Below, one piece after another: positions 1-64,000 of a DNA stretch of 64,000 nucleotides. Position 1 is the stretch's first letter, and every line of letters begins with the position of its first letter. The notes below the pieces were generated by a model. The model ran no database searches, was not told the DNA's origin, and saw nothing but the letters and a program-made list of their open reading frames with translations. The stretch lies in IMG/VR virus record IMGVR_UViG_3300010399_000002, positions 32,001 to 96,000 of that record, one strand, 5' to 3'. The stretch is from a virus. A program made the translations under genes and the position numbers.

Positions 1-1843
1 CATCTGCAACTAATCTTGTATCCTTCTTTTGCAAACGTAGTAACTTAGCTGCCAACCTTTTGTGCTTTTCCGTCAGTGACTCAACCTTCTTCTTACACAA
101 ACCTGTACGCCTGATTGAACCTTCCACAGACTCCAAATGCTTGTTAGCTTCCAAAATTACTGCTAACAACGATTGTTCCTCAGTAAACAGTTCCTGAAAA
201 CGCTCTTGCAACACAACCGCCTCGGCCTTGACTTCGTCCTGAGCCTTGGTAAAGCGTTCTAAATTGAGGAACTTGCACAAGATGTCTTTCCGTTCTCGAT
301 CTGAACCTCCGAGTATGCGCGTGACCTCATGTTGGTCAATATACATTACGTTACGCAGCATCTCCCACGTCAAACCGGTCAAGGTCTCGAGTAACGTCTG
401 CGTACCTTTCATTCCTATACCGGTTGAAACGTCCTTACCTTCAACAGAGAGCTTCAAGCCCTTGGGCTTGCGTCCGCGGAACACCTCACACCTTCGCCCA
501 CCAGAAATCTCGAACTCCAACTTGACCCACGATGGAGTACCGTCCTTCCGACCTTGCCTCGACCAGGCATCGTGCTGCTGACCTTTGATATTCTTACCGA
601 ACAACGCAACTGATGGTAACGCCAGAAGATTACTCTTACCTGCCCCGTTTGAAGCTCCGGGCATATCTTCGTTGCGACCCGTCACTAGAGTAATGCCACG
701 ATGAGTGTAATCTAACTCGAGTTTCTTGAAGCTTAGAAAATTCCGAGCTGTGCCTCGTAGAAGTTTTAGACCTGGCTCCGATCTGATCAACTGTCCTACC
801 ACAGACAGTTTGTGAAGTATATAAGCAGTAATCTCTTCAACGCGATTCGACAGATCCGGTAATACAGTCTTCCGAACATAGGACTCGATGAGAGCTTTGT
901 CCGTTGCCCCTTCTACATCAAGATGATCCTTACTGCTGTCTAGGAACTCCGGCACTACAACGATGGACGCCTCAGGATACTTCTTCTCAGCCTGAAGCTT
1001 GGTACGATTGATGAACTGACCTATGTCTGGTACCGACTGATCACAGGCAACATGGACTCGAACTGTGTGACCTTTCCAACTCGATGGTCTTTTGAATCCC
1101 GGTAACGACGGATCGTACAACCTGGACATGTTGGACGAAATAGGCTGAATGGTCTTTGCTGTGGTATCGACTAGTAAGTAACCCTTTCTTTGGTTTGCTT
1201 CTCCCCAATCGTGTACAAACGGTGAACCTACATACCAGACGTTACGGAACGGCACCTGGAACTGTTGCTGAAAATGTATGTGTCCGCCGATTACGTACAA
1301 GAAGCTTTTGGGGCACAAATCCGAAACTCGTATTGGAGCGCCTTTGGCTCTCGTCTGAACGTTGAACCTGCACTGATCGAGTTCGTTGTGAAAAACCAGT
1401 ATGTCTCGATCTGGATTAGACTGTTCTGCAAAAGACTTAGCGGCCTTGATGACCTCCTCACTGTCTGAACTAAACGGTAGAAGATACAACTTACAGACAC
1501 CTGTTTGTAACATGACTGTGTCTGGCCTAGTTATAACGTAGGCACCCGCAGACTCGAGTGCTGGAAACCAGGTATCTGCTGAACTGTGCATCCCCGTTCG
1601 ATCGTGATTACCCATCAGAACTATGAAATGGATGTTACGAGCATTGAAGTACCTGCACGCCCATACCCCAAAGTTTACTACACGTACTCCAACCGGATCG
1701 TAGCTTTGTTTTACATCTCCGCAATGGACCACAACCTTGCAGCCTTCTCGCTTGCAGATTCGAACCAGTTGCTTAACAACAGACTCACAGCGATCCAGAT
1801 TACTATAATCTGCCTGCCAATCCGAACTGAATAGAATCTTCAC
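1..1843 (-). CDS. Fused SbcD(Mre11)-SbcC(Rad50) nuclease-ATPase, 3' end outside the window
   Basis: Not in the ORF track because it has no stop in the window. Hand translation from GTG 1843 gives MKILFSSDWQ..HCGDV..LMGNHD..FHNE..GGHIH..YVGSP (metallophosphoesterase). The same frame continues into LKLLRGTARNFLSF..VTGRNEDMPGASNGAGKS (Walker A near 632-655), YIDQ (Q-loop) and coiled coil. Confidence 0.88.
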   Translation of the reverse strand, partial: MKILFSSDWQADYSNLDRCESVVKQLVRICKREGCKVVVHCGDVKQSYDPVGVRVVNFGVWACRYFNARNIHFIVLMGNHDRTGMHSSADTWFPALESAGAYVITRPDTVMLQTGVCKLYLLPFSSDSEEVIKAAKSFAEQSNPDRDILVFHNELDQCRFNVQTRAKGAPIRVSDLCPKSFLYVIGGHIHFQQQFQVPFRNVWYVGSPFVHDWGEANQRKGYLLVDTTAKTIQPISSNMSRLYDPSLPGFKRPSSWKGHTVRVHVACDQSVPDIGQFINRTKLQAEKKYPEASIVVVPEFLDSSKDHLDVEGATDKALIESYVRKTVLPDLSNRVEEITAYILHKLSVVGQLIRSEPGLKLLRGTARNFLSFKKLELDYTHRGITLVTGRNEDMPGASNGAGKSNLLALPSVALFGKNIKGQQHDAWSRQGRKDGTPSWVKLEFEISGGRRCEVFRGRKPKGLKLSVEGKDVSTGIGMKGTQTLLETLTGLTWEMLRNVMYIDQHEVTRILGGSDRERKDILCKFLNLERFTKAQDEVKAEAVVLQERFQELFTEEQSLLAVILEANKHLESVEGSIRRTGLCKKKVESLTEKHKRLAAKLLRLQKKDTRLVAD

Positions 1844-2064
1844 AACAAGTTCTTCCAGTTCTCGATCTCGTAAACCTTTTCGATGGAGTCTAACTGTTCA
1901 CCTGCATCGTAGACACCTTCAAAATTCCAACCATACCATTCCTTGTTAAAACGGCCGAGATACAACTCACTGTTGCTCACAACAAGATACAACTTGCCTT
2001 TACGGATGTGGGCGTTCTTGTTGGTACCGTTTAGTGGTATTGATTTTAGCTTGATTGCAGCCAT
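1840..2064 (-). CDS. Hypothetical protein (start probably MAAIK, ATG 2064)
   Basis: Its stop overlaps the SbcD-C GTG (GTGA coupling). The longer start in the track lies inside repeat copy 1. Confidence 0.6.
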   Translation of the reverse strand: MAAIKLKSIPLNGTNKNAHIRKGKLYLVVSNSELYLGRFNKEWYGWNFEGVYDAGEQLDSIEKVYEIENWKNLL

Positions 2065-2081
2065 GTAAACACCTTTTGGGA

Positions 2082-2165
2082 ACTCGTGGGGACTGTCAGG
2101 CACTTGTCTTGCGGTTCAAGTGGTAGTTGGGGATGGTTTTCATAGGCAACTCGTTAGAGAGACTG
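2082..2165. repeat. Dispersed conserved element, copy 1 of 6
   Basis: actcgtggggaCTGTCAGGCACT-N15-GTGGTAGTTGGggatGGTTTT..tcgttagagagactg; abuts the stop of 2166..2636. Confidence 0.9.
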
Positions 2166-2636
2166 TCACCTCGTATTTACAAATACCTCAACTCGAGCCT
2201 CCGCTACCTTCATACGATCTATCAATCTCTGCACCGCTACCGCTAACAACGGATGACTGATTCCTGTTTGGCTTTCGATGGCAACACTCGTAGCTGCAAT
2301 GTACTCGCGAAGTTCTTTCAACGGATTGCACCAAGTACCTTCACCTGGACGCTGACGGTGTTCCCAAAAGCGCTCACACTCAGACAGGAACTCTTCACGA
2401 CTTGGCAGAGACGTATCTGCTTCGACTCCATCACCAAGCACTGCATACAAACGATCATCGTCCAAATGACAGCGTTGATGACCTTTCTCACCACGATGTT
2501 CTTCTACAGCCTTGCGAAGAGTGATGAAGTCTTCGCACAACTTACTTAAATTTGGCCTCAGTATGGTAGCACCACGACCAACCCATTCCGACAACTCTTC
2601 AACTTGATCTATGGTAAACATCAAGACTCCTTCCAC
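2166..2636 (-). CDS. Hypothetical phage protein
   Basis: 156-aa ORF in operon orientation; RCHLDDDRLY..LP..EEFL..C.RF motif. Confidence 0.65.
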   Translation of the reverse strand: MEGVLMFTIDQVEELSEWVGRGATILRPNLSKLCEDFITLRKAVEEHRGEKGHQRCHLDDDRLYAVLGDGVEADTSLPSREEFLSECERFWEHRQRPGEGTWCNPLKELREYIAATSVAIESQTGISHPLLAVAVQRLIDRMKVAEARVEVFVNTR

Positions 2637-2836
2637 CTCTTACCGTGCCTGATCTCAGATACGTGACCTGGATTTAGATGAAGCTTTTTGGCCAATGCCT
2701 TCGTACCGAGATCACTCGTACGAATCATTTGTACCATTTCCAAATTTATCTTGGCACTCGGATTCCTTGCGCCTTTGTGTCTGTATGCCTTACTCGGCCA
2801 CGGAGACAGATTCACCTTAAAACCTCCCGCACGCAC
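2621..2836 (-). CDS. Small HTH protein resembling the C-terminal DNA-binding module of phage HNH endonucleases
   Basis: KGARNPSAKINLEMVQMIR..TKALAKKLHLNPGHVSEIRHGKRW. Confidence 0.55.
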   Translation of the reverse strand: MRAGGFKVNLSPWPSKAYRHKGARNPSAKINLEMVQMIRTSDLGTKALAKKLHLNPGHVSEIRHGKRWKES

Positions 2837-3797
2837 GATAAAGAGCGGACACTACCTTAACATGAAGTACAAAATCATCGGGTGCCCAAGCATTGGCTAA
2901 CTCATCGATACATCGAGCAACGTCGACAAGTTTAGCCGACGGCTTGGGATTCAACAGAATACTGCGCAAGTAACCCAAAGCTGCGGCCCGCAGCGCCTTG
3001 GCATCTTCTGCACTGGAATTTTGGATCTCGCGTCGAACTGCTGGCCAGTCACCTCGCAACATGGACTGACAAACTCGCAACGTATCAATCGCGCAATCTG
3101 TACCTCGTATCGCTGACTCTGGATCTTCACCGGCCGCGTACTTCTCAAGTGCATTCAACAACAAACCGGGAGACGAGAGACCTTGTTGATTAGCTTGCTC
3201 GATCAGCAACCCTATCTCGCGTTTCAACGAAATCTTATCGGCTGCGTACGTCAAGAACTTCTCTACGTCTGTAGGACGCAGCGCCTGCATCGTGTAGACC
3301 ATACAACGACGACGTAGCGTACGAAGGATCTTGTCCGGCTCGGTCGTGCACACGATCCAAACTGTCGTTCTGGGAGCTTCCTCAAAATACTTGAGTAACA
3401 GATTCTGTGCGGCTGAAGATATTCGCTGCGCTTCGTCAAGTATATAGACCCGACGACGAGTCGGAGATATAGGCGCATACTGCGATCCAACTGCTATCTC
3501 ACGAATGTCGTCGACACCGGATATGTCCCCGGCATTGATCTCATGGATCTGGAACTTACTGCTGTTCTTGAGACACAGACTGCACGGATCACCAAACTCG
3601 TTATGAGTGCAATTCAAACTCGTAGCTAGTATCCTGGCAATGGTAGTCTTGCCCGATCCGCTTTGCCCGATGAACATCCAAGCTCTGGGCATGCGTCCGG
3701 TAGCAGCCTGAGACTTGATGGCTGCAATAACCTTTGACTGGCCGTACAAGCCTTTAAATGATCTCGGCCTGAGAGATAAAGCTAAGACTCTAGTCAT
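2817..3797 (-). CDS. dnaX: Clamp loader AAA+ subunit, DNA polymerase III gamma/tau-like
   Basis: LRPRSF..LYGQ; Walker A GQSGSGKTT; LNC..PCSLC; EINA..GVDDIR; ILDEAQ; AQNLLLK..EE; TLRRRC. Confidence 0.92.
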   Translation of the reverse strand: MTRVLALSLRPRSFKGLYGQSKVIAAIKSQAATGRMPRAWMFIGQSGSGKTTIARILATSLNCTHNEFGDPCSLCLKNSSKFQIHEINAGDISGVDDIREIAVGSQYAPISPTRRRVYILDEAQRISSAAQNLLLKYFEEAPRTTVWIVCTTEPDKILRTLRRRCMVYTMQALRPTDVEKFLTYAADKISLKREIGLLIEQANQQGLSSPGLLLNALEKYAAGEDPESAIRGTDCAIDTLRVCQSMLRGDWPAVRREIQNSSAEDAKALRAAALGYLRSILLNPKPSAKLVDVARCIDELANAWAPDDFVLHVKVVSALYRACGRF

Positions 3798-3987
3798 TGG
3801 AATGAGGTGCTAGGTATCCTTTGGGCTCGTCCACCTTTGGCTTATTGTCTTCTAAACACGCATACACTAACAAACACAAAAACGAAAACGCCAGCCAATA
3901 CTCGACCCTAACCGGATAACCGTGTACAAAAGAACCTGCTAACGCTCGACTGAAAGCTGCAATGCCTAACCATCTCAAAGTGTACAT
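3790..3987 (-). CDS. Small membrane protein
   Basis: Two hydrophobic segments; fills the gap between adjacent genes. Confidence 0.5.
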   Translation of the reverse strand: MYTLRWLGIAAFSRALAGSFVHGYPVRVEYWLAFSFLCLLVYACLEDNKPKVDEPKGYLAPHSND

Positions 3988-3990
3988 GTC

Positions 3991-4842
3991 TCAACCTCTC
4001 TTGGAAATCAAAACTCGATCTGGATGTCTCCAGTATCTGCGAAAAAAGTGCTTAGTGGAAAATCGTGTGCGCCCGCCTTTACCGGACTGAAGTATTAAAC
4101 CGTGTTGGCCGTAGCGACCTAGAAACATCTTTCGAGACAACTCCATCATCTCTTTACCGCCGGAACGCCTGGACTCCTCTAGAGTCTTTATGGTCGTATA
4201 CTTACCAGATACAACCTCACGCAAAACAACTGTGGTACAAACGTAACAAGCCCAACCGGCTATAACTGCATCTGCTACAAACATACCGTCCTCGCCGGCG
4301 AAGCCTTTATCCAAAGTCTCTTGAAAGAAAATCTTGTCTTTCGAAACCGGACGGCGCAGAACGTACATGGAACCTTTGATAGATAGCCCGCACTTACGAA
4401 GCTCTATATTTTTTCTGTACAACGGATCTGTCAACCTCTTACTAAACGGTTCGTTTCTCGGGTCTAATGGAACCCAAATGTCTACACCAGACCAACGAGC
4501 GGAAAACTTTTGCATATGTGCAAAGATCGTAGGCCCATCCTGGTGCTGGTACAGCATTGCATCGTTGTCTAACAACAATCCCCACTCATCTGAACTCCTG
4601 TAAAACTCTTTAAGCAACTCGTTACGAGCAAAACCTGGCAGAAGTAGTGGGCTACTCTTGGAACGAACCTTGTAGACTGGTCCTTTGCGAAACCATTCTT
4701 CTTTGTAACGCTGAGCTAGAATATGAACAGGACTTTTGGGAAGCACTTGACTAAGCCACTTCAACTGAATGTCGTGCTCACGTACGCGACGTTCTTGTAC
4801 TGCAGGATCTTCACCCATGTACGAGATAATCATGACTCGCAT
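3991..4842 (-). CDS. GT-A-fold glycosyltransferase-like protein in the replication module
   Basis: ARNELLKEF..DEWGLLLDNDA (DxD) and a later GED motif. Confidence 0.6.
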   Translation of the reverse strand: MRVMIISYMGEDPAVQERRVREHDIQLKWLSQVLPKSPVHILAQRYKEEWFRKGPVYKVRSKSSPLLLPGFARNELLKEFYRSSDEWGLLLDNDAMLYQHQDGPTIFAHMQKFSARWSGVDIWVPLDPRNEPFSKRLTDPLYRKNIELRKCGLSIKGSMYVLRRPVSKDKIFFQETLDKGFAGEDGMFVADAVIAGWACYVCTTVVLREVVSGKYTTIKTLEESRRSGGKEMMELSRKMFLGRYGQHGLILQSGKGGRTRFSTKHFFRRYWRHPDRVLISKRG

Positions 4843-5790
4843 TTAGCTTGATCCTTTCTCTTCGGCTTTCAACATGGCTGCGTCCACCCACTTAGTACTA
4901 CGCTTACCGTCAAAGTAGATCTTGTAGCCGCACCTGCTACCTTCCACACCGCCGGCCTTGTTCTTCAGATTGGTAATGATGCCCTTTAAACCAACGATCT
5001 TGCCGGACTTCATTAACCGCCCACCTTTTGTCCTGCGTACAATGGAACGGATATGACAATAGAATTTCAAAGCCTTTCCTCCGGGCGTATACTCGGGATT
5101 ACCGAACGCCACACCTGGAGCAATGCGTACTTGGTTGATAAAGACTCCTAACACATTGTATGACTCGAAAAGACCTGTCCAGCGGCGCAGCAACTTACCG
5201 AGAAACTGAGGTAAGGCCATTTGCGTACGCATGTTTTGTCCGGATACACCGGCAGCAGCCTCGATCTCCGTCAACAATGCTACTACTGAATCGGTGACCA
5301 GAAAAATCTTCTCTATACCCCGATGGTGCTTGCGAGACATGAGGAGCTCTACTTCTTCACACAACTCTTCGGCTGTGCTTAAACGAACTTGACCTTTAAC
5401 GTCACCTTCCTCTTCCTCACTAACCTCGGCCTGTCTCTTCTTAGACTTACGTGCAAACTTACCTACATACGGATGAACTACCACAACCTGACTTGTATCC
5501 AAACCACGAAGCTTACACCACGTCTCATCATACGAGTTCTCGGCATCAAACCATATTACTTCAGCTCCATCTTGTTGTGCTAAAGCAGCTAACTCTAGAG
5601 CTATAGCTGTTTTGCCGTGAGACTCGTGTCCGGAAAGTTCGACCATCTTACCGTATGGAATACCGCGTGGGGAGCCCAAAGCGATATTCAACTCCGGACT
5701 CCCTGTATCGAGCCAGCACTTAGGGGCCCAATCGGTCGTGTAGTGCTTCAGCTTCTTACGAATAAGCGCCAGCTCTTTCGCGGCATCCAT
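4843..5790 (-). CDS. recA: RecA/UvsX recombinase
   Basis: LDTGS..LNIALG..GIPYGKMVELSGHESHGKT; FDAEN; DSV.AL; FINQVR; TPGGKALKFY; KNK. Confidence 0.95.
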   Translation of the reverse strand: MDAAKELALIRKKLKHYTTDWAPKCWLDTGSPELNIALGSPRGIPYGKMVELSGHESHGKTAIALELAALAQQDGAEVIWFDAENSYDETWCKLRGLDTSQVVVVHPYVGKFARKSKKRQAEVSEEEEGDVKGQVRLSTAEELCEEVELLMSRKHHRGIEKIFLVTDSVVALLTEIEAAAGVSGQNMRTQMALPQFLGKLLRRWTGLFESYNVLGVFINQVRIAPGVAFGNPEYTPGGKALKFYCHIRSIVRRTKGGRLMKSGKIVGLKGIITNLKNKAGGVEGSRCGYKIYFDGKRSTKWVDAAMLKAEEKGSS

Positions 5791-5792
5791 GA

Positions 5793-7010
5793 CTATTTCC
5801 TCACCTTCTTCTTGACTACCTTCTTCTTGGGAGGCTCCTCTTCCTCGTCGTCTTCTTCCGACTCTTCTTCCGGTTCCTCTTCTTCCTCGTCCTCTTCTTC
5901 GTCCTCGTCCTTAGCTACCTTCTTTTTTGGCTTCGGACCGGGTTTCTTTTTCTTGGGAGGCTCTTCCTCTTCTTCATCTTCTTCTTCGTCTTCTTCGGGT
6001 TCCTCTTCTTCCTCGTCCTCTGACTCTTCGTCTTCCGGCTCAGGTTTCTTTTTCTTCTTTACTGGTTTCTTCTTGGACAGAGGCTCTTCCTCATCTTCTT
6101 CATCCTCATCTTCGTCTTCTTCTGGTTCCTCTTCCTCGTCCTCTGACTCTTCGTCTTCCTCCTCGTCCTTAGCTACCTTCTTTTTTGGCTTCGGACCGGG
6201 TTTCTTTTTCTTGGGAGGCTCTTCCTCTTCTTCATCTTCTTCTTCGATTTCTTCCTCACTCTCGTCTTCTTCTTCGTCTTCTTCTGGCTCAGGTTTGGCC
6301 TTACCTTTCACTTTCTTCTTGGACTTGTCATCTTCGTCTTCGTCTAAATCTTCGGTGTCTACATCACGACCGTAATACGCGGCCTTCTGCACTTCCTCGT
6401 CGTAGGCATCGATGAGATTGTCGATAGGCTTCAACGACGCCATAATGGTCTTCGGAACGGCAGACGGATCGTCGTCCGGCTCGATGGTCCCGTACCGAGT
6501 GTTCTTCCAATCCGTACCAGTACGAGACAGGTTGATATTGCGACCCTTCTTAGCATCACTGTAGTCCTTCTTTGTACTGGACAGCAAAGCCAACACCGCA
6601 GTACTGAGAGATCGAGCTCCGCCGGTGGATACAAACCAGAGCAACGGGCCGCGCCACTTATCGGAGGCCTGATCAAGATAGATAACTTGGACAACGAACT
6701 GTTCTTTCGGCGCGAGTGCTTTTGCGATATTGATCTTGGCCCGCTTCTTGGATTTCTCCAGTGCGGGAATGATCTCATCGCACAACCAGCACTCGCCTTC
6801 CTTGGTATCGAACTCCTTCCCGCAACGGGCCATCTTCTTATCCGGACCAACGTCGCGATGAACGAGATACTCTGTGTACGGGGCATATTCCGGCCCTCGC
6901 GGATCGGGAAGGATACGAAACGTGTTCTCTCCCTCAGTCAGTTTGTACGTTTTGCCTTGAGACTTCTCACGTACTCTGTCCTTCGCCTTGTCTTTCCAAC
7001 TACTGGCCAT
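5793..7010 (-). CDS. gp32-like single-stranded DNA-binding protein with a long charged low-complexity tail
   Basis: FRILP..H..C..C.LC zinc motif; GRNINLSRTG...TRY; position between UvsY-like and RecA genes. Confidence 0.8.
   Translation of the reverse strand: MASSWKDKAKDRVREKSQGKTYKLTEGENTFRILPDPRGPEYAPYTEYLVHRDVGPDKKMARCGKEFDTKEGECWLCDEIIPALEKSKKRAKINIAKALAPKEQFVVQVIYLDQASDKWRGPLLWFVSTGGARSLSTAVLALLSSTKKDYSDAKKGRNINLSRTGTDWKNTRYGTIEPDDDPSAVPKTIMASLKPIDNLIDAYDEEVQKAAYYGRDVDTEDLDEDEDDKSKKKVKGKAKPEPEEDEEEDESEEEIEEEDEEEEEPPKKKKPGPKPKKKVAKDEEEDEESEDEEEEPEEDEDEDEEDEEEPLSKKKPVKKKKKPEPEDEESEDEEEEEPEEDEEEDEEEEEPPKKKKPGPKPKKKVAKDEDEEEDEEEEEPEEESEEDDEEEEPPKKKVVKKKVRK
5911..6246. repeat. 258-nt-period internal duplication in the SSB tail
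   Basis: ttagctaccttcttttttggcttcggaccgggtttctttttcttgggaggctc occurs at 5911 and 6169 (PPKKKKPGPKPKKKVAK twice). Confidence 0.9.
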
Positions 7011-7032
7011 CTTGTCTGGTATTATCTCCTTT

Positions 7033-7233
7033 TCAACGTTGTCTTGCTAACTCGACTGTTACCTTACTGGCCTCTGTAACCGTGTAACCTTCGTTGTCAG
7101 TGAAATCGAGTGTTACCTCGACCAGATGATTTTCAACCCGCTCTTCCCACGTTGGTGCGGTGTCGCGAAACGTAACGTCAGCTGGAACCGTGAACTTGAC
7201 CTGCCGAATTACATCATCCTTACTGGCTGCCAC
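7033..7233 (-). CDS. Hypothetical protein (start probably GTG 7233)
   Basis: Strong GGAGGTGA Shine-Dalgarno before GTG. Confidence 0.5.
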   Translation of the reverse strand: MAASKDDVIRQVKFTVPADVTFRDTAPTWEERVENHLVEVTLDFTDNEGYTVTEASKVTVELARQR

Positions 7234-7237
7234 AAAA

Positions 7238-7660
7238 TCACCTCCCCCCTGAAGCAATATGTTCTGCACGTTTTTCTGAAGCAATCTTAGCCGCTGCTTC
7301 CCAACTGTTTGCCCAGATGGGCTCGACACGGTACAACAAACCTTTATACGTACCACCATCAAACTCGCTAGACTCAACCTCTATGGGCACATTCTCAACA
7401 TTCTCAATGTCCTCTTCATATTCCATATTCTCAACACGTGTACAACACGAGCCTTTAAGATCTGGTGGATAGATTATAACTCGAAAACATGCCTTGCCTC
7501 GCTGCACCCACGACGGAGTCTTATTCAACTTCCACACCTCAATGGCTCGATCGACATCGCCAAGCAGATTCATAAATGCCTTAGCTTTTTCTTCGTCATC
7601 GAAAATGCCCCGGATCTGGTAATCGCTGTACGAACCTTGCGTTACAACGTAGAGCTTCAT
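7238..7660 (-). CDS. Hypothetical phage protein
   Basis: MKLYVVTQGSYSDY.I.GIF; ATGA-coupled to the upstream gene. Confidence 0.65.
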   Translation of the reverse strand: MKLYVVTQGSYSDYQIRGIFDDEEKAKAFMNLLGDVDRAIEVWKLNKTPSWVQRGKACFRVIIYPPDLKGSCCTRVENMEYEEDIENVENVPIEVESSEFDGGTYKGLLYRVEPIWANSWEAAAKIASEKRAEHIASGGR

Positions 7661-8151
7661 AACTTGCCTCCCGGATACTTGGCCTTCACCTTCTTGCGAA
7701 GATTGGCCAAATTATCAAAATCGGATTCTTGCAAACGCCCGGCCATGGCGTTCTCAATACCCATGACCTCTTGCACAACTCGCAACGCGGCGGCTCGCTG
7801 CCTGTAAGCCTCTACCAGCAACCTGGAGAACTCGTCGTACTCGGTAGCAGTAGCTACTGCGGCATCGGCCTCTTTGTATTCCCGCTTACCGTATAGCCTA
7901 GCCTGAATCAAGCCTTCGGTTATTCGCGTATCTCCACCTAGAGCTTTCAGATTGGCCCGTATTCTAAGAGACAGAGACGCAGCCACTTCTTTCAAACGAG
8001 ACTCCGCCCGAATACGTTCTCTGAGCTTTCGCACACGGTACCGAGAGGCATTGATAAATAGACGCGGTTGTTCCTTAGCTGCGTCTACAACTCGCTCTTC
8101 GGAAAAATCTAATGCGTTGATTAGTTCTTCGAGATTGATCTTCGTGTCCAC
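7657..8151 (-). CDS. UvsY-like recombination mediator (helical)
   Basis: EQPRLF..YR..KLRE..RITEGLIQARL..EY..LVEAYRQR; context polymerase-UvsY-SSB-RecA; start adjusted to GTG 8151. Confidence 0.55.
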   Translation of the reverse strand: MDTKINLEELINALDFSEERVVDAAKEQPRLFINASRYRVRKLRERIRAESRLKEVAASLSLRIRANLKALGGDTRITEGLIQARLYGKREYKEADAAVATATEYDEFSRLLVEAYRQRAAALRVVQEVMGIENAMAGRLQESDFDNLANLRKKVKAKYPGGKL

Positions 8152-8188
8152 TGGACTGACTCGTTTCTTCGATGGATTTGAATTATAC

Positions 8189-8458
8189 CTAATTTGCCTG
8201 GCCCAACCTGCGTACCTCAGCAGCCAATTCAAAATTTGCCTGGCCCAACCTGCGTACCTCAGCAGCCAATTCAAAAGCATCCAATTCTGGTGCGGAGAGA
8301 ACTGCTACCACCACTCCATTCTTCGTAATAGAAAAGCACTTTCCCATCTGAGCCTGTAGCAGAATGTCACCTGGAGTACGACGAAAATCCATTGCTGTAA
8401 TGGTCTCTTGTTGCCCAGTAAGATCTATACTTTTAGTCAAAGGCTTTCTCATCTGCAA
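8189..8458 (-). CDS. Phd/YefM antitoxin-fold protein
   Basis: ETITAMDFRRTPGDILLQAQMGKCFSITKNGVVVAVL matches the Phd N-terminal pattern. Confidence 0.65.
   Translation of the reverse strand: MQMRKPLTKSIDLTGQQETITAMDFRRTPGDILLQAQMGKCFSITKNGVVVAVLSAPELDAFELAAEVRRLGQANFELAAEVRRLGQAN
8191..8274. repeat. Perfect 42-bp tandem duplication
   Basis: aatttgcctggcccaacctgcgtacctcagcagccaattcaa twice, encoding FELAAEVRRLGQAN twice. Confidence 0.95.
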
Positions 8459-8462
8459 CTCC

Positions 8463-11138
8463 TTAGTTTGCTGTTAGTCCGTATCTGTTCTTCGGATCAT
8501 ATCTCTTCATCACAGCGGCATCGACTTCTTCATTCTTTTTCAACCAGGACTGAACAAAGTCTTGGGGAGACTCACCTTTGTAATTGACCATAGAACCGAG
8601 CCTGAATCCGGCCTTGGCTTCGGCTGCTAATGGAACTGACAACTCAAAGCCAAACAACTTCTTGACCTGTCTCGGAACCTCATCTGCCATCAGCGACATA
8701 CACAACGGATGTACCTCGGGCAGGTCCGCGGCTGATACAAAGAAATACAACGCATCGTGTATCTCCATCGACAGTTCCTGCAAGAGACGATACGTAACTG
8801 GAAGCTTGTGTAACAACGCCATAGCCATCAACACTAACTGATGAGCTGAGCCCTGAACTGGAGAATTGATAGCTTGATTACCCCAGAACGTACCGCGATC
8901 TTCACCGCCCACCTCTCTACGGAAACCAAACATGGTCTCAACATAGCCGTGACGTTCTGCAAACTCTCGCTGAGACTCTTGGAAGTCTCGAACACCTTTG
9001 TACTTTACAAAATAGGCACGATGTAGTTCTTTTACACGCTGATCAGAAACATCCTTGACACCCTTAGCTCGCAGATAGTCTGGTAATCCGTCTTCTCCCA
9101 GACCGAAAATGATACCGAAGTGCATGTTCTTGATGAGACGGCGGATACCTTCATCGTGGCGGATCTTTTCAACTGGCCAACCCGTCAACGTATGTCCAAC
9201 CTGAGAATGAATATCTTGTCCGGACCGAAGTTGGCTGATCAACAACTTGTCTTGCGACATGTGGGCTAAGACTCGTACCTCAATTTGACTGTAGTCTGCC
9301 CCATACATGACCTTCAGTCTTTTGTAGGCATTGAAATTCTTAAACAGGTACGCCCACTTCGGATCTGATACAAGCAGGTTCTTCAACAGAGGATCGTTGT
9401 GCAAGTTCTGCATGTTCACGATCCCCAAATCGTCTCGCTCCGAACCTCCCGATCGCAGTCGCCCAGTAATAGCACCTGTCAGCCACCAAATGGTCCGCAA
9501 TCGACCTTCATACGTATCGGCGGATAACTTGTAGCCGTCGAGATACGTACTGTCCATTTTCGACATACGGCGCCACTCAGTCTCTTTAGCTGGAAACTTG
9601 TGGTGCTCTGCTAGCAACTCCAAAGTCTCTTTGGCTGTTGTCCTCGTTGGCTTCCTAAGGTACCTCCCTAATTTCAATTTATCGTACACGACCTTCGCTA
9701 CTTGTGGTGGAGAACCTGGATTGAAATCTGGATCTCCGGCAATCAACTTCAACTGAGACTCGAGCCTTTCCAATCTGGTTGGTATAACCTTCTTAACGCG
9801 CTTCCAGTATGAGTAGTCCAAAAATGGACCTTTTGACTCTGCGGCACTCAACACGTACGCACAATGGATATACACCTGAAGCAATGGAAGACTGATCTTC
9901 TTTTCTGTGGTCTTCTCTACCCGCTTACACAAATCGTTGTCTGCACAGTTGTAGGGCGTTAGTACATGGGGCGGAATGCGTCCAAAGTCGACATCCTTAT
10001 CATCTTTGCCTTTGGCATACGGAGCTACGATGTCTTTATAACCGGCGAACGCGGGAAACCTGACTTTGGCGATCTCGGCTAGACCAAATTTCCTGCGATG
10101 GGGATACCTCAAATACTCGGCATAGTTCGTATCGTACGTGTATCCTCGAGTCTTCAACCCGAGCATCTCTTTGTACTTCTGCGTATCTGACGACCCGTAA
10201 TGGAAGATCTTCTCCACCTTCGGATCTTCTAGAAACTTGCCAAAGTACTCGATACGCCGATCTCGTTCTTGATCTGAGATATGTATCTTGTCGTGGGCAA
10301 AGTAAACTGTACGGGCATAACCTGGTTGGTAGCAGAAGCCTGTACAAAGTACTTGATGCCTGCCGTGAGCTTTGCCGTCTTCTTCGTCGTTGGCAACTCG
10401 CTGGCCGCTAGCTGCTGCCTTTTCAAGGAACTCTTTCAACTCGATGGCTGAATCTAATGACCCGTAGTCTTGAGCTTCAACGAAACTATAGCGTCCGGGA
10501 TTGCCAGCGAACTCGGCTACAGCTCGGAGCCTCGTACGGAACTCATCTAGCCTGGACTTGGTAGCTCCACCTCGCAAGAAAAAGGCCGGATGGTCTGCAC
10601 ATACTACCTTGGCTTTTAAGCGTGCTGACCAAAAGATGGGATTGTCTTTGCGGTACTCCTTGCCAAGCAAAGCTCTGGCTGCAACCTGACCTAGAACTAG
10701 ATGGACTACTGCTTCGGATCTCTTGAGTGCCTGTTGCGTATGGTAAGCACAGTGCTTGATCTCGTCGTTGGTAGGTGGTCTGTCTTTAAGACGACCATCA
10801 TCGTCCGTAACTGTTGGCCAGCACCTAACAACGTTCTGGACATCACAATCCGGACGCTGAATGCCCGCCTTGCCCATCTCTTCCCAAAACCATTTTCCGG
10901 ACGGGCCTATCAACTCGATTTGATTCTTGTTCTCGATGTAACCTGGAGCTTGTGCCCAGACAAAGATCTTTCGTCCTTTGACCTTCTTGAGATTGATGAC
11001 TTTGAAAATTCCGGGCTGTTGGTCTAATGGACAACCTTTGCAACCAAGACCTTGAAAGACTTTGAACTCGGATTTTTTCTTGGACGATGCTATCTCGGTT
11101 GTGGAACCGTCATCGGATAGCAGATTGGAGAATTTCAT
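8463..11138 (-). CDS. polA: Family A DNA polymerase with N-terminal family-4 UDG-like domain and 3'-5' exonuclease
   Basis: CKGCPL..AQAPG..E..GPSG..NVVRC.P..HPA (UDG4-like); TGRLRS; NMQN; ADYSQIEVRVLAH; K..HFG..FG; N.PVQG; IHDAL. Confidence 0.95.
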   Translation of the reverse strand: MKFSNLLSDDGSTTEIASSKKKSEFKVFQGLGCKGCPLDQQPGIFKVINLKKVKGRKIFVWAQAPGYIENKNQIELIGPSGKWFWEEMGKAGIQRPDCDVQNVVRCWPTVTDDDGRLKDRPPTNDEIKHCAYHTQQALKRSEAVVHLVLGQVAARALLGKEYRKDNPIFWSARLKAKVVCADHPAFFLRGGATKSRLDEFRTRLRAVAEFAGNPGRYSFVEAQDYGSLDSAIELKEFLEKAAASGQRVANDEEDGKAHGRHQVLCTGFCYQPGYARTVYFAHDKIHISDQERDRRIEYFGKFLEDPKVEKIFHYGSSDTQKYKEMLGLKTRGYTYDTNYAEYLRYPHRRKFGLAEIAKVRFPAFAGYKDIVAPYAKGKDDKDVDFGRIPPHVLTPYNCADNDLCKRVEKTTEKKISLPLLQVYIHCAYVLSAAESKGPFLDYSYWKRVKKVIPTRLERLESQLKLIAGDPDFNPGSPPQVAKVVYDKLKLGRYLRKPTRTTAKETLELLAEHHKFPAKETEWRRMSKMDSTYLDGYKLSADTYEGRLRTIWWLTGAITGRLRSGGSERDDLGIVNMQNLHNDPLLKNLLVSDPKWAYLFKNFNAYKRLKVMYGADYSQIEVRVLAHMSQDKLLISQLRSGQDIHSQVGHTLTGWPVEKIRHDEGIRRLIKNMHFGIIFGLGEDGLPDYLRAKGVKDVSDQRVKELHRAYFVKYKGVRDFQESQREFAERHGYVETMFGFRREVGGEDRGTFWGNQAINSPVQGSAHQLVLMAMALLHKLPVTYRLLQELSMEIHDALYFFVSAADLPEVHPLCMSLMADEVPRQVKKLFGFELSVPLAAEAKAGFRLGSMVNYKGESPQDFVQSWLKKNEEVDAAVMKRYDPKNRYGLTAN

Positions 11139-11161
11139 TGCCTAATGGCACCTCGAATGGT

Positions 11162-11246
11162 ACTCGTAGGAGCTGTCAGGCACTGTTTTTGGGTGCTAGG
11201 TGGTAGTTGGGGATGGTTTGGCATACTCAGGACGTTGTAGAGGCTG
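11162..11246. repeat. Dispersed conserved element, copy 2 of 6
   Basis: actcgtaggagCTGTCAGGCACT-N15-GTGGTAGTTGGggatGGTTT..cgttgtagaggctg; intergenic between clamp and polymerase. Confidence 0.92.
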
Positions 11247-12362
11247 CTACTTCAATTTCTTGGCCATGATTAATTCTGCGTCTCCGGCCTGCAAATGGAA
11301 CGCGCCTGTATCTTTGTAACGAACATCGATCTGCAACTTCTGCGTGGCTGCATATTGGACAAACGGTAAAACAAAATGCAACATCCACTCCCAATCGATG
11401 GGAGCTTTCAAAACAGACGCACTGACCCTTTCATTGAAACTACCTGCTGGTACGGCAGCCTCGATGGATAGAACTGAAGATTTGCCTTTTAAAGACTGCA
11501 CACGCAGCATTACATCTTGTCTCATGGTAGCTGCAACATAAGCAGCCAACCTTTCACTCACTCCGGCCAACGACGAACCGGATATAGACAAGATCTTCGG
11601 CATCTTACGAGCTTCAACCAGACGCTTCTGAATCTGCGTAGCTGGAAAGTTCTTAGCAGCCTGAACTGGAACGGTTTGTGCAATCTGACCGAAGCCGAAA
11701 CTAGCTACTACCACCTTACCGGTGAACAGTATCTCTTGCAACTGGTCGGCCTCTAGTGCCGACAGCATCCCTAACGGAAACGGGATGGTAACTGGAAATT
11801 TGCCCGGAGCTGAAAACACCGTTACTTGATTGCTGGTAAGAACGCAGGTCTTCGATACCAAAAAGATGCAATTCAAATGTGCTGCTGTTGGGTCGGCGGT
11901 AGCATACTGACTGGCTAATCGCATCAACTGACCTTGCTTCGACGTGATAGCCAACTTCGCTGCGTTCTTGATGGACGGCAAATCACCATAACCTGTAACC
12001 GGTTGACAGCCTTGACAATGTAGCGTACGCCGACCGGACTTGATTGTCAGTTTCCCGAACTGTTTATCGGCATCGAACTTAAACGTGATGGTTGACTCTG
12101 ACTTGTAGAAGTCTTTCATAACCAACACAAACGGACTGAGCATACCGCGGTCTACGAAGAACTCCCACTTACCTTTGTCGCCCGGACATGGTACTTGAAC
12201 TCGCCCGAGAGACTCGGCTGCCAACGACAGATACAACATGTTGCTAGCGCACTCCAAACGAATCATCTCCGATGGTAGAACACCGGACCTAGCTGGAACC
12301 AAACCTAGCACCTCGAGTGCTGATGCTAGTTCTTTGGACTTGACTGCGTTTACAAGCGCCAT
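11247..12362 (-). CDS. dnaN: DNA polymerase III beta-like sliding clamp
   Basis: 371 aa; L..AL..L..VPARS.VLP; HLNCIF; NFP; C-terminal LIM; co-occurs with DnaX. Confidence 0.75.
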   Translation of the reverse strand: MALVNAVKSKELASALEVLGLVPARSGVLPSEMIRLECASNMLYLSLAAESLGRVQVPCPGDKGKWEFFVDRGMLSPFVLVMKDFYKSESTITFKFDADKQFGKLTIKSGRRTLHCQGCQPVTGYGDLPSIKNAAKLAITSKQGQLMRLASQYATADPTAAHLNCIFLVSKTCVLTSNQVTVFSAPGKFPVTIPFPLGMLSALEADQLQEILFTGKVVVASFGFGQIAQTVPVQAAKNFPATQIQKRLVEARKMPKILSISGSSLAGVSERLAAYVAATMRQDVMLRVQSLKGKSSVLSIEAAVPAGSFNERVSASVLKAPIDWEWMLHFVLPFVQYAATQKLQIDVRYKDTGAFHLQAGDAELIMAKKLK

Positions 12363-12377
12363 TACTTCACCTCTCTC

Positions 12378-12746
12378 CTATCCACGTACAGTGGCTCCAC
12401 ATTCTCCATCTTCTGAGACAGTTACAAAGACAACGCTCTCGGTTACATTGCGTTCTACGTAGTTGAATATGATCTTGGCCATCGACTCGCAAGAATGTGA
12501 CAACACCCCGTTCTTTGGCCAACCAAACACACGATCGCAGTACGCCTTAATCCTGCGCTTCAGTATCTGGAACTCTACCTCTCGATCGTCAGCAAACACA
12601 CGTACTTCAACATGCACATGAAACATATGACGGTGTGGATGTTGTAGGTACTTGACCTCCGCTGACTGGTCTTTTTTGAGCTTGGTTACACCTTCCCACT
12701 GGTGTACGCCTTCAAACTCGCACGTAGCCCAAACTGTTGTTATCAT
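12378..12746 (-). CDS. Divergent QueD/PTPS-like T-fold protein
   Basis: F...H.W..YLQHPHRHMFHV..DREVEF..SCE.MA..V.VSEDGECG; two genes from folE. Confidence 0.7.
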   Translation of the reverse strand: MITTVWATCEFEGVHQWEGVTKLKKDQSAEVKYLQHPHRHMFHVHVEVRVFADDREVEFQILKRRIKAYCDRVFGWPKNGVLSHSCESMAKIIFNYVERNVTESVVFVTVSEDGECGATVRG

Positions 12747-12759
12747 TTAATCCCCCTTT

Positions 12760-13110
12760 TTAGTACTTCTTGCCTCCCTCAGCTAGTCTGGCCTCTGTTG
12801 TATGATCTTTACGAACAGCATTGAAAGCCATCTTGCGCTCGTAGATCTCTTGAAGATTGATCTCATACGCCCCGGCTACATCAAAAATACGAATGAGAGT
12901 ATCTACAAGCTCTACGTCGAACATCTTATACTCCGGCAACTTGTCATCCTGCAAATCCTTACGATGACCTTCCATAGCCTCTGCTAACTCGGAGACCATT
13001 AACATCAACATCTCTCCGACATTACGCTGCAAAGGCTCTCCGGTAGCTGGATTACGCCACCACTTTTCATTTGCCTCGTGTACTTCTTCTGCGTACCCAT
13101 TCAAATTCAC
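12760..13110 (-). CDS. MazG-like all-alpha NTP pyrophosphohydrolase
   Basis: LMVSELAEAMEG.RK..ELVDTLIRIFD..KM.FN..R. Confidence 0.85.
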   Translation of the reverse strand: MNLNGYAEEVHEANEKWWRNPATGEPLQRNVGEMLMLMVSELAEAMEGHRKDLQDDKLPEYKMFDVELVDTLIRIFDVAGAYEINLQEIYERKMAFNAVRKDHTTEARLAEGGKKY

Positions 13111-13739
13111 TTTCCACCTCCTACGTAACCTAGAAACTCAGCTTTCACATCTGGCTTCTTGAAGCAACCTCGCAACGCGGTCGTGATGGTTGTAGCCTGC
13201 GCCTTCTTAACCCCACGTACGCTCATACAAGTATGAAGTGCTGAAATACACGCGCCGCAACCTTTTGGCTGCACCACCTTTTGAAACACGTCAACGATCT
13301 GACTGGTTAAAAGTTCTTGCAACTGTGGACGCTTACTCAACACATCTATTAAGCGACCTATCTTGGACAGGCCTACGAGCTTTTTTCCTGGAAGATAGGC
13401 GAAGTGAACGTGTCCTATGAACGGCAACAGATGATGGGCGCACCACGAAACGAACTCAACGTCTTTAACTATGACCATCTGATCGTACTGATGATTGGGG
13501 AAGCCTGTCACCTTTGTTATAGAACTCGATAGAACTGAGGCTGGATCTGCTCCCAACCCCATAAGCAACTCGTCTTCGTACATGCGCACAACACGATTGG
13601 GCGTATCGGCGACATGGGGTTCTAATTCTTGTGGTGCATCTGCGAGCATTAATCGTAGACCGCGACCTACCACCAAAGACCAATGCGTCCCGTGAGTCTC
13701 AATAACACTACTTGACTGCACTTTTTCTTGTCTTGGCAT
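13107..13739 (-). CDS. folE: GTP cyclohydrolase I
   Basis: DTPNRV; SWCAHHLLPF.G; GLSKIGR; RPQLQE; HTCMSVRGV. Confidence 0.95.
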   Translation of the reverse strand: MPRQEKVQSSSVIETHGTHWSLVVGRGLRLMLADAPQELEPHVADTPNRVVRMYEDELLMGLGADPASVLSSSITKVTGFPNHQYDQMVIVKDVEFVSWCAHHLLPFIGHVHFAYLPGKKLVGLSKIGRLIDVLSKRPQLQELLTSQIVDVFQKVVQPKGCGACISALHTCMSVRGVKKAQATTITTALRGCFKKPDVKAEFLGYVGGGK

Positions 13740-14457
13740 TGCGTTTTACCGTTCTCCTCAGCATCTTAACCACACTACCTGGATACTTACCTACATCACG
13801 ATTTGAAACTCGAACAACCGCGTAACCTGCTGACTCCCACAACAACGTAGCCTTCACCTTATGAGCTGCGCCACAACTCTGATCGCACTCCAAAATAACA
13901 TTGTACTCCGGTAAGTAAAAATCTGCAATCAATCCTTCTAGCAGAACCTGCGAACTATATCTTATATGTAATACGTAACGCAGAATCTTACGCATCACAA
14001 ACTCAGTTGGTGTAGGCTGGTGGCGGCGAACCTTGGCGTTAGCTAACAAACGCCTTCGACGTATAACTGGATCTTGCCAAGACCTGCGACGACCTCGGGT
14101 CTGCTTGGTACGATAACCCGGATCTTTCCAACGTTCTTGATTAGCTGAACGTGTGTTATCTGCATACTTGACTCGACGATCTGGATTGTTTGCCCAGAAA
14201 CGTTTGGAATTTTCAGACTGCATGGAACGATGCTTACGTGAATGGAACTTCCTAAACCACCTTTTCTTAAATCTTGGATCGCTTCTAACCTTGTGCATAC
14301 TCTTTGCGTGCTTAGCACAGTACGCGGGATCTTGCCAACGAGCCTGCATACTAGCTGACCGCTTAGAAGTAACCGAACGTAAACTTTTAAGGAGCTTGGA
14401 TCTAGACTTCGGATTGGACCAACGAGCCTTCATGGCCTTAGACCTATCGTAACTCAT
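13708..14457 (-). CDS. Basic helical-repeat + Vsr/DUF559-like endonuclease (HEG-like A)
   Basis: W.DP.YR repeats, then PTPTE..IRYSSQ..GLIADFYLPEYNVILECD..GYAVVR; ATG 14457 overlaps the upstream stop. Confidence 0.75.
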   Translation of the reverse strand: MSYDRSKAMKARWSNPKSRSKLLKSLRSVTSKRSASMQARWQDPAYCAKHAKSMHKVRSDPRFKKRWFRKFHSRKHRSMQSENSKRFWANNPDRRVKYADNTRSANQERWKDPGYRTKQTRGRRRSWQDPVIRRRRLLANAKVRRHQPTPTEFVMRKILRYVLHIRYSSQVLLEGLIADFYLPEYNVILECDQSCGAAHKVKATLLWESAGYAVVRVSNRDVGKYPGSVVKMLRRTVKRNAKTRKSAVK

Positions 14458-15545
14458 ATCAGTCTCTCTAATGGTGCCCAACGGCAAGGCTGTCCAGACT
14501 CAGATATGCGCTTGAACGTAATTGCATTGTATATTGCTCGTGCTGGAATACTTCTGCGCAGCTCTTCAAAATCGAATCCATCCTTCTCCACCAGATCTCG
14601 CAAGAACTTGTACGTATCCTTGTTAAGCCCGTCCACTGTACCGTAGCCGCTACTCTTAGCCTCAGTGGTAGAAATATGAACAAGTGATATCCTTCTACGT
14701 GATGGTGCAGTAGTCACAATCTTACCGTAGGCCGCCGCCTTAATCCACGTCGTTGAATCGACACTCCAAAAAGGATAGTCAAAAGCAATTGGGCCAGTCA
14801 CGGCAAACCCGTGTAGTTTGATATTATACCGGTTTGCGCAAGTGAAGACCTGATCGTAATAGAACCTCACATCCTTGCGACTGTTCTTACCGATCTGATT
14901 CAAACCCAAACCCATGATCTTGTGACCTGCATCGGCGTACTTCTCGAACCAAGTAAGCGAATGATCACCATGGTACACAGGCACAGGACGGATACCCATA
15001 TCTTGCAGTTCTGCAGTAGCCTTCCAGATGGTAGGACAATGGCGGCGCCAATCAAACGTTACGTAGAAATCAAACAGACCTCGCGTGGCTCGCACATAGT
15101 CGGCATACAGCGACATGAACTGTTTGGCTTGTTCTTCGACACTACCCAAACGATCAACTTGAGACTTGCCACGAACTACCCCTTTACGATAGATGAGCGT
15201 ATGAAACGAGTGTGCTCCTGAATCGAGAAAAATCCGGTGCCCGTTGCTTAGACAGAAATTCAACGCATGGTAGTGTCTGCGATCGAAGAACGGAGCTGTA
15301 GCTGAACAGTAAGCGAAACTGATACAGCGGTACTTGTAACCCGTAGCTGCAAAAAACTTCTCTTCAGTCTGACCTTTTCCCGACAGCGTCCCGGACAGGT
15401 AGAAAATAGGCTTGGGATCTTTGACCGAAGTACCTGTCCAATCTGATCCTCCGACCCACTTAGGCTGAGTCTTGGGACCCTCCGGGAACGGAAAATTCGA
15501 TACGGACGCTTTTCGCCGTTTCGATAAACCTCCACTTTTTGCCAT
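14454..15545 (-). CDS. TGT-fold (DpdA-like) DNA base-exchange transglycosylase candidate
   Basis: IFLDSGAHS; YVTFD; PVPVYH; KLHGFAV; SVDSTTW; clustered with folE and the queD-like gene. Confidence 0.72.
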   Translation of the reverse strand: MAKSGGLSKRRKASVSNFPFPEGPKTQPKWVGGSDWTGTSVKDPKPIFYLSGTLSGKGQTEEKFFAATGYKYRCISFAYCSATAPFFDRRHYHALNFCLSNGHRIFLDSGAHSFHTLIYRKGVVRGKSQVDRLGSVEEQAKQFMSLYADYVRATRGLFDFYVTFDWRRHCPTIWKATAELQDMGIRPVPVYHGDHSLTWFEKYADAGHKIMGLGLNQIGKNSRKDVRFYYDQVFTCANRYNIKLHGFAVTGPIAFDYPFWSVDSTTWIKAAAYGKIVTTAPSRRRISLVHISTTEAKSSGYGTVDGLNKDTYKFLRDLVEKDGFDFEELRRSIPARAIYNAITFKRISESGQPCRWAPLERLI

Positions 15546-15948
15546 ATATCTCTTCTCTCCTGAAGCATCCGTAAATTCGATCTGCGTTCCCTTTCTTGCG
15601 CTTCACGAACTTCTCGAGCTCGACCTTGGTGATACCACCAACCTGCATACACAACTGAAAGCACCTGTAGATGATACTGCCCTTGCGAGTGAAAGGTATA
15701 GCTGGTTCTCCATTAACGGGTAAGATACCTTTGACGAATTGCACACAGATGGATCGATCTGGACAGAAACGACTGCACTCTTCTGCACTAGCATCATACT
15801 CCTTGGCAAAACAACATCTCTTATCTGCCTGCATTCGATTGTAGCAAACAAGGCAGACCAGCGTATCGACAAAGTACTTAGAAGACAAGATGTCCTCAAC
15901 GGAGTACTTCTTATCACAGATGAGACACTGGATTATTTTGCGACTCAT
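15460..15948 (-). CDS. Cys-rich zinc-binding / putative DNA-binding protein
   Basis: CLIC..CLVC..CCF..CSRFC..C; basic C-terminal region; start MSRKII. Confidence 0.55.
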   Translation of the reverse strand: MSRKIIQCLICDKKYSVEDILSSKYFVDTLVCLVCYNRMQADKRCCFAKEYDASAEECSRFCPDRSICVQFVKGILPVNGEPAIPFTRKGSIIYRCFQLCMQVGGITKVELEKFVKRKKGNADRIYGCFRREEIYGKKWRFIETAKSVRIEFSVPGGSQDSA

Positions 15949-16117
15949 ATCTCGTATCCATCTTTGTGTCTTTGTTCCAACCATCGTGCAACCGCACAAC
16001 AAACCTCATAGTAGGTGCCATCGTACTCAAACTCCGCCATCGGATATCCTTCATCTTGGTCGTCGTGGCAACTAATACAACAAGGCGGATGCCCTTCGAG
16101 ATCGCTACAACGAACCG

Positions 16118-16681
16118 TCACGCTCGCATCCCCAAAACTGTACGCATGTCGTCTGCGGTAACCTGATGTTGCTTGGCTAGCCTTCGGAACTCTCTCCGAA
16201 CGCGCTTGAACTTCCGGCCATGGGTAACCAACCGCCGTTCTCCGGTCAATACATTGGACAAGAACGATTGTAACTCGATTGAAGCCTCTACGTACAGATT
16301 CTGAACCAGTTCTTTTGAACAGTTGTACTCGAGCATGCGATGCTGACTGGGTAACGAGATCGTGTCTATATCTACTGTTGCACCTGGTGGTAGACGCTTT
16401 GATCTGTACATGGTCTCAAGATACGTTACAAAACAGTTGTCTACAACGGTCTGAACGAAGGTAGTGAACTTACCTCGACCGGGTTCCCATGTAGCTCGAC
16501 CGTTATTGGGATTCAAGGCACCCCACGCCCACATGAGTCCCATTTGACTCAAGTCTTCAACGTCGATCCACGACCGAAACTGTATGGGCAACTTTCGATA
16601 GAACGAAATGGCTCGCCCAAAAACCAACCTCTCATACTGTTCCACTTGTACCTCTGGTACGACTCGTTTTTTACGTGGCAT
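16118..16681 (-). CDS. Sigma-70-family factor-like protein (region 2 recognisable)
   Basis: IDVEDLSQMGLMWAW.AL..WEPGRGKFTTFV. Confidence 0.72.
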   Translation of the reverse strand: MPRKKRVVPEVQVEQYERLVFGRAISFYRKLPIQFRSWIDVEDLSQMGLMWAWGALNPNNGRATWEPGRGKFTTFVQTVVDNCFVTYLETMYRSKRLPPGATVDIDTISLPSQHRMLEYNCSKELVQNLYVEASIELQSFLSNVLTGERRLVTHGRKFKRVRREFRRLAKQHQVTADDMRTVLGMRA

Positions 16682-16693
16682 CCCATTCTCACT

Positions 16694-16945
16694 TTATTCT
16701 TCTAAAAAATAACCCGTACCTGGTTCTACTGCTATACAAAGCTTTCGTTTGCCGTGTACTACCTTATCTTGCTCCGCCTTAGCTGCAAGAATCTTAGCCT
16801 CTACTCGTTCCGGATGGTTCTCTACTTCTTCTGCTGGAAAAATTAGAATAGTGTACCCGGCACGATGTAAACGCTTACGCTCACTTACCGTCATAACACA
16901 ACCTTTCGCATCTGCAACAAACGCAGCTTCGCCTTGGACTTCCAT
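16694..16945 (-). pseudogene. Orphan C-terminal half of a DUF559-like domain (remnant or small gene)
   Basis: MEVQGE..KRLHRAGYTILIFPAEEVENHPERV; in-frame TAA a few codons upstream. Confidence 0.45.
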
Positions 16946-17598
16946 TGGCCTATACGAATTATCTTAACCGCAATATCTGGATGGTTAGAAACGTCGCGAT
17001 TTGAAATACGAATAACCGTGTAACCGGCCAACTCCCAAATCTTGGTATATTTACGCTTACTATCACTAAGATACTGGTCAACTTCTAGTATTGCATTGTA
17101 CTCTGGCAAATAGAAGTCTACGATCAATCCAACCAACAAAACTTGAAACCTGTACTTGATATTTAACCTTCGGAGAATGCGCTTGGTCTTTAACTCACTG
17201 GCAGTCGGACGGTGTCTATTTACCTTAGACTTTGCTAACATCTGACGATAGCGGCTCTTTGGATCTCGCCAAGACTGCTCTGAGGCTTTTGCTATCTTGC
17301 TACGTCGAATTGGAGACCTCAGTGCCTTAAGTAATCTTGCACTTACTGCAGGATCATTCCAAAGAGCTTTCAGACTTTTTCGCCTCTTTCTTTGCACTGC
17401 AGGACTCTGACCCGCCTGAAGCAGCCTGGCACGAGTCTGCGAATCAACCCACGACTGTCTGTGACTCTCCACCTGCCTATCCCTATAACTTGGATCTTGC
17501 CAAAGTTTACGAACGCTCTCTGACAACGTACTAGCCCTTTGTTTAGCTCGATACTCTGGATCTGCCCAACGCCTCTTTGCCGCATCAGATTTGTTCAT
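16891..17598 (-). CDS. Basic helical-repeat + Vsr/DUF559-like endonuclease (HEG-like B)
   Basis: RRWADPEYR, LWQDPSYR, LWNDP, SWRDP repeats; PTASE..IKYRFQ..GLIVDFYLPEYNAILEVD..GYTVIR. Confidence 0.78.
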   Translation of the reverse strand: MNKSDAAKRRWADPEYRAKQRASTLSESVRKLWQDPSYRDRQVESHRQSWVDSQTRARLLQAGQSPAVQRKRRKSLKALWNDPAVSARLLKALRSPIRRSKIAKASEQSWRDPKSRYRQMLAKSKVNRHRPTASELKTKRILRRLNIKYRFQVLLVGLIVDFYLPEYNAILEVDQYLSDSKRKYTKIWELAGYTVIRISNRDVSNHPDIAVKIIRIGQWKSKAKLRLLQMRKVVL

Positions 17599-17603
17599 AG
17601 TCT

Positions 17604-18581
17604 TTAAACCACACGAACACCTTCAAAGAACTCCCGTCTTGAAGCTAGCAAACTCGTCATCTCATAATCAGAACATAGACGAACAAATTCAAGATACCTT
17701 TTTCTCTTCTCGGCGTACGACATACACCTCAGCGTACCGCACTTGAGATATGCACGCAACTCGTACAGTTGCTTTTGAACCACCTCACGACAGTCTGATG
17801 GTAGCAACGAATAACCTGTATCTCGTGGAATGACCGCAAGCTGCCAACATTTGTGCACATTGTCCCAATGCTGTTCCAACTGCGGATACGCCTTCTTCAC
17901 CTGGGAAGTAAGTTTAGCAAATCTTTTTGTGGATGGAGTAACACCTGCTAGGATCATGGCACTAGCACGAGCCGGACCTATACCCGCAACTGACTTATAA
18001 TTATCACTGCTGTCCCCAGACAGAGCCTTGTACTCCGCCCATTGGTCTGGACGCAAACCGTGAGACTTGGCTAGATCGAAACTGGCAACAGCGACTGGAT
18101 TCTTGGGCAGTGGTCGAAGCACTCGTACCTTTTTGGAAATCAACTGGTAGAAGTCTGCATCTGTGGAGTAGATCCAAACACGGTTGACTGACTTGTGATC
18201 TTGGCACACCTGACTGAAGATACCTATGAGATCGTCCGCCTCGAGACCGTCAACCCTGAACTGCATGAAGCCCAGAACTTCGATGAATTTCTCTAGCACT
18301 GGCAACTGCATGAATACTACTGCTCGAGCTTCCTTTTGTTCTGGAGTACTCGCACGAGAAGCCTTGTAGGTACTAACGATCTTCTTGCGCCAGACAGATT
18401 GGCTGTCCCAACAGATGACTATCTCCGATGAGTACTTGGACATCAAAGCTCGAAGGCTAGACAAGAAGCCATAAATGATCCCAGTAGGAAAGGACTTGCC
18501 TTCAATTGTAGTACTGAGATTAAAAGCAAAACCACAACGATAAACTATGTTCATACCATCAACTAGTATTATGTCCTTCAA
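17604..18581 (-). CDS. 5'-3' exonuclease / flap endonuclease
   Basis: LVDGMN..YR; CWD; WRK...YKASR; EADDL; STDADF.QL; GDSSDN...V.GIG; TTG start with AGGTG Shine-Dalgarno. Confidence 0.93.
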   Translation of the reverse strand: MKDIILVDGMNIVYRCGFAFNLSTTIEGKSFPTGIIYGFLSSLRALMSKYSSEIVICWDSQSVWRKKIVSTYKASRASTPEQKEARAVVFMQLPVLEKFIEVLGFMQFRVDGLEADDLIGIFSQVCQDHKSVNRVWIYSTDADFYQLISKKVRVLRPLPKNPVAVASFDLAKSHGLRPDQWAEYKALSGDSSDNYKSVAGIGPARASAMILAGVTPSTKRFAKLTSQVKKAYPQLEQHWDNVHKCWQLAVIPRDTGYSLLPSDCREVVQKQLYELRAYLKCGTLRCMSYAEKRKRYLEFVRLCSDYEMTSLLASRREFFEGVRVV

Positions 18582-19369
18582 GCAACACCTCGTGAACGCA
18601 CAGAACTTATTGCCTGCTGTATAGTTGCAATCGCCTTGTCTGGATACTTTGTAACAGTATGATTACTGATTCGTACAACAACGTAACCTGCACGCTCTAA
18701 ACGCCTAGTCGCTAGACGTGTCCGCTTAGTCTGCTGCTGATCAACCTCTAACGCTATATTGTAATCGTACAGATAAAAATCGACTATAAGACCTGCAAGC
18801 AGAACTTGAGAATGATACCTAGTCTTCAAATTGTAACGAAGTATTCTACGCAGGCACTTCTCTGTTGGAGTAAGATTGCGTCTGTATGTAATTGCACGAG
18901 ACTGCAAACGCCTTAACCTAACAGACTCATCCTTCCAACTACTACGTAGACTTTTTGACTTGCGGGCCAACGTCTTAACGCCTCTACTGGCTTTGGCTTG
19001 ATTGGTGCGATAAACAGGATTAGTCCAACGTCTCTTTGCTGCTCTTGACTGTTTAATACGAACCGCAGGACTACTATTAGCTCGACTTAAAGCTGCGACC
19101 TGCGTTAGTCTGAACTGTGGATCTTGCCATAACTTTTTCATCTGAACTGATCTGTCTGCACGTACAATTGGATCTTTGTTTAACTCAATTGTTGCTTTAG
19201 CTTGCTTAGCTCTGTACTCTGGGCTCTGCCAACGCCTCTTAGCAGCACGATAGTTACTAATAGATCGCTTAGCTCGAACAACCGGATCTTTGTTGGCCTT
19301 CTGCTGCTTAGCTCTGTACTCAGGCCTTTTCCACTTTAGTCTCTGTGCTTCTGATCTGGTCACTAGCAA
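18578..19369 (-). CDS. Basic helical-repeat + Vsr/DUF559-like endonuclease (HEG-like C), inserted in the exonuclease 5' end
   Basis: Nine 13-21-aa repeat units; LTPTE..RYHSQ..GLIVDFYLYDYNIALEVD..GYVVVR. Confidence 0.8.
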   Translation of the reverse strand: MLVTRSEAQRLKWKRPEYRAKQQKANKDPVVRAKRSISNYRAAKRRWQSPEYRAKQAKATIELNKDPIVRADRSVQMKKLWQDPQFRLTQVAALSRANSSPAVRIKQSRAAKRRWTNPVYRTNQAKASRGVKTLARKSKSLRSSWKDESVRLRRLQSRAITYRRNLTPTEKCLRRILRYNLKTRYHSQVLLAGLIVDFYLYDYNIALEVDQQQTKRTRLATRRLERAGYVVVRISNHTVTKYPDKAIATIQQAISSVRSRGVA

Positions 19370-19407
19370 TCTCCAATCATACCGTCGACAAGAATGATGT
19401 CTTTCAT
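19363..19407 (-). pseudogene. Stranded 5' end of the exonuclease gene (MKDIILVDGM, then IGDC*)
   Basis: ATG AAA GAC ATC ATT CTT GTC GAC GGT ATG encodes the same 10 residues as the start of 17604..18581. Confidence 0.88.
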
Positions 19408-19565
19408 CTAAGCCTCTTCACCAAGCTCTGTCTGCACCACGAAACAACTCCAATTTCCTTCGCTGCACCGCACTCTCTGCACGAACGACCATTCCGAGCG
19501 CTGTATGAATTATGCGCAACAGCACTCGATAGACCGTGATCTTGTCTTCCGTACTCAACGTCACC

Positions 19566-19784
19566 TTAGTTCCTATCACCGTCGCCCAATACTAGATCTG
19601 CGTCTTCACTTCCGCAACCGGGAGAATCTGATTCTGCAACCGTGACCTTGTCGGTCTCGACGTACAACTGGTATAGTGCGATAGCCTTTCGTACCACTTG
19701 CCTCTGACTGATCTGTTGCTTCTCTGCCAACTTCTCAACCACCTTGGCGTCTTTGTTATTGAGCTGTACTGTGAATTGTGACAT
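19566..19784 (-). CDS. Ribbon-helix-helix (CopG-like) DNA-binding protein
   Basis: QFTVQL....KVVEKLA....ISQRQVVRKAI. Confidence 0.7.
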   Translation of the reverse strand: MSQFTVQLNNKDAKVVEKLAEKQQISQRQVVRKAIALYQLYVETDKVTVAESDSPGCGSEDADLVLGDGDRN

Positions 19785-19790
19785 GGGTCT

Positions 19791-20033
19791 CTACTCCTCG
19801 ATGTAAGTTGCTGTTAGATTTTTGTACTCCAAACTCGTCAAACGAAAACTAGTTCCTGGTACCGGCATAACCTTACCGCAATCACCCAAAAGCGTTGGAA
19901 CATCCAAAACTGGTTGGGTGTACCTCGGCGGTGGAGGCCAGTCCAACTCGATAACCTCAGTATGTCCGTTCAACCTCAACAAATGAGCTGCGCACTTTTT
20001 CTCAGACATCTTCCCTCCATGCCCAATGCACAA
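19791..20033 (-). CDS. Hypothetical protein
   Basis: ORF in operon orientation. Confidence 0.45.
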   Translation of the reverse strand: MCIGHGGKMSEKKCAAHLLRLNGHTEVIELDWPPPPRYTQPVLDVPTLLGDCGKVMPVPGTSFRLTSLEYKNLTATYIEE

Positions 20034-20165
20034 TCATGAAATCGTACAAAGCCTTTTCATCACTGTCGTACGTGTAACCTTTTTGTGCTGCTGAAGCCTT
20101 TTGCCTGCGGATGGCCTCTTCCTCAGTAATCTTCACTGCTGGTTCTCCGCACTCGTTGTAGACTA

Positions 20166-20363
20166 TCATAAAGACTCCAATCTAGGAATATCAGTAACCC
20201 TTGGAGGATCTTCACCTTCAAACCACTCGATAATCTCACCACAATCCGGTACTGGACATATCAGCTCTGCGTAGTCCGTATCTTCTGGCATGTCGTTTGC
20301 AAAAACTATTAGACCGCAACCATGGCACCGCTTCTCGATATACATATCACACCTGAGCTGCAT
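20166..20363 (-). CDS. Small zinc-ribbon protein
   Basis: CHGC..CPVPDC. Confidence 0.5.
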   Translation of the reverse strand: MQLRCDMYIEKRCHGCGLIVFANDMPEDTDYAELICPVPDCGEIIEWFEGEDPPRVTDIPRLESL

Positions 20364-21300
20364 ACGCTAACATGGTCATCCGCAAATGCCAACTGAATTT
20401 GACAACTCGTTGCAACACTGTGAGCAACGACTTATCTGAAAGTTCATCGGCCTGTTTACGACTCTTAGGTGGTGGCCAGCACACTAACACATTGTATCTC
20501 TTGTCCAACTGTTCTGCGGTTTGTACTGTGGCTTCGATCCCAACTCGATCCGGATCTGGATATAGGATGATTCTCTTGCACTCGACCTCGATCAATTGTG
20601 ACAACATGGTCTCGGTCAACGTGTGACCCAACATGGCCAATGAACGAGTAGTTCTCCACGCCTCCGGCAATTCACTCATTGTGCGCTCAATGGCTAGAGC
20701 CTTGAAGATACCCTCAGCGATACAAACCGTAGGGGCTGTTGGAACGTTGTTTAGACCCCACAGGTACTTCTCGCCTGGAGAATTGAGGTATTTGATTGGG
20801 CTCCTACCGCTAAAGTCACGGCACACCAGACCTTTTAACTCGTCCTCGTAGAAGATTGGGAAGACTATCCTGTACGCATATCTGCCACTGAGAGACACGC
20901 CTACATGATGCTTTCTTAACAAGTCCTTACTTACCCGACGAGCGTACATGTACTTCTGAGCTTTGCGTACCAACGGATCACTGTCTTCTCTATGCAGCAA
21001 CTGAAAATCGATGGGCAGTTTAACTGGACCTTGTTTCTTGGCCTCTACGGTATCTTGTTCAAGACCACCACCTTGGATAGCTAATTCTCCTAGAACCAGT
21101 TTGGGTGCATCGCGCCCTACGCGCCAGTCACAGTTAAAACAGTGTCCCTGACCCGTAACGATATTGACACCCAAACGGAACTTGATGTCTTCACCTTCCC
21201 CACGCTCGGCACAGAACGGACAACACATCCAGATCTCTTGAGGATCTCCAGTACGCTTGTACCTGATCCCACTGGCTATAAGTGTCTCAAGGAAAGTCAT
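20347..21300 (-). CDS. DnaG-type DNA primase
   Basis: CPFC..HCFNC zinc finger; RIVFPI; KYLN; AEG; DPDRVG (TOPRIM). Confidence 0.9.
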   Translation of the reverse strand: MTFLETLIASGIRYKRTGDPQEIWMCCPFCAERGEGEDIKFRLGVNIVTGQGHCFNCDWRVGRDAPKLVLGELAIQGGGLEQDTVEAKKQGPVKLPIDFQLLHREDSDPLVRKAQKYMYARRVSKDLLRKHHVGVSLSGRYAYRIVFPIFYEDELKGLVCRDFSGRSPIKYLNSPGEKYLWGLNNVPTAPTVCIAEGIFKALAIERTMSELPEAWRTTRSLAMLGHTLTETMLSQLIEVECKRIILYPDPDRVGIEATVQTAEQLDKRYNVLVCWPPPKSRKQADELSDKSLLTVLQRVVKFSWHLRMTMLAYAAQV

Positions 21301-22175
21301 TGGCTACCACTTTTTGATAACTTTAGTAACTTACGCAATCGTGCTTCTGACCTAGCTAAACCTCGAATCAACTGCTCACTTGTAAAACGAGCGACGCGAT
21401 ACTTGTACGCACGAAGAGTTAAATCTCGAAACGCATCTCTACGCTGATTATCTGGGTGATTATGTCTCGGCCCGTCGCACTCAATGACCAATCGAGACAA
21501 AGGAACTAGAAAATCAACTATGCAATTATGTAGTACAACTTGACACTGATACTTAACGCCTAATCTGTTCAACAGATACGACATTATATCTTCTATACCC
21601 GTTGGACGCTTACGCATAGACCTGGCAAAGCAAGTCAGAAAATACTTACGCCAATCTGGATCGTTCCACTGTTCCTTGTGAGTGCGACTTTGATTTATTT
21701 TGACCTTCTCTTTGTAACCAGGTCTCTTCCAACGAGCTGTAACTTCATGCCGAACTGCATCACTTATACGCTGACGATAAACTGGATCTCTCCAATTACG
21801 TTTACCGAGCTTGGACTTCTTATGCCTTGTTCTTGGATCTGCTAGAACCTTTCTCATCCTAACAGATTGTTCGGCCTTGCGTTCTGGTGTCCAGTACTTT
21901 TTAATGACCGCAGACTGCCTTAACTTGTAATCCGAAGTACGGGACTTTACTATAGCTGCTATCTGACTTTCACGCCAAACTGGATCTTTCCACAGAGCCT
22001 TCATGGCAGCTACATGACTCTTACGCCCTGAAACTGAACTGAGCTTCGCCTTTGAAATAGCTGCACCTCGAGCGGCCTTCCAACTTGGATCTGCCCAAAG
22101 CAATTTCATCTTAGCAATCTGATTACGACGACCTTGACGTGTCACCTCACCGGACTTACGTCTCTTCTTCTTCAT
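21297..22175 (-). CDS. Basic helical-repeat + Vsr/DUF559-like endonuclease (HEG-like D)
   Basis: W.DP.WR/YR repeats; PTGIE..IVDFLV..LVIECDGPRH..RRDAFRD..L..YRVARF (canonical DUF559 pattern). Confidence 0.82.
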   Translation of the reverse strand: MKKKRRKSGEVTRQGRRNQIAKMKLLWADPSWKAARGAAISKAKLSSVSGRKSHVAAMKALWKDPVWRESQIAAIVKSRTSDYKLRQSAVIKKYWTPERKAEQSVRMRKVLADPRTRHKKSKLGKRNWRDPVYRQRISDAVRHEVTARWKRPGYKEKVKINQSRTHKEQWNDPDWRKYFLTCFARSMRKRPTGIEDIMSYLLNRLGVKYQCQVVLHNCIVDFLVPLSRLVIECDGPRHNHPDNQRRDAFRDLTLRAYKYRVARFTSEQLIRGLARSEARLRKLLKLSKSGSQ

Positions 22176-23520
22176 AACTTCGAGAACTAACCTCCTCACG
22201 CATCTTTTTAATGGTAGCGTCTCTATCGTATATAAGCATTCTCTCCTTATCACTCATAATGTTGCAACCCACATGCTGTTTGGTAAACTTAGACGCTGCT
22301 ACCCACAAGTACAAACCGTTTTCGTCGTCCCAATCGCCTTGCCCGAGCGATATGGCTAACGTTACCTTGCGGACCTTACTGATGTCTTCTGCAAGACGAT
22401 CACCTGATAAGATCTTGAATGACTCCGTTCCGCGTTGTGTCTGAGCTGCTGTCCAGAGTATCACTTGCTTGCGGGCTGCGAATTGACGTAACTCACGGTA
22501 CACGTCGGCAAACTCCATACGTCGATCGGCTTGCTTCTTCGATGGACGAATCTCATCATCGTAGTCGATAATCACAACATCGGCACTGAAGCCTTGACCG
22601 CGCTCTTTTTCCCATGCGGCTTCGATCATCGGCACACTGAATCCGGACTCCGTACCATCAATGATCTTCAAACGTCCTTTGAGCAGGCGCTTGTACAACA
22701 TGAACCTGTATCTCAAAGTCTTCGTCATGGTCGTCAACTTCGAATACGGCAAATTGGCAACCGCGGCGTCGAACCTATCCTCAACATCGTCCTGAGGATC
22801 TTCGAGTGTAATAAATATGACATTCAGTCTCTGAAGAGTGTATGCCAAAGCCAACCAAAGCAAAGTGAGAGACTTCCCACGCTTGTATGGTGCTATGAAA
22901 AGACCAAGATGACCTGGACCTATGTTCCTGATAAGAAGGTCTAGTGGATCTATCAGGAACAATGGATGCTTCCGATCTTTACTGCTATCTCGACGGGCGA
23001 TGCGGACTTCCAACTCTTTGTTACTGAAGAACTCCGTGGACCGATATGGATCTTTGGAAAAGACATCCACGGCCCCGCGACAGATATCTAACCATTTCTC
23101 ATCGGATAGCTGACCTTTGGCTTGCAAATCTACGATCTCTTCGATGGCTGCTGCCTTGGACTTCTCACGCTTGAACTGCACCACTTTGTCGAGCAGTGAA
23201 TCTGCAGCCAGGATCTTCTTGCGACGCAGGCCTTGTCCGTACTCGGTTAACGAAGTCCTGAATGAATCTTTGGCTCGTGATGATCTGCAATAGTCGAGTA
23301 TCTCCGTAGACAGGAGCTTTCCCAACGGGTGCTTGTACTTCTGGTAGTAGTCTAATGCTAACTGAACGAGTATCCACCTTTCCCGACCGTACTCATGGCC
23401 GTTTCTTGGACGGAAGTCTGCAGCAGTCAACAAATGACTGGATGCAATCAAGAACCTCTTGTCCTTGATCAGAAGAGCTGCAAGCAAATCCTGAAACTCG
23501 CTATTGTCGAAATATGTCAT
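22156..23520 (-). CDS. DnaB-like replicative helicase
   Basis: APYKRGKS; FITLE; IIDYDD; WTAAQTQR; AEDISK. Confidence 0.92.
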   Translation of the reverse strand: MTYFDNSEFQDLLAALLIKDKRFLIASSHLLTAADFRPRNGHEYGRERWILVQLALDYYQKYKHPLGKLLSTEILDYCRSSRAKDSFRTSLTEYGQGLRRKKILAADSLLDKVVQFKREKSKAAAIEEIVDLQAKGQLSDEKWLDICRGAVDVFSKDPYRSTEFFSNKELEVRIARRDSSKDRKHPLFLIDPLDLLIRNIGPGHLGLFIAPYKRGKSLTLLWLALAYTLQRLNVIFITLEDPQDDVEDRFDAAVANLPYSKLTTMTKTLRYRFMLYKRLLKGRLKIIDGTESGFSVPMIEAAWEKERGQGFSADVVIIDYDDEIRPSKKQADRRMEFADVYRELRQFAARKQVILWTAAQTQRGTESFKILSGDRLAEDISKVRKVTLAISLGQGDWDDENGLYLWVAASKFTKQHVGCNIMSDKERMLIYDRDATIKKMREEVSSRSYEEEET

Positions 23521-23526
23521 TCACCC

Positions 23527-23823
23527 TTACCAACGAATCTTCATTGTACGAAGTTCTTCGTCCATGGCCATACGTTCTAAACCCGTTAACTTTGGCTCGG
23601 CTTCTTTGGCACATAACGAACGAACTGGTGGTAGCTGCAAAGTACTACTCAACTGGATCTTTTTGGAAATTATATGTTGGCCGCAGTCCAAACACGCTAT
23701 CTCATCCATTCCCGCACCTGAACAAATTGCCTTTCCGTCAGAACCGTTCCTTTGGCACTTGAACACATTCGACGTATTCCTATGCCTGCAACCAAAGAAA
23801 AACTGAAATAGTTTATCTAGCAT
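23527..23823 (-). CDS. Hypothetical Cys-containing protein (start probably MLDKLF)
   Basis: FFGC.H..CLDCG. Confidence 0.5.
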   Translation of the reverse strand: MLDKLFQFFFGCRHRNTSNVFKCQRNGSDGKAICSGAGMDEIACLDCGQHIISKKIQLSSTLQLPPVRSLCAKEAEPKLTGLERMAMDEELRTMKIRW

Positions 23824-23839
23824 CTCGCCACTCCTTTTC

Positions 23840-24073
23840 TCATTGTTGATCGTAGAAATGGTCACATTCCTGACAGAAGAAACTTTGTGGCAGTTTTTCG
23901 GACGGATGGTAGAAAGCCTCAACCTGATGACCGTCTGGACAGATTGCCACTAAACGAATTGTACGGAGCCTCATAACTGGATCTCGCGATGCCTCGTTAG
24001 TCTTATCGCCACGAAAGATCTGCATCTGAGCACCGGCGGTACATTGGATGACTTCCGATGGTGTAGTACTCAC
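23840..24073 (-). CDS. Hypothetical zinc-ribbon protein
   Basis: CPDGH..CQEC. Confidence 0.45.
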   Translation of the reverse strand: MSTTPSEVIQCTAGAQMQIFRGDKTNEASRDPVMRLRTIRLVAICPDGHQVEAFYHPSEKLPQSFFCQECDHFYDQQ

Positions 24074-24426
24074 AACGCCTCCCTGAGCATCTGACTGTCC
24101 ACCAAAGCACGAATGGCCTCGCCTGGTGTAGTGCCGAACTTGTGGGCTTCACCGTTCTCCGCAAACGCTCGAATGATTGAAACCTCGGCAGCAACAGGTA
24201 CTATCCACTGCGGTCGCGTAACTATGGCCAACACTGTGTTCTCCGGCAACTTGGACAGAGCCTTTTCCAACAGCAACCAATTTTCAGCTGCGTCCAGTAA
24301 CTGTATGGTTACGTCTGCTGGTACGGCATTTGGATTCTCACGCCATAGAGCAATAGTATCGAGTGTCATTCCTCTTCCTCCATCTTGATTGGCTTGATAT
24401 GCTTGAACTTGTACACACCTTTCCAC
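24070..24426 (-). CDS. Hypothetical protein
   Basis: Likely start MTLDT; coupled to neighbouring genes. Confidence 0.5.
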   Translation of the reverse strand: MERCVQVQAYQANQDGGRGMTLDTIALWRENPNAVPADVTIQLLDAAENWLLLEKALSKLPENTVLAIVTRPQWIVPVAAEVSIIRAFAENGEAHKFGTTPGEAIRALVDSQMLREAL

Positions 24427-24812
24427 GCGCGTTTGAATGTAGCAGCCTTGGCTTTGGACAACGTTGTCATTGCACGACGAACTGTTACCGGATGTACTTT
24501 TAGCATCTTGGCTAACTTGACTGGAACGATATTGGACTGGGTATCTGTGGCTCTTTTGAATATTCCCAGCCAGTTTGGAATGGTGTACTCGCGAGTTGAC
24601 TTGTTTGGAAAGTACTTTTTCATGGTGCCGGTGGCTGAAAGGACTTTGACCTTGCGACGACCATACTCGCGACGAGTAACATACTGTGTTGGCTTGACCG
24701 TGATGGCACTCTGACCGAGTATAGCGTACGCCTCGCGCAGAACAGCAGCCTCATGGTCTAATTGGACCAAGCGTTTCTTGATAGCTTCGAGAACTTCTGA
24801 AGTCGTTGTCAT
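24366..24812 (-). CDS. Coiled-coil + winged HTH DNA-binding protein
   Basis: PVKLAKMLKVHPVTVRRAMTTL; start MTTTSEV. Confidence 0.6.
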   Translation of the reverse strand: MTTTSEVLEAIKKRLVQLDHEAAVLREAYAILGQSAITVKPTQYVTRREYGRRKVKVLSATGTMKKYFPNKSTREYTIPNWLGIFKRATDTQSNIVPVKLAKMLKVHPVTVRRAMTTLSKAKAATFKRAWKGVYKFKHIKPIKMEEEE

Positions 24813-24888
24813 AATGTATCTCCAACATCTACACCGCAACTCTTCAAAGAAAGATTGATCATGCTGCCCTCCTTGACCATGACTCGTC

Positions 24889-25734
24889 TCATTCGTACTC
24901 TCCTTTTTCAATCTTCTTTAAGCAAAAATCCCGCATGGAAAAAACCGTAACACAGTTGCTATAAGCTTGATAGTCTCGATCGTACACATTGCACGAATCA
25001 GTTGTGTACACATGGTCGAAGAACTGAAGCAATTTGGTTAGTCCGTTTGAAAATATACCGTGCGTTACATATAGACCCAAACGACTAACTCCTTTAGCCT
25101 TCAACTGTTCTGCCAATCCGACAAACGTGCCGCCACCATCACAGATGTCGTCGATAATCAACGTGGGCTGTCCACCTAACTCTTCCTTACTCGGTGTCTC
25201 AAATCCGGACAACTTACCTGTAGCTGGATCCCGTATCTTGGAAGCCTGTAAAGGAACCCCACGGTAACGCTCTTTGGCGCCTGCATCTGGAACTAGGATG
25301 TTGACTGATTCTTTAACTTTAGTTGAAAATTGCTTTTGAGCTGCATCGACCAAACTTACCGGACTCAGATTTACCAAATTAGGTATGAACTGTTTGGCAA
25401 ACCGAGAATGAACATCAACAGTGTAGACATGATGAATACCAAGTGTGCTTAAGTACGAAGCAAACATGTCCAAACCGTGACAATCACCTGGCACGAAACG
25501 GCGATCCGCTCGACTGAACGGTAAATAAGGCAAGCACAGTGACACTCGTTGTTGAGGTCGTTTACGAGCTTGAATGGCGCTAATACACAGACCAATCTCC
25601 ACGATATCTCGACTGGTAGTATATAGCAACACTCGATCACTATTGTGGGTAATCGACTTGCAACGTACCTGTAGTTCACCGGCAGGGTACTTGAACATCT
25701 CAAAGTCTGATCGAAACAAAGTTAATAGCGGCAT
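24889..25734 (-). CDS. Ribose-phosphate pyrophosphokinase-like protein (candidate Adps)
   Basis: YPAGE; PYLPFSRADR; DVHS; PDAGA; K.RD..TG; IIDDICDGGGTF; VTHGIFS. Confidence 0.92.
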   Translation of the reverse strand: MPLLTLFRSDFEMFKYPAGELQVRCKSITHNSDRVLLYTTSRDIVEIGLCISAIQARKRPQQRVSLCLPYLPFSRADRRFVPGDCHGLDMFASYLSTLGIHHVYTVDVHSRFAKQFIPNLVNLSPVSLVDAAQKQFSTKVKESVNILVPDAGAKERYRGVPLQASKIRDPATGKLSGFETPSKEELGGQPTLIIDDICDGGGTFVGLAEQLKAKGVSRLGLYVTHGIFSNGLTKLLQFFDHVYTTDSCNVYDRDYQAYSNCVTVFSMRDFCLKKIEKGEYE

Positions 25735-27242
25735 CCTTGAATCACCCTTTCCCGAACAGTATCGAACGGAACATCTACCAGCAACTTCCCATCCTCGAAC
25801 ACCTTCTCCAACGCGCAGTGTTCTAAAGCATCTTCTGTAGACATGTCTCGAGCATAGTAGATGGGCTTGTCTGGTGTGGACCATTCCGTACGGTATACAA
25901 CAGGTATTCCTTTAAGGGAGAACTTCGTTCCGTCATCCGTGACTGGCTTCTTGAAGATGGAAAGTATTTCACCTCCCCGACGAACGGCAGTAGCCTTCAT
26001 GGCAAAGCCGTAAGTGTCCCGCGTGACGTAGCAATACGTGTACGAACCAATGCCCAACACAACATTGTACGGAGACAGATGCAACTTGTGAACGGTCTTA
26101 CTCAGAATAGCATCGGCGCGTTCTGGAGTAATACTGTCACCATATATCAAACCGCCGTTCTTGATGAGTGGTAGACCTTGACGGTTTGAATCCGTACCCA
26201 ATGCTGTAGCTAACAACTGAATAGCACCGTAGAAAGCGGGATGATCTCGATAGGTCTTGTAGCTGTGAGAATGTCCGGCCATGCTATCATCGCCGCACAA
26301 AATATCGACAGGGTCACCGGAATCTGGACGGATTACCAACTTACCTTGACGAGCAAGTATCTTGCCCTTCAACCGTGGCACATAGTCGGTCAGCACCTTC
26401 CACAGATCCCAAGTGTCTGACACGATGGACAGAATACCAGTTGGATACACGTCAAACAGCAGACGCTCGAAGGTCTCAAACTCTGCTATATCCAATCCGG
26501 CTGACATCACACTGTGTTCTGTAGCTGGAACCGAGCCTCCAATGGTGAGCTTAGCTCCATAATACTGTTTAGCAGCTACGACTGCGGGCACCGTATCTGT
26601 ACCGGAAAAACAGAACAAATGTCCCAGACCAGACTGAATAGCATCCTCGATTCCGCCCATGCCGCGGCACGAAAAGTCGTGGCCTTGCCAATCGACAAAA
26701 CCAAGATCTTCTTCACCGGCCTCTTTGGCGTATTGCTCGAAGATCCGCCTGTACCTTTGTGCAGTTGTAGCAGATGTAGCAATACGCCACAATCCGGCGG
26801 ACAAAAGCGTCTCGAGGTAATTTGGCAACCAGAATGCCTCTGGTCGCGTATTGGTGATGACTAAAGCTGGTACACCGAATGGTACACCGTGGCCTTCGGG
26901 CAGGGCATATACCTTGATGGGAAGATACCCGAGTCTGTGCAGCGCTTGGATGTGATCCACTCTTGGACTCTTTACGCCCAAACAGCTACTGACCACATCT
27001 TTGTACTCCGACAAGACCACACCTTCCGGAACGTTGAAGAAACCTTGATTGAAGTCCTCGAGTAGATGCTTCTTGGCGAAATACGTAAAACCGACATTAG
27101 CTACTCGCGACAGACCGAGCACCCGCGACTTGCGCGGTGTCCAGTTACTCCACACCTGAGTAGTGTCTGATGGATACTGTTCGAAGTGACCGACCTTGTA
27201 GAAGTCGATGTTGAAAATCGGATTCGTCGGATTCCGAATCAT
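25722..27242 (-). CDS. Nicotinamide phosphoribosyltransferase-like protein (candidate Namat)
   Basis: DFYKVGH..QY; HDFSCRG; GTDT; SVPATEHSVM; VSDTWD; VIRPDSGDP; IYGDSI; FAMKAT; K.P.TD..K.S.KG. Confidence 0.93.
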   Translation of the reverse strand: MIRNPTNPIFNIDFYKVGHFEQYPSDTTQVWSNWTPRKSRVLGLSRVANVGFTYFAKKHLLEDFNQGFFNVPEGVVLSEYKDVVSSCLGVKSPRVDHIQALHRLGYLPIKVYALPEGHGVPFGVPALVITNTRPEAFWLPNYLETLLSAGLWRIATSATTAQRYRRIFEQYAKEAGEEDLGFVDWQGHDFSCRGMGGIEDAIQSGLGHLFCFSGTDTVPAVVAAKQYYGAKLTIGGSVPATEHSVMSAGLDIAEFETFERLLFDVYPTGILSIVSDTWDLWKVLTDYVPRLKGKILARQGKLVIRPDSGDPVDILCGDDSMAGHSHSYKTYRDHPAFYGAIQLLATALGTDSNRQGLPLIKNGGLIYGDSITPERADAILSKTVHKLHLSPYNVVLGIGSYTYCYVTRDTYGFAMKATAVRRGGEILSIFKKPVTDDGTKFSLKGIPVVYRTEWSTPDKPIYYARDMSTEDALEHCALEKVFEDGKLLVDVPFDTVRERVIQGCRY

Positions 27243-27502
27243 GACCGACCTCCTTCCACTGGTACGTAGGTCTCTGCAAAGATGTCCGGCTTGCATGGAT
27301 ACTTCTCACCTTTGACCCCGGTAATGATCCAATCACCGGGAGTCACAACGTGAAAGTGGTCCTGCTTGCTCTCCAACGTAGTGATACAAAAACCGGTCTG
27401 TGACTCACGATTGATAGTGACCCCTTCTGGCCATGGTATCTGATCGGGAAAAAACTGAGCTGCCTCGACGATAACTGGTCTTTTTCTGAACAACGGCATC
27501 AC
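27239..27502 (-). CDS. Small conserved phage protein (RKxPVxVEA..GDWII.G..GE.YPCKPDIF family)
   Basis: Characteristic motif; translationally coupled to the Nampt-like gene. Confidence 0.75.
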   Translation of the reverse strand: MMPLFRKRPVIVEAAQFFPDQIPWPEGVTINRESQTGFCITTLESKQDHFHVVTPGDWIITGVKGEKYPCKPDIFAETYVPVEGGRS

Positions 27503-27512
27503 ACTCTCCTTT

Positions 27513-28202
27513 TCAAACTGCGTTCATCAACTGCTGGATATAATACCGGGCCTTCTCGTAGTTCCAAGCATGAATGAGCCTATCTATCTTCGTCGTATCT
27601 TCTCCTGGAAACAACTCGTCTGCGGTCTGGGTTAAAACCGAATCTCTCCAATCAATGGTGATGACTCTCTTGCGCCAACCGATCTTGATACGACCTTTGG
27701 CTGTTGTAACTATGTACCATGGTCGGTGCTCACAACATATATCTGGACAGTATCCGTTGGGAATAGCCTCAACGAAGATTGGTTGCTCGAAACAAGACAA
27801 AAGCAACTCGCGTTCTAAAACAGTTGTCTTATAGCGCTCAGAATCACTGCGATAGACTTCGGCAGTAAGCAACTTGTGAATCTCCTCTGTCTTTTGACTA
27901 ACTATTCGTCCTTGGGCCTCAGTTACCACACCACCTGGAACGCAAACCCTAACCTCAACTCCGATCTCACCTTCTCGGCCGATTGATTCATGTCGGCCTG
28001 CGTCAACATACGTCATCTGGATCTTCCTCCATTTTGAATGTAAAATGTAATCGTTCAAATGAAGCATAGCACGAAATAGTATAACCCGCCCTTTGCGACT
28101 TTTGTTATCGACCATCAACTTGGCAATCAAATGAACTGGACAAGTTGGCTGATCGTAGGACGCTTCCAACCTCTTTTGACTGGGTCTGCGTAGCCATTGC
28201 AT
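27513..28202 (-). CDS. Hypothetical phage protein
   Basis: IPNGY..PW..V.T..G.I.IGWRKRVI.IDW..IHAW; true start uncertain. Confidence 0.65.
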   Translation of the reverse strand: MQWLRRPSQKRLEASYDQPTCPVHLIAKLMVDNKSRKGRVILFRAMLHLNDYILHSKWRKIQMTYVDAGRHESIGREGEIGVEVRVCVPGGVVTEAQGRIVSQKTEEIHKLLTAEVYRSDSERYKTTVLERELLLSCFEQPIFVEAIPNGYCPDICCEHRPWYIVTTAKGRIKIGWRKRVITIDWRDSVLTQTADELFPGEDTTKIDRLIHAWNYEKARYYIQQLMNAV

Positions 28203-28205
28203 AAA

Positions 28206-29038
28206 CTATCCTTCGTCTAGATCTTGGACTTCCAACACTGCTATCAGCTGACCGTCGTTCCACTCATTGTGTTTCTTTGTACCAGGTGGATATGGATTCT
28301 CTTCGTGGCCGTGCAACTGGCTGCCCGGTAATGCAGCTTGCATGTACACAACGTAGCCTTGCGCCTTGGGCTTGAGTCTTTTGCACTGTCTCAATGTTAT
28401 GAGCTTTGGCTTTTTGACCGTGATCATAGCTTATCCGCCTTCGCTAGCTTTTCGAGGTACTCTGTTAGAGCAACTACGAACTCGACCTCTTCTGGTTCTG
28501 GATCGGCAACGCAATTTGGACAGACGGCTGTGTGCAATGCAACTGAAAAAACCTTAGCTTCGCAATATGGACAAGTCTCCATGTTATACCTCAATTGCTT
28601 CATCTGCGATTCGACGCAGTAACTCCCTCCAACCTTTTCCACGCTTATGCCTCAAACTACTGACTGCAATCGTCTTCAACTGCGTTGGACTGGTAGTTAC
28701 TTTTACTGCGCACTCGTATGAAGCCTCCTGTACATCGTCCGCAGTAAGCCTGTGCACTGTAACTATCAACATTAGCACATACCTCCTGCTGCCCACAACT
28801 TCTTACGATACATCTTGGCGCACTTGGTGCATGCCTGTCTTATACTACTCTCATTCACCTCGAAGGCTGTATCGTACACAACCGGTGCTCCGCACAAAGC
28901 CGGTGTATCTGCGCCGTGCAGATATTTGCGGCCTACAGCTGTCAATCTGCGAATGTGATAACTATCGCCTGCAACCCGTGTAGCACAAAAGCTGTACTGG
29001 TGGATCTGTTTTTCCGGTCTCTTGACTGTTGTGGGCAT
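28206..29038 (-). CDS. Four small tightly packed hypothetical genes (28206-28427, 28424-28642, 28584-28796, 28772-29038), two with CxxC pairs
   Basis: Overlapping start/stop arrangement on the minus strand. Confidence 0.45.
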
Positions 29039-29047
29039 AGATTTGGC

Positions 29048-29131
29048 ACTCGTAGGAACTGTCAGGCACTGTTTCTAGACACCAAGTGGTGGTTGGATGG
29101 GGTTTTTGATTCCCAACTCGTTGTAGGGGCT
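29048..29131. repeat. Dispersed conserved element, copy 3 of 6
   Basis: actcgtaggaaCTGTCAGGCACT-N15-GTGGTGGTTGGatggGGTTTT..tcgttgtaggggct; overlaps the 3' end of 29062..29652. Confidence 0.9.
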
Positions 29132-29652
29132 AGAAACGGATTTTCACGAAACCTGCGTCTCGTAAACCTCTTTGATCCCAACCTCTTCTTTGTCTTCTCC
29201 AACTGGATGCGATACTCGTTTACGTACTTCAATGGATCTTTGACTCGCAGCCTGGGAATGGACATTCCGAGCATCGCTACCTTGAAAGCGCTTCTAGCGG
29301 CTTTGATATTCTCGCCATTGGGATACAATCTCTGCATCTCCAACTCAACTGCTTGCCGAGAAACATTTCCACAGAATGTACTGAGTCTCGTACTGAATAT
29401 CGAGCCTTTCACTGGAGATCGCCTTCGCCAGTAGTTAACTAAGAATCTCACTAACCAATCCGGACTGACCTTGTAGCGCTCGCACCAAACCTTCAGGTTC
29501 AGCAACCGCAAACGATCGTCGGGCTTCAGCCTCAATCTCACATTTGACTTGTGATAGTTGGACAGGATGGTCTCCACTTTTGATTGCCACTTGTTCAGCA
29601 CATATTCGAGATGGGAACGGGGACTCATGAACGTGTTCTCGTACGTAACCAC
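29062..29652 (-). CDS. Basic hypothetical protein
   Basis: 196-aa ORF, Arg/Lys-rich. Confidence 0.6.
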   Translation of the reverse strand: MVTYENTFMSPRSHLEYVLNKWQSKVETILSNYHKSNVRLRLKPDDRLRLLNLKVWCERYKVSPDWLVRFLVNYWRRRSPVKGSIFSTRLSTFCGNVSRQAVELEMQRLYPNGENIKAARSAFKVAMLGMSIPRLRVKDPLKYVNEYRIQLEKTKKRLGSKRFTRRRFRENPFLAPTTSWESKTPSNHHLVSRNSA

Positions 29653-29815
29653 TTTGGCACCCTAGGCTTTACACAGGTTCTATACCTTGATACAAAGCCT
29701 TGTAACATCTCAACACGTACTCTACGCATCCAACGGAACCCCAACCACTTAGGGGCGCGCCCTTTTCTCGTAACCAAATTATTCCAGTAACTCATTTTTC
29801 ACGCCTCTACTCGAT

Positions 29816-30001
29816 TCACTTGTGCTTCTCCTTCCACCAAGACACGAATGCGGACAGTACAACAGCAACCATCGGGCCGACCTGCACACCCATCGGTGGA
29901 TCTTTCTGCTTAACCAATAGCGCCTGCGTTAGACTATCTACAAACCAAAACGCCAAGGCCGGAATAACGAAATTTTCTATGAATGAGACTAGTATACTCA
30001 T
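29816..30001 (-). CDS. Small two-TM membrane protein
   Basis: Two hydrophobic helices and a basic tail. Confidence 0.5.
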   Translation of the reverse strand: MSILVSFIENFVIPALAFWFVDSLTQALLVKQKDPPMGVQVGPMVAVVLSAFVSWWKEKHK

Positions 30002-30666
30002 TTCACCTCCTCGCCCTTCTCCGGGGCGGCAAGTTCCTGTTTGTGCCCGTATATCTCGCAGCCGAGCATGACTTGCACCGTCGTCGCTTCGATTCCTTCG
30101 AGCATGTCCCGCGCTTGCTGCTTGCCCTCGATCCGCCCCCGCAGCCGCTCCCGCGCTCCGTGGCGCTCCAACTCTGCGTACCTCTCCTCGGCGGCTAGCG
30201 CTCGACCTTCCATGCTGTCATACAGGTTGAAGGCGTCGTTGAGACTTCGGCACCCCTTGAAGCGACTCCCTACAAGGTTCTCGTACTCAAGTAGACGAAA
30301 CTCCATTCCTTCATTCGCGGTAATAAGCTGGCCGTTTCTCTCTCGTTCGGCGTTAAGTTCTCCGATGACGGACTGATACTCACCGATGCGACCTTTAGCG
30401 TTCATGGCCTTCCATGTCTGGCAAATGGGTAGCTCCTCATCTCGGTCACCAAAGTGGGCGGCGGCTTCCGAAAACTCAGAAGTCTCGAACTCACAGTGGA
30501 AGCACTTCCAAACTGCCCGCGCTCCATGGCGCTGGGCGAAGGCGACGAGGGCGTCGGCAAGCAAACCAACAGCCTGCTTACGGCTAGACAATACAGACAT
30601 GTGCCCGTAAGTATCTAGCGCCACCTTCTCCGCCTCTTCCCGCAGCGCGCTCTCGGTGGGGGTCAT
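29998..30666 (-). CDS. Hypothetical protein (WxCFHC zinc finger + coiled coil)
   Basis: WKCFHC.FE......A..HFG; locally GC-richer. Confidence 0.6.
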   Translation of the reverse strand: MTPTESALREEAEKVALDTYGHMSVLSSRKQAVGLLADALVAFAQRHGARAVWKCFHCEFETSEFSEAAAHFGDRDEELPICQTWKAMNAKGRIGEYQSVIGELNAERERNGQLITANEGMEFRLLEYENLVGSRFKGCRSLNDAFNLYDSMEGRALAAEERYAELERHGARERLRGRIEGKQQARDMLEGIEATTVQVMLGCEIYGHKQELAAPEKGEEVK

Positions 30667-30901
30667 CGAGAGAATCCTTGTGCATCCATATATGAAGATG
30701 CTTGCAAAAAGGTAGAGTCTGGAAACAGCAATGACCAGAGCTTCATAACTTTTTCGGGATCTAGCTTTCCGGACCTGTCAAAGGATTCCAACTCCGCTAT
30801 TGGAATCAGAGAGTCCTTGCTCAGGTGCGCAAGGCTCTTAGGCCCTACGTTCTTGACGAACCTGTGAACTAACTCAATGTACACTGACGAAATGCCGACG
30901 A

Positions 30902-31285
30902 TCATGTCCTCTCTCCTTGCGCCCGCGCCCACTCTAGGCAGGCGGAGCAGATGGCGTCCTGTATTGTCTGTCCTTCGCCGTGAAATCGTGCTACTCGGCC
31001 AGATACCCAAATGTCACACACGTATGGGATGCGCTTCTCTAAATCGAACCACTCGCATCTGTCCAGCACCTCCATGGCGTCGGCTATGGAGACGTAGGGG
31101 TCCCAATCGTCAAGATGCCCTTCTGGCGGACACGGCCCCAGCGGGCTCTTTTCCCAATCAAGCACTGACCGCGAACAGATCCGGCATATCCAGAACTTTC
31201 CGCGCTCTTCCCATTCGTGTAACGGCCAGCCCATCACCACGCGGGCCAGCAGCGCCACGTTCGCGGCTTTCTGTTCTAAAGTCAC
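30902..31285 (-). CDS. Phage ABA-sandwich-like protein
   Basis: LLARVVMGW..WDPYVSIADAMEVL..GQTIQDAICSACL. Confidence 0.6.
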   Translation of the reverse strand: MTLEQKAANVALLARVVMGWPLHEWEERGKFWICRICSRSVLDWEKSPLGPCPPEGHLDDWDPYVSIADAMEVLDRCEWFDLEKRIPYVCDIWVSGRVARFHGEGQTIQDAICSACLEWARAQGERT

Positions 31286-31977
31286 TTGGCACTCTCCAAA
31301 GCAACCAATAACTTTTGCACATCAACCGCGATCTCTCTTTTGTGTCCTCGATCAGTACCGTTCTTAACGATGATCTTCTCTTGCGCCAAATCCGAAAACG
31401 TACTTGTCATCAACTCTCGTGACGTACGGCAATACCGGGCTAACGTCTCGTGTGACAAGATTGGCAAAGTCTGGATACCGCGTATATCTTTCAATGGGCC
31501 GGGGAAACACGACTTGACTAACGAAGCCAACATATACAGAACCATATCTTGCAACAACCAACTCTCTGCGCCCAGACGTTCCAACAACACATCCCTCTGG
31601 GCCGCGATAGCTTCATACATGACCCCAAACTTGACCTCGTCCAATGGATGGAAAAATAACTTAACTGGAGTAAGAGCTTCGAGAGCATCACCTGGCCGAC
31701 TGAGCAGGACGGACGGATCTGTTGAGCTGTGAAACGAGACGATCATGGAGTACCTTAACTGTTCTTCGCCGCTGCGAAAATCTCGTCTGTGAGGCTTACA
31801 GTAATTCGTCTTACCGGCAAACGGCCGCGTATAGGCAACCAGTCCACTACCGACTACCATATACAAACCGTAGTCCTTACTGCTGTCTTCTGCGACTCTG
31901 CGGTTTCTGTCGTCTCGCTGACGGGGATTTTCGACGAAACCTCGAATGTCCCCTTTCTGAAGATCGATTACGCTCAT
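31282..31977 (-). CDS. Crp/Fnr-type HTH regulator-like protein
   Basis: LSHETLARYCRTSRELMTSTFSDLAQEKII matches the Crp-type HTH pattern. Confidence 0.65.
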   Translation of the reverse strand: MSVIDLQKGDIRGFVENPRQRDDRNRRVAEDSSKDYGLYMVVGSGLVAYTRPFAGKTNYCKPHRRDFRSGEEQLRYSMIVSFHSSTDPSVLLSRPGDALEALTPVKLFFHPLDEVKFGVMYEAIAAQRDVLLERLGAESWLLQDMVLYMLASLVKSCFPGPLKDIRGIQTLPILSHETLARYCRTSRELMTSTFSDLAQEKIIVKNGTDRGHKREIAVDVQKLLVALESAK

Positions 31978-32276
31978 GACGGCTTCCTTTCTTCAAATAC
32001 GGTCTTGTAGCCTACACCGCCCTTGGCGTTCTCGATCTCAGCTCGGCGCTTCATACATTTTTCCAACACATCGTCGGCACTTGTTTTGATCTGAGAAATC
32101 AGACTTGACCATTCTTCGTAAACCGCGATGGGAACCAAAACCGCAACGTCTACTCTCGGTCGGTGTGGTTTGCCGACGGTGATAACAACTGTCTCTTTCA
32201 ACTGCTGAAGATCTGAGATCGACAACATTCGAAAGTCGTGCAAGCTGATCCTTCTCAACTTGGTTACGTCCGACAT
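31974..32276 (-). CDS. Phd/YefM-like protein
   Basis: RISLHDFR..ETVVITV..DVAVLVPIAVYEEW. Confidence 0.55.
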   Translation of the reverse strand: MSDVTKLRRISLHDFRMLSISDLQQLKETVVITVGKPHRPRVDVAVLVPIAVYEEWSSLISQIKTSADDVLEKCMKRRAEIENAKGGVGYKTVFEERKPS

Positions 32277-32668
32277 AAGACATTCTCCTTTACAACGTAC
32301 TCGATCTGCTTGGAAAAGAAATTAACGTGCAGTGTCGTCCACTGCATGGGAAACTCTCCAATCCAGTCCTCGATGAAAACCCCATCTCCGTTTCGCATAG
32401 CTGTCTCATTTTGGTAATGAATTCCGGCTTTACATGCTAGAGACAGGAAACTTATGAACATATCGTACAGCGATTGGGCCTGAAAAACGATTTCTTTACT
32501 TATGGTCTGAACCTGGTAATGGTCTAGGCTCTCTGCGAAGTGTACGTACAAGACGTAACTGTGTCCCCAACTCTCAACCAACTTAAGCCAGAGGTAACCA
32601 TATTCGGGATGGGGAACCAAGCGGCCACTCCTGAATCTGTTGATGAACTCGTAGACGGTCATACTCAA
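32264..32668 (-). CDS. Hypothetical protein
   Basis: Coupled ORF. Confidence 0.5.
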   Translation of the reverse strand: MSMTVYEFINRFRSGRLVPHPEYGYLWLKLVESWGHSYVLYVHFAESLDHYQVQTISKEIVFQAQSLYDMFISFLSLACKAGIHYQNETAMRNGDGVFIEDWIGEFPMQWTTLHVNFFSKQIEYVVKENVLCRT

Positions 32669-33033
32669 GCCTTGTACTCACTGTTCTTAGTCAACTTGGC
32701 CTTGATGGCTGTAGTCGGAACGTAGTTACAGTTGTCGAACCGTTCGATCATATCTTGTAACTCAAGAGGCAGTAAGTACCGGACAAATGGTGAACCTGGA
32801 ATTGGGACTCCAGTCTTGCGCTCGAATGAAATGTGAAGCGATGTGGGATGTACGCGCACTTGAACTGTGTGTAGATCTTTCGTGATCTTTTTGACTGCAC
32901 GCAAACTAGCTCGAGCTACTGGGCACAACTTACATGAATTGGGAACACCCAACTCGATGTCCTTAACCGTAACATGTAACTCCAGCTCTAGCGGGAACTT
33001 GGGCCAGATGATCTTGTGGGTGACTAACGGCAT
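32665..33033 (-). CDS. Hypothetical protein, paralog of 33044..33394
   Basis: LELHV...IELGVPNS..CPVARA..LP.EL..I..FD. Confidence 0.65.
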   Translation of the reverse strand: MPLVTHKIIWPKFPLELELHVTVKDIELGVPNSCKLCPVARASLRAVKKITKDLHTVQVRVHPTSLHISFERKTGVPIPGSPFVRYLLPLELQDMIERFDNCNYVPTTAIKAKLTKNSEYKA

Positions 33034-33043
33034 CTTACTCTCC

Positions 33044-33394
33044 TTACAGATTCATCTTACGGATGATAGCCTTGACTGGACTGATACCTGAAGCTAGATA
33101 CAGTGTCCGACGCCAGCCGTGTCTGTCCACCTCTCTGATCAAGGCGATTAACTCGGGTGGCGTCGTATACGTTACTTGTTCTTCGCGTGACGAACCAAAT
33201 GACGGGTACACCGTGATACATAAGGGCGTCACTCCGACTGTAGGATATTTTAGTCCTAGTTTCTTGAGTGCATCGATAACCGCTAGAGCCACGGGGCAAT
33301 CGTGGGCAGAACAAGGCACACCGAACTCCAAATGTATGCGCTCGACGCTAATCTCTAACTCATCTGGTAACTGTATCTGTATCTCATGACTCAT
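33044..33394 (-). CDS. Hypothetical protein, paralog of 32665..33033
   Basis: LEISV...LEFGVPCS..CPVALA..TP.EL..I..VD. Confidence 0.65.
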   Translation of the reverse strand: MSHEIQIQLPDELEISVERIHLEFGVPCSAHDCPVALAVIDALKKLGLKYPTVGVTPLCITVYPSFGSSREEQVTYTTPPELIALIREVDRHGWRRTLYLASGISPVKAIIRKMNL

Positions 33395-33495
33395 AACTTA
33401 ATCTCCACCTAAGAGCTTTCCTAATACGTAGGCAACACAAATCGCAACCACAATGGTTGTGACTGTCTCACAGATAATCTTAATACTTTCCGGAC

Positions 33496-34035
33496 TCATG
33501 ACTTCTCCTTCTCTTCCGCAACTGTAACCTTACTCAAGACGGGATTGCGTTCGAGACGCCAGATCTTTCTGTTCTTTGAACTGATGATAAGCAGACCCGA
33601 CCATGGACGGCCACCGTCGTGGGCTAGGAACTTTTGCACGGAGTCCGCATTTGCTATGACTCGCGAGTCAAGATGAATAGGCTGGCCGAAACTTATCAAT
33701 TGATCGTATTCCAGACCTTCTTCGTTGGCCAGGATATTCGGACCGCACGCCCAATACAGATCGTCAACGAGATCTCGACCAAGACTCAACGAACTATGGG
33801 TGGCGTACAGAATGTATCTCTCCGACGTGTTCTGATTAGGTATCTGCCACTCACCCGGACGATAATTACCAAAATACACACCATCGATGACCGTTTTCAG
33901 ACTGGCCGGATTGCACCAGACCTGTCCGCGATGAATCATACAGATCAAACCATATCTCAGACGGAGAACCATATCCGTATCCGAAACCGTATCTGAAGAC
34001 GATAATGATGGAATACTAAAACAAGATTTGATCAT
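33496..34035 (-). CDS. Hypothetical protein
   Basis: 179-aa ORF in operon orientation. Confidence 0.5.
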   Translation of the reverse strand: MIKSCFSIPSLSSSDTVSDTDMVLRLRYGLICMIHRGQVWCNPASLKTVIDGVYFGNYRPGEWQIPNQNTSERYILYATHSSLSLGRDLVDDLYWACGPNILANEEGLEYDQLISFGQPIHLDSRVIANADSVQKFLAHDGGRPWSGLLIISSKNRKIWRLERNPVLSKVTVAEEKEKS

Positions 34036-34183
34036 AGTATCTCAGTTATCTGTTGTTAGGGTATATAAGTAACCCATCTGAAAACCTGAAAGCAACTCTA
34101 ACCTCATCTGATAGCCGTAGATCGTAGCTCATAACTCATAACCATATCCGCCTGAACCGTGCTTTTGCAAACCGGAACGTATC

Positions 34184-34976
34184 TCATACCTGCACCTGAG
34201 ACTCGGTCTCGTCTAGGTACGCATCGATACCGGACTCATCGAGACTGTTGAGAATCATTCCTGCTGTACGCGGCGCCCAATCCGGAACCTCGATGATACC
34301 TTTAGCCCTGGCTGTGTCTGTAGCTGCAACGAACTTGACCTCCAACCTGTGTTGCGCTGCGTAGTGCCGCAACTTCGCCGACTCGTAGTCACCTGGCTCG
34401 ATAACGAAAATGATCATCATGCTGTGTACCTCTCATTCAATTCCTTTTCGTATAGCACTGTGGACGCCTCACGCACTTTCTTTGACCATATCTTCATGGT
34501 GTCTTGACCGCGCGGTATTTGCTTCTTCACCTTGGCACAGCACTCACCAAACAACCTGGTCTTGTCCTTACGACTCAATGGTGCAATGAGCTGATAGTTA
34601 TGCTCTGAAAGGATTTTTCGCAGGACCTTTAGCGGCATGAAGCTGAGTCGACTGGCGACTTCCCAACAATTATTGCAAACCTTGTCGTGGAATCGTTCCG
34701 GTAAACCCAAACCGCAATACTGACAATGGTAAACAACTGGTTCGGATGACTGCGTCCAATCACTCATAACTAGATCCTCGACATCCGCGCCTCACGCTTC
34801 ACTACTTTAACGCGACCTGTTGACGTAAGCACTGTTGGAATAGTGCGCTTTAGCCAGGCTACACCGTTGTCGACCGCCACGAGCTCCCAACCTTCTTCAC
34901 CTTTGTCGTTCAGTATAGCCGCCAAATGTGCTGGCATCCCGGATGATACAAATTCGTAATCGTACTCGAACTTCAT
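34184..34976 (-). CDS. Three small hypothetical genes (34184-34420; 34417-34767 with CxxC pairs; 34770-34976, DUF4177-like LNDKGEEGWELVAV)
   Basis: ATGA-coupled ORFs downstream of the helicase. Confidence 0.55.
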
Positions 34977-36466
34977 GCTGCTGCCTCCTTCTTCAACGTA
35001 GACTCCAACTTCTTTTGGGCGAACTCGAACAAGTCCTTAACATCGCCCGTCCATCGGTACTTGAAAACAGGAATACCCGCTTTCCTGAAAGCTCCTCGAC
35101 GATATTTGGTAGCCTTGGTAAACGGACTCAAACCACTATCACCTACATCGTAATAGATCAGCCCTCGTTTCCCGACGCAAAGACGCACACCTCGGCCGAA
35201 CTTTTGCATAGCGTCTTCGCGGGAACGATACGACGCGCCATCGATCATGGTATCGACCTTTTTGATGTCCACACCTTTCTTGAAAACGCGATTGGCGATC
35301 AGCAATCGAATGCGACTCGCATCGAATGACTTTTTGGCCTGTCGTCTGAAACTGCGGGACTTAGCTCCGTACACAACTCGATGGGGAACATCCGACACTC
35401 GCCTTGACAGAAACTTAAGATGCCTGATGCGTTCCACTAGCGCAATAGTATGGTAACCGAGTTCGTGCGCTTCTCGAATGATGGCCTCAATCAGATTGTT
35501 GCGCCTCTTACTGCGCACAACAAACCGATCGTAAGCCTCACTGTGTGTTCCGCTCTCGGTGTTGCCCACACTCCGATCCAGATCTACCGCAATCACAATT
35601 CCTGAAGTAAGGTGCTTTTCTTCAACTCCGCGCCGATAGGGATACTCGTATAAGACTGGTCCGGTCAAAGCAAACGCACGAAGACGGATGGGAGCCTTTT
35701 GAAGACTCAATGTAGCTGTCAGACCTAACACGACCGGTGGATTGATGGACTGAACAGTAGACAAATTTCGCTTGTTCAGAGCAAGATGGACTTCGTCGAT
35801 GAACAAAACCTGCAGCCCGCGCATCCAGAGCTTGAACTCCTTATCGTGCCTATGACGATGGAGTGTCTGAACGGTGGCTACGGTTATACGCCTCGGACTG
35901 AAACGTCCTGCGCCAATGATGCCGACCGACTCACCTATTACTTCGGATAGCGCCTTGCGCGCCTGGTCCAATAGAGTGAGCTCGTCTACAACGAAACAAC
36001 CTGAACCGCGGAGAGCCTTAAAGTATAGTCCGGCAATCCTTGTCTTCCCGCTTCCCGTGGCATTGAGAATCAACCCGCCATGGTTGCGGGCCTTCAGCAT
36101 CTTGGCAAGGCACTCGTTCTGAAACGCCCAAGAGCTGTTTGTTAATGGATTGAACGAAACGGACTGTCGCTGATCATCGACTGATAGATCGAATTGCTCG
36201 ACAAGACGTTCACGCTGAGCAAGGAACAGTCCGGAAGGAACTCGACTGCGCTTGAAGAAACGAACGTAGCCATCCCAAGGCTTGTCGTTTCCCCAACGAC
36301 GCCTTTGGAACTTAAACGCCCAGAACGCAGACGGATGCTTGTAACGAAAGAATGGGTCTATCGCCTCGTAGCTGTAAGGCGAATGAAACACAGCCCACCG
36401 GTTGGTGAGTGTGACGTCAAGTGGTTGACGGCTACCGCGTGTAGGGATCTTCCCCGACTCTAGCAT
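34973..36466 (-). CDS. SF2 DExH helicase (UvsW/XPB-like)
   Basis: ATGSGKT; VATVQTL; IDEVH; GLTATL; GVDI; QKFGRGVR. Confidence 0.92.
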   Translation of the reverse strand: MLESGKIPTRGSRQPLDVTLTNRWAVFHSPYSYEAIDPFFRYKHPSAFWAFKFQRRRWGNDKPWDGYVRFFKRSRVPSGLFLAQRERLVEQFDLSVDDQRQSVSFNPLTNSSWAFQNECLAKMLKARNHGGLILNATGSGKTRIAGLYFKALRGSGCFVVDELTLLDQARKALSEVIGESVGIIGAGRFSPRRITVATVQTLHRHRHDKEFKLWMRGLQVLFIDEVHLALNKRNLSTVQSINPPVVLGLTATLSLQKAPIRLRAFALTGPVLYEYPYRRGVEEKHLTSGIVIAVDLDRSVGNTESGTHSEAYDRFVVRSKRRNNLIEAIIREAHELGYHTIALVERIRHLKFLSRRVSDVPHRVVYGAKSRSFRRQAKKSFDASRIRLLIANRVFKKGVDIKKVDTMIDGASYRSREDAMQKFGRGVRLCVGKRGLIYYDVGDSGLSPFTKATKYRRGAFRKAGIPVFKYRWTGDVKDLFEFAQKKLESTLKKEAAA

Positions 36467-36494
36467 TGCCTGGTCGTTTTCGTGACCGAGGCTT

Positions 36495-36524
36495 ATTGTA
36501 TAATATCATCCACCTAATCTGCAA
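36495..36524 (-). promoter_or_regulatory. Putative sigma-70 promoter for the helicase/accessory block
   Basis: Minus strand TTGCAG-N18-TACAAT, preceded by an A-rich tract, 28 nt upstream of the helicase ATG. Confidence 0.55.
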
Positions 36525-36585
36525 GGATTATTTTTGGCACTCTAAATCGGCTTGTCGGGCACTTCTGGCACTCAAAATAACCTGG

Positions 36586-36664
36586 CTAGGAACTGACAGG
36601 CACTGTTGATTGACCGAAGATGGTAGTTGGGATAGGGTTTTCCCACTGAACTTGTTGGAGGAGC
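36586..36664. repeat. Dispersed conserved element, copy 4 of 6
   Basis: ctaggaaCTGACAGGCACT-N15-ATGGTAGTTGGgatagGGTTTT..ttgttggaggagc. Confidence 0.88.
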
Positions 36665-37984
36665 TCAGATGCAAACATTTCCTTGGCCTCCATCTACACC
36701 GTTGCCTGACGATAGCACTGGGTCTTGCCAATAGTACGGCCAATACGCATGAACCTTGGTCGTGGAATTGTAGGCACCACCACCGCGAGCAAAGAAGATT
36801 CCTATACCGCCACCTTGGGCTGGCCCACCGGTGCACTGTAGAATATGATCGCCTGAACCGGTGGCATCCACAATAACCGCGGGAGTACCCCAAGCTGCGG
36901 CACTGTACTTACTGTAAGAAATCTCTAACGCCTTAACTCCGGCACCTTGTGTACGATTCTGTCCCCAAATCACATAAGGGTTTCCTGCGTCATCGGTATC
37001 TGCCTCTGTGTTGCGAACTCCATTCGCTACTGTATTGACGACAGTAGCAACTGTCTGGGTTGTCCATGTAGGAACATCTGCTGACGTTGCACGCAAGACC
37101 TTGACGTAGTCAGTCTTGAACGGAGACGGATTGCCAGCAATGAGTCCGTACGGATAGAAAATCTCGGTTCCAACCATTTTGGGTCTGCCTTCAGCTGCAA
37201 AACCCAAACCGTCAAGCCCTAACTGTGTCTCGTCTAAAATCAATTGTGCTGTCTGAAGTACATCGCTGCTGTCCAGCGTTCGATGCAACACACCACTGTG
37301 GCCTGCTGCTGTTAACTTGCCATCGAATGTAAAATGTGTACGTCCACTTGCACCGGCCAAAGCGAATCCGGTATTAAAGTCTATTGCCAACCCTGTACCG
37401 TACACATGAGCGCCAGTACCCCACGTACCACCATCCGTACACGATACCCAAGACACCCGATTACGTGGAACTGCAGAAACGACTTCATCTGCGGACTGAT
37501 AGATAACGATGAACTTGCTATCTGCTGCCCTCCATGCCATATCGAAACTAAGTAAAAAATTGGTGGACAGTGCTGCCCCGATGGTGGTGTAGTCTGGACC
37601 GTTAGGACGGTTCGTTGACCACGCCTCTGCGAGCATATCGAACGTTGTAATCGTCAACCTCTTGTTTGAAGCAACATACAAAACGCCAATCTCATCGCCA
37701 TTGGCTGCACACGCGATAGAGGACCAACCAAATGAAGCTGAAGCGTCACCGGAGGCGTAGACTGTTGGATGACCGGCAGAATCTACCTCGGCCCACGTAA
37801 CTCCAAAATCTGTACTCTTCCAACACTCTACGGTGTTGCCAACTGGATCTACGAAAAAAGCGAAATAGTTTAAGCCTTTGCGGAAAAAGTAGTACCCGGG
37901 ATTGTACGTAGCAAACGAACTGTTGCTGTGCCCATCTCCTATACGGATAACCTGCGCCGGATCTACAATGTAAGGATATGCCAT
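36665..37984 (-). CDS. Putative tail tip / receptor-binding protein (beta-rich, Asp-box-like)
   Basis: Last gene of the tail module; KSTDFGVTW and CTDGGTW BNR-like motifs. Confidence 0.6.
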   Translation of the reverse strand: MAYPYIVDPAQVIRIGDGHSNSSFATYNPGYYFFRKGLNYFAFFVDPVGNTVECWKSTDFGVTWAEVDSAGHPTVYASGDASASFGWSSIACAANGDEIGVLYVASNKRLTITTFDMLAEAWSTNRPNGPDYTTIGAALSTNFLLSFDMAWRAADSKFIVIYQSADEVVSAVPRNRVSWVSCTDGGTWGTGAHVYGTGLAIDFNTGFALAGASGRTHFTFDGKLTAAGHSGVLHRTLDSSDVLQTAQLILDETQLGLDGLGFAAEGRPKMVGTEIFYPYGLIAGNPSPFKTDYVKVLRATSADVPTWTTQTVATVVNTVANGVRNTEADTDDAGNPYVIWGQNRTQGAGVKALEISYSKYSAAAWGTPAVIVDATGSGDHILQCTGGPAQGGGIGIFFARGGGAYNSTTKVHAYWPYYWQDPVLSSGNGVDGGQGNVCI

Positions 37985-37986
37985 AA

Positions 37987-39744
37987 CTACCTATACTTCA
38001 CAGTGATCTGCACGTTGGAAGCTCCACCTGGTTCGATGACATCCAACTCGAGGAAATCTCGCTTCTCAAAGAACGGCGTCGGACTCGGATAGGATGGATC
38101 GTTGCTGCGCTGTTCTCCGGCTGGAATAACAAGAGCCTGCGATGGTGAAGCATCAACAAAAATGTAATCACCTGGCTCGGCTGGTGAAGATCCGGTCTGT
38201 TTAATAAGCCGCACCTGAATGATGCAATCCGTTATTGGCTCGCCGTCTCTTGTACTGGCAAACGCCTCGAACGGTATGCCGTCTCGCAAAACCTCATGGT
38301 GGTTCGTAGCATTGTCACCTGCGACCAACGCACCACGAATGTGCCAAACGGCTTTTTCGTAGTCGGTAGTGTTGGCGTCGTCTTCACCTGTACCAGCCTC
38401 TCCATCTGGTGGACCTATACGGGCCATCTCGATGAGGCGCTCGATCAGACCTGATGGTTGACCGAAAGGCTCTACTGACGTGCAACGTACGGATTGTTCA
38501 AAGTAGCCCGCTGTACCTGGCTCTCCTTTTTTCCAATCGTAGTCTACACCTTCGATTGAAAAATTGCCGTTGAGATTATGAATAGGACGTACGATGGAAA
38601 CACTCTGTCCTGGTTCTGCGGTCGCGTTCTTAAGTTTGAACCGAATACGGGCTGCGTTGTTTCCAAATTGACGCAAGCGTCCAATGGCTAAAGCCAATAA
38701 AGCTGCTGGACTACCGACGTTACGTTGCTCTTCGATTGCTTCAACTATTCCGGACCCACCGGAAAGTATAGCTCGTGCAGCCTGTTCCACATAATCGTTT
38801 GCCGTAACTACAGACTGCGAAAACACTCCGCGATACTGGATCTCTTCTACGTCGTTTACAACCGGTGTGTAGTCTAATGCAAAAACACCTTGCCCGCCCG
38901 GAAAGTAGTAGAAGTCGTAACCTGATGTTGGAATGGTTGAACCGTCGTACGGATTCACAGCAATGAACGTTCTCGGACTCCCGTTGATCTTGACATAGAT
39001 GAGTTCTTGAATCGTGGCTTCGGATGGAACGGTAGTATCTGTTACCTCATCTAGTACATACGACTCCGTGAGCTTTCTATTGATACCGCCTTCTGTGCGC
39101 TCGTGCTGACGATTACGGTAATCTTCATCACTGTACTCAACTTCGAAGTCTGACCAATTGTCTGACGTGTTTGTTATCTCAAACGTTGCTGGCTCTGATG
39201 TGAACTGACCAAAGTGGAAATCTCGATAGAAATCTATACTGAAGAAAAATCCGGTAATGGTGGCAAGACGCCTAAACACGCTGTCCGCAGTCTCATAATA
39301 GAAACGCAACGGTTCTGAAATGATTGGTCCGGGATTCGTAACATGGTTGAGTGTAATGTTCTCGCCCGCCAGAAACTGCGACACGATGGTACTGACGATA
39401 GCGTAAAGAGACAATCCCGCCTGTATGTCTGTCGTGACCATCCGATCAGACAGAATATGATTGTAGTCCCCGGCCTCAATCCCAAACTGAAGCACTGAAC
39501 TGCGAGGATAGGATCGAGCTATGACTCGGCGAATGTGACCGGCAAACAGTCTTATAACTGGACTGCTGCCGTCATCGAGCTCGATTACTAAGGTAGAACC
39601 CTTAGCCGGCGTGTAGCCGCGGCCTTGATCTTCAAGAGTTCCGGTAAACCTGGCAGGACCGTTAACCGCACGACTGATTCGACCGCTGTCGATCTTTAGC
39701 CATTCTGTCCGATCAACACCGGCAATAGTTAAAGTAATAGGCAC
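37987..39744 (-). CDS. Tail tip / hub protein
   Basis: Immediately follows the tape measure gene; LTIAGVD..F.G.I..LA..TG..F.ID...FHF. Confidence 0.7.
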   Translation of the reverse strand: MPITLTIAGVDRTEWLKIDSGRISRAVNGPARFTGTLEDQGRGYTPAKGSTLVIELDDGSSPVIRLFAGHIRRVIARSYPRSSVLQFGIEAGDYNHILSDRMVTTDIQAGLSLYAIVSTIVSQFLAGENITLNHVTNPGPIISEPLRFYYETADSVFRRLATITGFFFSIDFYRDFHFGQFTSEPATFEITNTSDNWSDFEVEYSDEDYRNRQHERTEGGINRKLTESYVLDEVTDTTVPSEATIQELIYVKINGSPRTFIAVNPYDGSTIPTSGYDFYYFPGGQGVFALDYTPVVNDVEEIQYRGVFSQSVVTANDYVEQAARAILSGGSGIVEAIEEQRNVGSPAALLALAIGRLRQFGNNAARIRFKLKNATAEPGQSVSIVRPIHNLNGNFSIEGVDYDWKKGEPGTAGYFEQSVRCTSVEPFGQPSGLIERLIEMARIGPPDGEAGTGEDDANTTDYEKAVWHIRGALVAGDNATNHHEVLRDGIPFEAFASTRDGEPITDCIIQVRLIKQTGSSPAEPGDYIFVDASPSQALVIPAGEQRSNDPSYPSPTPFFEKRDFLELDVIEPGGASNVQITVKYR

Positions 39745-42700
39745 TCAGAAGACCTTCCCACCTTTTTCTTTGATCTGACGAATAAAGTCCGCTAGAAGTG
39801 TCTTGGCAAACTCGGCATCCCTGGTCGTCATGTTCTGGAAGATAAATGGACCGAGTGGGCGGTCGGCAGCTGAATCGACGGACTCGTGGATACCGCGCAA
39901 CTCTGTAGTCATTGTTGTGATGCCTACTACAAGTGGATCGAGAAGAACTTTTTGTGAAGACGTATACGCTTCGGCTAAGGCCTCTGGATCGATATGCGGA
40001 CGCAGCCCAGAAAAAATCTCATAGAAGCCGCGTAGGGTATTGCTACCCTGCATTCCTCCACCGAGATCTTCATCTGGAAATGGTCCTGGTCTTGATCTGA
40101 ATGGCAAAGGTCTCGATGGTAGTAAATCACCACCGCCACGAGAGCGACTTGGTGGATTAAACAAGAGCTGTGGCAGACTGGATGGTACCAAAACCGCGCC
40201 TGCTGCTGCGGACGGAACCTGTGAACCTGTTCCTACAAGCGAACCGCGCAATGCGTCAATGTGATCAAACAAGATCTCCATCTTCGATGTAAAGTAGTTG
40301 ATCAAAATATCGAACTTCTCCACTATACCCGTTCGTACGTAGTCCAACTTGTCGAACAACAACTCGAACTTTCCCCACAGCGTATTTTGTACACTATCGG
40401 TCTTCTCCATCGTCATCAGAAATCTGGCCCACTCATCGGTACGCAGATTGAACAGTTCTGCAAAAGTCTCGCGACTGGTCACCTCCATGCGGGCCAGATC
40501 TTTGCCCATACTGCGCATCTGAAAATTACCGATGATGCCAGACACAGCGGACACAGCGGAGCCTATAGCTCCAATGGTACCCATTATGCCTGCACTAGCA
40601 ATTCCACCTGCGACACCGGCACCTCCACCCATACCGGGCATACCACCGGGTATACTCGTACCCCATGGAGGCATCGGAATTGCACCTCCGACTGTACTTG
40701 CAGCGCTCCCACCTAAACCACTAAGCGCTCCCCGAATTGCATCTGAAATAGGCTTGAATGCATCCTTCGCCCAATCGATAATCATCTTGGCAAGTGGCTT
40801 GAACGCCTCTTCCAACATGATTCGCAGTATGCCGGTAGCCAAAGCTTCAAAAGCAGCCTTGCCTGCATCGACAACCCGATCCCACATGTTCTTGTGCTCG
40901 TCCTCAAGCTCCTTCATCTTCTTTTCGTTGTCCGCGACGTACTTATCGTAAGCGGCCAACTTATCTGCAAGAGCCTTTTGAAGATCCGCGAGTTCTTTTT
41001 CCTGTTGAGCTTTGTGCTTGGCTGTAATATCCTCCAACTTCTTTTCAGCTTCTGCACGATAGCGCTCCAAATCCTCAGTACGCTGTGTTAAACTGCGCTT
41101 GAGATCTTCTTCTTGCCTCCTTTGTGTCTCAGCATTAGACGTAATAGCTTCTTGCTCACGACGATGAATATCGGCTTGGTACTCGGCAAAGTCTGCTGCA
41201 CGGCGTCCTAATTCAGTATTGATGTCTGCAGTCTGTCGTTCTGCGTTCTGGCGAGCATTAGCTGCAGCCTCGTCTGCATCTTCTTGAATACGTTGCAAAG
41301 CGGTCTGATGGGCTGCGATGCGTTGCTCCAACTCACTCCGAAGACCGCGTGTCTCTTCTTCGTAGTCCTCTTGTATACGCCGAGTCGCCGTAGCATGGTC
41401 TTGCGTACGTTGTTGAAGCTGCGTACGGATCTCCGCTGCTCGTACAACATCGTGACGAGACTCTGCTTGACGCAACTCTTCACTTAGCCTTTGTCGGTCT
41501 CGAGTGTAATCCGTATTCGCATTGGCCAGCGCTCGAAGCCTCTTTTGCTCTGCCGACTGCATCTTCTCTTCATTGCTCTTTTTGTCCCGGGCGTAATCTG
41601 TATCTTCATCCGATCTGCGGCGATTAGCATTACGAGTCTGATCCGCCAGTGTCTCCGATAGATCTTCGCCTATACGTGCAAGCCTGGTATTCGCATCTTG
41701 CACGTACTCGCTATAGGCTTCAGCCCGATCTTCCAAACTACGACGCAGATCCTCTAGTTCTCCTGCCAGCTTTTCCGCACTGGTAGTACGGAGCTCGTCT
41801 AAACGGCGACCAATATCTTCAACGTAGCTGTCGTAGTCATGTACGCGTTCGGCAAAACTTGCACGTACATTGGCTTGCTCTTCTTCGACCGCTGCGGCAT
41901 GGGTGGCTGTGATCTCTTCTATACGTGCAGATGCCTCAGTAGCATACTCTTCCCAAGCACGAGTCTGTTCTTCGAGTGAACGGCGCAAATCTTCAACCTG
42001 TTTATCAAGACCGGCATTGTTGTTCTTAAAAATACTGATGAAAGCCTCAGCTACATTCTTGGCGAAGTCGCTAACAATGGTCGAAACCTGCTGACTCATC
42101 TTCTTGAAACTGTCCCCCCAAAAACCTGTAGACGTTGTGACCTTCTGTATCTTTTCATCTACCTTTTCAAGCTGGCCGTTGATTACCTTCAACTCTTCGA
42201 ATTGATTTTTGAACTCAGGACCTTTGGTCTGGCCGAGCTGTATCATGATACTAAGATTGTCTTTTAAGATCCTCTGTCGCATACGCAACATATCGATCTC
42301 TTGAAGCTGACTACCGGTATGAAACCTGGATTCGATGGCTGCGGCGTAGGCCTTTTCCAACTCGATGAGCTTCGTCTGCTGTTCTATAATTGTAGACAAA
42401 CCAAATGCTGCCGCCGCCCTGGAACCTTGGTTCATCAAATCTGAATAGGCATTCTTAGCTGCGCCAAAATCTGAAATCAACGCCTTTACAGTTATGGCCA
42501 TACCCGTGAAAGGATCATTGAAAGTGAATGGAACTCCGAGCGATTGCCTCAAACCGTCTGTTGCTGCACGCAGAGTCTCTACATCGTTCAACATGGGTAC
42601 TTCATCACGTGAGCTGTAAAACTCATCGAGCATATCGACTATGCCGCGACGTACTTCTTGCATGGTCTTGTTGAGTGGCGCTACGTTTGCTAGAACCCCC

Positions 42701-44772
42701 AAGCGAATTATCTCCCCTGCATCCTGCATGGCCTTAGCCAAATCTGCAACACTGACCTGAGACTCCTTTAACTGCTTAGTGAACTCTTCCGTCTTCAACT
42801 TCTTCATCTCTTCTTCGAACTTCTGAACATCGTTGGTCAGCTTCTTCCAATCAGATGATAACTGTTTGTTGACAGCCAGAGTTCTCTCAACACCTTCCTT
42901 GTTACTGTTCATCACATTGACGAGATTCTGCAAACGAGTAGCGTACTCTTGTAGGTTCTCGTTTGCTCCTTGTTCGAGTAGCTCTGGTAGAACCCCTCGA
43001 TTCGCCAATACAGCCTGGAGCATGTCCACTTTTTCAAGTAGTGCCTCGACAGACTCCTTGGCGGAACCTACGCCGTCTGCCATGGCCTTCCAAGACTGAG
43101 CTGCGCCTAATTCGGCTACGGCCTTAGCCATCTTTTCTAACTCGGCTTTTGTCAACTCTGTTGGGCGAAGCAACGAAACTACTGCATCCTTCGCACCTAC
43201 TGTAGCCTGAGTGGCCTTCGACAAAGCTAAACCGGCCTCCTTACCTAAATTCTGCCAAGGCAGCACTCCTTCTGCGGCACGCTTCTTTAACTCTTCCATT
43301 GCTGCCCGCTGTTGTGTCAACTGAGCCTGCATTTGTGCATTTGCGGCCTTACTAGCCTGTGCTATGGTTCCTAAAGTATCGTAATAAGCGGCTGCGTCTT
43401 TTTGTGCTTGCTTGATAGCTTCTGGATCGACGCTCGGAACCAGTATTGATCCTCCTTTCTGGTCCTTAGCCAGCGACAACTTTACCTTGTTGAACAGTTC
43501 TGCTGTATCGGAAGCCTCAGCTTCGAACTCGGCCAAACGCTTAATGTAATCCGGCCAAGACTCGTCTGCGCCGATGCGTAACTGATCATTCAGATCTTTG
43601 ATCCCAGACTTCAATTCAATAGAAGCTGTAATAGCTTGTGCAGCATCGAACTGAGCCACGGTGGCTTCAAATTCTTGCTGCTGTTGCCATGCTGACTGTA
43701 TGGCTGTAGCTAAACCAACAAGTCCTACTACAGCCAAACCAACTGGTCCATTCATAGCTGCTAATGCTGGCCCGAAGCTGCTTACAACGCTAACGAGCTT
43801 ACCTACACCTAACGCTACTGGACCGGCAGCGACGGCTACCAAACCAAAAGAAGTAGCAAGAGACTTCACGTGGTCTGGCAACTCAGAGAATGACTTTACT
43901 AACTCGCCTAGACCAGTACCGATCTTCATCACCTGTTCCAACCACTTGTTAACAGTTGGAGTAAGTGCTGTCCCCAAATCGGTCAGAATGAACGTCATCT
44001 TGTCCTGGAAGTTGGACCAGACACCTAACAAGGTCTCGGACTGTCTACCCATCAGTTGTCCGAAATCCCTATCCATGGCTGCGACAAGAACATTCACGGC
44101 ACCAACACCGTCGACCATTCCTTTAGAAGCAATCTTCATGGCTTCACCGGTTGTTACAATCTTACCGGTAGCCTGACCGATTGCGTCGGCAAGGTATTTC
44201 CATGCAGGAATGCCGGCCTCGGCTAACTGCATCATCTCCTCAGCAGAGACTTTGCCTTTAGCACGCATTTGACCCAAGGCCAGAGTGATTCGATCAATAC
44301 CTTCTTGACCCCGACCTAGAGCTGCAGCAGCACCACCGACAGCCTGAAGTGTTGGTATGATCTCCTTTGCAGCGAAACCTAAAGCGAGCAACCGCTGCGC
44401 GGAACTTACAAGACCGGGGAACTCGAAGGGAGTCTTGGCTGCAAAGTCCCGCAACTCTCCGATAAAGTCTTTAGCGGCTTCGGCAGAGTGCAGCATTGTC
44501 TCGAAGCCGATCATAGCCTGTTGGAGCTTGCCGGCAGTAGTCATAGCCGCAGCACCCAATGCTAAAAGCGGAGCACTGAATGCAACGGACATTGTACCGC
44601 CGACAGAGGCAAACGACGAACCCAACTTGGCAACTTTATCGTCTAGCTGTTTGACGGCCTGATCTGTTTGACCGACACTCTTATTCAGACCGGCCAGAGC
44701 CCTCTCAACGTCTCCGGCATTTAAGCCGCGAGCGTCTAACTCCAACATCAACGTGAGAGTATCTAGAGTCAT
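39745..44772 (-). CDS. Tail tape measure protein
   Basis: 1675 aa; FETML.SAE.A..FI.EL.DFAAKTPFEF..QM.AKGKV..EEM.QLAE.GIP N-terminal domain; long coiled coils. Confidence 0.95.
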   Translation of the reverse strand: MTLDTLTLMLELDARGLNAGDVERALAGLNKSVGQTDQAVKQLDDKVAKLGSSFASVGGTMSVAFSAPLLALGAAAMTTAGKLQQAMIGFETMLHSAEAAKDFIGELRDFAAKTPFEFPGLVSSAQRLLALGFAAKEIIPTLQAVGGAAAALGRGQEGIDRITLALGQMRAKGKVSAEEMMQLAEAGIPAWKYLADAIGQATGKIVTTGEAMKIASKGMVDGVGAVNVLVAAMDRDFGQLMGRQSETLLGVWSNFQDKMTFILTDLGTALTPTVNKWLEQVMKIGTGLGELVKSFSELPDHVKSLATSFGLVAVAAGPVALGVGKLVSVVSSFGPALAAMNGPVGLAVVGLVGLATAIQSAWQQQQEFEATVAQFDAAQAITASIELKSGIKDLNDQLRIGADESWPDYIKRLAEFEAEASDTAELFNKVKLSLAKDQKGGSILVPSVDPEAIKQAQKDAAAYYDTLGTIAQASKAANAQMQAQLTQQRAAMEELKKRAAEGVLPWQNLGKEAGLALSKATQATVGAKDAVVSLLRPTELTKAELEKMAKAVAELGAAQSWKAMADGVGSAKESVEALLEKVDMLQAVLANRGVLPELLEQGANENLQEYATRLQNLVNVMNSNKEGVERTLAVNKQLSSDWKKLTNDVQKFEEEMKKLKTEEFTKQLKESQVSVADLAKAMQDAGEIIRLGVLANVAPLNKTMQEVRRGIVDMLDEFYSSRDEVPMLNDVETLRAATDGLRQSLGVPFTFNDPFTGMAITVKALISDFGAAKNAYSDLMNQGSRAAAAFGLSTIIEQQTKLIELEKAYAAAIESRFHTGSQLQEIDMLRMRQRILKDNLSIMIQLGQTKGPEFKNQFEELKVINGQLEKVDEKIQKVTTSTGFWGDSFKKMSQQVSTIVSDFAKNVAEAFISIFKNNNAGLDKQVEDLRRSLEEQTRAWEEYATEASARIEEITATHAAAVEEEQANVRASFAERVHDYDSYVEDIGRRLDELRTTSAEKLAGELEDLRRSLEDRAEAYSEYVQDANTRLARIGEDLSETLADQTRNANRRRSDEDTDYARDKKSNEEKMQSAEQKRLRALANANTDYTRDRQRLSEELRQAESRHDVVRAAEIRTQLQQRTQDHATATRRIQEDYEEETRGLRSELEQRIAAHQTALQRIQEDADEAAANARQNAERQTADINTELGRRAADFAEYQADIHRREQEAITSNAETQRRQEEDLKRSLTQRTEDLERYRAEAEKKLEDITAKHKAQQEKELADLQKALADKLAAYDKYVADNEKKMKELEDEHKNMWDRVVDAGKAAFEALATGILRIMLEEAFKPLAKMIIDWAKDAFKPISDAIRGALSGLGGSAASTVGGAIPMPPWGTSIPGGMPGMGGGAGVAGGIASAGIMGTIGAIGSAVSAVSGIIGNFQMRSMGKDLARMEVTSRETFAELFNLRTDEWARFLMTMEKTDSVQNTLWGKFELLFDKLDYVRTGIVEKFDILINYFTSKMEILFDHIDALRGSLVGTGSQVPSAAAGAVLVPSSLPQLLFNPPSRSRGGGDLLPSRPLPFRSRPGPFPDEDLGGGMQGSNTLRGFYEIFSGLRPHIDPEALAEAYTSSQKVLLDPLVVGITTMTTELRGIHESVDSAADRPLGPFIFQNMTTRDAEFAKTLLADFIRQIKEKGGKVF

Positions 44773-45120
44773 CTAGTGGGCTCCGAGCATTGCACTCGTA
44801 ACAGCGAACGAACGTCCTGGATCTATTTCTTCTTCAGATTGCTCTACCTTCAACGTGGGATACACCTGATCTAGTGCTAACTGCGCACCTTTTTTCATGT
44901 GTGGAACAAGTAACCAGCGTACCGCCGTCGCAAACCTCTGATCCTGACTCAAACCAGATTCCTTGTAACGACGGAGCAACCAGGCCACCTTGCGGAGTGT
45001 CAGACGACGGAAATCGTCTTCGGCAAGGCCGTTAGAAGCACACAGCGACCAAATACTCAGGCACCAGGAAGCTCGACTAGCACGGGCCCCTGGTCCTGCA
45101 CTGTAGGGTCCGCTACGGAC
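44773..45120 (-). CDS. Tail assembly chaperone, frameshifted (T) segment
   Basis: The -1 frame is open from 45120 and reads ..IWSLCASNGLAEDDFRRLTLRKVAWLL.. up to the TMP start. Confidence 0.7.
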   Translation of the reverse strand, partial: VRSGPYSAGPGARASRASWCLSIWSLCASNGLAEDDFRRLTLRKVAWLLRRYKESGLSQDQRFATAVRWLLVPHMKKGAQLALDQVYPTLKVEQSEEEIDPGRSFAVTSAMLGAH

Positions 45121-45566
45121 TCACCGCCTTTAGAGCCAATAGCATCGACCTCATCGGTAGTAGGTGCATCTTCTGACTGGACACCGGCCAGTGCCATCAT
45201 AAACGGCCACATGGTTTCGAGATCCAGCAACCTGCCGACCTGTTTGAGATCCAACTCGGGATGGTGATCGGACAAGGTTGAAAAAACCAGCGCTCTGAAC
45301 TCGCGCATGGGTATTTCTTTCAGAACGTTGAAAACCCGTTCCGCAAGAAGCTTCTTCTTCTCGTCGGGCTCCAACTTTGTTTCGTCGATGTCTTCCTTAC
45401 GAGCACGACGAAACGCGTCGAGGAGCCTGTACAGAGAATCGTAGAAGCTCCCCCCTTTCATTACTTCTTCATACGTCGCCCACGCATTGCCGTTGATGGC
45501 CAAAACGTAGGTACACCCGTTAACGATTACTTCTCTGGACGGGCGTAGTATATCTGATCGCGGCAC
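45057..45566 (-). CDS. Tail assembly chaperone (G)
   Basis: Between tail tube and TMP; overlapped by a -1 frame extension. Confidence 0.75.
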   Translation of the reverse strand: MPRSDILRPSREVIVNGCTYVLAINGNAWATYEEVMKGGSFYDSLYRLLDAFRRARKEDIDETKLEPDEKKKLLAERVFNVLKEIPMREFRALVFSTLSDHHPELDLKQVGRLLDLETMWPFMMALAGVQSEDAPTTDEVDAIGSKGGESVADPTVQDQGPVLVELPGA

Positions 45567-45590
45567 AATATCCCCTTTCTTTTTTGGATC

Positions 45591-46229
45591 CTAATGATAA
45601 AACTTAGCCCTGCAAACCACTCTCGCGATCTCCAAAGCTACTTGATCTGAATGGTGCTTGACCATATGGTTGGAAACACGAAGCAACTTGTAACCGGCGT
45701 CCTTGAGCCTCTTGGTACGAAGCACGTTGCGATCTGTCCCTACGCAATCGTCAACCTCCAACGCAACTTTGTACTCGTACAAATAAAAATCGACGATCAC
45801 TCCAACAAGTGGCACTTGAAACCTGTATCTTATATGCAACTCTTGGAGGATCTCTTTTGTCAGAGACTCTGATAGCGTTGGATTGCGTCTGTAAAATTTT
45901 GCTTGGGACCTGTCTAATCTAGCTTGGTGTTCTCTACTCTTTACCTTACCGCGATGCGCTGCACTCATCTTACGCTTAGACGCCGATGAATGCTTCTTAC
46001 CCAAATGCGCTGCACGCATCTTTTGTATGGATACAGCACTGTGTCTCTTGCCGAAAATGGCTTCGCTTAGCTTTTTCCTGGTAGCAGCTGAAACCACTTT
46101 TCCACGATGAGTCTCACTAATAGCTTTGCGATGCTCAACAGAAATCAACTTACCGCGATGCACTTCACTCATCTTGGCACGGTACTCGGGATTCTCCCAA
46201 CGCTTCTTTAACTCTCCGGATCTGTTCAC
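45591..46229 (-). CDS. NUMOD3-repeat + Vsr/DUF559-like endonuclease (HEG-like E)
   Basis: 17-aa (R/K)K(M/L/I)S..H.GK..S repeats; PTLSE..IRYRFQ..GVIVDFYLYEYKVALEVD..GYKLLR. Confidence 0.8.
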   Translation of the reverse strand: MNRSGELKKRWENPEYRAKMSEVHRGKLISVEHRKAISETHRGKVVSAATRKKLSEAIFGKRHSAVSIQKMRAAHLGKKHSSASKRKMSAAHRGKVKSREHQARLDRSQAKFYRRNPTLSESLTKEILQELHIRYRFQVPLVGVIVDFYLYEYKVALEVDDCVGTDRNVLRTKRLKDAGYKLLRVSNHMVKHHSDQVALEIARVVCRAKFYH

Positions 46230-46267
46230 ATTGGATTATACCGCATCTTTAGCCCCTTTCTACTACA

Positions 46268-46702
46268 TCATCCACCGTTTACGGCTGCAATGCTGTTGAA
46301 AATGCTGATTCCGACATTGACGCCTAAAACGTTATCGACAGGCGCGTCAAATTCGTGGCGCATCACTTGGCCTTCGAAAGTCAGGTTGCCTGCGGCACTC
46401 GGAAACAGTACCTGCATATCCCTGGTCAGAAGGTTGACCATCAGATACCACAACCCGGTAGCGAACGCGTGCAGAGCGTCGGCTGGATCATAGTTCATGG
46501 GGAACGTGATTTCACCTGGATCGATCAGGACGGCCAGCTTCTTTCTCCAGTACCCCAAAACCGAGTGCGTAGTAATGTCTACGATCTCGGCAGTGGTTGA
46601 TGGTCCGGAAATTGACCTCACTTCACCGACCGTGCTGTAAACTGGCGGGCTGGCCGTGCTCCCGATGCGGAACAGAGTGTTCTTTGCAGAAAAAATCGCC
46701 AT
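46268..46702 (-). CDS. Major tail tube protein
   Basis: VGEVRSISGP.TTAEIVDITTH..L.DPGEI.F.MNYDP..F.G.V. Confidence 0.88.
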   Translation of the reverse strand: MAIFSAKNTLFRIGSTASPPVYSTVGEVRSISGPSTTAEIVDITTHSVLGYWRKKLAVLIDPGEITFPMNYDPADALHAFATGLWYLMVNLLTRDMQVLFPSAAGNLTFEGQVMRHEFDAPVDNVLGVNVGISIFNSIAAVNGG

Positions 46703-46704
46703 GG

Positions 46705-47187
46705 TTAAGCTCCTCTCTGAATGACTGGTAGTGGCTCCTTGTATCTGGGTAGCCGATTGTGAATGTTGGCTAGATTCACCAACACCTGAAAAATGCGCTT
46801 GGCACGCTTACATAAAGCGGCCTCCTGCACTCGTGAAATCTCGTGGTTCAACAGCAGTCCATATGGATTGACCGCGCGCACTTCTTCTTGGATCTCATGT
46901 AGAAGCCTCGTAGCCTCGATCAGTGGCTGCGGAACTGCGTGCATAGAACTACAAACATCGATGAGGATCGCAATCCTTTCGGGTGATGGATCGAAGCCTG
47001 CACGCTTCGAACTCATTTCATAGTTTTCGAGTAGTATCCTGGCTGCGTGCAGCGACGCGGCTGTTGGACGATAGCCGATTTGCTTGAGCTTGTGTATCCC
47101 GGAAGCCCACATGGAGCCTCCAAGACGCAACTCGTTGGCTATATGATTGTGCAGTTGATCTGCTTCTTTTAGAAGCTTGTTCTCCAC
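46705..47187 (-). CDS. Hypothetical protein
   Basis: 160-aa helical ORF. Confidence 0.55.
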   Translation of the reverse strand: MENKLLKEADQLHNHIANELRLGGSMWASGIHKLKQIGYRPTAASLHAARILLENYEMSSKRAGFDPSPERIAILIDVCSSMHAVPQPLIEATRLLHEIQEEVRAVNPYGLLLNHEISRVQEAALCKRAKRIFQVLVNLANIHNRLPRYKEPLPVIQRGA

Positions 47188-47197
47188 AAAAACCTCA

Positions 47198-47464
47198 CTA
47201 GTCGAATTTGATTGGTTGATTCAGATGGTTAAATAGCACATTCACTGGTGGAGCTCCCGTTACTCCGGTCTGTCCCATCCGACTGTGCATGGCCTCATGT
47301 CTGGTGATCTCGTGGATGTTGTAGGTATCGAAGCCACAACCAACACGACACTGATACCTGGGTTGACCTTCCCACAGAAAATCCGGTTCCCGCCCGGTAG
47401 TATTCTCCGGAACTGCTTTGGCGTCAACTGGGGAAGGCTGAACGTTTCTTTCTGCTTCACTCAT
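47198..47464 (-). CDS. C2H2 zinc-finger-like small protein
   Basis: YQCRVGCGFDT......RHEAMH; start MSEAE. Confidence 0.55.
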   Translation of the reverse strand: MSEAERNVQPSPVDAKAVPENTTGREPDFLWEGQPRYQCRVGCGFDTYNIHEITRHEAMHSRMGQTGVTGAPPVNVLFNHLNQPIKFD

Positions 47465-48108
47465 TGCCACTTCTCCTTTATCCAAGACTCGTAACACTCG
47501 TTGGGCTTTGGTTTGCCGTGAAAGCACACTACCTTGGCGTCATTTGGTGGACGACCTTCTTTACGGCAGTGTGTCTTGTAGCTGGCAATCCAACCTGCTG
47601 GCCAGAACGACAACTGATCTGGCGCTACAACCTTTGTCATCCATTCCTGATCTCCCCAGAATTTCTTTGGGACCTCGGCTGTGAAACTTGTCCACACCTG
47701 AGGTAATGATCCGGTCTCCAAAAGATAGCATGCACTATTGAGATACTGCGGCCTTAGCCAATCGTAGGTCAGTACCAACGGTCCTGAGCTCTCGAACAGA
47801 TGATCTAATGGTCCGGTTATAACAACATCTAGATCAAGAACTAGAACTCGCCTCGCTAGCGAAGTAGCCTCGGGCTTGAATACTGCTAACTTGTTCCACC
47901 AACCTGAAAGACCCGGTTGTAACGGAAGATATGAACACTGTAATCCGTATGGATCGTCGGTTAGACAGATGAAAGAATAAGGCAATGACAGATTCCGACG
48001 AACCATGGACGCAAGACGGTTAGCATACTCGAATCCGTACTTTGGTCCCCACTTGATACAAACGACTGCTAGGTCACTCAAAACAGCATTCTCCTCATGC
48101 AATAGCAC
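47461..48108 (-). CDS. GT8-like glycosyltransferase
   Basis: VCIKWG.KY..EY.NRL..CLTDD..WWNKL..LDLDVVI..GDQ..FHG.PKP. Confidence 0.85.
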   Translation of the reverse strand: MLLHEENAVLSDLAVVCIKWGPKYGFEYANRLASMVRRNLSLPYSFICLTDDPYGLQCSYLPLQPGLSGWWNKLAVFKPEATSLARRVLVLDLDVVITGPLDHLFESSGPLVLTYDWLRPQYLNSACYLLETGSLPQVWTSFTAEVPKKFWGDQEWMTKVVAPDQLSFWPAGWIASYKTHCRKEGRPPNDAKVVCFHGKPKPNECYESWIKEKWQ

Positions 48109-48123
48109 CCTCTAAGAACCTGT

Positions 48124-48204
48124 CTAGGAACTCGCAGGCACTATCGACAGATACCAAATGGTAGTTGAATAGGGTTTTTGTTACTCAGGACGTTGTAGAG
48201 GCTG
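48124..48204. repeat. Dispersed conserved element, copy 5 of 6
   Basis: ctaggaaCTCGCAGGCACT-N15-ATGGTAGTTGaatagGGTTTT..; 27 bp (48182-48208) identical to copy 2 (11224-11250). Confidence 0.9.
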
Positions 48205-48212
48205 CTACACTT

Positions 48213-49076
48213 CTACACTACGCCATATAAATTCAAACCGATAAAGTGACCTGGCCCGTACGCATCCATCAAGCGCTTGCATTCTTGTTCTTGCCATACT
48301 GGGCGATCTCCGATGTCTATGTACTTCATGAGATCTTCGTAACCGGTCCACCAAGTCGGATGCACCGAAGATACTGCGACGTTTGTTTCGTCTATAGCCT
48401 GATGGTACTTTCGATCTACGGCATCGACTGTCTCACGATCGGGCCACCTCACACGTTCTGTCATCTTATACAAAGCGTGCTTGGCCTTCAGACGCCGGCG
48501 ATTGACAAACTGCAAGTGCATCACACCGCCTGAATTACTGAATGGTCTGTGTTGTGCAATAGTAGAACCAAATGGATGGCGATGATGGAAGTCGTACCCG
48601 GCCCTGGTCTCCCATCTCAACGTAGGATGATCTTTAAATACTGTTGACAACCAAACACGAGACCAAACTGATCTGTCTGACCGATAGAACTCGAGACTCT
48701 TCCAACAAGCTGGCATCCACGCCTCGAGAACCAAACCTGGTGTCAGCTTTTCGGAAGCATCTCGAATCACTGGTAGAAGATTGTTAGTCAGAACCTCGTC
48801 TGCATCCACGATAGCAAAATGCGTTCCACCTGCAGCTCGACCCGCGTCTAGCATCCGTTGGCGGTATTGCATCTCGAACCAGACAGCGTTGTCTTCTCGG
48901 ATGCGAATAAGCTTACCTGGATATTCGGATTCGATCTCAGATAGGATCTCGGAAGTACGATCACTGGAAGCATGGTCGAAGACTACTAACTTGTCGCACC
49001 ACTTCAAAGCTACACGAGCAGTAAGACCTACAACCCAGTCTTCGTTACGGCACAGCATCAAACCGACTAGAAACAC
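48213..49076 (-). CDS. GT2-family glycosyltransferase
   Basis: CRNE..VVFDHASSDRT..IVDADE. Confidence 0.85.
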   Translation of the reverse strand: MFLVGLMLCRNEDWVVGLTARVALKWCDKLVVFDHASSDRTSEILSEIESEYPGKLIRIREDNAVWFEMQYRQRMLDAGRAAGGTHFAIVDADEVLTNNLLPVIRDASEKLTPGLVLEAWMPACWKSLEFYRSDRSVWSRVWLSTVFKDHPTLRWETRAGYDFHHRHPFGSTIAQHRPFSNSGGVMHLQFVNRRRLKAKHALYKMTERVRWPDRETVDAVDRKYHQAIDETNVAVSSVHPTWWTGYEDLMKYIDIGDRPVWQEQECKRLMDAYGPGHFIGLNLYGVV

Positions 49077-49086
49077 AAATGCTCCT

Positions 49087-49758
49087 TTACATCCCTTGAG
49101 TAACGATCACTGTCTCCGGATCTGGAACTGGTGTGCAGTAACTAAAGAACTTCGGACAGTACGTGGACTTCATTCCCAACTTGTAACTGATGATAGATGC
49201 GGCGGGTTGGTCGTGCCTGTGCCCGAGCACTCGCGGATCTTCGGATACGAGTCTGTTCTTGTTTGTCCATTGGCCTACAAACGTTCCTCGATCAGCGGCT
49301 TCTTTCCACAACCTCAAGAACTTCAAGCTACGTTCGTCTTTGAGGTACAAGCAAACACATCCACCTATCACCAACGAGATCTTGAAAGCCTCTTCTCGAC
49401 TGGTACCAAGAATCCTCAACGCATGGTCGGTACACCACTGCCCAACGCTCCAACCGCAAGTAAACAACAGATACCCGCTGCGTTCTACTTCTTCGATCAT
49501 TGACTCCAATGGTCGGATAGCCCAACAGGAAGCATCGAGCCATATAACCAAATCGTGACCTTGTCTAACGGCTTCATACAACGCATAGACTTTGAACGCA
49601 TACGGATTCTGTTGGTGGGATAAGCACCCGACGGGATACTGATTCAGGCCTAGAAACGCTCCTTGGTAACCTTGCGCTTTCAAACTGGATCGCAACCGTT
49701 CCTGTCCGCGCAGATACCAGCCCCGACTAGTAGCGAAACTGACTACACATGGACTCAC
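49087..49758 (-). CDS. Nucleotide-diphospho-sugar transferase-like protein
   Basis: YAFK..IWLDAS..GHRHDQ. Confidence 0.72.
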   Translation of the reverse strand: MSPCVVSFATSRGWYLRGQERLRSSLKAQGYQGAFLGLNQYPVGCLSHQQNPYAFKVYALYEAVRQGHDLVIWLDASCWAIRPLESMIEEVERSGYLLFTCGWSVGQWCTDHALRILGTSREEAFKISLVIGGCVCLYLKDERSLKFLRLWKEAADRGTFVGQWTNKNRLVSEDPRVLGHRHDQPAASIISYKLGMKSTYCPKFFSYCTPVPDPETVIVTQGM

Positions 49759-49759
49759 T

Positions 49760-50203
49760 TTACTTTACTGCATTACGCAATATAGAACCCAACCTCCTGG
49801 CCTCAGAAACTGTACCTGGCAACTTTCCTTCCGACACTGTACCGCCGTGCTTGTCTTTCAGTTCCCAAAAATTCTCTTCACGACCTGGTCCTGTGGATAA
49901 GCGTAACTTATGACCGGAGCTGTGCTCAAAGTTTGCTATTGACTGCGTAGCTGTACCAGAACCTTGTTCTTGAGTTGCCTTATGCCTAAAACCTGCATCT
50001 TTCGCTTCCCTACGAACTTCCATTGCACGACCACGATGACCTCCAGCTATTTCACCGCCAATTTTCCCTGCACCACTACCTCCTCGTACTCCAAAACTTG
50101 CTCCACCTCCGCCACCAGATGAAAACTGACCTTGAGTGTCGTGATGGGGATTGAACTTGGCAACACGCTGTTGGAGGCTTTTGATGCGTTCTGATGTAGT
50201 CAT
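49760..50203 (-). CDS. Small protein with KFNPHHDxQGQFSS leader
   Basis: N-terminal module shared with 50989..51297, then a Gly linker. Confidence 0.7.
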   Translation of the reverse strand: MTTSERIKSLQQRVAKFNPHHDTQGQFSSGGGGGASFGVRGGSGAGKIGGEIAGGHRGRAMEVRREAKDAGFRHKATQEQGSGTATQSIANFEHSSGHKLRLSTGPGREENFWELKDKHGGTVSEGKLPGTVSEARRLGSILRNAVK

Positions 50204-50985
50204 AGGCCCTCCTGATCTCGGTCTGGAACGTTTCGATATGCACTACCGATGGTTGGATCTTTTACGCCACCTGGCGTTCCTATCTGTTCGAACAGTTGCG
50301 GATACAAATCCTGGTCTTGCGGCTGGTCTCTTCCGTACTGGCACGCTTCTCGATACAATCTGTACCCATACCGATGTGCAAGATTCGTCAAGATGGCTTG
50401 CTCGCACCGATGCTCGTGCAACTCGGGATGCTCTGGAAGTATGAGACTCGGATCAAAAGTAGTAGCTGATGGATTGACGCAGTACGTCAACCACTCCATG
50501 AGAAATTGCTGCGGCTTCCATCGACCTTTTTGGAACACAAAGAATCTGGCGACAGCGTGCTGGACATCTCGATACCGCGGCTCGTCTTGACCCATCACGA
50601 TAAAGCAATCACGCTTGCACCAGCAATTATTCCAACAGCCTACGGCATTAAACAACATGATGCCGTCTTTTTTGACTTCTTCAAACAGCACAGAGAAGTC
50701 TGCGATAGGATGCGTGTCTCCATCGGTAAACAGAATGATGTCTCCGTCTTGCACACGTGACAGAGCGTCCATCATCACATACGGCTTCCAAGCGAACCAA
50801 CCTACACCGCGGGACGCATGGTGATCCCACAACCAAGTATTGTGTCTGCGGAACTCCGTCTTACTGAGCCACAAGTCGTCGTAGACCCAAACCTCATCGG
50901 CACCCAACTTCGGAGCGTCACGAACGGTTTGACCTATAACCTCGTTATATGACGACCCGCCGAACGTGATGTAGATTTTTCTCAT
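50200..50985 (-). CDS. Nucleotide-diphospho-sugar transferase-like protein
   Basis: WFAWKP..DGDIILFTDGD..EHRCEQAIL. Confidence 0.72.
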   Translation of the reverse strand: MRKIYITFGGSSYNEVIGQTVRDAPKLGADEVWVYDDLWLSKTEFRRHNTWLWDHHASRGVGWFAWKPYVMMDALSRVQDGDIILFTDGDTHPIADFSVLFEEVKKDGIMLFNAVGCWNNCWCKRDCFIVMGQDEPRYRDVQHAVARFFVFQKGRWKPQQFLMEWLTYCVNPSATTFDPSLILPEHPELHEHRCEQAILTNLAHRYGYRLYREACQYGRDQPQDQDLYPQLFEQIGTPGGVKDPTIGSAYRNVPDRDQEGL

Positions 50986-50988
50986 GTA

Positions 50989-51297
50989 CTAAGCTGTTGT
51001 GCGCTGCAAGTCGGAAGACTGATAATTGCCCGAAGTACCGTCTTTGAATCTGACTATATGGAACTCACCGGATGGAGCTGAAGTAACAATCTTGCCGTGT
51101 TTACCTTTACCTTTAACTGGACCTTTAACCTTAACCGAATCCCCTTCGGTCAACTTACTCCCGAACATGCGAGCGCTGCCTCCACCACCGCCACTAGAAC
51201 TAAACTGTCCCTGCGCATCATGATGGGGATTGAACTTGGTTAGCAGAGACTCAACTCGATCGTTGAGCTGTACAATACGCTCACTTGTCATTTGCAC
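50989..51297 (-). CDS. Small protein with KFNPHHDxQGQFSS leader and KOW/SH3-like domain
   Basis: LTEGDSVKVKG..KGKHGKIV..HIVRF.DG..Y..SDL. Confidence 0.7.
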   Translation of the reverse strand: MQMTSERIVQLNDRVESLLTKFNPHHDAQGQFSSSGGGGGSARMFGSKLTEGDSVKVKGPVKGKGKHGKIVTSAPSGEFHIVRFKDGTSGNYQSSDLQRTTA

Positions 51298-52037
51298 ACT
51301 CCAAAGTCAAAATTCATACTCGCACGTCTAGCAGCAAATGCCTCTTTGTGCGCTGGATCTGATACATGGTCTGGGGGCTGGAAATCGCCTCGCCAACAGA
51401 CCGCTACCATTTGTGGTGTATCGTAAATACGACAGTGCATCCCACCTGTACCGTGGTCTTGCAAAAGATACTTGACCGCCTCTAACACCGGACCGCCGAA
51501 GTCGTGAAACGCAATCACACCACGTGGTCTCAATCTCGATAACGCGAACTGGGCATCCAACTGTGGTACCGGAGAATCGTGGTCACCGTCAATAAAAACC
51601 CCGTCGAAGAAATCCTGATCCCCGATAACGGAATACTGATCTGATCGAAGAGCGACAGGGTGAAGTATAGCAGTGTCTGCCTTAGCATTGGGGGCATCGT
51701 ACTGACGCACGTTATCCATGTTCTCCAACCACCGCTCAAAGAACGCACGCTCTCTCAATCTTGGCTCAAGCATCAATACACTACGCACACCGGTCAGGTG
51801 GGCGATGTGCGCACCGCTCCAACCAGTTTGACTTCCGATCTCGAGCCAGTCGCCTTTAATCCTGTGAGCGATCTCCCAAAGTATAGCAGCCTCGTCGGCA
51901 CTGATCCAACCGGGCACTGGTGGAAAGTCCGGATCACAGAGGATCTCATGATCGTAGCCTACTACGATTGGTTGTGCATGTACGAAACAGGACCTAAGAT
52001 CTGGTCCGTGGATAAGATTAGAACGATAGTTATACAT
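51288..52037 (-). CDS. Class I SAM-dependent methyltransferase
   Basis: LEIGSQTGWS; VFIDGDH; L.P.GVI.FHD. Confidence 0.85.
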   Translation of the reverse strand: MYNYRSNLIHGPDLRSCFVHAQPIVVGYDHEILCDPDFPPVPGWISADEAAILWEIAHRIKGDWLEIGSQTGWSGAHIAHLTGVRSVLMLEPRLRERAFFERWLENMDNVRQYDAPNAKADTAILHPVALRSDQYSVIGDQDFFDGVFIDGDHDSPVPQLDAQFALSRLRPRGVIAFHDFGGPVLEAVKYLLQDHGTGGMHCRIYDTPQMVAVCWRGDFQPPDHVSDPAHKEAFAARRASMNFDFGVCK

Positions 52038-52040
52038 GTC

Positions 52041-52658
52041 TCACTCGGCAAACCAACAATCATTACACGGCAGCGGTACTGTTGGAAGTATGGTCTTCCA
52101 ATCGATCTGTGGCTCTAACGGTGTAGCAGTTGGAATCCCCGGGCCTACGCAACAGCCGAAGAACTTCCCGTCGGCATAGGCGCACCCGTCAGAAATGAAA
52201 CACGCTCTCGAACACGGCTTACCTTCTGCCCGACGGATACGCGGTACAAAATTTGCTCCGTTTGGTCCGGCATTGTACATACCGACCTTCACGCCTCGAC
52301 CTAACAGTGCGTTCAACGCCTGGTGGTTATCGCCGTAGTCACTAAAGTCTACCCAGGTAAAATGTTCGACAATGGTATCCAAATGCGCTATCACCCGATA
52401 ACCGTTCGTGTTCATGGTCAGCGTCGTACAACCGAACAACTCTCTGAACCTCGGTACGAACTCAGCGAACTTCGGATGTGCTGTTGGTTCTCCACCTGTT
52501 AAATTGATGCGTTCGATGCCTTGCAACCATTTGGCAGCAGTCTCAAAGTACGACCAATCATGGTGGCCTAGCACTCGATTGATGCCTACACCCGCGCAGC
52601 AATCGGGACAACGCTTGTTACAATGCGTCGTCAGATCGAGATTGACTGTATGGATCAC
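52041..52658 (-). CDS. Radical SAM protein
   Basis: CNKRCPDC; LTGGEP; TNG; C-terminal Cys cluster (C..GCC..CNDC). Confidence 0.88.
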   Translation of the reverse strand: MIHTVNLDLTTHCNKRCPDCCAGVGINRVLGHHDWSYFETAAKWLQGIERINLTGGEPTAHPKFAEFVPRFRELFGCTTLTMNTNGYRVIAHLDTIVEHFTWVDFSDYGDNHQALNALLGRGVKVGMYNAGPNGANFVPRIRRAEGKPCSRACFISDGCAYADGKFFGCCVGPGIPTATPLEPQIDWKTILPTVPLPCNDCWFAE

Positions 52659-53239
52659 GGCATGGCCAGAATCAGATTGTTACCGTCGTAGTACGGACAG
52701 ATGTAACCTAACCCGGTAGCAATCTGTAAGATCTCACCTTCATGGTGATCGTGCTCAACGCATATGCACTTCGGTCTCATAGCTGCCAACGGAAAGCGCT
52801 TGAACAATTCAGTTGACGTGCCCTCTGTATCAATACTGATGAAATCGAAACCGCCGAACTGATTGAGAATCTGCTCGACAGTAATCTGCGGTACCCAGAA
52901 CCGACCGGTAAAGTCTGCATGAGCTTTCCACTTCTCGTAGTTCTCGTCCTGAGTAGTAGATATGGCATCGGGACTGTTATAGAACTGGATTAGACTCTGA
53001 TCTAAACCCACGGCTGCCATGATCAGCGACAACTTATCGTTGCCTCGATGTCTATCCGACAGTGCCATGAACGCATTGGGAGACGGTTCGATGAGAACTC
53101 CACCCCAACCTCGCTCGACCAATGCTAATGTATTGGAAAAGGTCTTACCATCGAACGCTCCGATATCGAGAAACCTCCCGACATGGTCTCCGAAAATTTC
53201 CAGGATAACCTTCTCTTCACCTTTTTGGGAATATGGCAT
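52655..53239 (-). CDS. FkbM-family methyltransferase
   Basis: YSQ.GEE; FLDIGAFDG..SNT..L..GW.GVLIEP; FISIDTEG. Confidence 0.88.
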   Translation of the reverse strand: MPYSQKGEEKVILEIFGDHVGRFLDIGAFDGKTFSNTLALVERGWGGVLIEPSPNAFMALSDRHRGNDKLSLIMAAVGLDQSLIQFYNSPDAISTTQDENYEKWKAHADFTGRFWVPQITVEQILNQFGGFDFISIDTEGTSTELFKRFPLAAMRPKCICVEHDHHEGEILQIATGLGYICPYYDGNNLILAMP

Positions 53240-53243
53240 TTTC

Positions 53244-53918
53244 TTATGCACTGTAGTTACTGTTCCGTAACAGCAGATTATAGTCAAACTCCTTTACGAT
53301 CTCCCAACCTGGAAGCATAGCCAACAACTCCGCACGGTTGGCCTGTCCTTCGTACATCTCATGGTCGTCGGCTTCGATGAACAAGTAACGCGTTCTGCTT
53401 AGAGCCTCTCGGCCACCTTCAATCACATCTCGTTCGGCACCTTGCACATCCACCCAAAGCAACTCTACCTTTTCGAGTTTCTCGGTCTCATACAGATTGT
53501 CCAACGTAACGCATTGCACCTCAACGGTCTTCGGAAACGTACACCAGGGAAAGAACTCGAGATGCTTCTTCGGCTTCCGAATTGAACTGCTAGCTGTTCC
53601 ATAACCGATCTCGTTCTCACACAGGTGTAATTCAATTGTACCTGAATGAGCTGCAACAGCAGCCTCGTAGAAGTTTGTAATACCGTTGAAACCGTTCTCG
53701 CGAATATAATCGGCGTTACGCGGATCGGGCTCTAGAGCGATGTATCTTCTGGCGTGAGGACTCATCCAAGCTGCGTCTTCGGCATGGAAGGTTCCTAACT
53801 CCACAACAGTTGGCTTGTCTGCGGCCTTCAGAATCTCAATGATAGCTTGCTGTATGTCGGACACCAGCTGCTGCTCGAGAGTAACCTCTGCAACTTGATC
53901 TACAATTTCCTCTTGCAC
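53244..53918 (-). CDS. FkbM-family methyltransferase
   Basis: VELG; LEPDP; SSSI..P; TLD; LLWVDVQGAE..V..G; YEGQ. Confidence 0.88.
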   Translation of the reverse strand: MQEEIVDQVAEVTLEQQLVSDIQQAIIEILKAADKPTVVELGTFHAEDAAWMSPHARRYIALEPDPRNADYIRENGFNGITNFYEAAVAAHSGTIELHLCENEIGYGTASSSIRKPKKHLEFFPWCTFPKTVEVQCVTLDNLYETEKLEKVELLWVDVQGAERDVIEGGREALSRTRYLFIEADDHEMYEGQANRAELLAMLPGWEIVKEFDYNLLLRNSNYSA

Positions 53919-53928
53919 CGTTTCACCT

Positions 53929-54480
53929 ATGTGTTATGATTCGATTATGATCTACAAAAAAGTGAGACCTAAATTCGACTTGACCGGGCAACGCTTTGGA
54001 CGTTTAGTTGCTCTTGGAGCTGTTGGACGGAGACCTAACGGGATCGTTTGGAAATGTAAATGTGATTGTGGCAAAACAACTTCTGTTCCGGCCTGCAATC
54101 TTAGGTGTGGCGGAACTAGAAGTTGTGGATGCTTGAAACACGAACTGCTAGTCTCTGCAAATCCTAATAGGTCTCACGGCCTCAAATGGGAAATTGCCTC
54201 TAACAAACGACTGCGACAAGTATACCACGCATGGGTTAGTATGAAACAACGTTGTCACAATCCAAAAAATGCAAACTACAAACAGTACGGCGCACGAGGC
54301 ATTTACGTCTGTAAAAAGTGGCGACATGACTTCGTTGCGTTTCTAAAAGATATAGGACTCCCGCCCAAACGCAAATTGACTATCGACCGTTTAGACAACG
54401 ATGGTCCTTATGAACCTGGCAACTGTTCTTGGGCTACACCGTTTGCTCAAGGTCAAAACCGGCGGACAAAACAGACTTAA
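53929..54480 (+). CDS. Free-standing HNH-type homing endonuclease
   Basis: DLTGQRFGRL..WKCKCDCG..SCGC..MKQRC.NP..YGARGI.VC..W..TIDRLDN..YEPGNC.WAT..Q..N. Confidence 0.88.
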   Translation: MCYDSIMIYKKVRPKFDLTGQRFGRLVALGAVGRRPNGIVWKCKCDCGKTTSVPACNLRCGGTRSCGCLKHELLVSANPNRSHGLKWEIASNKRLRQVYHAWVSMKQRCHNPKNANYKQYGARGIYVCKKWRHDFVAFLKDIGLPPKRKLTIDRLDNDGPYEPGNCSWATPFAQGQNRRTKQT

Positions 54481-55156
54481 GTAATGGCTCATGCCCTGGA
54501 AATCCTGCTGCTGCGCGTTGTTCGAATAGTGCTCTAGCTGACGACCAATCCAATCTAGCCTCACTCAAATGAGGAGGCCTCTTCCCACCTTCGCGCATCC
54601 AATGATGGTGATATTGGCAAATATCCTTAGCGTGTCTTAGCACTCCGAGCTTCAACGCAACCTCATGAAGTTCTTGATCGACAAAAAAATGCAACCAACC
54701 TGGCCACAGAGGACCTTGGCCTCCATACATACGCTCGCAGAACTCACGACCGATCCATGGTGAAGAACACACCCGCTCTTCGGATGACTTGCCGTTCTCA
54801 ATCATCCAACGATCACCTGTCGGTTGCATGACCCCGAATGTACCGTTGAAGTTCTTGAAGAACTTCGCCTCCAACTCTTTTGGATCACGCCTTGGATCTG
54901 GATCGATGTCGTCCCCGCCTGTTACGATGATACTTATGGATGGATCTTTGAGAACGATCTTACACAACCAATTGACTGACTCGGCGTAACCTGTATATGG
55001 ACGATACAGAACGAGATCTGCATCTACCTCCGGTTCTCCAACCTTTTCGGGATCTCGATGGACTGCTACACCGTAGCCTAGTTCTCGCCATTTGTGCAAA
55101 CACACATTAGCTTCGGCAACTGGTCTAGCTGAAGGTATGCAATACCAAACACTCAC
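54434..55156 (-). CDS. GT-A / GT2-like glycosyltransferase
   Basis: IPSAR; IIVTGGDD; HFFVD; H.H. Confidence 0.7.
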   Translation of the reverse strand: MSVWYCIPSARPVAEANVCLHKWRELGYGVAVHRDPEKVGEPEVDADLVLYRPYTGYAESVNWLCKIVLKDPSISIIVTGGDDIDPDPRRDPKELEAKFFKNFNGTFGVMQPTGDRWMIENGKSSEERVCSSPWIGREFCERMYGGQGPLWPGWLHFFVDQELHEVALKLGVLRHAKDICQYHHHWMREGGKRPPHLSEARLDWSSARALFEQRAAAGFPGHEPLLKSVLSAGFDLEQTV

Positions 55157-55779
55157 AACGCCTCCCTAAGCACACTCGTTAGTGATTTGTACGGCCACAA
55201 CTTAAGAGCTGATTCCTTCGAAGTGTTTATAACCTCGACTCCGGCTTCTTTCAACGGCGCAACAGCGTTCTGAAAAAGTGGGAGCATGGTGTGCTCAAAC
55301 ACATTGGCATATCCAGCCTGCGTCTGTCTCACGTGCTGGTGCCCGGGGTGCCAATGTGTTCTGCCGTCGACCACTCGCATGTCTACACCTAACAGCACGA
55401 TGCGCTTGACACCGAAATGAAACGCTACCTGCATGGACTGGTACGTTCCGTTGGCTCCGGTATACAATGCACCTGGATCGTTGCTCCAGCCGATCTGTCC
55501 GGCGTTTCTCAAACGCTTAACTGCACCATCGACCTCCACCGTTGTTACGATGTATCGTCCTTCGAATGACTCCATCACTCGCTGTTTATGGTACATGTAC
55601 CATTTGGAATCTGCGAAATACAACACATCGGCGTGTGGAAAGATCTGATAACTGTTGTTGATGGCAATGACTCGACGACCAAATAGTGGACGAAGATCTT
55701 CTCGAGCTAATGAAGGACCTCCACCTAGTATGAATGCTGTCTCACCGGACCACTCTGGCGGAACCACCCAATAGGACAT
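55153..55779 (-). CDS. DUF115/Maf-like (sialyltransferase-like Rossmann) transferase, paralog 1
   Basis: ILGGGPSL..VIAINN..ADVLYFAD..GVKRIVLLGVDM..V.VINTS. Confidence 0.75.
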   Translation of the reverse strand: MSYWVVPPEWSGETAFILGGGPSLAREDLRPLFGRRVIAINNSYQIFPHADVLYFADSKWYMYHKQRVMESFEGRYIVTTVEVDGAVKRLRNAGQIGWSNDPGALYTGANGTYQSMQVAFHFGVKRIVLLGVDMRVVDGRTHWHPGHQHVRQTQAGYANVFEHTMLPLFQNAVAPLKEAGVEVINTSKESALKLWPYKSLTSVLREAL

Positions 55780-56412
55780 TTAGACTAAAACAATCTCTTC
55801 CTTGACCAGTGCTTCTTTCAAATTACAACTCGGCCAAAAAGTAAGTGCTGAACCTTCTGTGGCGTTTATTACCTCTACGCCTCGATCACGTAACGGCCCT
55901 ACCAGACTTTTGAACTTCGGCAGGAAAGTACTCGACAAAACAGCTTGATATGACTTGGCTGGTTTTCCGTGTCCTTCATGCCAATGAGTAGATTGTCCTG
56001 AAACACGCATGTCGTAGCCTAACAAAATAATTCGCTTGGCTCCGAAGTGCGCTGCAAGATGAATAGCCTGATAGCCGCTGTTGGAACCCGTTCGCAATGC
56101 TCCTGGATCTGGATCGAAGCCTGGAACACCTGTGATGCGAAGTTGCTTGACGAACTCCGGCACTCGACGAGCTACTGTAACGATGTACCTACCTCGAAAA
56201 GTCTCCGTTATGTCTCCGCACTTCTTTCGCCACCATGACTCGTCTGCAAAGTACAACACATCGGCGTATGGACACAAACGGTAACTGTCGTTTATCACTA
56301 TCACACGACAACCCTGCAAGCAACTCGCATCGAAACCGCGTAGCGATGGTCCACCTGCTAGAATCACACAGGTCTCACCGAACCATTCTGGAGGCACAAC
56401 CCAATAGGACAT
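55780..56412 (-). CDS. DUF115/Maf-like transferase, paralog 2
   Basis: ILAGGPSL..VIND..ADVLYFAD..NSGYQAI.LA..GAKRIILLGYDM; same MSYWVVPPEW start as paralog 1. Confidence 0.75.
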   Translation of the reverse strand: MSYWVVPPEWFGETCVILAGGPSLRGFDASCLQGCRVIVINDSYRLCPYADVLYFADESWWRKKCGDITETFRGRYIVTVARRVPEFVKQLRITGVPGFDPDPGALRTGSNSGYQAIHLAAHFGAKRIILLGYDMRVSGQSTHWHEGHGKPAKSYQAVLSSTFLPKFKSLVGPLRDRGVEVINATEGSALTFWPSCNLKEALVKEEIVLV

Positions 56413-56807
56413 TATCTTCGCATCATGACTCGGAACTCACAAGTCAGATTCGGCCGCTGCTTAACATCATACCAACCGATGGGTGCATCGTTAGTTGCCA
56501 TCGTGTAGATGTAAGCCCTTCCACCTAAAGTAAATGAAGCGTTGTGTAATGCTGTCCAACACTCTTGCCACTTTTCGCGTGCAATCTCGTACTCAAGTGC
56601 GCTGGCCCTGATACGCACCTGGAATTGCATCTGCGCATTGTTTGGTCCGTAAGTATCTGGAGCTGGGCCTAAGAACGGAGTCTCGTTAATTACAATTACC
56701 TGATCTGGTGTATCTGGAACTCGCGCTTTGTACAAAAGCCAACCGGTCTCCACTAAACCTGGAATCCCCAACAGGAAGGCTTCGATGTCGTTGAGTGGCT
56801 GCCCCAT
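56412..56807 (-). CDS. Tail terminator / minor tail-completion protein
   Basis: PD.PD.VI.I..FQVRIR..G.D...RP...C.F; follows the gp10-like gene. Confidence 0.75.
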   Translation of the reverse strand: MGQPLNDIEAFLLGIPGLVETGWLLYKARVPDTPDQVIVINETPFLGPAPDTYGPNNAQMQFQVRIRASALEYEIAREKWQECWTALHNASFTLGGRAYIYTMATNDAPIGWYDVKQRPNLTCEFRVMMRR

Positions 56808-56810
56808 AAC

Positions 56811-57206
56811 TTATTTACTGCGGTTTGCTCTGTTCACTGCTGCCACGATACGACGAGGAATGTTTGAAATAGCCTTAGCCAGCGGCTTAGACAAATACTT
56901 CGCTTGGCCAACTGGATGATGTGCGTTGAGGTTCTCGTGGACGATGATGGCGTAACTTACACTCGGACCGCCGTACGTTAGATCGACTTTGAAATTGGTA
57001 GGAGTGTTCTCTTTCACTGCGACTTGTCCTGTAGATCTCAAAGCGCCGGTATCCACTGGAACAAAGTCTTCTTTGGAACTTGCCATTACCTCTTCTGCGA
57101 TTTGATACAACTCGCGACGTGCTACCTGACTTGACAGATCTGCTGCGGACATGACCTTTCGCAGAACACGATCTACATTTTTCAAACTTGCGCCGGCCTT
57201 AGCCAT
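56811..57206 (-). CDS. HK97 gp10-like neck / tail-completion protein
   Basis: VPVDTGALRST..YA..VHE..GQAKYL..P. Confidence 0.85.
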   Translation of the reverse strand: MAKAGASLKNVDRVLRKVMSAADLSSQVARRELYQIAEEVMASSKEDFVPVDTGALRSTGQVAVKENTPTNFKVDLTYGGPSVSYAIIVHENLNAHHPVGQAKYLSKPLAKAISNIPRRIVAAVNRANRSK

Positions 57207-57228
57207 TGTAGCACTCGTTTGGCCCTAT

Positions 57229-57309
57229 CTGGGACCTGTCGGGCACTCATCTTGGTTATTGGATGGTAGTTGGAGATGGTTTTCGTTACTGTAACCGCTG
57301 GAGAGGCTG
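57229..57309. repeat. Dispersed conserved element, copy 6 of 6
   Basis: ctgggacCTGTCGGGCACT-N15-ATGGTAGTTGGagatGGTTTT..cgctggagaggctg; abuts the stop of 57310..57642. Confidence 0.88.
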
Positions 57310-57642
57310 CTACGCTGCTCCTAAATACACTTTTACATGGTGGTCTCCGCTCTGATCCGTCGGACGCTCCCAGTTGACTATGATTCCTAATGATTCTCCG
57401 TTCTGACTGAACTTATCGTCGAGATCAACAATAGTTGGCAAACCTAGAACCCAGATGACTGTACTAGCAAACGTGTCTGTACCTGGTTGACGAGCATTGG
57501 CTACGCGCACAGTCTTCTTAACTACGCGACAACGATACGATACGATCTCATCGTAAATAGGCTTCGTGTACTGATCTCGATCCAGAACCTTCTGGTAATC
57601 GACAGTGGCAGGACACAGAACCAACCAATCACTGGCAGCCAT
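57310..57642 (-). CDS. Head closure (stopper) protein
   Basis: Size and position; D.Y.KP.Y..CRV..H.KVYL. Confidence 0.65.
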   Translation of the reverse strand: MAASDWLVLCPATVDYQKVLDRDQYTKPIYDEIVSYRCRVVKKTVRVANARQPGTDTFASTVIWVLGLPTIVDLDDKFSQNGESLGIIVNWERPTDQSGDHHVKVYLGAA

Positions 57643-57645
57643 ATT

Positions 57646-58068
57646 CTACTCGCCTTGATTGTTGTGCATTCCAACAGTGAACGCGGGCTTGACCCGGTCG
57701 GTATCTGTCTCGTCAATCTCTTTATCCGACCTGCGAATGCCCCCTGCATAAGGAGTGGCTAGACCGAGCCCGCCTTTGGTGGTAGCCTGCATCCTTAGCT
57801 TGACCGCTAAATCGGTGTAAGCCTTTTGGCGCTGACTGTAACTTATACTCAAATCACCAATGGACTGATCTACTAGCCGCCCATACTTCGCTGCAAGCTG
57901 TTGGGCCCCTTGAGCCGCGGCATAGTAGACTGAACTTGAGTTCTCAGATAGCAACCAAGCTATCTCCGCATCGAGCAACTGCTTGTCCTTTGAATCTGTA
58001 TCGCCCAACAGAAAACGAACAGAGTCTGTTGGACTCGCTGCGGGATTACCGGAATAGGTCCAAGACAT
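57646..58068 (-). CDS. Head-tail adaptor protein
   Basis: MSWTYSG.P..D.VRFL.GDT..L.D.EI..IGDLSISY. Confidence 0.75.
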   Translation of the reverse strand: MSWTYSGNPAASPTDSVRFLLGDTDSKDKQLLDAEIAWLLSENSSSVYYAAAQGAQQLAAKYGRLVDQSIGDLSISYSQRQKAYTDLAVKLRMQATTKGGLGLATPYAGGIRRSDKEIDETDTDRVKPAFTVGMHNNQGE

Positions 58069-58075
58069 GATGGCC

Positions 58076-58627
58076 TCAAACTGGTCGAATAGCAAATTCT
58101 AGTATGCGTGGATCTTCCATACCGGACACAGTTACTACAAGCAGACTAACTGAATACACTTGGCTAGAAGTGCCGCCAGAAACTGTAACTGAAACTGTAA
58201 CACCGAAAAAAGACTCTGTGACCTTGGTTAGTCCGGATGGAAACGTCCATGTAGCACTGACTATTGGATCGACCATCCAAAGATACGCACCGCCTGCAAC
58301 GAAAGCGCCGTTACCTGCAATCGGACTGGATAGTGCTGCGTCTGCGTATAGTTCGTACGTGGTAGGACTCACGTACTTAACATATCTGAATCCGTTGGGT
58401 GACGTGTTACCCAACGACCCGGCAATGAACACCGGAGTACCGTTTGGTAAAGACGTCGGAAAGCCCTGCTTGATTGTAACAACCACTGGACTGGCATTGG
58501 AAGCGGCTGTTATGAGAACCTTTTCTCGGCCTTGAATACGAAGGAACTCAGAATAGTCGATCGTGTACGTTTTTCTGGCCCCTGCGGCCTTTTCGATGGT
58601 CGTGATGGAATCCAACAGAATAGACAT
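58076..58627 (-). CDS. Fibre-adaptor-like virion protein with inserted FCCH-like domain
   Basis: K...Y.IDY..FL [ITAASNASPVVVT..G..V.I.G..G.T..NG..TYEL] IVSATW..VSGG..Y.V..T..G..R. Confidence 0.6.
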   Translation of the reverse strand: MSILLDSITTIEKAAGARKTYTIDYSEFLRIQGREKVLITAASNASPVVVTIKQGFPTSLPNGTPVFIAGSLGNTSPNGFRYVKYVSPTTYELYADAALSSPIAGNGAFVAGGAYLWMVDPIVSATWTFPSGLTKVTESFFGVTVSVTVSGGTSSQVYSVSLLVVTVSGMEDPRILEFAIRPV

Positions 58628-58632
58628 AAGCG

Positions 58633-58851
58633 CTATGCCTTAAACTCGCGATCCTCGAATGGAACCTGTATGTTGATTGGTTCCTCTACGACAACATCAA
58701 ATATACGATCCTCAAATTGGGACACTAGTACACGATCCTCGAACGCTGCTAGCAACACCCGATCCTCAAATGGAACTTGCAGTATAGCATCGGGAACTAT
58801 TATGCCCCATTCTTGAGTGTAGGCAAAAATTCTTAGTGCTGCACCCGGCAT
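58633..58851 (-). CDS. Small protein with four FEDR repeats
   Basis: VPFEDR / AAFEDR / SQFEDR / VPFEDR. Confidence 0.65.
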   Translation of the reverse strand: MPGAALRIFAYTQEWGIIVPDAILQVPFEDRVLLAAFEDRVLVSQFEDRIFDVVVEEPINIQVPFEDREFKA

Positions 58852-60174
58852 CTAGTTCCACTTGTCTAATTTTTTACGTTTGTTGAAACCGCCACCGGCT
58901 GCAACAGCTGTACTGCCTAGCGACCCGATCCACATGAAGGTAATCGATCCACTGGTGTTTGGTGTTACAACCTTATAATTGATCTCATCTGTGCCCGAAG
59001 TGATCGTGTCCGTGTGGACTGAATCGTTCTTTAATCCCGTCTGGGCTGCGGCGTAGCTAAAAGTCTGGGTACCGTCCGCTGTGTTGTCGCGAAATGTCAC
59101 AACGGTGTCACTGGTCGCGATGGTATTGGCGGAAACGTAGGCCCCAAATTCTTTCGCCGTAAACGTGAATCGTGGCAGATACTGGGCGTTTATCTCGGTG
59201 GCGTTCTGGCTGGAAAATAGGTCGCCGCTTGGAGCATAATACCTAGTTGTGTTGAAGGATTGCGCTGTACCTGGCTGCGCATCGCTGGACTCAAGAAAAA
59301 AGGTTGAGTTAGTAGCGACAAGAGAACTAGACACGATCCGGGCGGTGATAGTGCCCGTCCCGGTGAGGGTGCGGATGAAGTAGTTATAATCGTCCCCCGC
59401 CGCCAGGGTGTCGGTATGGGTCGTGTCCTCCTTTGTGCCCGTCTGGGTGGACGTGTAGGTCACGAGCTGCGCCCCGTCCGCTCCGTTCTTGCGCGTTCCG
59501 AAAACGGTGTCAGTGGTGCGGGCGTTGGCCGATACCACCACGTTGAAATCTTGAGCTACGACGGCTGCTCTTATACGGTATTTCGTGTTTGCTTCTGTCG
59601 TAGTTACTGCTTGGCCTCCGTTCGGCGCAATGAATGTCGTAGTACTGGCTGTCGAAAAAGATAAGTTCGCACCGGCAAAAAATGTCACACAGTCTGTCGT
59701 GGTGGTCGGCGTGAACTGCGCCCCGATCTCTTTAATGATGATGTTGGTGGAGCCTGCACTGGAGCCTGTGACGATCTGCCAATCGGCCTCGTCGGTGTTG
59801 GCATAGGAGACGGAATTGGCGGTGTCTTCCTTGATCCCGGTTTGGGTCGAGGTATAGCTCACCGTCAGGGCGGTGGCTGCGCGGCTCTTGCGGAGCGTGA
59901 TGGTGGTTGTCGCTGCGACCGTGTTGGTCGGGACATAGACGTACATTTTGCTGAACGTCCCAGCGTCCCGCACCGGCTGTTCCATATTGGCTTCGGTCGT
60001 ATTCTGAACCAGCGCCCCGGTCAGTGGCGTATAGGTAGTGACCGGCTCCAACACCGTCACGGAACCGGCAGCCACCGCTAGAGACACGTCTGCCCAAGAG
60101 AGGGCAGCGTAAAGTAGCCCGACACCGAGAATATAGAAACAGCGATTCATTATGTTAGTACCACGATGATACAA
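58852..60174 (-). CDS. Thr-rich three-domain repeat protein with signal-peptide-like N-terminus (putative fibre/decoration)
   Basis: Three copies of V..N..T..T..RKN.A..Y...QTG.K.D..D; leader MNRCFYILGVGLLYAALSWA. Confidence 0.65.
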   Translation of the reverse strand: MYHRGTNIMNRCFYILGVGLLYAALSWADVSLAVAAGSVTVLEPVTTYTPLTGALVQNTTEANMEQPVRDAGTFSKMYVYVPTNTVAATTTITLRKSRAATALTVSYTSTQTGIKEDTANSVSYANTDEADWQIVTGSSAGSTNIIIKEIGAQFTPTTTTDCVTFFAGANLSFSTASTTTFIAPNGGQAVTTTEANTKYRIRAAVVAQDFNVVVSANARTTDTVFGTRKNGADGAQLVTYTSTQTGTKEDTTHTDTLAAGDDYNYFIRTLTGTGTITARIVSSSLVATNSTFFLESSDAQPGTAQSFNTTRYYAPSGDLFSSQNATEINAQYLPRFTFTAKEFGAYVSANTIATSDTVVTFRDNTADGTQTFSYAAAQTGLKNDSVHTDTITSGTDEINYKVVTPNTSGSITFMWIGSLGSTAVAAGGGFNKRKKLDKWN

Positions 60175-60189
60175 GAACCTGTGTGACCA

Positions 60190-60666
60190 TCAGTTCACAA
60201 CCACCTTGCCTACACCAAAATTTGTATCGCAGTACGTGCGGACCTGGTTCTTCTGAGCTGTGGTCAGCGTAACCCCCACCACGCTGATCTCCAGCACGCG
60301 GCTCTCACCACTGCCAGTGAATTGCCACGAAAAGACAATCCCTGGCTTGAACTCCACAGTTCCGCTTGGACCTAACTGGGTCAAACCGAAAGAGCCTGTC
60401 TCCTTCAGCAGTTTTTCCACTAGGTTCTTCCGCTTGCCCTCGCTATTGGTGTTTGCTTGGATCACTCCATAAAGTGCATTGTCTGCCACGGCTGCGTGAG
60501 CGGGACACTTGGATACTGGTACGCCGCTCCAGGTCTGCGCTACATCGTCATGGGTCTCGATGATGATGCACGCACACGTATCTGGACGCCAGCGGTATGT
60601 CCGAACGGCGGCGAAGAGAGTGAGTGAGAAAGCTAGAGCTAAGAAAAATCGTCTGGTTATTTGCAT
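60190..60666 (-). CDS. Hypothetical protein with signal-peptide-like N-terminus
   Basis: MQITRRFFLALAFSLTLFA. Confidence 0.6.
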   Translation of the reverse strand: MQITRRFFLALAFSLTLFAAVRTYRWRPDTCACIIIETHDDVAQTWSGVPVSKCPAHAAVADNALYGVIQANTNSEGKRKNLVEKLLKETGSFGLTQLGPSGTVEFKPGIVFSWQFTGSGESRVLEISVVGVTLTTAQKNQVRTYCDTNFGVGKVVVN

Positions 60667-60672
60667 AATTCC

Positions 60673-62028
60673 TTAAAGTCCTGTTGTCTCGATCCACTGA
60701 TAGTTAATGTCGCAACTCCCACCCGTGAGAGTTACGCTGTTCAAATTGATTGCAAGCTGTTGAGCTGTACCGCGTAAAGTCACGGACTGACCCATAGCTG
60801 GACGCCAGATATAAATGTCGTTCGGAGTAGCAGTTCCGGCCGCCATAACTCCGATCTTGTGGGCATCGATGTTTCGGACTGTACCGTCATTTATGGTAGG
60901 ATTGGCTGTGTAAGCCAAAACAGAACTCACTGCGGCAGCGTTGTTTGTATCCAACGGCCGTCCTGTAATTGTAGTAGACGTTCCGCCGGAATCTGCAGTA
61001 GTACGCATCAGCAGCAGAATATCTATAATGCCTGCGGTAGTAGCCGTACAACTCATCGACACCCACGTGACGATGACTGTATTCGTAGCGTTGCCTGAAA
61101 GAACCGCGATGTCGGTTGGAGTAGCGGCTGGAGCTAATCCTTGCTTACTAGCTGCGTACGTTGTAATGTTCAATGGGAACTGTCCGGCATACAACGTACG
61201 ATACAGATCTGTAGCCAACGGAGTATTTTTCCCGGCTAGTCCTGCTGCGGGCACTTGAGCCTGCATCACTGCATCCGTAACAGCCCCTCCAACAGGAACA
61301 ATCACCGGTCTGAACGATACAATAGCCGCGGCCCATGGTTCGGAAGTGATTGTAGCTGTAGCTGTAACCGAATCAAGATCTCCTAAAAAACGCGACGCAG
61401 CTGCGAAAGAAAATAAACCAGACGGAGTAGTTGGATTCTGTTGCCCGGAGTCATTGGTGAAACTAGCACCAACGGTAATCGTCTGCGCTGCTGTACCTAC
61501 ACCAAACACTGCAAAGGCATACTCACCTGGAGCTATGGGTGCAATTGCACCGGTAGATAGAGCCGTACCGGTACCCGTACCAGAATTTGTTTGACTTGAA
61601 ATCTCTGAACTGAATCTAACTGTGCCTGCAATCTCGTAGATCTGAATTGCGATGGATGTAGCTGAACCGCCGTTGTTGCAAGTAACCGTATTAGCTCCGG
61701 CAGTAGTGGGCGTGGTCGAAAAGATAGCCACATTGAATGCACTGCCGTTGGCAACTTGAACGGCAGAAGTGTACGTGTTACTGCGAGTGTCTGAAATGGT
61801 AGGTGCAGTTCCGTTGCCGACGCCGCACGCAACGATGATAGTATTACCCGCCCCGTTGTTACTGGTAAAAGCCTTGGCTAGACTGGCGACGTTACCGGAA
61901 CTCTTGTCCGCGGCTTTTTGGATGATTCGAACGGTATCCCAACGATTCACTCTTACCGGTGGAGCATCTTGAGCAGACAGGCCCATTGCAAACAAAACTG
62001 CTACTAAAACCTTGTATGTCGTGTTCAT
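60673..62028 (-). CDS. Ala/Thr/Gly-rich fibre-like protein with signal-peptide-like N-terminus
   Basis: MNTTYKVLVAVLFAMGLSAQ; beta-sandwich-like low-complexity body. Confidence 0.65.
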   Translation of the reverse strand: MNTTYKVLVAVLFAMGLSAQDAPPVRVNRWDTVRIIQKAADKSSGNVASLAKAFTSNNGAGNTIIVACGVGNGTAPTISDTRSNTYTSAVQVANGSAFNVAIFSTTPTTAGANTVTCNNGGSATSIAIQIYEIAGTVRFSSEISSQTNSGTGTGTALSTGAIAPIAPGEYAFAVFGVGTAAQTITVGASFTNDSGQQNPTTPSGLFSFAAASRFLGDLDSVTATATITSEPWAAAIVSFRPVIVPVGGAVTDAVMQAQVPAAGLAGKNTPLATDLYRTLYAGQFPLNITTYAASKQGLAPAATPTDIAVLSGNATNTVIVTWVSMSCTATTAGIIDILLLMRTTADSGGTSTTITGRPLDTNNAAAVSSVLAYTANPTINDGTVRNIDAHKIGVMAAGTATPNDIYIWRPAMGQSVTLRGTAQQLAINLNSVTLTGGSCDINYQWIETTGL

Positions 62029-62069
62029 AATGGGCCTATTGACTTTGATTCTACCACTGAAGCCTCGAA

Positions 62070-62990
62070 CTAATTGGCTGCGGTGTTGAAGACTGCATGT
62101 GCATCTGCTGCGTTCTCCTGATCCAAGTTGACGATCTCAACACGAAAGCCATCAACCCCACCCGAAGACGTTACAGCTGCAAAATCTCGATGAGGTGGCT
62201 TAAACAGCCATGGTTGAGCGGCTTGTCCGCCACCGACACCGATTGCTTCCGAACTCTCAACACCGTTGGCGATAAGAAATACTCGAGCACGATAAGTAGT
62301 CGAACACCAAACTGTCACTTGCCAGAGCTTCTGAGTCCCTAGATCCGCGGTATCGAGATTCGCCTCGGCGCCGGCTGCTAGGGCTGACGACACAACGTAA
62401 TCTGAAACTGGTGTAGTAGGCGTATCCGAACCGCCACCAGTAATAACGTCAACCTGAAGCCGCCCGGTGTTGGCCGTACGAACACGGTCCCAGGTAGTTC
62501 CGTTGTAGCCCATCATGAATCCGCCGACTCCGGGAACAGTGGGATTGGCTGTAGCATCGGCGAGTACTGCGGCGGCAGGCAACTCGGTGTCCGCTGTAAT
62601 GGAACCGGATGTAACAGTCACATCGTTATTGGCTCCTAGATTAACAAGCAAACCGTCAACGGCTGTACCTGGAGCGCGGTCCCATGTGGCGCTATCCCAA
62701 ACCATCAGAAATGCGCCTACTGCTGGACAAGTTGGATTGGCAAAGTTGTCCGTCAAAGCTGCGGCGGCAGGCAACTCGGTATCGACAGTAACAGTGCCGG
62801 TAATCGTTACGTCATTGTTGGCTCCGAGATTGACGAGTGCTCCATCTGCTGTATTACCCGGAGCTCGATCCCAATTTGTGCCGTCAAACAGGAACGGAAA
62901 ATTTCCGACGATCTGGACGTCGTTGGCTGGAGCGGGTAGATTGTCTCCACCGAGTGAAGCTCCCCAAATGTAAGATCTCAAATCCGCCAT
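62070..62990 (-). CDS. Repeat-containing fibre/decoration protein
   Basis: DG..WDR..G..DG..VNLGANNDVT..DTELPAAA.L.D..ANPT repeated about 2.5 times. Confidence 0.7.
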   Translation of the reverse strand: MADLRSYIWGASLGGDNLPAPANDVQIVGNFPFLFDGTNWDRAPGNTADGALVNLGANNDVTITGTVTVDTELPAAAALTDNFANPTCPAVGAFLMVWDSATWDRAPGTAVDGLLVNLGANNDVTVTSGSITADTELPAAAVLADATANPTVPGVGGFMMGYNGTTWDRVRTANTGRLQVDVITGGGSDTPTTPVSDYVVSSALAAGAEANLDTADLGTQKLWQVTVWCSTTYRARVFLIANGVESSEAIGVGGGQAAQPWLFKPPHRDFAAVTSSGGVDGFRVEIVNLDQENAADAHAVFNTAAN

Positions 62991-62992
62991 TG

Positions 62993-63494
62993 TTAGGTCT
63001 CCTTGGACATACCTGCTGTCCTAATCTTCTGGTCTAGCACAATAATCTGCCCCTCGGTTTGTTCAATACGTTCCTTCTCCGCAGCAATCTTATCGTGCAG
63101 TTCTTCGACGTGTAACTTTGCCTGCTCCACCGCAACCTCGTACTGCATACGTTGGATCTGCATCCGTCGCAACTCCAACTGACGTGAACGTTCCATCCCA
63201 TTTGACTCAGCCATCTTTCTTCTCCGCCACCTCAACCGGCTGACTTGCTACCATCTCCCCTGTTTGTGGATTGATATTGTATCTGCCTGACAGTCCATAC
63301 TTCGACAACGTCTTGATGATCCAAGACTGGTAAGCTTCTTGAACCATAAGCAGATTGTGTGAAGCGGCCTGCATAGCTGCTGAACGCAAACGGAACTCAA
63401 CCAGATCTCCGGGACCCATCTTCGGATGAACAACCGGAGCAGGAACCGAAATTGGAGTTGCCTTAGACTTCTTTGCCTTGATCTTATGTCTCAC
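62993..63494 (-). CDS. Two small coiled-coil/helical proteins (62993-63214, 63207-63494)
   Basis: Heptad pattern; located among fibre genes. Confidence 0.5.
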
Positions 63495-63976
63495 GAATCA
63501 ACCTCATCCCACCATATGGTGGCATATACGTTAGCCGGATTCTCCGGATCGAGATTTGTTACCGTTACACGGAAGTTCTCATCTACGCCGTTACCAACCA
63601 ACTTACAGAAGTTCTTATCTGGTGGTCTGAAATAGTCGTTGGGATCTTTACTTAGGCCTCCCGTAAACCTCGTACCAAACTCCAACTCAATGGCTCCGTC
63701 CCGTGACTTGAAAACCCACTTACAAGCAACTGAAGATGAAAAGTCTGCGCCGATCAACTTTCCTGTCTTGCTAGCAGCGATGGTTGTACCGTCTAAATCG
63801 ACTGAGCTTCCAGCTGCAAGATTGTCTGAAGATAGAACATCTCGTACCGGATACGCCGCGACTAATGGTGTAAAACGTTCACGGTGTCTTTCCTGACCGT
63901 CATACAGAACAACTTCTGTATCGGTCTGTTTACCCGAACCTTCCGGGCTGGGCATTCCGATGAAGCCGTCGGCCAT
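63491..63976 (-). CDS. Virion accessory protein sharing a C-terminal domain with 62070..62990
   Basis: LAAG..LD..KL..F.PP..F..GVD..FRV..NLD.EN.A. Confidence 0.65.
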   Translation of the reverse strand: MADGFIGMPSPEGSGKQTDTEVVLYDGQERHRERFTPLVAAYPVRDVLSSDNLAAGSSVDLDGTTIAASKTGKLIGADFSSSVACKWVFKSRDGAIELEFGTRFTGGLSKDPNDYFRPPDKNFCKLVGNGVDENFRVTVTNLDPENPANVYATIWWDEVDS

Positions 63977-64000
63977 AGCATCCTTTACGCGTACGCTGGC

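Follow-up and report, generated by a model that had tools for sequence, protein, structure and literature searches.

The window analysed here, a stretch of 64,000 nucleotides, belongs to an uncultured phage genome of 114.7 kb with direct terminal repeats and a completeness rating of 100%. Its minus strand carries, between positions 12378 and 15948, a Cys-rich ORF, a TGT-fold DpdA, FolE, a MazG-like pyrophosphatase and a T-fold protein with the residues HPHRH, the same five genes that the initial annotation had placed there. The clamp gene (11247-12362) adjoins the T-fold protein gene and is followed by a PolA with an N-terminal UDG domain (8463-11138), confirming that the cluster lies directly upstream of clamp and polymerase. 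DpdA sits within the replication module, where it is flanked by a sigma factor and an exonuclease and, at the other end, by the clamp and polymerase; it is likewise placed in phages 9g, Seurat and Iggy. Gene identities rest on homology and fold. The locus is a deazaguanine-type DNA modification cluster, which supports the initial assignment in this respect.

FolE (GTP cyclohydrolase I, 210 aa, 13107-13739, minus strand) was identified by its matches to PF01227 (2.4e-54) and phrog_2197 (4e-54), and the MazG-like all-alpha NTP pyrophosphatase (116 aa, 12760-13110, minus strand) by those to phrog_5658 'pyrophosphatase' (1.1e-47) and phrog_3301 (8.7e-17). Of 80 related loci, 79 lacked the MazG-like gene in the ±10 kb around DpdA, and a search run without a positive control did not find it in the whole records of five relatives, among them the complete, DpdL-bearing genome G003; judged by this distribution, it is accessory and not conserved with the module. 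Between DpdA and FolE lies a gene missing from the initial annotation, a DUF559/Vsr-like endonuclease ORF of 259 aa (13708-14487, minus strand; PF04480, 2.3e-7) that shares 34 nt with DpdA and 32 nt with FolE. A paralogue is present outside the window, between QueE and QueD, and in two relatives (L012 and L013) DpdA abuts FolE with no DUF559 gene between them. The ORF is probably a free-standing homing endonuclease outside the pathway.

The transglycosylase and its cysteine-rich neighbour

The DpdA-family DNA guanine transglycosylase (363 aa, 14454-15545, minus strand) was assigned from its match to phrog_887 ('queuine tRNA-ribosyltransferase', 2.2e-26), its AF2 fold and its homology to the 9g protein. 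The AF2 model (pLDDT 85.4) matched TGT structures with Z scores of 18-19 and an rmsd of 3.6 over about 275 aligned residues, from which a TGT fold (TIM-barrel) can be confidently predicted. Bacterial DpdA (7ui4) was among the Foldseek matches of this model; at the sequence level the window DpdA gave no match to 7ui4, profile search included. BLASTP aligned the protein with 9g DpdA at 27% identity over 247 aa (E 4e-19), and H245 was aligned to His196 of 9g, a conserved residue present in 9g DpdA and missing from DpdA2 (PMC6884629). D108-S109 (DSG), D165 and D263 (S-x-DS) were invariant among 22 homologues (alignment A2). Compared with the DpdA proteins of 9g, Seurat, CAjan and Iggy, the window protein has an extra ~50-100 residues at its N-terminus.

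In a tree of 93 rows, built from a quick search and with an uncertain root, the window DpdA fell in a separate 17-member clade (SH-aLRT 90) and not inside the clade of characterised DpdA1 proteins, a branch of 0.54 (SH-aLRT 94) splitting it from the group of Seurat, Iggy, PSASB_03 and actinophage DpdA. By these sequence comparisons the protein is a 9g-like (DpdA1-type) DpdA from a divergent clade of that family.

Three other subfamilies were considered, and none was supported. For DpdA3, the best BLASTP match to phiST CGPG_00065 had an E of 0.13 over 59 residues, and phiST DpdA3 formed a branch 3.65 long on the tree. For DpdA2, there was no BLASTP similarity to the ACP17 protein (E 0.2), itself 36% identical to a region of Vibrio phage nt-1, and the conserved His is present in the window DpdA. 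For DpdA4, the archaeal virus type (DUF6610, PF20314), a Pfam search gave the 363-aa protein no family at E ≤ 0.01.

The Cys-rich ORF (15460-15948, minus strand) encodes 162 aa from an ATG at 15948, its frame being open to a TTG at 16002. Eight Cys in the N-terminal ~75 aa (C8, C11, C32, C35, C46, C58, C62 and C68) are invariant (alignment A3), and three helices and a beta-hairpin are predicted for the C-terminal ~70 aa. Searches of Pfam and PHROG gave no match to this 8-Cys protein, and its AF2 model (pLDDT 79) had no significant PDB match. By tblastn all 13 loci of the DpdA clade had it, adjoining DpdA in 12 and lying 4.7 kb off in L018, as against 0 of the 67 other DpdA loci; FolE immediately followed DpdA in each of the 13 clade relatives. 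On this pattern of occurrence, the 8-Cys protein accompanies DpdA specifically in this clade.

DpdL and the pathway genes outside the window

The T-fold protein (122 aa, 12378-12746, minus strand) matched phrog_17812 (3.5e-19) and just missed the cut-off of PF01242 (E 3.3e-4, residues 34-121, 21.0 bits against 22.4 bits). At the place of QueD's CxxxHGH it has YLQHPHRHMF and, since it lacks that QueD feature, it was filed as DpdL and not as QueD. The residues L34-QHP-H38-R39-H40-M-F42 give an exact LxxxHRHxF, the defining motif of DpdL (Hutinet et al. 2023, PMC10516641), in which the catalytic Cys of QueD has become Leu and both Zn-ligand histidines are kept; the motif was found in 22 of 23 collected family members. 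tblastn with the window protein retrieved ACP17 DpdL (2e-8) and phiST DpdL (1e-4), and H15, S84-C85-E86 and E111-D-G-E114 are common to the three proteins. DpdL has been described as a QueD paralogue and proposed to be the decarboxylase of 7-carboxy-7-deazaguanine (CDG) in phages with 2'-deoxy-7-deazaguanine (dDG) DNA (PMC10516641). We therefore take the protein as a putative CDG decarboxylase, identified by motif and homology, and what the initial annotation described as an atypical QueD in a non-canonical cluster carries a published signature within a gene set published for dDG.

Two further pathway genes were located ~5-7 kb before the window start. One encodes a canonical QueD (genome 26565-27017; PF01242 2.2e-28, TIGR03367 6.5e-23, KCSRLHGH) and the other a QueE homologue (genome 25046-25711), which aligned end-to-end with E. 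coli QueE 6nhl (7.3e-15, residues 1-219) and matched phrog_2076 (4e-20) and, far under the NCBIfam equivalog cut-offs, TIGR04322 (1.5e-19, 9-220 of 221). When the radical-SAM motifs CxxxCxxC or Cx14CxxC were looked for in this homologue, the first Cys alone aligned with CxxxCxxC, the second and third being missing at the aligned place; its Cys residues follow the pattern C30...C56xxxC60x5C66-DT, the further three coming after a 25-residue insert. Three relatives, QueC-type ones included, conserve the protein with 34-39% identity. A six-frame search of the genome with PF06508 yielded no QueC candidate (control detected in 13 of 14 genomes), and no SGGxDS PP-loop motif occurred in any genome ORF of at least 100 aa. 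The window itself holds neither QueE nor QueC, as first reported, and its sole radical-SAM match (ORF 52041-52658, among FkbM methyltransferases) was a weak one to MoaA and viperin models, not to QueE. The pathway genes hence form two clusters ~18 kb apart, each interrupted by a DUF559 endonuclease gene. The suggestion that genes outside the window supply missing steps was borne out for QueD and QueE; of the two genes sought in the rest of the genome, queE was found and queC was not, and dDG, a known modification, is the predicted product.

Among 80 DpdA loci (±10 kb), 18 had DpdL only, 36 QueC only and none both (Fisher p 4e-6, the rows not being independent), and when relatedness was allowed for, the 5 independent pairs gave a sign test that was not significant. 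Near-complete relatives carried one of the two genes, DpdL or QueC, and in no case both. Within the same phage clade, the complete genome G003 has DpdL and no QueC, the complete G001 and also G002 have QueC and no DpdL, and QueD and QueE are present in all three; the full CDG pathway with DpdL is kept in two complete genomes, that of the studied phage and G003. This distribution argues that DpdL and QueC would replace each other within the phage clade, and it suggests that a single DpdA lineage can work with more than one deazaguanine base.

Predicted base and alternative readings

We interpret the locus as a split DpdL-type system for 7-deazaguanine DNA modification in a complete phage genome, with dDG as its probable product. 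In the proposed route, FolE from the window would convert GTP into dihydroneopterin triphosphate, from which QueD and then QueE, both encoded outside the window, would generate 6-carboxy-tetrahydropterin and CDG. With no QueC to form preQ0, DpdL, with Leu in place of the catalytic Cys, is the proposed enzyme for the decarboxylation of CDG to 7-deazaguanine, and the TGT-fold DpdA would swap genomic guanine for this base after replication, giving dDG, which may shield the phage DNA from host restriction enzymes. FolE, QueD, QueE, DpdL and DpdA without QueC constitute the published dDG gene set; phages phiST, phi19:2 and phi13:1 encode the first four with a DpdA and no QueC, and dDG takes the place of all their dG (PMC10516641). 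All dDG measurements come from DpdA3 phages, which counts against this reading: the window DpdA is of another clade, with close relatives in phages that encode QueC, and 7-deazaguanine is thus a putative substrate for it. The low score and missing Cys of the QueE homologue, the few independent contrasts behind the DpdL/QueC pattern and the outcome of DpdL expression in E. coli, described below, also speak against it.

The same genes could also serve another base, a reading that we consider unlikely but serious: DpdA would insert CDG (dCDG), with DpdL acting later on the DNA, or DpdL would yield a different CDG- or CPH4-derived product. DpdL chemistry is itself a proposal, and the authors saw no dDG when dpdL and dpdA of phiST or ACP17 were expressed in E. 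coli (PMC10516641); they also consider CDG insertion by DpdA3 possible, and dCDG is natural in Sulfolobus virus STSV-2. The window DpdA clade occurs in QueC/ArcS-type phages too, and its pocket would therefore accept bases with a 7-substituent. On the other side, dDG was present in every DpdL phage analysed so far, no CDG was detected in phiST DNA, and the authors' DpdL model favours the free base as substrate (PMC10516641).

A possible contribution of the host also counts against the dDG reading, as the host may supply QueC. It would then complete preQ0 from phage-boosted CDG, DpdA would insert preQ0 (dPreQ0, as in CAjan and Rosebush) and DpdL would be auxiliary or unrelated. Most bacteria encode QueC, as the control above illustrates, tested members of the 9g-like DpdA family insert preQ0, and the clade relatives G001 and G002 carry QueC. 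However, preQ0-type relatives bring their own QueC and DpdL-bearing ones never do, an either-or pattern more in keeping with replacement than with dependence on the host, and it would be unusual for a phage with its own FolE, QueD and QueE to leave one committed step to its host, so we regard this scenario as improbable.

Some DpdA phages, such as Mycobacterium phage Orion, have unmodified DNA, and FolE alone also serves folate synthesis; that the genes act in host tRNA queuosine or folate metabolism, or that DpdA is inactive, is nevertheless very improbable given the position of DpdA in the replication module, its invariant catalytic aspartates and the full CDG pathway with DpdL in two complete genomes. 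QueD uses dihydroneopterin triphosphate directly, and we know of no TGT-family enzyme that inserts a pterin. The pterin-like GTP-derived base put forward in the initial annotation, with MazG dephosphorylating dihydroneopterin triphosphate, is hardly credible: FolE, MazG and the T-fold protein do stand alone side by side in the window and pterins, like purines, are ligands of T-fold enzymes (PMC10516641), but nothing points to such a base in a genome that encodes QueD as well as a QueE that leads beyond the pterin intermediates. The T-fold protein is moreover a DpdL, which is found together with QueE and not with QueC, and the distribution of the MazG-like gene lends its supposed role no support.

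Relation to known systems

The predicted dDG pathway has its counterpart in Cellulophaga phage phiST (Hutinet et al. 2023, PMC10516641), which shares its enzyme set, including DpdL and the lack of QueC. The phiST DpdL, 30% identical to that of the window, carries an LxxxHRHxF motif identical in form, and in both phages a MazG-type gene (MazG/dUTPase-like in phiST) lies beside DpdL and the modification genes directly upstream of the replicative polymerase. The window phage differs in the division of its pathway into two clusters, in the DUF559 interruptions of both, in the 8-Cys ORF that accompanies DpdA and in DpdA itself, which is 9g-like and without BLASTP similarity to the DpdA3 of phiST. 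Acidovorax phage ACP17 has DpdL with DpdA2, QueD, FolE and QueE (PMC10516641). Its DpdL is the closest named one (33% identity, including the C-terminal VSEDGECGA), and DpdL, FolE, QueD and QueE lie close together beside replication genes, with no QueC annotated in an 18-kb stretch; ACP17 is, however, a T4-like myovirus of a different genome type, and its DpdA2 is BLASTP-unrelated to the window DpdA.

The DpdA1 systems of the Queuovirinae (9g, Seurat and CAjan) and of Iggy have a detectable DpdA homologue with the His196 equivalent and share the layout FolE, DpdA, clamp and DNA polymerase with the window phage. Their genomes carry QueC or Gat-QueC and the base inserted is preQ0 or G+, whereas the window phage has DpdL and no QueC, and its DpdA clade stands apart on the tree, with the 8-Cys neighbour. 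The bacterial Dpd system (DpdA and the ParB-like ATPase DpdB; PMC10164549) likewise employs a TGT-fold DNA transglycosylase, and it inserts preQ0 and then makes ADG. Bacterial DpdA requires DpdB, a second, unrelated protein, for its activity, which is a precedent for an accessory partner (PMC10164549); in the window, by contrast, no DpdB/ParB-like gene adjoins DpdA, and the small 8-Cys protein is there instead. We would venture, as a speculation with the odds against it, that the 8-Cys protein, with a pair of Cys4 metal sites or one metal site and an Fe-S cluster and, in this phage, a winged-helix-like tail, could be the obligate partner of a previously unnamed DpdA clade, helping it to bind DNA, choose sites or act processively in a role much like that of DpdB in bacteria, and that the clade could accept preQ0-type bases or plain 7-deazaguanine, the choice being set solely by carriage of QueC or DpdL.

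The cluster is a gene set of a published kind and reveals no new base and no new pathway. What is new is the position of its DpdA on a separate branch of the 9g-like family and the 8-Cys ORF always found near that branch, which flags a conserved Cys-rich companion of DpdA. The DpdL (dDG) branch now extends beyond DpdA3 and DpdA2 phages to large uncultured phages with a 9g-like DpdA, whose compact gene set (FolE, QueD, QueE, DpdL and DpdA, with or without the 8-Cys protein) would be suited to probing the putative decarboxylase step. The alternation of DpdL and QueC on one backbone provides comparative evidence for DpdL as a branch-point enzyme that would replace QueC.

A DpdL-type gene cluster in the replication module

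The genes examined are all on the minus strand of the window. By descending coordinates, they encode a sigma-70 region-2-like protein of 187 aa (16118-16681; PF04542, 1.1e-5), which is likely a phage sigma factor, a Cys-rich protein (15460-15948; no match in Pfam or PHROG), a TGT-like protein of 363 aa (14454-15545; phrog_887, 2.2e-26), a DUF559 endonuclease-like protein of 259 aa (13708-14487; PF04480, 2.3e-7), FolE (13107-13739; PF01227, 2.4e-54), a MazG-like pyrophosphatase of 116 aa (12760-13110; phrog_5658, 1.1e-47), a T-fold protein of 122 aa (12378-12746; phrog_17812, 3.5e-19, and PF01242 at 3.3e-4, just below the cut-off), a sliding clamp (11247-12362; assigned in the initial annotation, with no Pfam or PHROG match) and, by Pfam/PHROG search, a family-A polymerase with an N-terminal UDG-superfamily domain (8463-11138). 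This gene list confirms the cluster as first described, with the named genes present on the minus strand, except that the description had left out the endonuclease gene between the transglycosylase and FolE. The sigma-like gene is located two genes upstream of the transglycosylase, with the Cys-rich ORF between them, a position kept in relatives. The polymerase also carries a 3'-5' exonuclease domain, and its fusion to the UDG-superfamily domain (PF03167, 3.8e-12) recurs in clade relatives as ORFs of 930-980 aa after the clamp.

[quoted passage not shown] Hutinet et al. (2023) proposed that DpdL, a QueD paralogue with the signature LxxxHRHxF where QueD has CxxxHGH, is a decarboxylase of 7-carboxy-7-deazaguanine (CDG), and in other phages DpdL accompanies DpdA, FolE, QueD and QueE, again without QueC (PMC10516641). 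The corresponding motif of the window protein, L34-QHP-H38-R39-H40-M-F42, is the DpdL signature, which was found in 22 of the 23 family members gathered; H15, the first of the histidines, an S-C-E motif and EDGE(C/N)GA at the C terminus are common to this protein and the DpdLs of ACP17 (33% identity) and phiST (30%). A PDB sequence search with it gave a single PTPS match, which was not significant (E 0.67). By every family-defining sequence criterion the T-fold protein is a DpdL, so that what had been read as an atypical QueD pointing to non-canonical chemistry belongs to a published family in a cluster of published kind. The catalytic role of DpdL is itself a proposal: expression of phiST or ACP17 genes in E. 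coli gave its authors no dDG (PMC10516641), and we found no later paper settling the catalysis in the literature searched. In Vibrio phage Bakedbeans (gp176, 383 aa; L009:8218-9369) and Chryseobacterium phage MA9V-3 (293 aa; L010:8458-9339), a longer ORF ends in the DpdL domain, which takes up its C-terminal third, and the N-terminal part has no Pfam match; these may be fusions of DpdL to another domain.

Two further genes of the cluster have a different distribution. The MazG-like gene is outside the conserved module, since it was not found near DpdA in 79 of 80 related loci, nor in a search, run without a positive control, of the whole records of five relatives that included the complete, DpdL-bearing G003. 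A MazG/dUTPase-like gene likewise adjoins DpdL in phiST, which makes an association with nucleotide-pool control possible; no support emerged for the earlier suggestion that MazG acts on dihydroneopterin triphosphate. When the whole region was compared by blastn with 50,697 phage records, the sole match was a 76-nt stretch of this gene (approximately 12940-13015), 80% identical in DNA to gp06, the pyrophosphatase gene of Burkholderia phage BcepMu. The DUF559/Vsr-like ORF (13708-14487, minus strand) sits exactly at the DpdA/FolE junction, overlapping each neighbour by about 30 nt, and a second one (genome 25708-26595, minus strand; L004:9708-10595) sits in the same manner at the QueE/QueD junction, again with overlaps of about 30 nt. 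In two related loci (L012 and L013) DpdA directly abuts FolE with no DUF559 insert. This exact placement and the absence at the DpdA/FolE junction in relatives fit free-standing homing endonucleases. More DUF559 paralogues occur in the window at 16891-17598 and 18578-19369.

Pathway genes elsewhere in the genome and the absence of QueC

The record, 114,732 bp long with the window at bases 32001-96000, carries direct terminal repeats and was rated as complete, and the remaining deazaguanine genes were sought throughout it. A canonical QueD is encoded at genome 26565-27017 (PF01242, 2.2e-28), with KCSRLHGH corresponding to CxxxHGH. A QueE homologue is encoded at genome 25046-25711 (minus strand; L004:9046-9711), matching TIGR04322 across its entire length (1.5e-19) and phrog_2076 (4e-20), and giving an end-to-end alignment to QueE of E. 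coli (6nhl, 7.3e-15). At the aligned position it lacks the second and third cysteines of the E. coli CxxxCxxC motif, and an insert of 25 residues precedes C56xxxC60x5C66-DT, an unusual spacing for a radical-SAM cluster; the protein is conserved in three relatives at 34-39% identity. Two other radical-SAM genes, one of SPASM type (genome 27982-28965) and a short one (window 52041-52658), were rejected as QueE because they gave weak matches to MoaA, maturase and viperin models and not to QueE. The SPASM protein (327 aa, minus strand; L004:11982-12965) and a weakly GT1-like protein (429 aa; genome 29340-30629, minus strand; L004:13340-14629) are encoded a short distance upstream of QueD, separated by a RuvC-like resolvase gene and an ORF of 149 aa, and neither has an evident link to the deazaguanine pathway.

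QueC is absent. A six-frame search of the genome with PF06508 gave no candidate, whereas the same search was positive in 13 of 14 control genomes, and no ORF of at least 100 aa has an SGGxDS-type PP-loop motif. With QueD and a QueE homologue present and QueC missing, the phage encodes a route to CDG and not the next canonical enzyme. The initial annotation had supposed that genes outside the window finish the pathway, which holds as far as CDG, and the QueC that it had noted as missing is truly lacking, so that of the two genes to be looked for in the rest of the genome only QueE was found.

A divergent 9g-like DpdA and its Cys-rich neighbour

The 363-aa TGT-like protein has no match in Pfam, and sequence and profile searches of the PDB returned no relative. 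An AlphaFold2 model built from 22 homologues was confident (pLDDT 85.4, pTM 0.86) and aligned with tRNA-guanine transglycosylases over about 275 residues (Z 18-19, rmsd 3.6); 7ui4, a bacterial DpdA that inserts preQ0 into DNA, was among its Foldseek matches. No homologue in the alignment varies at the DSG and S-x-DS aspartates. Phage 9g DpdA is 27% identical to it (E 4e-19), and the equivalent of 9g His196, a histidine that DpdA2 lacks (PMC6884629), is kept. BLASTP detected no similarity to phiST DpdA3 or to the 424-aa protein of ACP17, which matches Vibrio phage nt-1 at 36% and served as the DpdA2 reference on the tree; as DpdA2 is the Vibrio nt-1 type (PMC6884629), the actinophage DpdAs of Hilltopfarm and Finch were ruled out as DpdA2. 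In a 93-row maximum-likelihood tree (quick search, LG+G4, SH-aLRT support only), the window DpdA falls in a clade of 17 (SH-aLRT 90) that a branch of 0.54 (support 94) parts from Seurat, Iggy, PSASB_03, the actinophage DpdAs and a second DpdL-associated clade; DpdA4 and bacterial DpdA were compared by Pfam and PDB searches only. By sequence, the protein is thus placed on a branch that diverges within the 9g-like family, and these results indicate that the published DpdL phages use DpdA3 or DpdA2 whereas this phage uses the 9g-like branch. The closest homologues (P0004, P0008 and P0016) are 44-47% identical, and within the clade DpdL-type and QueC-type DpdAs differ at only five columns (52 G/H, 71 K/R, 208 H/Y, 214 G/S and 266 T/S; 3 versus 2 sequences), a sample too small for interpretation.

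The Cys-rich ORF was found in 13 of the 13 loci of this clade, adjoining DpdA in 12 and lying 4.7 kb away in one (L018), and in 0 of the 67 other DpdA loci. Eight cysteines are invariant in 11 sequences (CxxC, CxxC, C, C-x3-C-x5-C), and a C-terminal extension is present in this phage and in L012/L013, modelled as three helices and a beta-hairpin (pLDDT 79). Foldseek gave no PDB match at E <= 0.001; the weak matches (E > 1) were for the most part to winged-helix regulators, over the C-terminal part, and a protein atlas search scored at chance level (0.80). A predicted complex of DpdA with the 8-Cys domain (residues 1-85) scored 0.00 against a mark of 0.32, which says nothing on binding either way. 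This is the sole element of the cluster for which we found no published counterpart. Its conservation and restriction to the clade suggest that it may function together with DpdA, and the requirement of bacterial DpdA for the unrelated protein DpdB (PMC10164549) is a precedent. At its 3' end the ORF runs 86 nt past the annotated DpdA start in a different frame (15460-15545), an overlap that looks real because homologues back the long DpdA N-terminus; a comparable one occurs in L011.

Alternation of DpdL and QueC, and the proposed route to dDG

Scanning IMG/VR with a single DpdA sequence found nothing, and the DpdA alignment was required to recover the 80 related loci, whose context was read at 29-39% DpdA identity. 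The window and the 13 closest loci have a common order of primase, 5'-3' exonuclease, sigma-like gene, Cys-rich ORF, DpdA, FolE, DpdL (in some), clamp and PolA. On this backbone, whole-record searches showed that this genome (114.7 kb, terminal repeats, complete) and G003 (119 kb, complete) carry DpdL, QueD and QueE without QueC, and that G001 (128.6 kb, terminal repeats) and G002 (131.5 kb, 82% complete) carry QueC, QueD and QueE without DpdL. Within 10 kb on either side of DpdA, 18 of the 80 loci had DpdL only, 36 QueC only, 26 neither and 0 both (Fisher's exact p 4e-6, on rows that are related and not independent); phylogenetically independent contrasts on the DpdA tree left only 5 usable pairs and were not significant. 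The alternation is therefore consistent with the published inference and does not amount to strong independent statistics. In G002, a DUF5591 (ArcS-like) gene is present as well, which makes an archaeosine-type DNA modification system probable there. In its locus L102 (G002:98000-114000), a second PTPS-like gene, the DUF5591 gene and QueC stand in tandem (ORFs 1871-2305, 2224-3150 and 3152-3832), and about 3 kb further on, ORF 6925-8532 encodes a full Ro60/TROVE homologue (vWA_Ro60, 1e-63; TROVE, 3e-42).

The best-supported reading, which we consider reasonably probable, is that the phage makes dDG in its DNA. FolE would convert GTP to dihydroneopterin triphosphate, QueD would turn this into 6-carboxytetrahydropterin and QueE would form CDG, from which DpdL would produce 7-deazaguanine for exchange into DNA by DpdA after replication; the resulting dDG would block restriction enzymes that sense the N7 of guanine. 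The analysis itself established the gene identities, the lack of QueC and the alternation; what DpdL catalyses, which base this DpdA takes and what the modification does biologically are inferred from the phiST precedent. CDG or another base derived from it might be inserted instead of 7-deazaguanine, an outcome that we hold possible if doubtful. Formation of preQ0 would need the host to provide the QueC that the genome lacks, and appears unlikely. A complete absence of DNA modification seems very improbable. Least credible is the pterin-like base initially envisaged, because QueE takes the pathway beyond the pterin stage and the T-fold protein is a DpdL rather than a pterin enzyme.

The cluster is a member of a published kind with no new chemistry: of the original interpretation, the outside genes leading to CDG and the missing QueC were borne out, and the novel chemistry was not. 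What the cluster adds is modest, namely the DpdL branch in a new lineage of phages whose 9g-like DpdA is divergent, the swap of DpdL and QueC on one genomic backbone, and a conserved 8-Cys companion gene of this DpdA clade.

Follow-up and report, generated by a model that had tools for sequence, protein, structure and literature searches.

Candidate free-standing Vsr-like homing endonuclease genes with NUMOD3-type helix arrays at conserved gene junctions of an uncultured phage

N-terminal NUMOD modules and a C-terminal Vsr-like nuclease define the Vsr-like or EDxHD family of homing endonucleases (PMC2677866, PMC3239194), represented by I-Bth0305I (Dassa et al. 2009; Taylor et al. 2011; PDB 3R3P) and extended by those authors to the free-standing Hef enzymes of T4-like phages. 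The specificity of I-Bth0305I resides mostly in 14 bp under the nuclease dimer, and its NUMOD contacts have been described as largely non-specific (PMC3239194). The NUMOD3 of I-TevI, I-BmoI and I-HmuI is a minor-groove helix that makes sequence-tolerant contacts (PMC3664794).

Here we describe genes of this kind in an uncultured phage with a genome of 114,732 bp (115 kb). The genome carries seven genes that combine a repeat array with a DUF559 nuclease, five of them within the window, i.e., the whole 64,000-nt stretch that was analyzed. These five ORFs, at 13708, 16891, 18578, 21297 and 45591 and termed HEG A to E in that order, were confirmed at the coordinates given by the initial annotation, all on the minus strand; two further members, HEG F and HEG G, lie outside the window. 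With a probability of roughly three in four, all seven are free-standing Vsr-like (DUF559/EDxHD-related) homing endonuclease genes (HEGs) that colonize junctions between conserved genes. The features are as follows.

HEG A, 13708..14487, minus strand: 259 aa from TTG 14487; W-type NUMOD3-like repeats and a trimmed-loop Vsr/DUF559 nuclease (DUF559 31.1 bits)
HEG B, 16891..17598, minus strand: 235 aa; W-type repeats and a trimmed Vsr/DUF559 nuclease (DUF559 31.1 bits)
HEG C, 18578..19369, minus strand: 263 aa from TTG 19369, alternative start GTG 19363 (DUF559 43.2 bits)
HEG D, 21297..22253, minus strand: 318 aa from GTG 22253, start uncertain, ATG 22175 possible (DUF559 52.9 bits)
HEG E, 45591..46229, minus strand: 212 aa; one W-type and five classical NUMOD3 units and a trimmed Vsr/DUF559 nuclease (DUF559 43.0 bits)
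Exonuclease 5′ relic, 19363..19407, minus strand: ATG and nine codons (MKDIILVDGM), then IGDC and a stop
Working exonuclease 5′ end, 18552..18581, minus strand: TTG start, encodes the ten residues of the relic
83-aa ORF, 16694..16945, minus strand: overlaps the HEG B 3′ end; similarity to the nuclease domain in residues 23-53 (its C-terminal strand and helix)

Gene junctions occupied by the HEGs

Pfam DUF559 (PF04480) scores above its curated cut-off of 20.6 bits in all five ORFs (31-53 bits), and the whole genome has DUF559 matches at seven places. The proposed common C-terminal motif is borne out by a five-way alignment, in which T, E, Y, Q, I, D, F, E, D, Y and R are invariant and follow in the same order. 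The N-terminal arrays are strongly basic (net charge +21 to +45), and the nuclease part of HEG B shares up to 78% nucleotide identity with that of HEG A. No close homologue was found among 50,697 deposited phage genomes. The window contains no Rfam intron match, indicating that the HEGs are free-standing.

Each HEG adjoins a conserved gene, as had been proposed. HEG A lies between a TGT/DpdA-like gene and the GTP cyclohydrolase I gene (folE), HEG B and HEG C flank the 5′-3′ exonuclease gene on either side, HEG D separates a DnaB-like helicase from a Toprim primase, and HEG E is located between the major tail/tube protein gene and the next tail gene. HEG-free versions of all five junctions are found in syntenic relatives: the gap measures 24 nt between DpdA and FolE (relative L010, HEG A site), 30 nt between the exonuclease and a sigma-like gene (L008, HEG B site), 42 nt between primase and exonuclease, and 87 nt between helicase and primase (L008, HEG D site), and the tail tube gene directly adjoins the next gene in relative G003 (HEG E site). 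No DUF559 match was obtained in a complete 89-kb relative, and in another relative the DNA polymerase gene is split by a HEG of the same family. Judged by this comparison of gene order, the HEGs are shown to be insertions relative to the conserved arrangement; together with the Vsr/DUF559 nuclease and its repeat array, the empty junctions support the earlier view that the genes resemble free-standing homing endonuclease genes. As the relatives used for presence and absence are distant (30-55% protein identity), they do not document a recent homing event.

The clearest trace of an insertion is seen at HEG C, which entered the 5′-3′ exonuclease gene after codon 10. Homologous exonucleases begin with MK.IVLVDGMN, and the relic, whose stop overlaps the HEG C GTG at 19363, begins with MKDIILVDGM. 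The working 5′ end differs from the relic at 7 nt, six of them synonymous third-position changes and one changing ATG to TTG, and the Shine-Dalgarno sequence of the working gene (GAGGTG) lies inside the HEG C 3′ end. Of the seven HEGs, only HEG C shows a duplicated flank (score 46 versus a background of ~25). Thus, the insertion of HEG C split off the first ten exonuclease codons, and the gene restarts with a synonymously recoded copy. A second trace is the 83-aa ORF, which matches the five-HEG profile (hhalign, E 5.5e-5, probability 66%) and HEG B (BLASTP, E 3e-5), has no Pfam or PHROG match, and is preceded by a frame closed by stops; it is probably the relic of an older HEG.

Several HEGs are tightly packed against their neighbors. 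The likely true start of HEG A, ATG 14457, overlaps the stop of the DpdA-like gene as ATGA, and at the 3′ end of HEG A there is a 32-nt overlap with the folE start; the HEG D stop overlaps the primase ATG, again as ATGA, and HEG B begins 5 nt past the exonuclease stop. By analogy with I-TevI, I-BmoI, I-HmuI and I-Bth0305I, this apparent coupling of HEG translation to the stop of the upstream ORF would hold expression low. The array helices would follow the DNA, placed for the most part in the minor groove and on the backbone, and would provide both affinity and an extended footprint. The nuclease domain, which probably acts as a dimer, would cut the HEG-less allele of the neighboring gene near the insertion point, and recombinational repair from the HEG-carrying genome would then copy the HEG together with flanking donor sequence.

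Alternatively, the genes could serve the phage itself, by degrading host DNA, excluding co-infecting phages, or in a repair process tied to 7-deazaguanine DNA modification. The Vsr fold is indeed also found in repair enzymes, and two of the seven genes sit within deazaguanine-pathway pairs, DpdA|FolE and, outside the window, QueD|QueE. However, the seven genes are scattered over the replication, modification, packaging and tail modules, and the complete syntenic relative, which shares the DpdA and FolE genes, has none of them. Moreover, Vsr repair enzymes lack long NUMOD arrays, and exclusion of competitors is a known by-product of homing anyway, so that we consider a phage function very improbable.

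W-type repeats and the question of a recognition code

The W-type unit has 17 residues with the consensus kLWqDPEYRaKmSeaxK; units open with a helix cap (D/N/S-P or S-x-E) followed by an aromatic residue and R-x-K. The Pfam NUMOD3 model detects it in none of the four ORFs with W-type units alone (HEG A to D). In HEG E, a single W-type unit is followed by five classical NUMOD3 units in exact 17-aa register (Pfam NUMOD3 32.5 bits, cut-off 20.4). This change of unit type without loss of phase, as well as a profile-profile match (hhalign, 95% probability, E 3e-8) and a profile correlation of 0.42 at shift 0 and at most 0.13 at other shifts, indicates that, by sequence criteria, the W-type unit is an in-register variant of NUMOD3. 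The initial annotation had likewise seen in this ORF the link between the two repeat types.

When the entire phage genome was scanned in six frames with a 17-residue HMM built solely from 381 W-type units of unrelated metagenomic proteins (W-HMM), the HEG ORFs matched at E 4e-18 to 1e-4 and no other match fell below E ~1; individual units reached E 7e-7 to 1e-4 in HEG A and E 8e-9 and 7e-8 in HEG B. The unit is common in metagenomes, where it is fused to Vsr-like, GIY-YIG and HNH nucleases. Among the 141 best family matches (≤470 aa), Pfam assigned DUF559 to 97, Vsr to 37, NUMOD3 to 28, GIY-YIG to 11 and HNH_3 to two. Pfam matches to GerD and STI1 DP were also drawn by the W-type repeats and were taken as spurious.

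The most regular array is that of HEG C, where residues ~11-164 form alternating W-type and W-less 17-aa units and residues ~165-259 the trimmed-loop Vsr-like nuclease. Its tryptophans are spaced 34, 34, 34 and 30 residues apart with one W-less unit between each pair, and repeat copies are 102 nt apart in the DNA, in agreement with the pairing into a 34-aa super-repeat noted before. The initial annotation had proposed that shuffling of repeats retargets the nuclease and that the recognition code may be decodable. On such a reading, the units (17 aa, or 34 aa when paired) would stack into a regular solenoid, a few variable residues per unit would contact a set number of base pairs, and the resulting TALE-like code would make retargeting by shuffling predictable. 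Consistent with a solenoid are the five to six HEG C units at exact 17-aa spacing, a whole-chain AF2 confidence that is unusually high for a repeat protein (pLDDT 96, pTM 0.72), a hydrophobic stripe (Y5, M9, L13, W17) that could pack adjacent helices, and the predominance of 17 aa among the family spacings (46%), with multiples at 34 and 51 aa. Against a code, about ten of the 17 positions, instead of one or two, are highly variable (entropy 2.4-3.8 bits), and these are ordinary helix-surface residues. In three of the five ORFs (HEG A, B and D) and in ~40% of the family spacings, the units fall out of register, with spacings of 13, 21, 22, 26, 28 and 30 aa, and full-length 3Di matches in BFVD at rmsd 15-33 Å suggest flexible arrays rather than one rigid superhelix. 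The sequence tolerance of NUMOD3 (PMC3664794) and the largely non-specific NUMOD contacts described for I-Bth0305I (PMC3239194) point in the same direction, making a decodable code very unlikely. What holds of the proposed shuffling is that sister nuclease domains carry unlike arrays, W/N-type in HEG C versus classical NUMOD3 in HEG E, and likewise in HEG G versus HEG F; these differences would fit exchange or rapid divergence of the DNA-binding module, whereas predictable retargeting is unsupported.

Nuclease fold and the trimmed active-site loop

An AF2 model of HEG C built with an MSA (pLDDT 96.3, pTM 0.72) matches PDB 3hrl (Z 14.6), the I-Bth0305I catalytic domain 3r3p (Z 13.9; rmsd 1.8 Å over 90 residues; Foldseek TMt 0.80) and E. 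coli Vsr (1cw0, Z 11.3). By sequence, the five-ORF profile is closer to DUF559/3HRL (E 3e-7) than to I-Bth0305I 3R3P (E 1.2e-4). The nuclease is of the Vsr-like/EDxHD homing endonuclease kind. HEG D, with W-type repeats, has a canonical DUF559 nuclease (3hrl, E 1e-3) that keeps the His and Asp in the motif ECDGPRHNH...RRD.

HEG A, B, C and E group in a single clade whose active-site loop is shorter by ~6 residues. Neither His213 nor Asp222 of I-Bth0305I (His69 and Asp97 in Vsr) has a counterpart in these four, and Asn replaces the Glu that is conserved after the last strand. The initial annotation had missed this loss of two catalytic residues in four of the five nuclease domains. Both residues are needed for I-Bth0305I catalysis, H213A and D222A/N having been used to inactivate the enzyme (PMC3239194), and they are conserved across the Vsr-like family (PMC2677866). 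Because these residues are absent, HEG A, B, C and E may be inactive or work differently.

One explanation is that the four derive from HEGs by decay or domestication and would now merely bind DNA, for instance to regulate genes, to act as nucleoid-like proteins or to block cleavage by a competitor, with HEG D, F and G alone active. The losses indeed affect exactly these four, whereas 60 further family members in the alignment and the nearest outgroup (P0023) retain the residues. However, Thr-x-x-Glu, the Asp of DF and the Glu-x-Asp acidic cluster, useless to a pure DNA binder, are invariant in all five ORFs, and the clearest insertion scar belongs to HEG C. Moreover, the four share their loop deletion yet occupy four different junctions, indicating that they spread after the loop was lost. 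We therefore regard loss of nuclease function as rather unlikely and favor homing endonuclease genes for all seven.

Comparison with known systems

RAP-domain proteins (FASTK family and mitoribosomal RAP-domain proteins) also carry helical repeats followed by a Vsr-like (RAP) domain, and their matches (Z ~8-10.7) cover the last array helices as well. They are, however, eukaryotic organellar RNA binders with unrelated repeat sequences, and the likeness is architectural only. The 34-aa two-helix super-repeat of HEG C and the joining of an array to a nuclease recall TALE/TALEN. TALE repeats are near-identical apart from two residues and hold strictly to their register, whereas the HEG units are highly divergent and irregularly spaced; a TALE-like readable DNA code is not supported.

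By both structure and sequence, the nuclease domain is best matched by the DUF559 'endonuclease-like protein' NGO0050 (3HRL). In contrast to the HEGs, 3HRL and Vsr are single-domain bacterial proteins without repeat arrays, and the intercalating residues through which Vsr reads T:G mismatches are absent in the HEGs. With NUMOD3 (Pfam PF07460), the minor-groove alpha-helix of I-TevI, I-BmoI and I-HmuI, the W-type units share the 17-residue period, the order of cap residue, Glu, Arg, Lys, hydrophobic residue and Ser, the fusion to several nuclease types, and the phase within one array. They differ in having an Asp/Asn-Pro instead of a Ser-x helix cap and a Trp conserved two residues earlier, and in lacking a conserved Gly; the arrays reach 14-15 units, compared to one to three in the studied enzymes.

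Like I-Bth0305I and its family, the ORFs combine an N-terminal NUMOD-type DNA-binding region with a C-terminal Vsr-fold nuclease, are phage-borne and free-standing as in other family members, and conserve the active-site Glu, the first Asp and an extra acidic residue. In contrast, I-Bth0305I is intron-encoded and has two NUMOD2 helix-turn-helix modules instead of a NUMOD3-type helix array, and the EDxHD motif is without its His and second Asp in four of the five ORFs. The modular array joined to a Vsr/DUF559 nuclease thus stands as proposed, but not as a new architecture, which is already published for the Vsr-like/EDxHD family (PMC2677866, PMC3239194): HEGs of this kind, with a Vsr-like nuclease and a short DNA-binding helix array, have already been described.

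Free-standing homing endonuclease genes and their insertion sites

The source record carries direct terminal repeats and is rated complete at 114,732 bp, with the window spanning bases 32001-96000. All five nuclease-like ORFs of the initial annotation are present on the minus strand of the window, and a search with Pfam DUF559 across the whole genome matched seven places, so that the original observation holds and now extends to seven homing endonuclease genes (HEGs), here termed A to G.

Homing endonuclease genes of the phage
13708-14487, minus strand: HEG A, DUF559 match above the curated cut-off
16891-17598, minus strand: HEG B, DUF559 match above the curated cut-off
18578-19369, minus strand: HEG C (ORF 18578), DUF559 match above the curated cut-off
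21297-22253, minus strand: HEG D, DUF559 match above the curated cut-off
45591-46229, minus strand: HEG E, DUF559 match above the curated cut-off and a NUMOD3 match
outside the window: HEG F, 197 aa, classical NUMOD3 units, directly downstream of a small-terminase-like gene
outside the window: HEG G, 295 aa, flanked by QueD-like and QueE-like genes

Two other HEG families, GIY-YIG and HNH_3, have no match anywhere in the phage genome. An intron or intein context was ruled out for the HEGs, as the flanking genes are whole and the window lacks any Rfam match, indicating that the genes are free-standing and not intron-encoded. At each HEG a start is tied to an upstream stop: an ATGA joins the DpdA stop to the ATG of HEG A (14457); HEG B starts 5 nt past the exonuclease stop; in HEGs C (GTG 19363) and E, the GTG start overlaps the stop of a mini-ORF, a relic at C and a six-codon ORF ending in TGA at E; and HEG D ends in a stop that overlaps the primase ATG. 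We infer that the HEGs undergo coupled, low-level translation. The mini-ORF just upstream of HEG E (MRYNPM, window 46226-46246, minus strand) has the Shine-Dalgarno sequence GAAAGGGG, and the stop/start layout there is the same as at HEG C.

The phage encodes a deazaguanine pathway at two loci, the QueD/QueE region (L006, genome 24217-27519, outside the window), where HEG G separates the QueD-like from the QueE-like gene, and a window locus (12378-15545) with DpdA-like, FolE and MazG-like genes and a second T-fold protein. One HEG lies inside each of the two deazaguanine gene pairs.

Searches for close relatives of the phage gave no match in 50,697 deposited phage genomes, either by megablast with 13 kb or by tblastn with ORF 18578. 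Scanning IMG/VR with the exonuclease as a single protein query likewise gave none, and the top exonuclease homologue in a large protein collection shares 37% identity. An alignment-based IMG/VR scan with the exonuclease recovered distant relatives with the common backbone helicase - primase - exonuclease - (sigma-like) - orf15460 - DpdA - FolE - clamp - polymerase.

HEG-free junctions in relatives
helicase and primase: 87 nt gap, relative L008
primase and exonuclease: 42 nt gap, relative L014
exonuclease and sigma-like gene: 30 nt gap, relative L008
DpdA and FolE: 24 nt gap, relative L010

In a further relative (G003) the tail tube gene abuts the next gene. As would be expected of mobile genes, each of the five junctions lacks a HEG in one or more syntenic relatives, the relatives being distant (30-55% identity), and the complete 89-kb relative G004 (the genome of L014) has no DUF559 match at all. 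G004 carries two adjacent DpdA/TGT-like matches (L014 10199-11913) versus one in this phage. In another distant relative (L009 11969-14918) a free-standing Vsr-like HEG of 212 aa, a member of this family that keeps the active-site His and Asp, divides the DNA polymerase gene into ORFs of 617 aa and at least 180 aa; this is the "fractured gene" type described by Dassa et al. 2009 (PMC2677866).

At HEG C the first ten exonuclease codons are duplicated, with one copy on either side of the HEG.

Gene remains next to HEGs C and B
19363-19407, minus strand: upstream relic, ATG plus nine codons (MKDIILVDGM), then IGDC and stop
18552-18581, minus strand: working exonuclease start, TTG at 18581, same ten residues as the relic
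16694-16945, minus strand: 83-aa ORF overlapping the 3' end of HEG B

The upstream relic keeps its ATG and Shine-Dalgarno sequence, and its stop overlaps the HEG C start. Since homologous exonucleases begin with MK.IVLVDGMN, the duplicated peptide represents the real exonuclease N-terminus. The two copies differ at 7 nt, one of which turns ATG into TTG while the other six are synonymous third-position changes; considering position alone, the chance that six random changes in 27 nt all fall on third positions is C(9,6)/C(27,6), about 3e-4. The restriction to third positions indicates that the copies diverged under selection as two alleles, and the scar fits arrival of the HEG together with a foreign copy of the adjacent gene's start. 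GGTATGA is found at both HEG C junctions. Flank duplications were sought at all seven HEGs and found at HEG C only.

The 83-aa ORF resembles, in its middle part, the last strand and helix of the HEG nuclease domain (E 5.5e-5 and 3e-5), and the reading frame upstream of it is closed; it probably represents the remains of an earlier HEG at the HEG B site.

The W-type repeat and its relation to NUMOD3

In HEG C, Trp-to-Trp distances are 34, 34, 34 and 30 residues, each pair with an intervening W-less unit, and at the DNA level the repeat copies lie 102 nt apart. From 381 units of unrelated metagenomic proteins we derived the W-type (Trp-containing) consensus k-L-W-q-D-P-E-Y-R-a-K-m-S-e-a-x-K; in a six-frame scan of the genome, the corresponding HMM matched in HEG ORFs only. 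The classical NUMOD3 consensus from the same protein set is G-r-k-x-S-[E/P]-E-T-R-a-K-[I/L]-S-E-A-x-K (64 units, of which about a quarter, those with Pro at cap+1, may be hybrids). Both describe a 17-residue helical unit with the pattern cap-x-E-x-R-x-K-hydrophobic-S, and a cap-on-cap alignment places D-P-E-Y-R-A-K-M-S-E-A of the W-type opposite S-E-E-T-R-A-K-I-S-E-A of NUMOD3. The two profiles align in hhalign with columns 2-17 on 2-17 (95% probability, E 3e-8), and their column-wise correlation is 0.42 in register and at most 0.13 at all other cyclic shifts. Moreover, HEG E carries a single W-type unit followed by five NUMOD3 units at exact 17-residue steps, and in several metagenomic proteins units of both types are interspersed. 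Because of the hhalign match, the in-register correlation, the phase kept in HEG E and the interleaved arrays, the W-type unit is, as judged from sequence, a subtype of NUMOD3. It differs from classical NUMOD3 in having a D/N-P helix cap in place of S-x and a Trp two residues upstream. The Pfam NUMOD3 model matches HEG E in three stretches (32.5 bits versus a cut-off of 20.4) and gives no match at E ≤1 on ORFs A-D. The literature on NUMOD3 and IENR2 that we searched does not describe the W-type variant, although a description may exist elsewhere.

A profile of the five ORFs, covering repeats and nuclease, matched 20,735 cluster representatives at E ≤1e-3 and 2,094 at ≤1e-10, out of 1.84 billion, and arrays reach up to 14-15 units. 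Among the best 141 family hits of at most 470 aa, Pfam assigned DUF559 to 97, Vsr to 37, NUMOD3 to 28, GIY-YIG to 11 (plus six of LEM-3 type), and HNH_3 and Phage endonuclease I to two each. Given this variety of nuclease types, the repeat is a promiscuous nuclease-associated module, which is how NUMODs were originally defined. Pfam lacks a dedicated model for the W-type repeat; among the same 141 hits it drew matches to GerD (37), STI1/HOP DP (11) and NHase_alpha (4), which are taken to be spurious. An ESM Atlas search with residues 1-165 of HEG C returned a sole match at 0.85, to a viral DUF7487 cluster, under the trusted level.

The nuclease domain and relationships among the seven HEGs

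The residues listed in the initial annotation (T..E, Y..Q, I.DF, E.D and Y...R) are invariant in the five-way alignment, and the five-ORF profile matches 3HRL (E 3e-7) and the catalytic domain of I-Bth0305I, 3R3P (E 1.2e-4). An AF2 model of HEG C built on a 66-sequence alignment (pLDDT 96.3, pTM 0.72) supersedes a single-sequence run in which the nuclease domain was poor (pLDDT 64); it shows ten helices with a break at every Pro and, after them, an alpha/beta domain. The closest structures to the latter are 3hrl (Z 14.6) and 3r3p (Z 13.9, rmsd 1.8 A over 90 residues; Foldseek TMt 0.80 for the C model), ahead of Vsr 1cw0 (Z 11.3) and RAP/FASTK-type domains (Z about 8-10.7), indicating a C-terminal nuclease of the Vsr-type PD-(D/E)xK fold. 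In these PDB searches the matches were filled by the nuclease domain, with the array scarcely represented.

The composite E, D, x, H, D motif of the Vsr-like (EDxHD) family is complete in one of the five window ORFs. None of the five deviates at its Glu and first Asp. The glutamate of T..E, the aspartate of DF and the E.D pair are kept throughout, but the His and second Asp occur only in HEG D (21297). Almost all family members read IE.DG.YWH....D..RD at this place; in HEGs A, B, C and E the sequence is LE(V/C)D(Q/D), and the loop after it is shortened by about 6 residues, with both the His and the second Asp missing. Outside the window, HEG F retains both residues and so does G, with Glu for Asp. 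The motif comprises D196, H213 and D222 in I-Bth0305I and D51, H69 and D97 in Vsr; His213 and Asp222 were mutated to inactivate I-Bth0305I (PMC3239194) and correspond to His69 and Asp97 of Vsr, which are conserved across the Vsr-like family (PMC2677866).

In a nuclease-domain tree, which has moderate support and only 103 columns, HEGs A, B, C and E form one clade (SH-aLRT 80) next to the metagenomic protein P0023 (85), F and G pair (98), and D falls elsewhere. This trimmed-loop clade is present at four different junctions, indicating that it spread after the loss of the His and Asp, and the spread argues for some retained activity. The four proteins lacking the canonical residues offer a test case for a Vsr-type nuclease working without them. 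The five window paralogs share 29-41% identity overall, and sister nucleases carry unlike arrays: HEG C has W-type and W-less units whereas E has classical NUMOD3 units, and G and F differ likewise. Such differences fit a binding module that is exchanged or diverges rapidly.

Target recognition and comparison with known systems

NUMOD3 is the minor-groove-binding helix of I-TevI, I-BmoI and I-HmuI, and the NUMOD3 helices studied are sequence-tolerant binders (PMC3664794); by analogy, the NUMOD3-type units of these ORFs would also bind DNA in the minor groove. The initial annotation went further, proposing that shuffling of repeats retargets the nuclease and that the architecture may have a decodable recognition code. 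Several observations keep that proposal alive: the whole-chain AF2 model of HEG C is very confident, the helices could pack through a hydrophobic stripe formed by Y5-M9-L13-W17, and C and E amount to a natural array swap. The variable positions, the irregular spacing and the published binding data speak against it. Entropy is 2.4-3.8 bits at ten of the 17 unit positions, which are ordinary surface residues, and the arrays differ from those of TALE-like proteins, whose repeats are nearly identical and carry one or two residues for specificity. A constant register is likewise confined to ORF 18578: W-W spacings in HEGs A, B and D are 17, 21, 22, 26, 28, 30 and 33 aa, and across the family 46% of spacings are 17 aa and about 61% are multiples of 17, with 13, 21 and 30 aa common. 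In I-Bth0305I, most specificity comes from 14 bp under the nuclease dimer (PMC3239194). A decodable code is thus unsupported.

The most far-reaching reading, to which we assign a probability of roughly one in ten, has two separate parts. The W-type array would form a regular alpha-solenoid to which each 17-aa unit contributes one helix, with units pairing into 34-aa doubles as in ORF 18578; the solenoid would track the DNA groove and read sequence via variable surface positions. Separately, the trimmed-loop clade may use a rebuilt Vsr-type active site working without the canonical His and Asp. Were the solenoid part true, target choice would lie with the array rather than with the nuclease, which would make the family a programmable binder of natural origin. 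Such a reader would matter greatly, but the evidence here does not favor it. The sister pair C/E can be used to ask what share the array has in target choice.

What stands of the initial interpretation is thus free-standing HEGs with modular arrays, while a novel architecture and a decodable code are unsupported. The main value of the finding lies in annotation and natural history, and its new elements are modest: a common unmodelled repeat, now assigned as a NUMOD3 subtype that the Pfam model misses in A-D, a clade whose Vsr-type active site is trimmed, and an unusually dense, well-scarred colonisation of a single phage by homing endonucleases. The phage is a compact case of the latter, with seven genes of three nuclease lineages, compared with none in a complete syntenic relative. 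It bears one clear insertion scar, at which the gene start is recoded, and the probable relic of an older HEG.

All five window ORFs place an N-terminal NUMOD-type region before the nuclease. BFVD contains phage proteins with the same local architecture, e.g., endonucleases of Bacillus phage SP-15, and the 266-aa entry A7KV39, which matches across the nuclease domain, is probably I-Bth0305I itself. N-terminal NUMODs joined to a C-terminal Vsr-like nuclease are an already published family, known from introns, split-intein loci and free-standing genes (PMC2677866, PMC3239194). Within this architecture, I-Bth0305I carries NUMOD2-type modules, whereas the window ORFs carry NUMOD3-type units.

Follow-up and report, generated by a model that had tools for sequence, protein, structure and literature searches.

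Endonuclease genes that enter the coding region of a host gene and bring a replacement for the end that they displace have been described in yeasts and in fungal mitochondria. In Torulaspora and Lachancea yeasts, WHO elements are found at FBA1, the aldolase gene (Coughlan et al. 2020, PMC7282813; Osborne et al. 2026, bioRxiv 10.64898/2026.08.13.744650). Besides the endonuclease gene, their homing unit carries a replacement host-gene end resistant to the enzyme, and the displaced native end persists as a fragment beyond the insert. In fungal mitochondria, mobile endonuclease ORFs make 'gene hybrids' at atp6 of Allomyces macrogynus and at atp6, atp9, cox2 and nad3 of Glomus (Beaudet et al. 2013, PMC3630166, citing Paquin et al. 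1994); the coding region receives the ORF along with a foreign version of the gene end that is displaced, and a relic of the native end remains. In Glomus atp6, the two end copies share 63.5% DNA identity and encode nearly identical protein (PMC3630166). T4-like phages carry free-standing homing endonucleases, the seg and mob genes, and no duplicated, re-spelled gene start is among the cases in the review of these genes (PMC2988022). These intron-free genes spread by cleavage of alleles that lack the endonuclease, the flanks being co-converted, and they are found between genes, in genes split into two polypeptides (nrdA, gene 39/60, gene 43), or with translational bypass. In 2011, Bonocora et al. 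reportedly described a mobA/gene 60 cassette in which an additional sequence preserves the function of the invaded gene. Finally, I-Bth0305I belongs to the 'EDxHD' family of Vsr-like homing endonucleases, with a composite catalytic motif of Glu, Asp, His and Asp (PMC3239194; PDB 3r3p). Our literature search for duplicated or re-spelled gene ends brought by homing endonucleases in phages returned only the organellar and yeast cases.

Here we describe a phage locus in which an endonuclease gene is flanked by a full-length host gene on one side and, on the other, by a displaced fragment of that gene's end, as in the WHO and fungal cases but mirrored, since the end in question is the 5' end; the published WHO and fungal mitochondrial cases replace 3' ends. 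Also shared with these cases are a replacement end and a displaced end that encode the same protein from diverged DNA, and, with WHO elements, the absence of intron and intein, a host gene that is whole and a target region that is diversified. We consider the locus to be an end-replacing homing cassette, the 5'-end mirror image of the yeast and fungal mitochondrial elements, with a probability of roughly two in three. That a mechanism of the same logic has been demonstrated by experiment for WHO elements (PMC7282813; bioRxiv 10.64898/2026.08.13.744650) supports this reading. By analogy, the cassette appears to work like the end-replacing elements; it is no member of them by descent.

Layout of the interrupted exonuclease gene

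The whole arrangement (stub, endonuclease gene and exonuclease gene) is on the minus strand of a 114.7-kb soil phage. The positions given below are those of the window, the whole 64,000-nt stretch of DNA that was analysed, and all features lie on its minus strand. The endonuclease gene is inserted after codon 10 of a 5'-3' exonuclease gene, and the exonuclease gene is intact. An earlier note on this DNA had described a copy of the exonuclease start on each side of the insert, the upstream one cut short and the downstream one opening the complete gene, and direct reading of the sequence agrees with it. The original start has a GAGG Shine-Dalgarno (19413-19416) 5 nt upstream of the ATG at 19407. 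This ATG begins the displaced original first 10 codons, hereafter copy U (19378-19407), which read ATG AAA GAC ATC ATT CTT GTC GAC GGT ATG and encode MKDIILVDGM. They are followed by ATT GGA GAT TGC (IGDC) and the stop TAG (19365-19363), giving a 14-codon stub ORF (19363-19407). The stub tail codons contain a GGAG Shine-Dalgarno (19371-19374), 7 nt 5' of the GTG at 19363 that starts the endonuclease gene HEG C (18578-19363, 261 aa); the public gene call (P0072) is also of 261 aa from this GTG. Stub stop and endonuclease start overlap as TAGTG, and the TAG is directly abutted by TGA.

At the other end, the new exonuclease start has its AGGTG Shine-Dalgarno (18586-18590) in the 3' end of the endonuclease gene, as the note had it, 4 nt 5' of a TTG. 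The endonuclease stop TGA (18580-18578) overlaps this TTG (18581-18579) as TTGA. The replacement first 10 codons, copy D (18552-18581), read TTG AAG GAC ATA ATA CTA GTT GAT GGT ATG, again MKDIILVDGM, and continue with AAC ATA GTT TAT CGT into a 325-aa ORF that ends at 17604. The stub, endonuclease and exonuclease ORFs are in three different frames. Sequence outside the endonuclease gene amounts to 14 nt between U and the endonuclease start and 0 nt between the endonuclease stop and D. WHO elements are in a eukaryotic nuclear genome and are transcribed separately, whereas this arrangement forms one phage operon with stop/start overlaps.

The 325-aa product from TTG (17604-18581) is a 5'-3' exonuclease / flap endonuclease, as had been claimed. 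Both Pfam domains score above their cut-offs: PF02739 with 114.6 bits (cut-off 34.3, E 4.8e-33) and PF01367 with 43.3 bits (cut-off 40, E 5.4e-11). Relatives of the protein start with MKxIVLVDGMN, the closest ones with MKDIVLVDGMN or MKxxVLVDGMN. Asp8, the metal-binding residue of the h-h-D-G motif, is invariant in an alignment of 13 sequences and lies inside copy D, being present only with translation from the TTG at 18581. Since copy D restores the conserved N-terminus of the family with Asp8, in line with the replacement N-terminus proposed in the note, we regard D as coding. The public call for this gene starts at Met10 (316 aa) and would miss Asp8, an annotation trap by which a catalytic Asp would be dropped.

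The endonuclease and its paralogues

HEG C consists of an N-terminal array of basic helical W-repeats and a C-terminal DUF559/Vsr-like nuclease domain. Residues 154-254 match Pfam DUF559 (PF04480) over profile positions 2-108 of 109 with 43.2 bits (cut-off 20.6). The AlphaFold2 model has a pLDDT of 85.6, about 85-94 in the nuclease domain. A sequence search of PDB with HEG C gave no match. In Foldseek, the first two ranks were 3r3p, that is I-Bth0305I (E 6.7e-5, target TM 0.80, rmsd 2.7 A over 99 columns), with 3hrl and Vsr (1vsr) among the further matches. The description of this ORF as homing-endonuclease-like is therefore upheld by its Pfam family and its top fold match. Both HEG C and I-Bth0305I are phage-borne and combine an N-terminal DNA-binding region with a C-terminal Vsr-like domain. 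I-Bth0305I, however, is intron-encoded and has NUMOD motifs, whereas the repeats of HEG C are basic, helical and of W type. HEG C is not homologous to WHO/HO, LAGLIDADG or GIY-YIG proteins; WHO proteins carry a zinc finger and are of a LAGLIDADG/intein-like type, and the fungal enzymes are LAGLIDADG or GIY-YIG.

Glu168, Asp195, Glu206 and Asp208 of HEG C are invariant. The composite Glu/Asp/His/Asp motif, mapped indirectly through the DUF559 alignment, is incomplete in HEG C, with neither the His nor the last Asp. Because these two residues of the DUF559/EDxHD motif are missing, activity of HEG C is not assured, and the protein may be inactive or work differently. The G-x-x-H and D-x-x-R-D segments are absent from HEG C, A, B and E and retained in paralogue D and P0074. 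Five endonuclease paralogues are packed between genes in this phage, and only HEG C has a duplicated flank. Its paralogue HEG B (16891-17598), 37% identical, lies directly downstream of the exonuclease gene without flank duplication.

Divergence and extent of the replacement start

Copies U and D are identical in 10/10 residues and 23/30 bases. The earlier note had pointed out the same peptide in two spellings, and indeed 7 of the 10 codons differ, all of them silently or as ATG against TTG at the start. When 7 random substitutions were placed in 30 nt, peptide and start codon were kept in only 2 of 2,000,000 simulated trials. Among the 9 positions that can change silently 7 differ, compared to 5.4 expected for independent encodings (P(>=7) = 0.22). 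The difference between U and D is as large as that between two independent encodings, and silent-site divergence is fully saturated. Silent-only divergence of this extent suggests that both copies evolved as real gene starts and that D is no recent copy of U. The note had called the downstream start 'recoded'. Silent-only divergence stands, but given the saturation we prefer to describe D as an import from a diverged allele, a product of selection for difference, or both. Under genome codon frequencies U and D differ by just 0.22 log-likelihood units, too little to be informative.

When the whole genome was scanned for 8-residue peptides that recur within 3 kb, U and D were the sole pair flanking an endonuclease gene, the remaining pairs being low-complexity repeats, exact tandem DNA repeats and paralogue pairs. 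In flank-against-flank alignments of the five paralogues, only HEG C exceeded shuffles.

We then compared third codon positions. The GC3 of the endonuclease gene is 0.356, second lowest among 118 ORFs (genome mean 0.526, sd 0.075). After the start codon, 5 of 9 codons of U end in G/C, like the genome average, and 3 of 9 in D. An AT3-rich tract covers exonuclease codons 1-27 (18501-18581), with 3 of codons 4-27 ending in G/C; the GC3 of the first 25 codons, 0.24, is in the lowest 1.4% of 1146 windows, and past codon 27 the gene matches the genome. Judged by composition alone, U is genome-like and D together with codons 11-27 is endonuclease-like. In the fungal cases, foreign origin was shown through comparison of sister species, whereas here it is composition that points that way. 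The tract to codon 27 probably marks how much of the 5' end was imported or co-converted, so that the imported piece is probably longer than the 10-codon repeat. A change point in GC3 fits best at codon 28, with a log-likelihood ratio of 7.7 compared to 4.65 at codon 11, in a test chosen post hoc. This is a modest advantage of 3 log units for codon 28.

The extent of the tract bears on the predicted target, which the note had composed of the upstream codons joined to AAC ATA GTT TAT CGT. Since endonuclease-like, AT-rich third positions reach about codon 27, the right half may be imported sequence rather than the naive allele. With this reservation, the locus gives a sequence-level prediction of the target of a Vsr-like endonuclease.

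Proposed mode of spread and alternative origins

In the end-replacing reading, the mobile unit would be about 826 nt or more, made up of the endonuclease RBS, the endonuclease gene and a replacement exonuclease 5' end of 10 codons as visible repeat, probably about 27 by composition. The resident start U would have been pushed upstream, surviving as the 14-codon stub with the original RBS and ATG of the gene. The stub is probably a translated leader that brings ribosomes to the endonuclease start: ribosomes would finish the stub at TAG, begin again at the GTG that overlaps it, finish the endonuclease at TGA and begin again at the TTG that overlaps this stop, and three products would be made from one message without splicing. 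For its spread, the enzyme would cut endonuclease-free alleles in the conserved first codons, and repair would copy the cassette from the occupied genome. The occupied genome itself presumably has no intact target, as U now runs into foreign sequence and almost all silent positions are changed in D. I-Bth0305I tolerates most single substitutions in its target (PMC3239194), which fits a need for many silent changes. The divergence between U and D would also block loss of the insert through recombination between the repeats. For WHO elements cleavage and allele specificity were shown experimentally, while the present system is known from its sequence. The fungal cases differ further from the phage cassette in that a carboxy-terminal end is replaced, the ORF is often fused in frame and the genomes are organellar.

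In order to find an endonuclease-free allele, a second occupied genome or a close relative of either gene, we searched several collections, and none was present in those searched. A blastn search with 3.4 kb against 50,697 phage records gave no match, and tblastn with the exonuclease gave identities of at most 60% everywhere. Scans of IMG/VR with the exonuclease, HEG C and a five-paralogue profile found nothing, as did scans of JGI metagenomes with the exonuclease and the HEG profile, and a degenerate DNA pattern for MKDIILVDGM had 0 matches in IMG/VR. The exonuclease family profile returned 80 loci in IMG/VR with identities of at most 34%; no endonuclease match was seen at any of them, and with a positive control run, an upstream copy of the own N-terminus was found at 0 of the 74 testable loci. 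In a collection of 5.8 billion proteins, the closest exonucleases are 37% identical, and HEG C retrieved itself, one paralogue and one 24% match. With no close relative in any collection searched, we infer the target site, the cleavage resistance and the mobility.

The strongest competitor, which we consider unlikely though well worth weighing, is a single accident of repair. One event of illegitimate or microhomology-mediated recombination would have brought in the endonuclease gene along with all, or the 5' part, of a foreign exonuclease gene, leaving the first ten resident codons as a dead remnant; there would be no homing unit, and the endonuclease need not target the gene. The right ends of U and D share GGTATGA and nothing beyond, which is what such an event might leave, and the collections searched gave no sign of mobility. 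The four other paralogues, which sit between genes without duplications, and the catalytic His and Asp absent from HEG C point the same way. However, the junctions are compact, with stop/start overlaps, the endonuclease RBS within the stub tail and all three ORFs translatable. U has no non-silent change, which suggests that it was a working start until recently, and the genome-like GC3 of the exonuclease past codon 27 argues against replacement of the whole gene. Moreover, even a scar of this kind would be able to home afterwards.

It is very improbable that U is the true start and that the 826 nt separating it from codon 11 form a group I intron or an intein or are bypassed by ribosomes, and on splicing the earlier note had concluded likewise. 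The genes of I-Bth0305I-family endonucleases often lie in introns (PMC3239194), and U has the stronger start, an ATG with GAGG 5 nt upstream. Against this, Rfam gave nothing at E <= 1 over 8 kb, with no group I intron core flanking or overlapping the ORF, the 14 nt and 0 nt at the two junctions leave almost no non-coding room for a ribozyme core, and RNA folds at both junctions were no stabler than shuffles (z -0.46 and +0.93). An intein is ruled out by the stub TAG followed by TGA and by the three ORFs in three frames. A conserved copy D with silent changes only would also be purposeless if U were the start. Promoter and terminator scans gave counts at the level of shuffles.

Least credible of all is an assembly artefact that joined the exonuclease starts of two strains around the endonuclease gene: the source is a soil metagenome assembly, but in the Logan assembly of the probable source run a single contig of 18,468 nt carries the whole arrangement and matches 18015-24000 without any difference, identical pieces from both sides occur in a second soil run of a separate study, and reading frames and overlaps are exact. 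Two soil DNA runs, and no RNA run, are listed with the stretch; their contigs hold the occupied form alone, with no endonuclease-skipping joint and no variants, although contigs cannot reveal rare alleles.

The end-replacing reading suggests that a selfish endonuclease can occupy the coding sequence of a conserved replication/repair gene in a phage without intron, intein or gene splitting. With replacement of a start, a principle that has been proven in yeast and observed in fungal mitochondria would also hold for phages, for 5' ends and for another nuclease family. The three-ORF stop/start chain is a natural test case for termination-reinitiation coupling. More tentatively, and with more doubt than belief on our part, phages might carry a third, splicing-free class of homing elements that invades the first codons of conserved genes, brings a re-spelled start, takes over the RBS of the gene through a stub ORF and makes the host gene depend on translation of the endonuclease, the D-G codons of flap endonucleases being a recurrent target of unrelated families. 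The dependence is suggested by the weak TTG overlapping the endonuclease stop. If true, silencing the parasite would silence the exonuclease, a built-in addiction.

We also looked in T5-like phages for a recurrent insertion at the start of the flap endonuclease gene. Here 438 of 443 records match in one place with at least 80% query coverage; SUT_E420, the one exception that was sampled, is an odd partial record with no endonuclease insertion. In KKP_3711 and T5, the flap endonuclease gene lies directly after D14.

Arrangement of the stub, endonuclease and exonuclease genes

On the minus strand, a Shine-Dalgarno sequence GAGG (19416-19413) lies five bases ahead of an ATG (19407) that opens a 14-codon stub, MKDIILVDGM-IGDC, which ends at TAG 19365-19363 and is directly followed by TGA. 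The G of this TAG is shared with the GTG (19363) of a 261-aa endonuclease gene, HEG C, which runs to TGA 18580-18578, has GGAG (19374-19371) 7 nt upstream of its start and matches the public gene call P0072 of the same 261 aa. Its stop is overlapped by the TTG (18581-18579) of the 325-aa exonuclease gene, which extends to 17604, again opens with MKDIILVDGM and has AGGTG (18590-18586) 4 nt upstream. This reading of the minus strand confirms the layout claimed in the earlier note, namely a stub, an endonuclease ORF and a re-spelled MKDIILVDGM start with its AGGTG and TTGA overlap. The upstream (U) and downstream (D) copies of the first 10 codons differ at seven of their 30 nt. One of these is the initial base of the start codon, and the other six are all third positions. 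Their similarity forms a 31-nt block, from (A/T)TGAA to GGTATGA, with no extension into either flank. A 53-aa putative ORF (19418-19579, minus) occupies most of the 158-nt gap between a ribbon-helix-helix gene (19566-19784) and the stub ATG, and stops 10 nt short of the latter.

The exonuclease product has both 5'-3' exonuclease / flap endonuclease domains (PF02739, E 4.8e-33; PF01367, E 5.4e-11). Its nearest relatives are 33-37% identical and begin with MKDIVLVDGMN or MK-IVLVDGMN, and all 13 sequences of an alignment keep Asp8. Since the relatives' starts are conserved and Asp8 is invariant, the N-terminus encoded by copy D is needed for function, and translation has to begin at the TTG. By taking Met10 (ATG 18554) as its start, the public exonuclease call (P0001, 316 aa) leaves out the invariant catalytic Asp8; it also hides the duplication and is an annotation trap for cassettes of this kind.

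The virus record has 114,732 bp with direct terminal repeats (the window being its bases 32001-96000), and its minus strand carries 101 of 107 ORFs (at least 120 aa, after overlap filtering), with the cassette on the same strand. The stretch is present in two soil metagenome runs, and no RNA run is listed as containing it. In the Logan assembly of the probable source run, the entire arrangement is covered with zero differences, and the run of the second study contains identical pieces of it, which makes mis-assembly unlikely. This comparison was at the contig level, where rare endonuclease-free alleles are invisible. Phage records, IMG/VR, JGI metagenomes and the protein collection yielded no relatives close enough for allele comparison.

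The endonuclease and its paralogues

Residues 154-254 of HEG C match DUF559 (43.2 bits, cut-off 20.6). In its AlphaFold2 model (m8d6ab973f8e0, mean pLDDT 85.6) about eleven helices are followed by an alpha/beta domain, a two-part build of helical-repeat array and Vsr-like domain, and the top Foldseek match is the homing endonuclease I-Bth0305I, in its catalytic domain (3r3p, E 6.7e-5, target TM 0.80). The DUF559 and I-Bth0305I matches bear out the description of the ORF as HEG-like. The next match was the DUF559-like protein 3hrl, with Vsr also among the matches; others included mitoribosomal proteins of Tetrahymena and Toxoplasma and the FAST1-FAST2-RAP module of human FASTKD4.

The genome has five such endonuclease paralogues, 27-40% identical, co-oriented and packed between genes, with Glu168, Asp195, Glu206 and Asp208 invariant. 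A deletion common to HEG C and three paralogues (13708-14457, 16891-17598, 18578-19363 and 45591-46229, all minus) takes out two parts of the DUF559 motif, the G-x-x-H and D-x-x-R-D segments, which paralogue D (21297-22175, minus) and the outside relative P0074 retain. Because these segments are missing, HEG C has no counterpart of the His and last Asp of EDxHD, the published composite motif of the I-Bth0305I family (PMC3239194). Conservation suggests that HEG C is enzymatically active; the four segment-deleted paralogues may be inactive, or dependent on paralogue D in trans. Paralogue D sits between a DnaB-like helicase and a primase, its likely start overlapping the helicase end and its stop the primase ATG (ATGA); phage T5 likewise has an HNH endonuclease gene, hegJ, between its helicase D6 and primase genes. 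At its 3' end, paralogue A extends 32 nt (13708-13739, minus) into the start of the next gene downstream, which is GTP cyclohydrolase I-like (13107-13739), and no duplicated flank was detected there.

Origin of the two gene starts

Seven random substitutions kept the peptide and a start codon in only 2 of 2,000,000 simulated trials. A genome-wide scan for 8-residue peptides repeated within 3 kb found the U/D pair, the other pairs being low-complexity repeats, exact tandem DNA repeats or paralogue pairs, and flank-versus-flank alignment exceeded shuffles for HEG C only among the five paralogues. Elsewhere, ORFs at 55779 and 56412 (minus, 633 nt apart) both open with MSYWVVPPEW and have more peptides in common, whose DNA differs only silently; the pair resembles a tandem gene duplication within a glycan gene cluster rather than an endonuclease cassette. 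There is an exact 42-nt tandem duplication at 8191-8274, and a long repeat region (5820-6290, periodicity about 126-258 nt) whose minus strand is acidic and lysine-rich (EEEEPPKKKK units).

Silent change is possible at nine of the 30 nt, and U and D differ at seven of these. Two independent encodings drawn from genome codon usage would give 5.4 differences on average (P(>=7) = 0.22), and the DNA similarity is no more than the peptide imposes. As no difference is non-silent, each copy evolved as a functional start of the gene. Copy D did not arise by recent duplication of U, and U lost its role as a gene start only recently. GC3 (G or C at third codon positions) of HEG C is 0.356, second lowest among 118 ORFs, against a genome mean of 0.526 (sd 0.075). 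G/C-ending codons after the start number 3 of 9 in D and 5 of 9 in U. Over exonuclease codons 1-25 GC3 is 0.24, which ranks among the lowest 1.4% of 1146 windows; no other gene's first window falls that low. In the concatenated third positions of both genes, a two-state change point falls at exonuclease codon 28 (LLR 7.7); codon 11 scores 4.65 and the gene boundary 4.56. On this modest, post-hoc evidence, the imported tract is probably the endonuclease gene plus about 27 exonuclease codons, the remaining gene being resident.

Proposed mechanism and comparison with known systems

The best explanation, to which we give a probability of about 65%, is an end-replacing homing cassette. It would consist of a ribosome-binding site, the endonuclease gene and a replacement 5' end, placed after codon 10. 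Ribosomes would enter at the ribosome-binding site and ATG that first served the gene, both now part of the stub, and pass on by termination-reinitiation at TAGTG and TTGA. Unoccupied alleles would be cut in the conserved first codons and repaired from an occupied genome, which presumably lacks an intact target, with U running into foreign sequence and D differing at nearly all silent positions. Most single substitutions are tolerated by I-Bth0305I (PMC3239194), which fits a need for many changes. The longest identical run between U and D is 7 nt, which disfavours loss of the insert by repeat recombination.

The main rival, a one-off recombination scar, seems rather unlikely to us. Intron, intein or bypass was rejected: Rfam gave no match at E <=1 in 8 kb, non-endonuclease sequence amounts to 14 nt from U to the endonuclease start and none from its stop to D, stub, endonuclease and exonuclease use three different frames, and junction RNAs fold no better than shuffles. 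Splicing is also disfavoured because the conserved copy D would then have no purpose. The earlier reading is partly supported. What stands of it is an endonuclease-like ORF in the exonuclease start without splicing, the latter on the computational evidence of Rfam, minimal non-coding space and frames; cleavage of the first codons and loss of the target we only infer.

The same logic has been demonstrated in yeast WHO elements, whose mobile unit is an endonuclease gene with a resistant FBA1 3' end, the old end being pushed aside (PMC7282813; bioRxiv 10.64898/2026.08.13.744650), and fungal mitochondrial endonuclease ORFs bring a foreign carboxy-terminal end (PMC3630166). Unlike these, the cassette acts at the 5' end, belongs to a different nuclease family and has operon-style translational linkage. 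Our literature searches turned up no description of a duplicated, re-spelled gene end in a phage, and a T4 review describes phage endonuclease genes within coding regions as gene-splitting insertions only (PMC2988022). A check of T5-like phages for recurrence of such a cassette revealed no insertion. In Escherichia phage SUT_E420 (OQ990039.1 78581-79935), a partial T5-like record, some 354 additional bases and a truncated D14 gene lie just upstream of the flap endonuclease gene. Among 443 related records, 438 match in one place with at least 80% of the query covered, and the oddity may reflect faulty assembly or local duplication.
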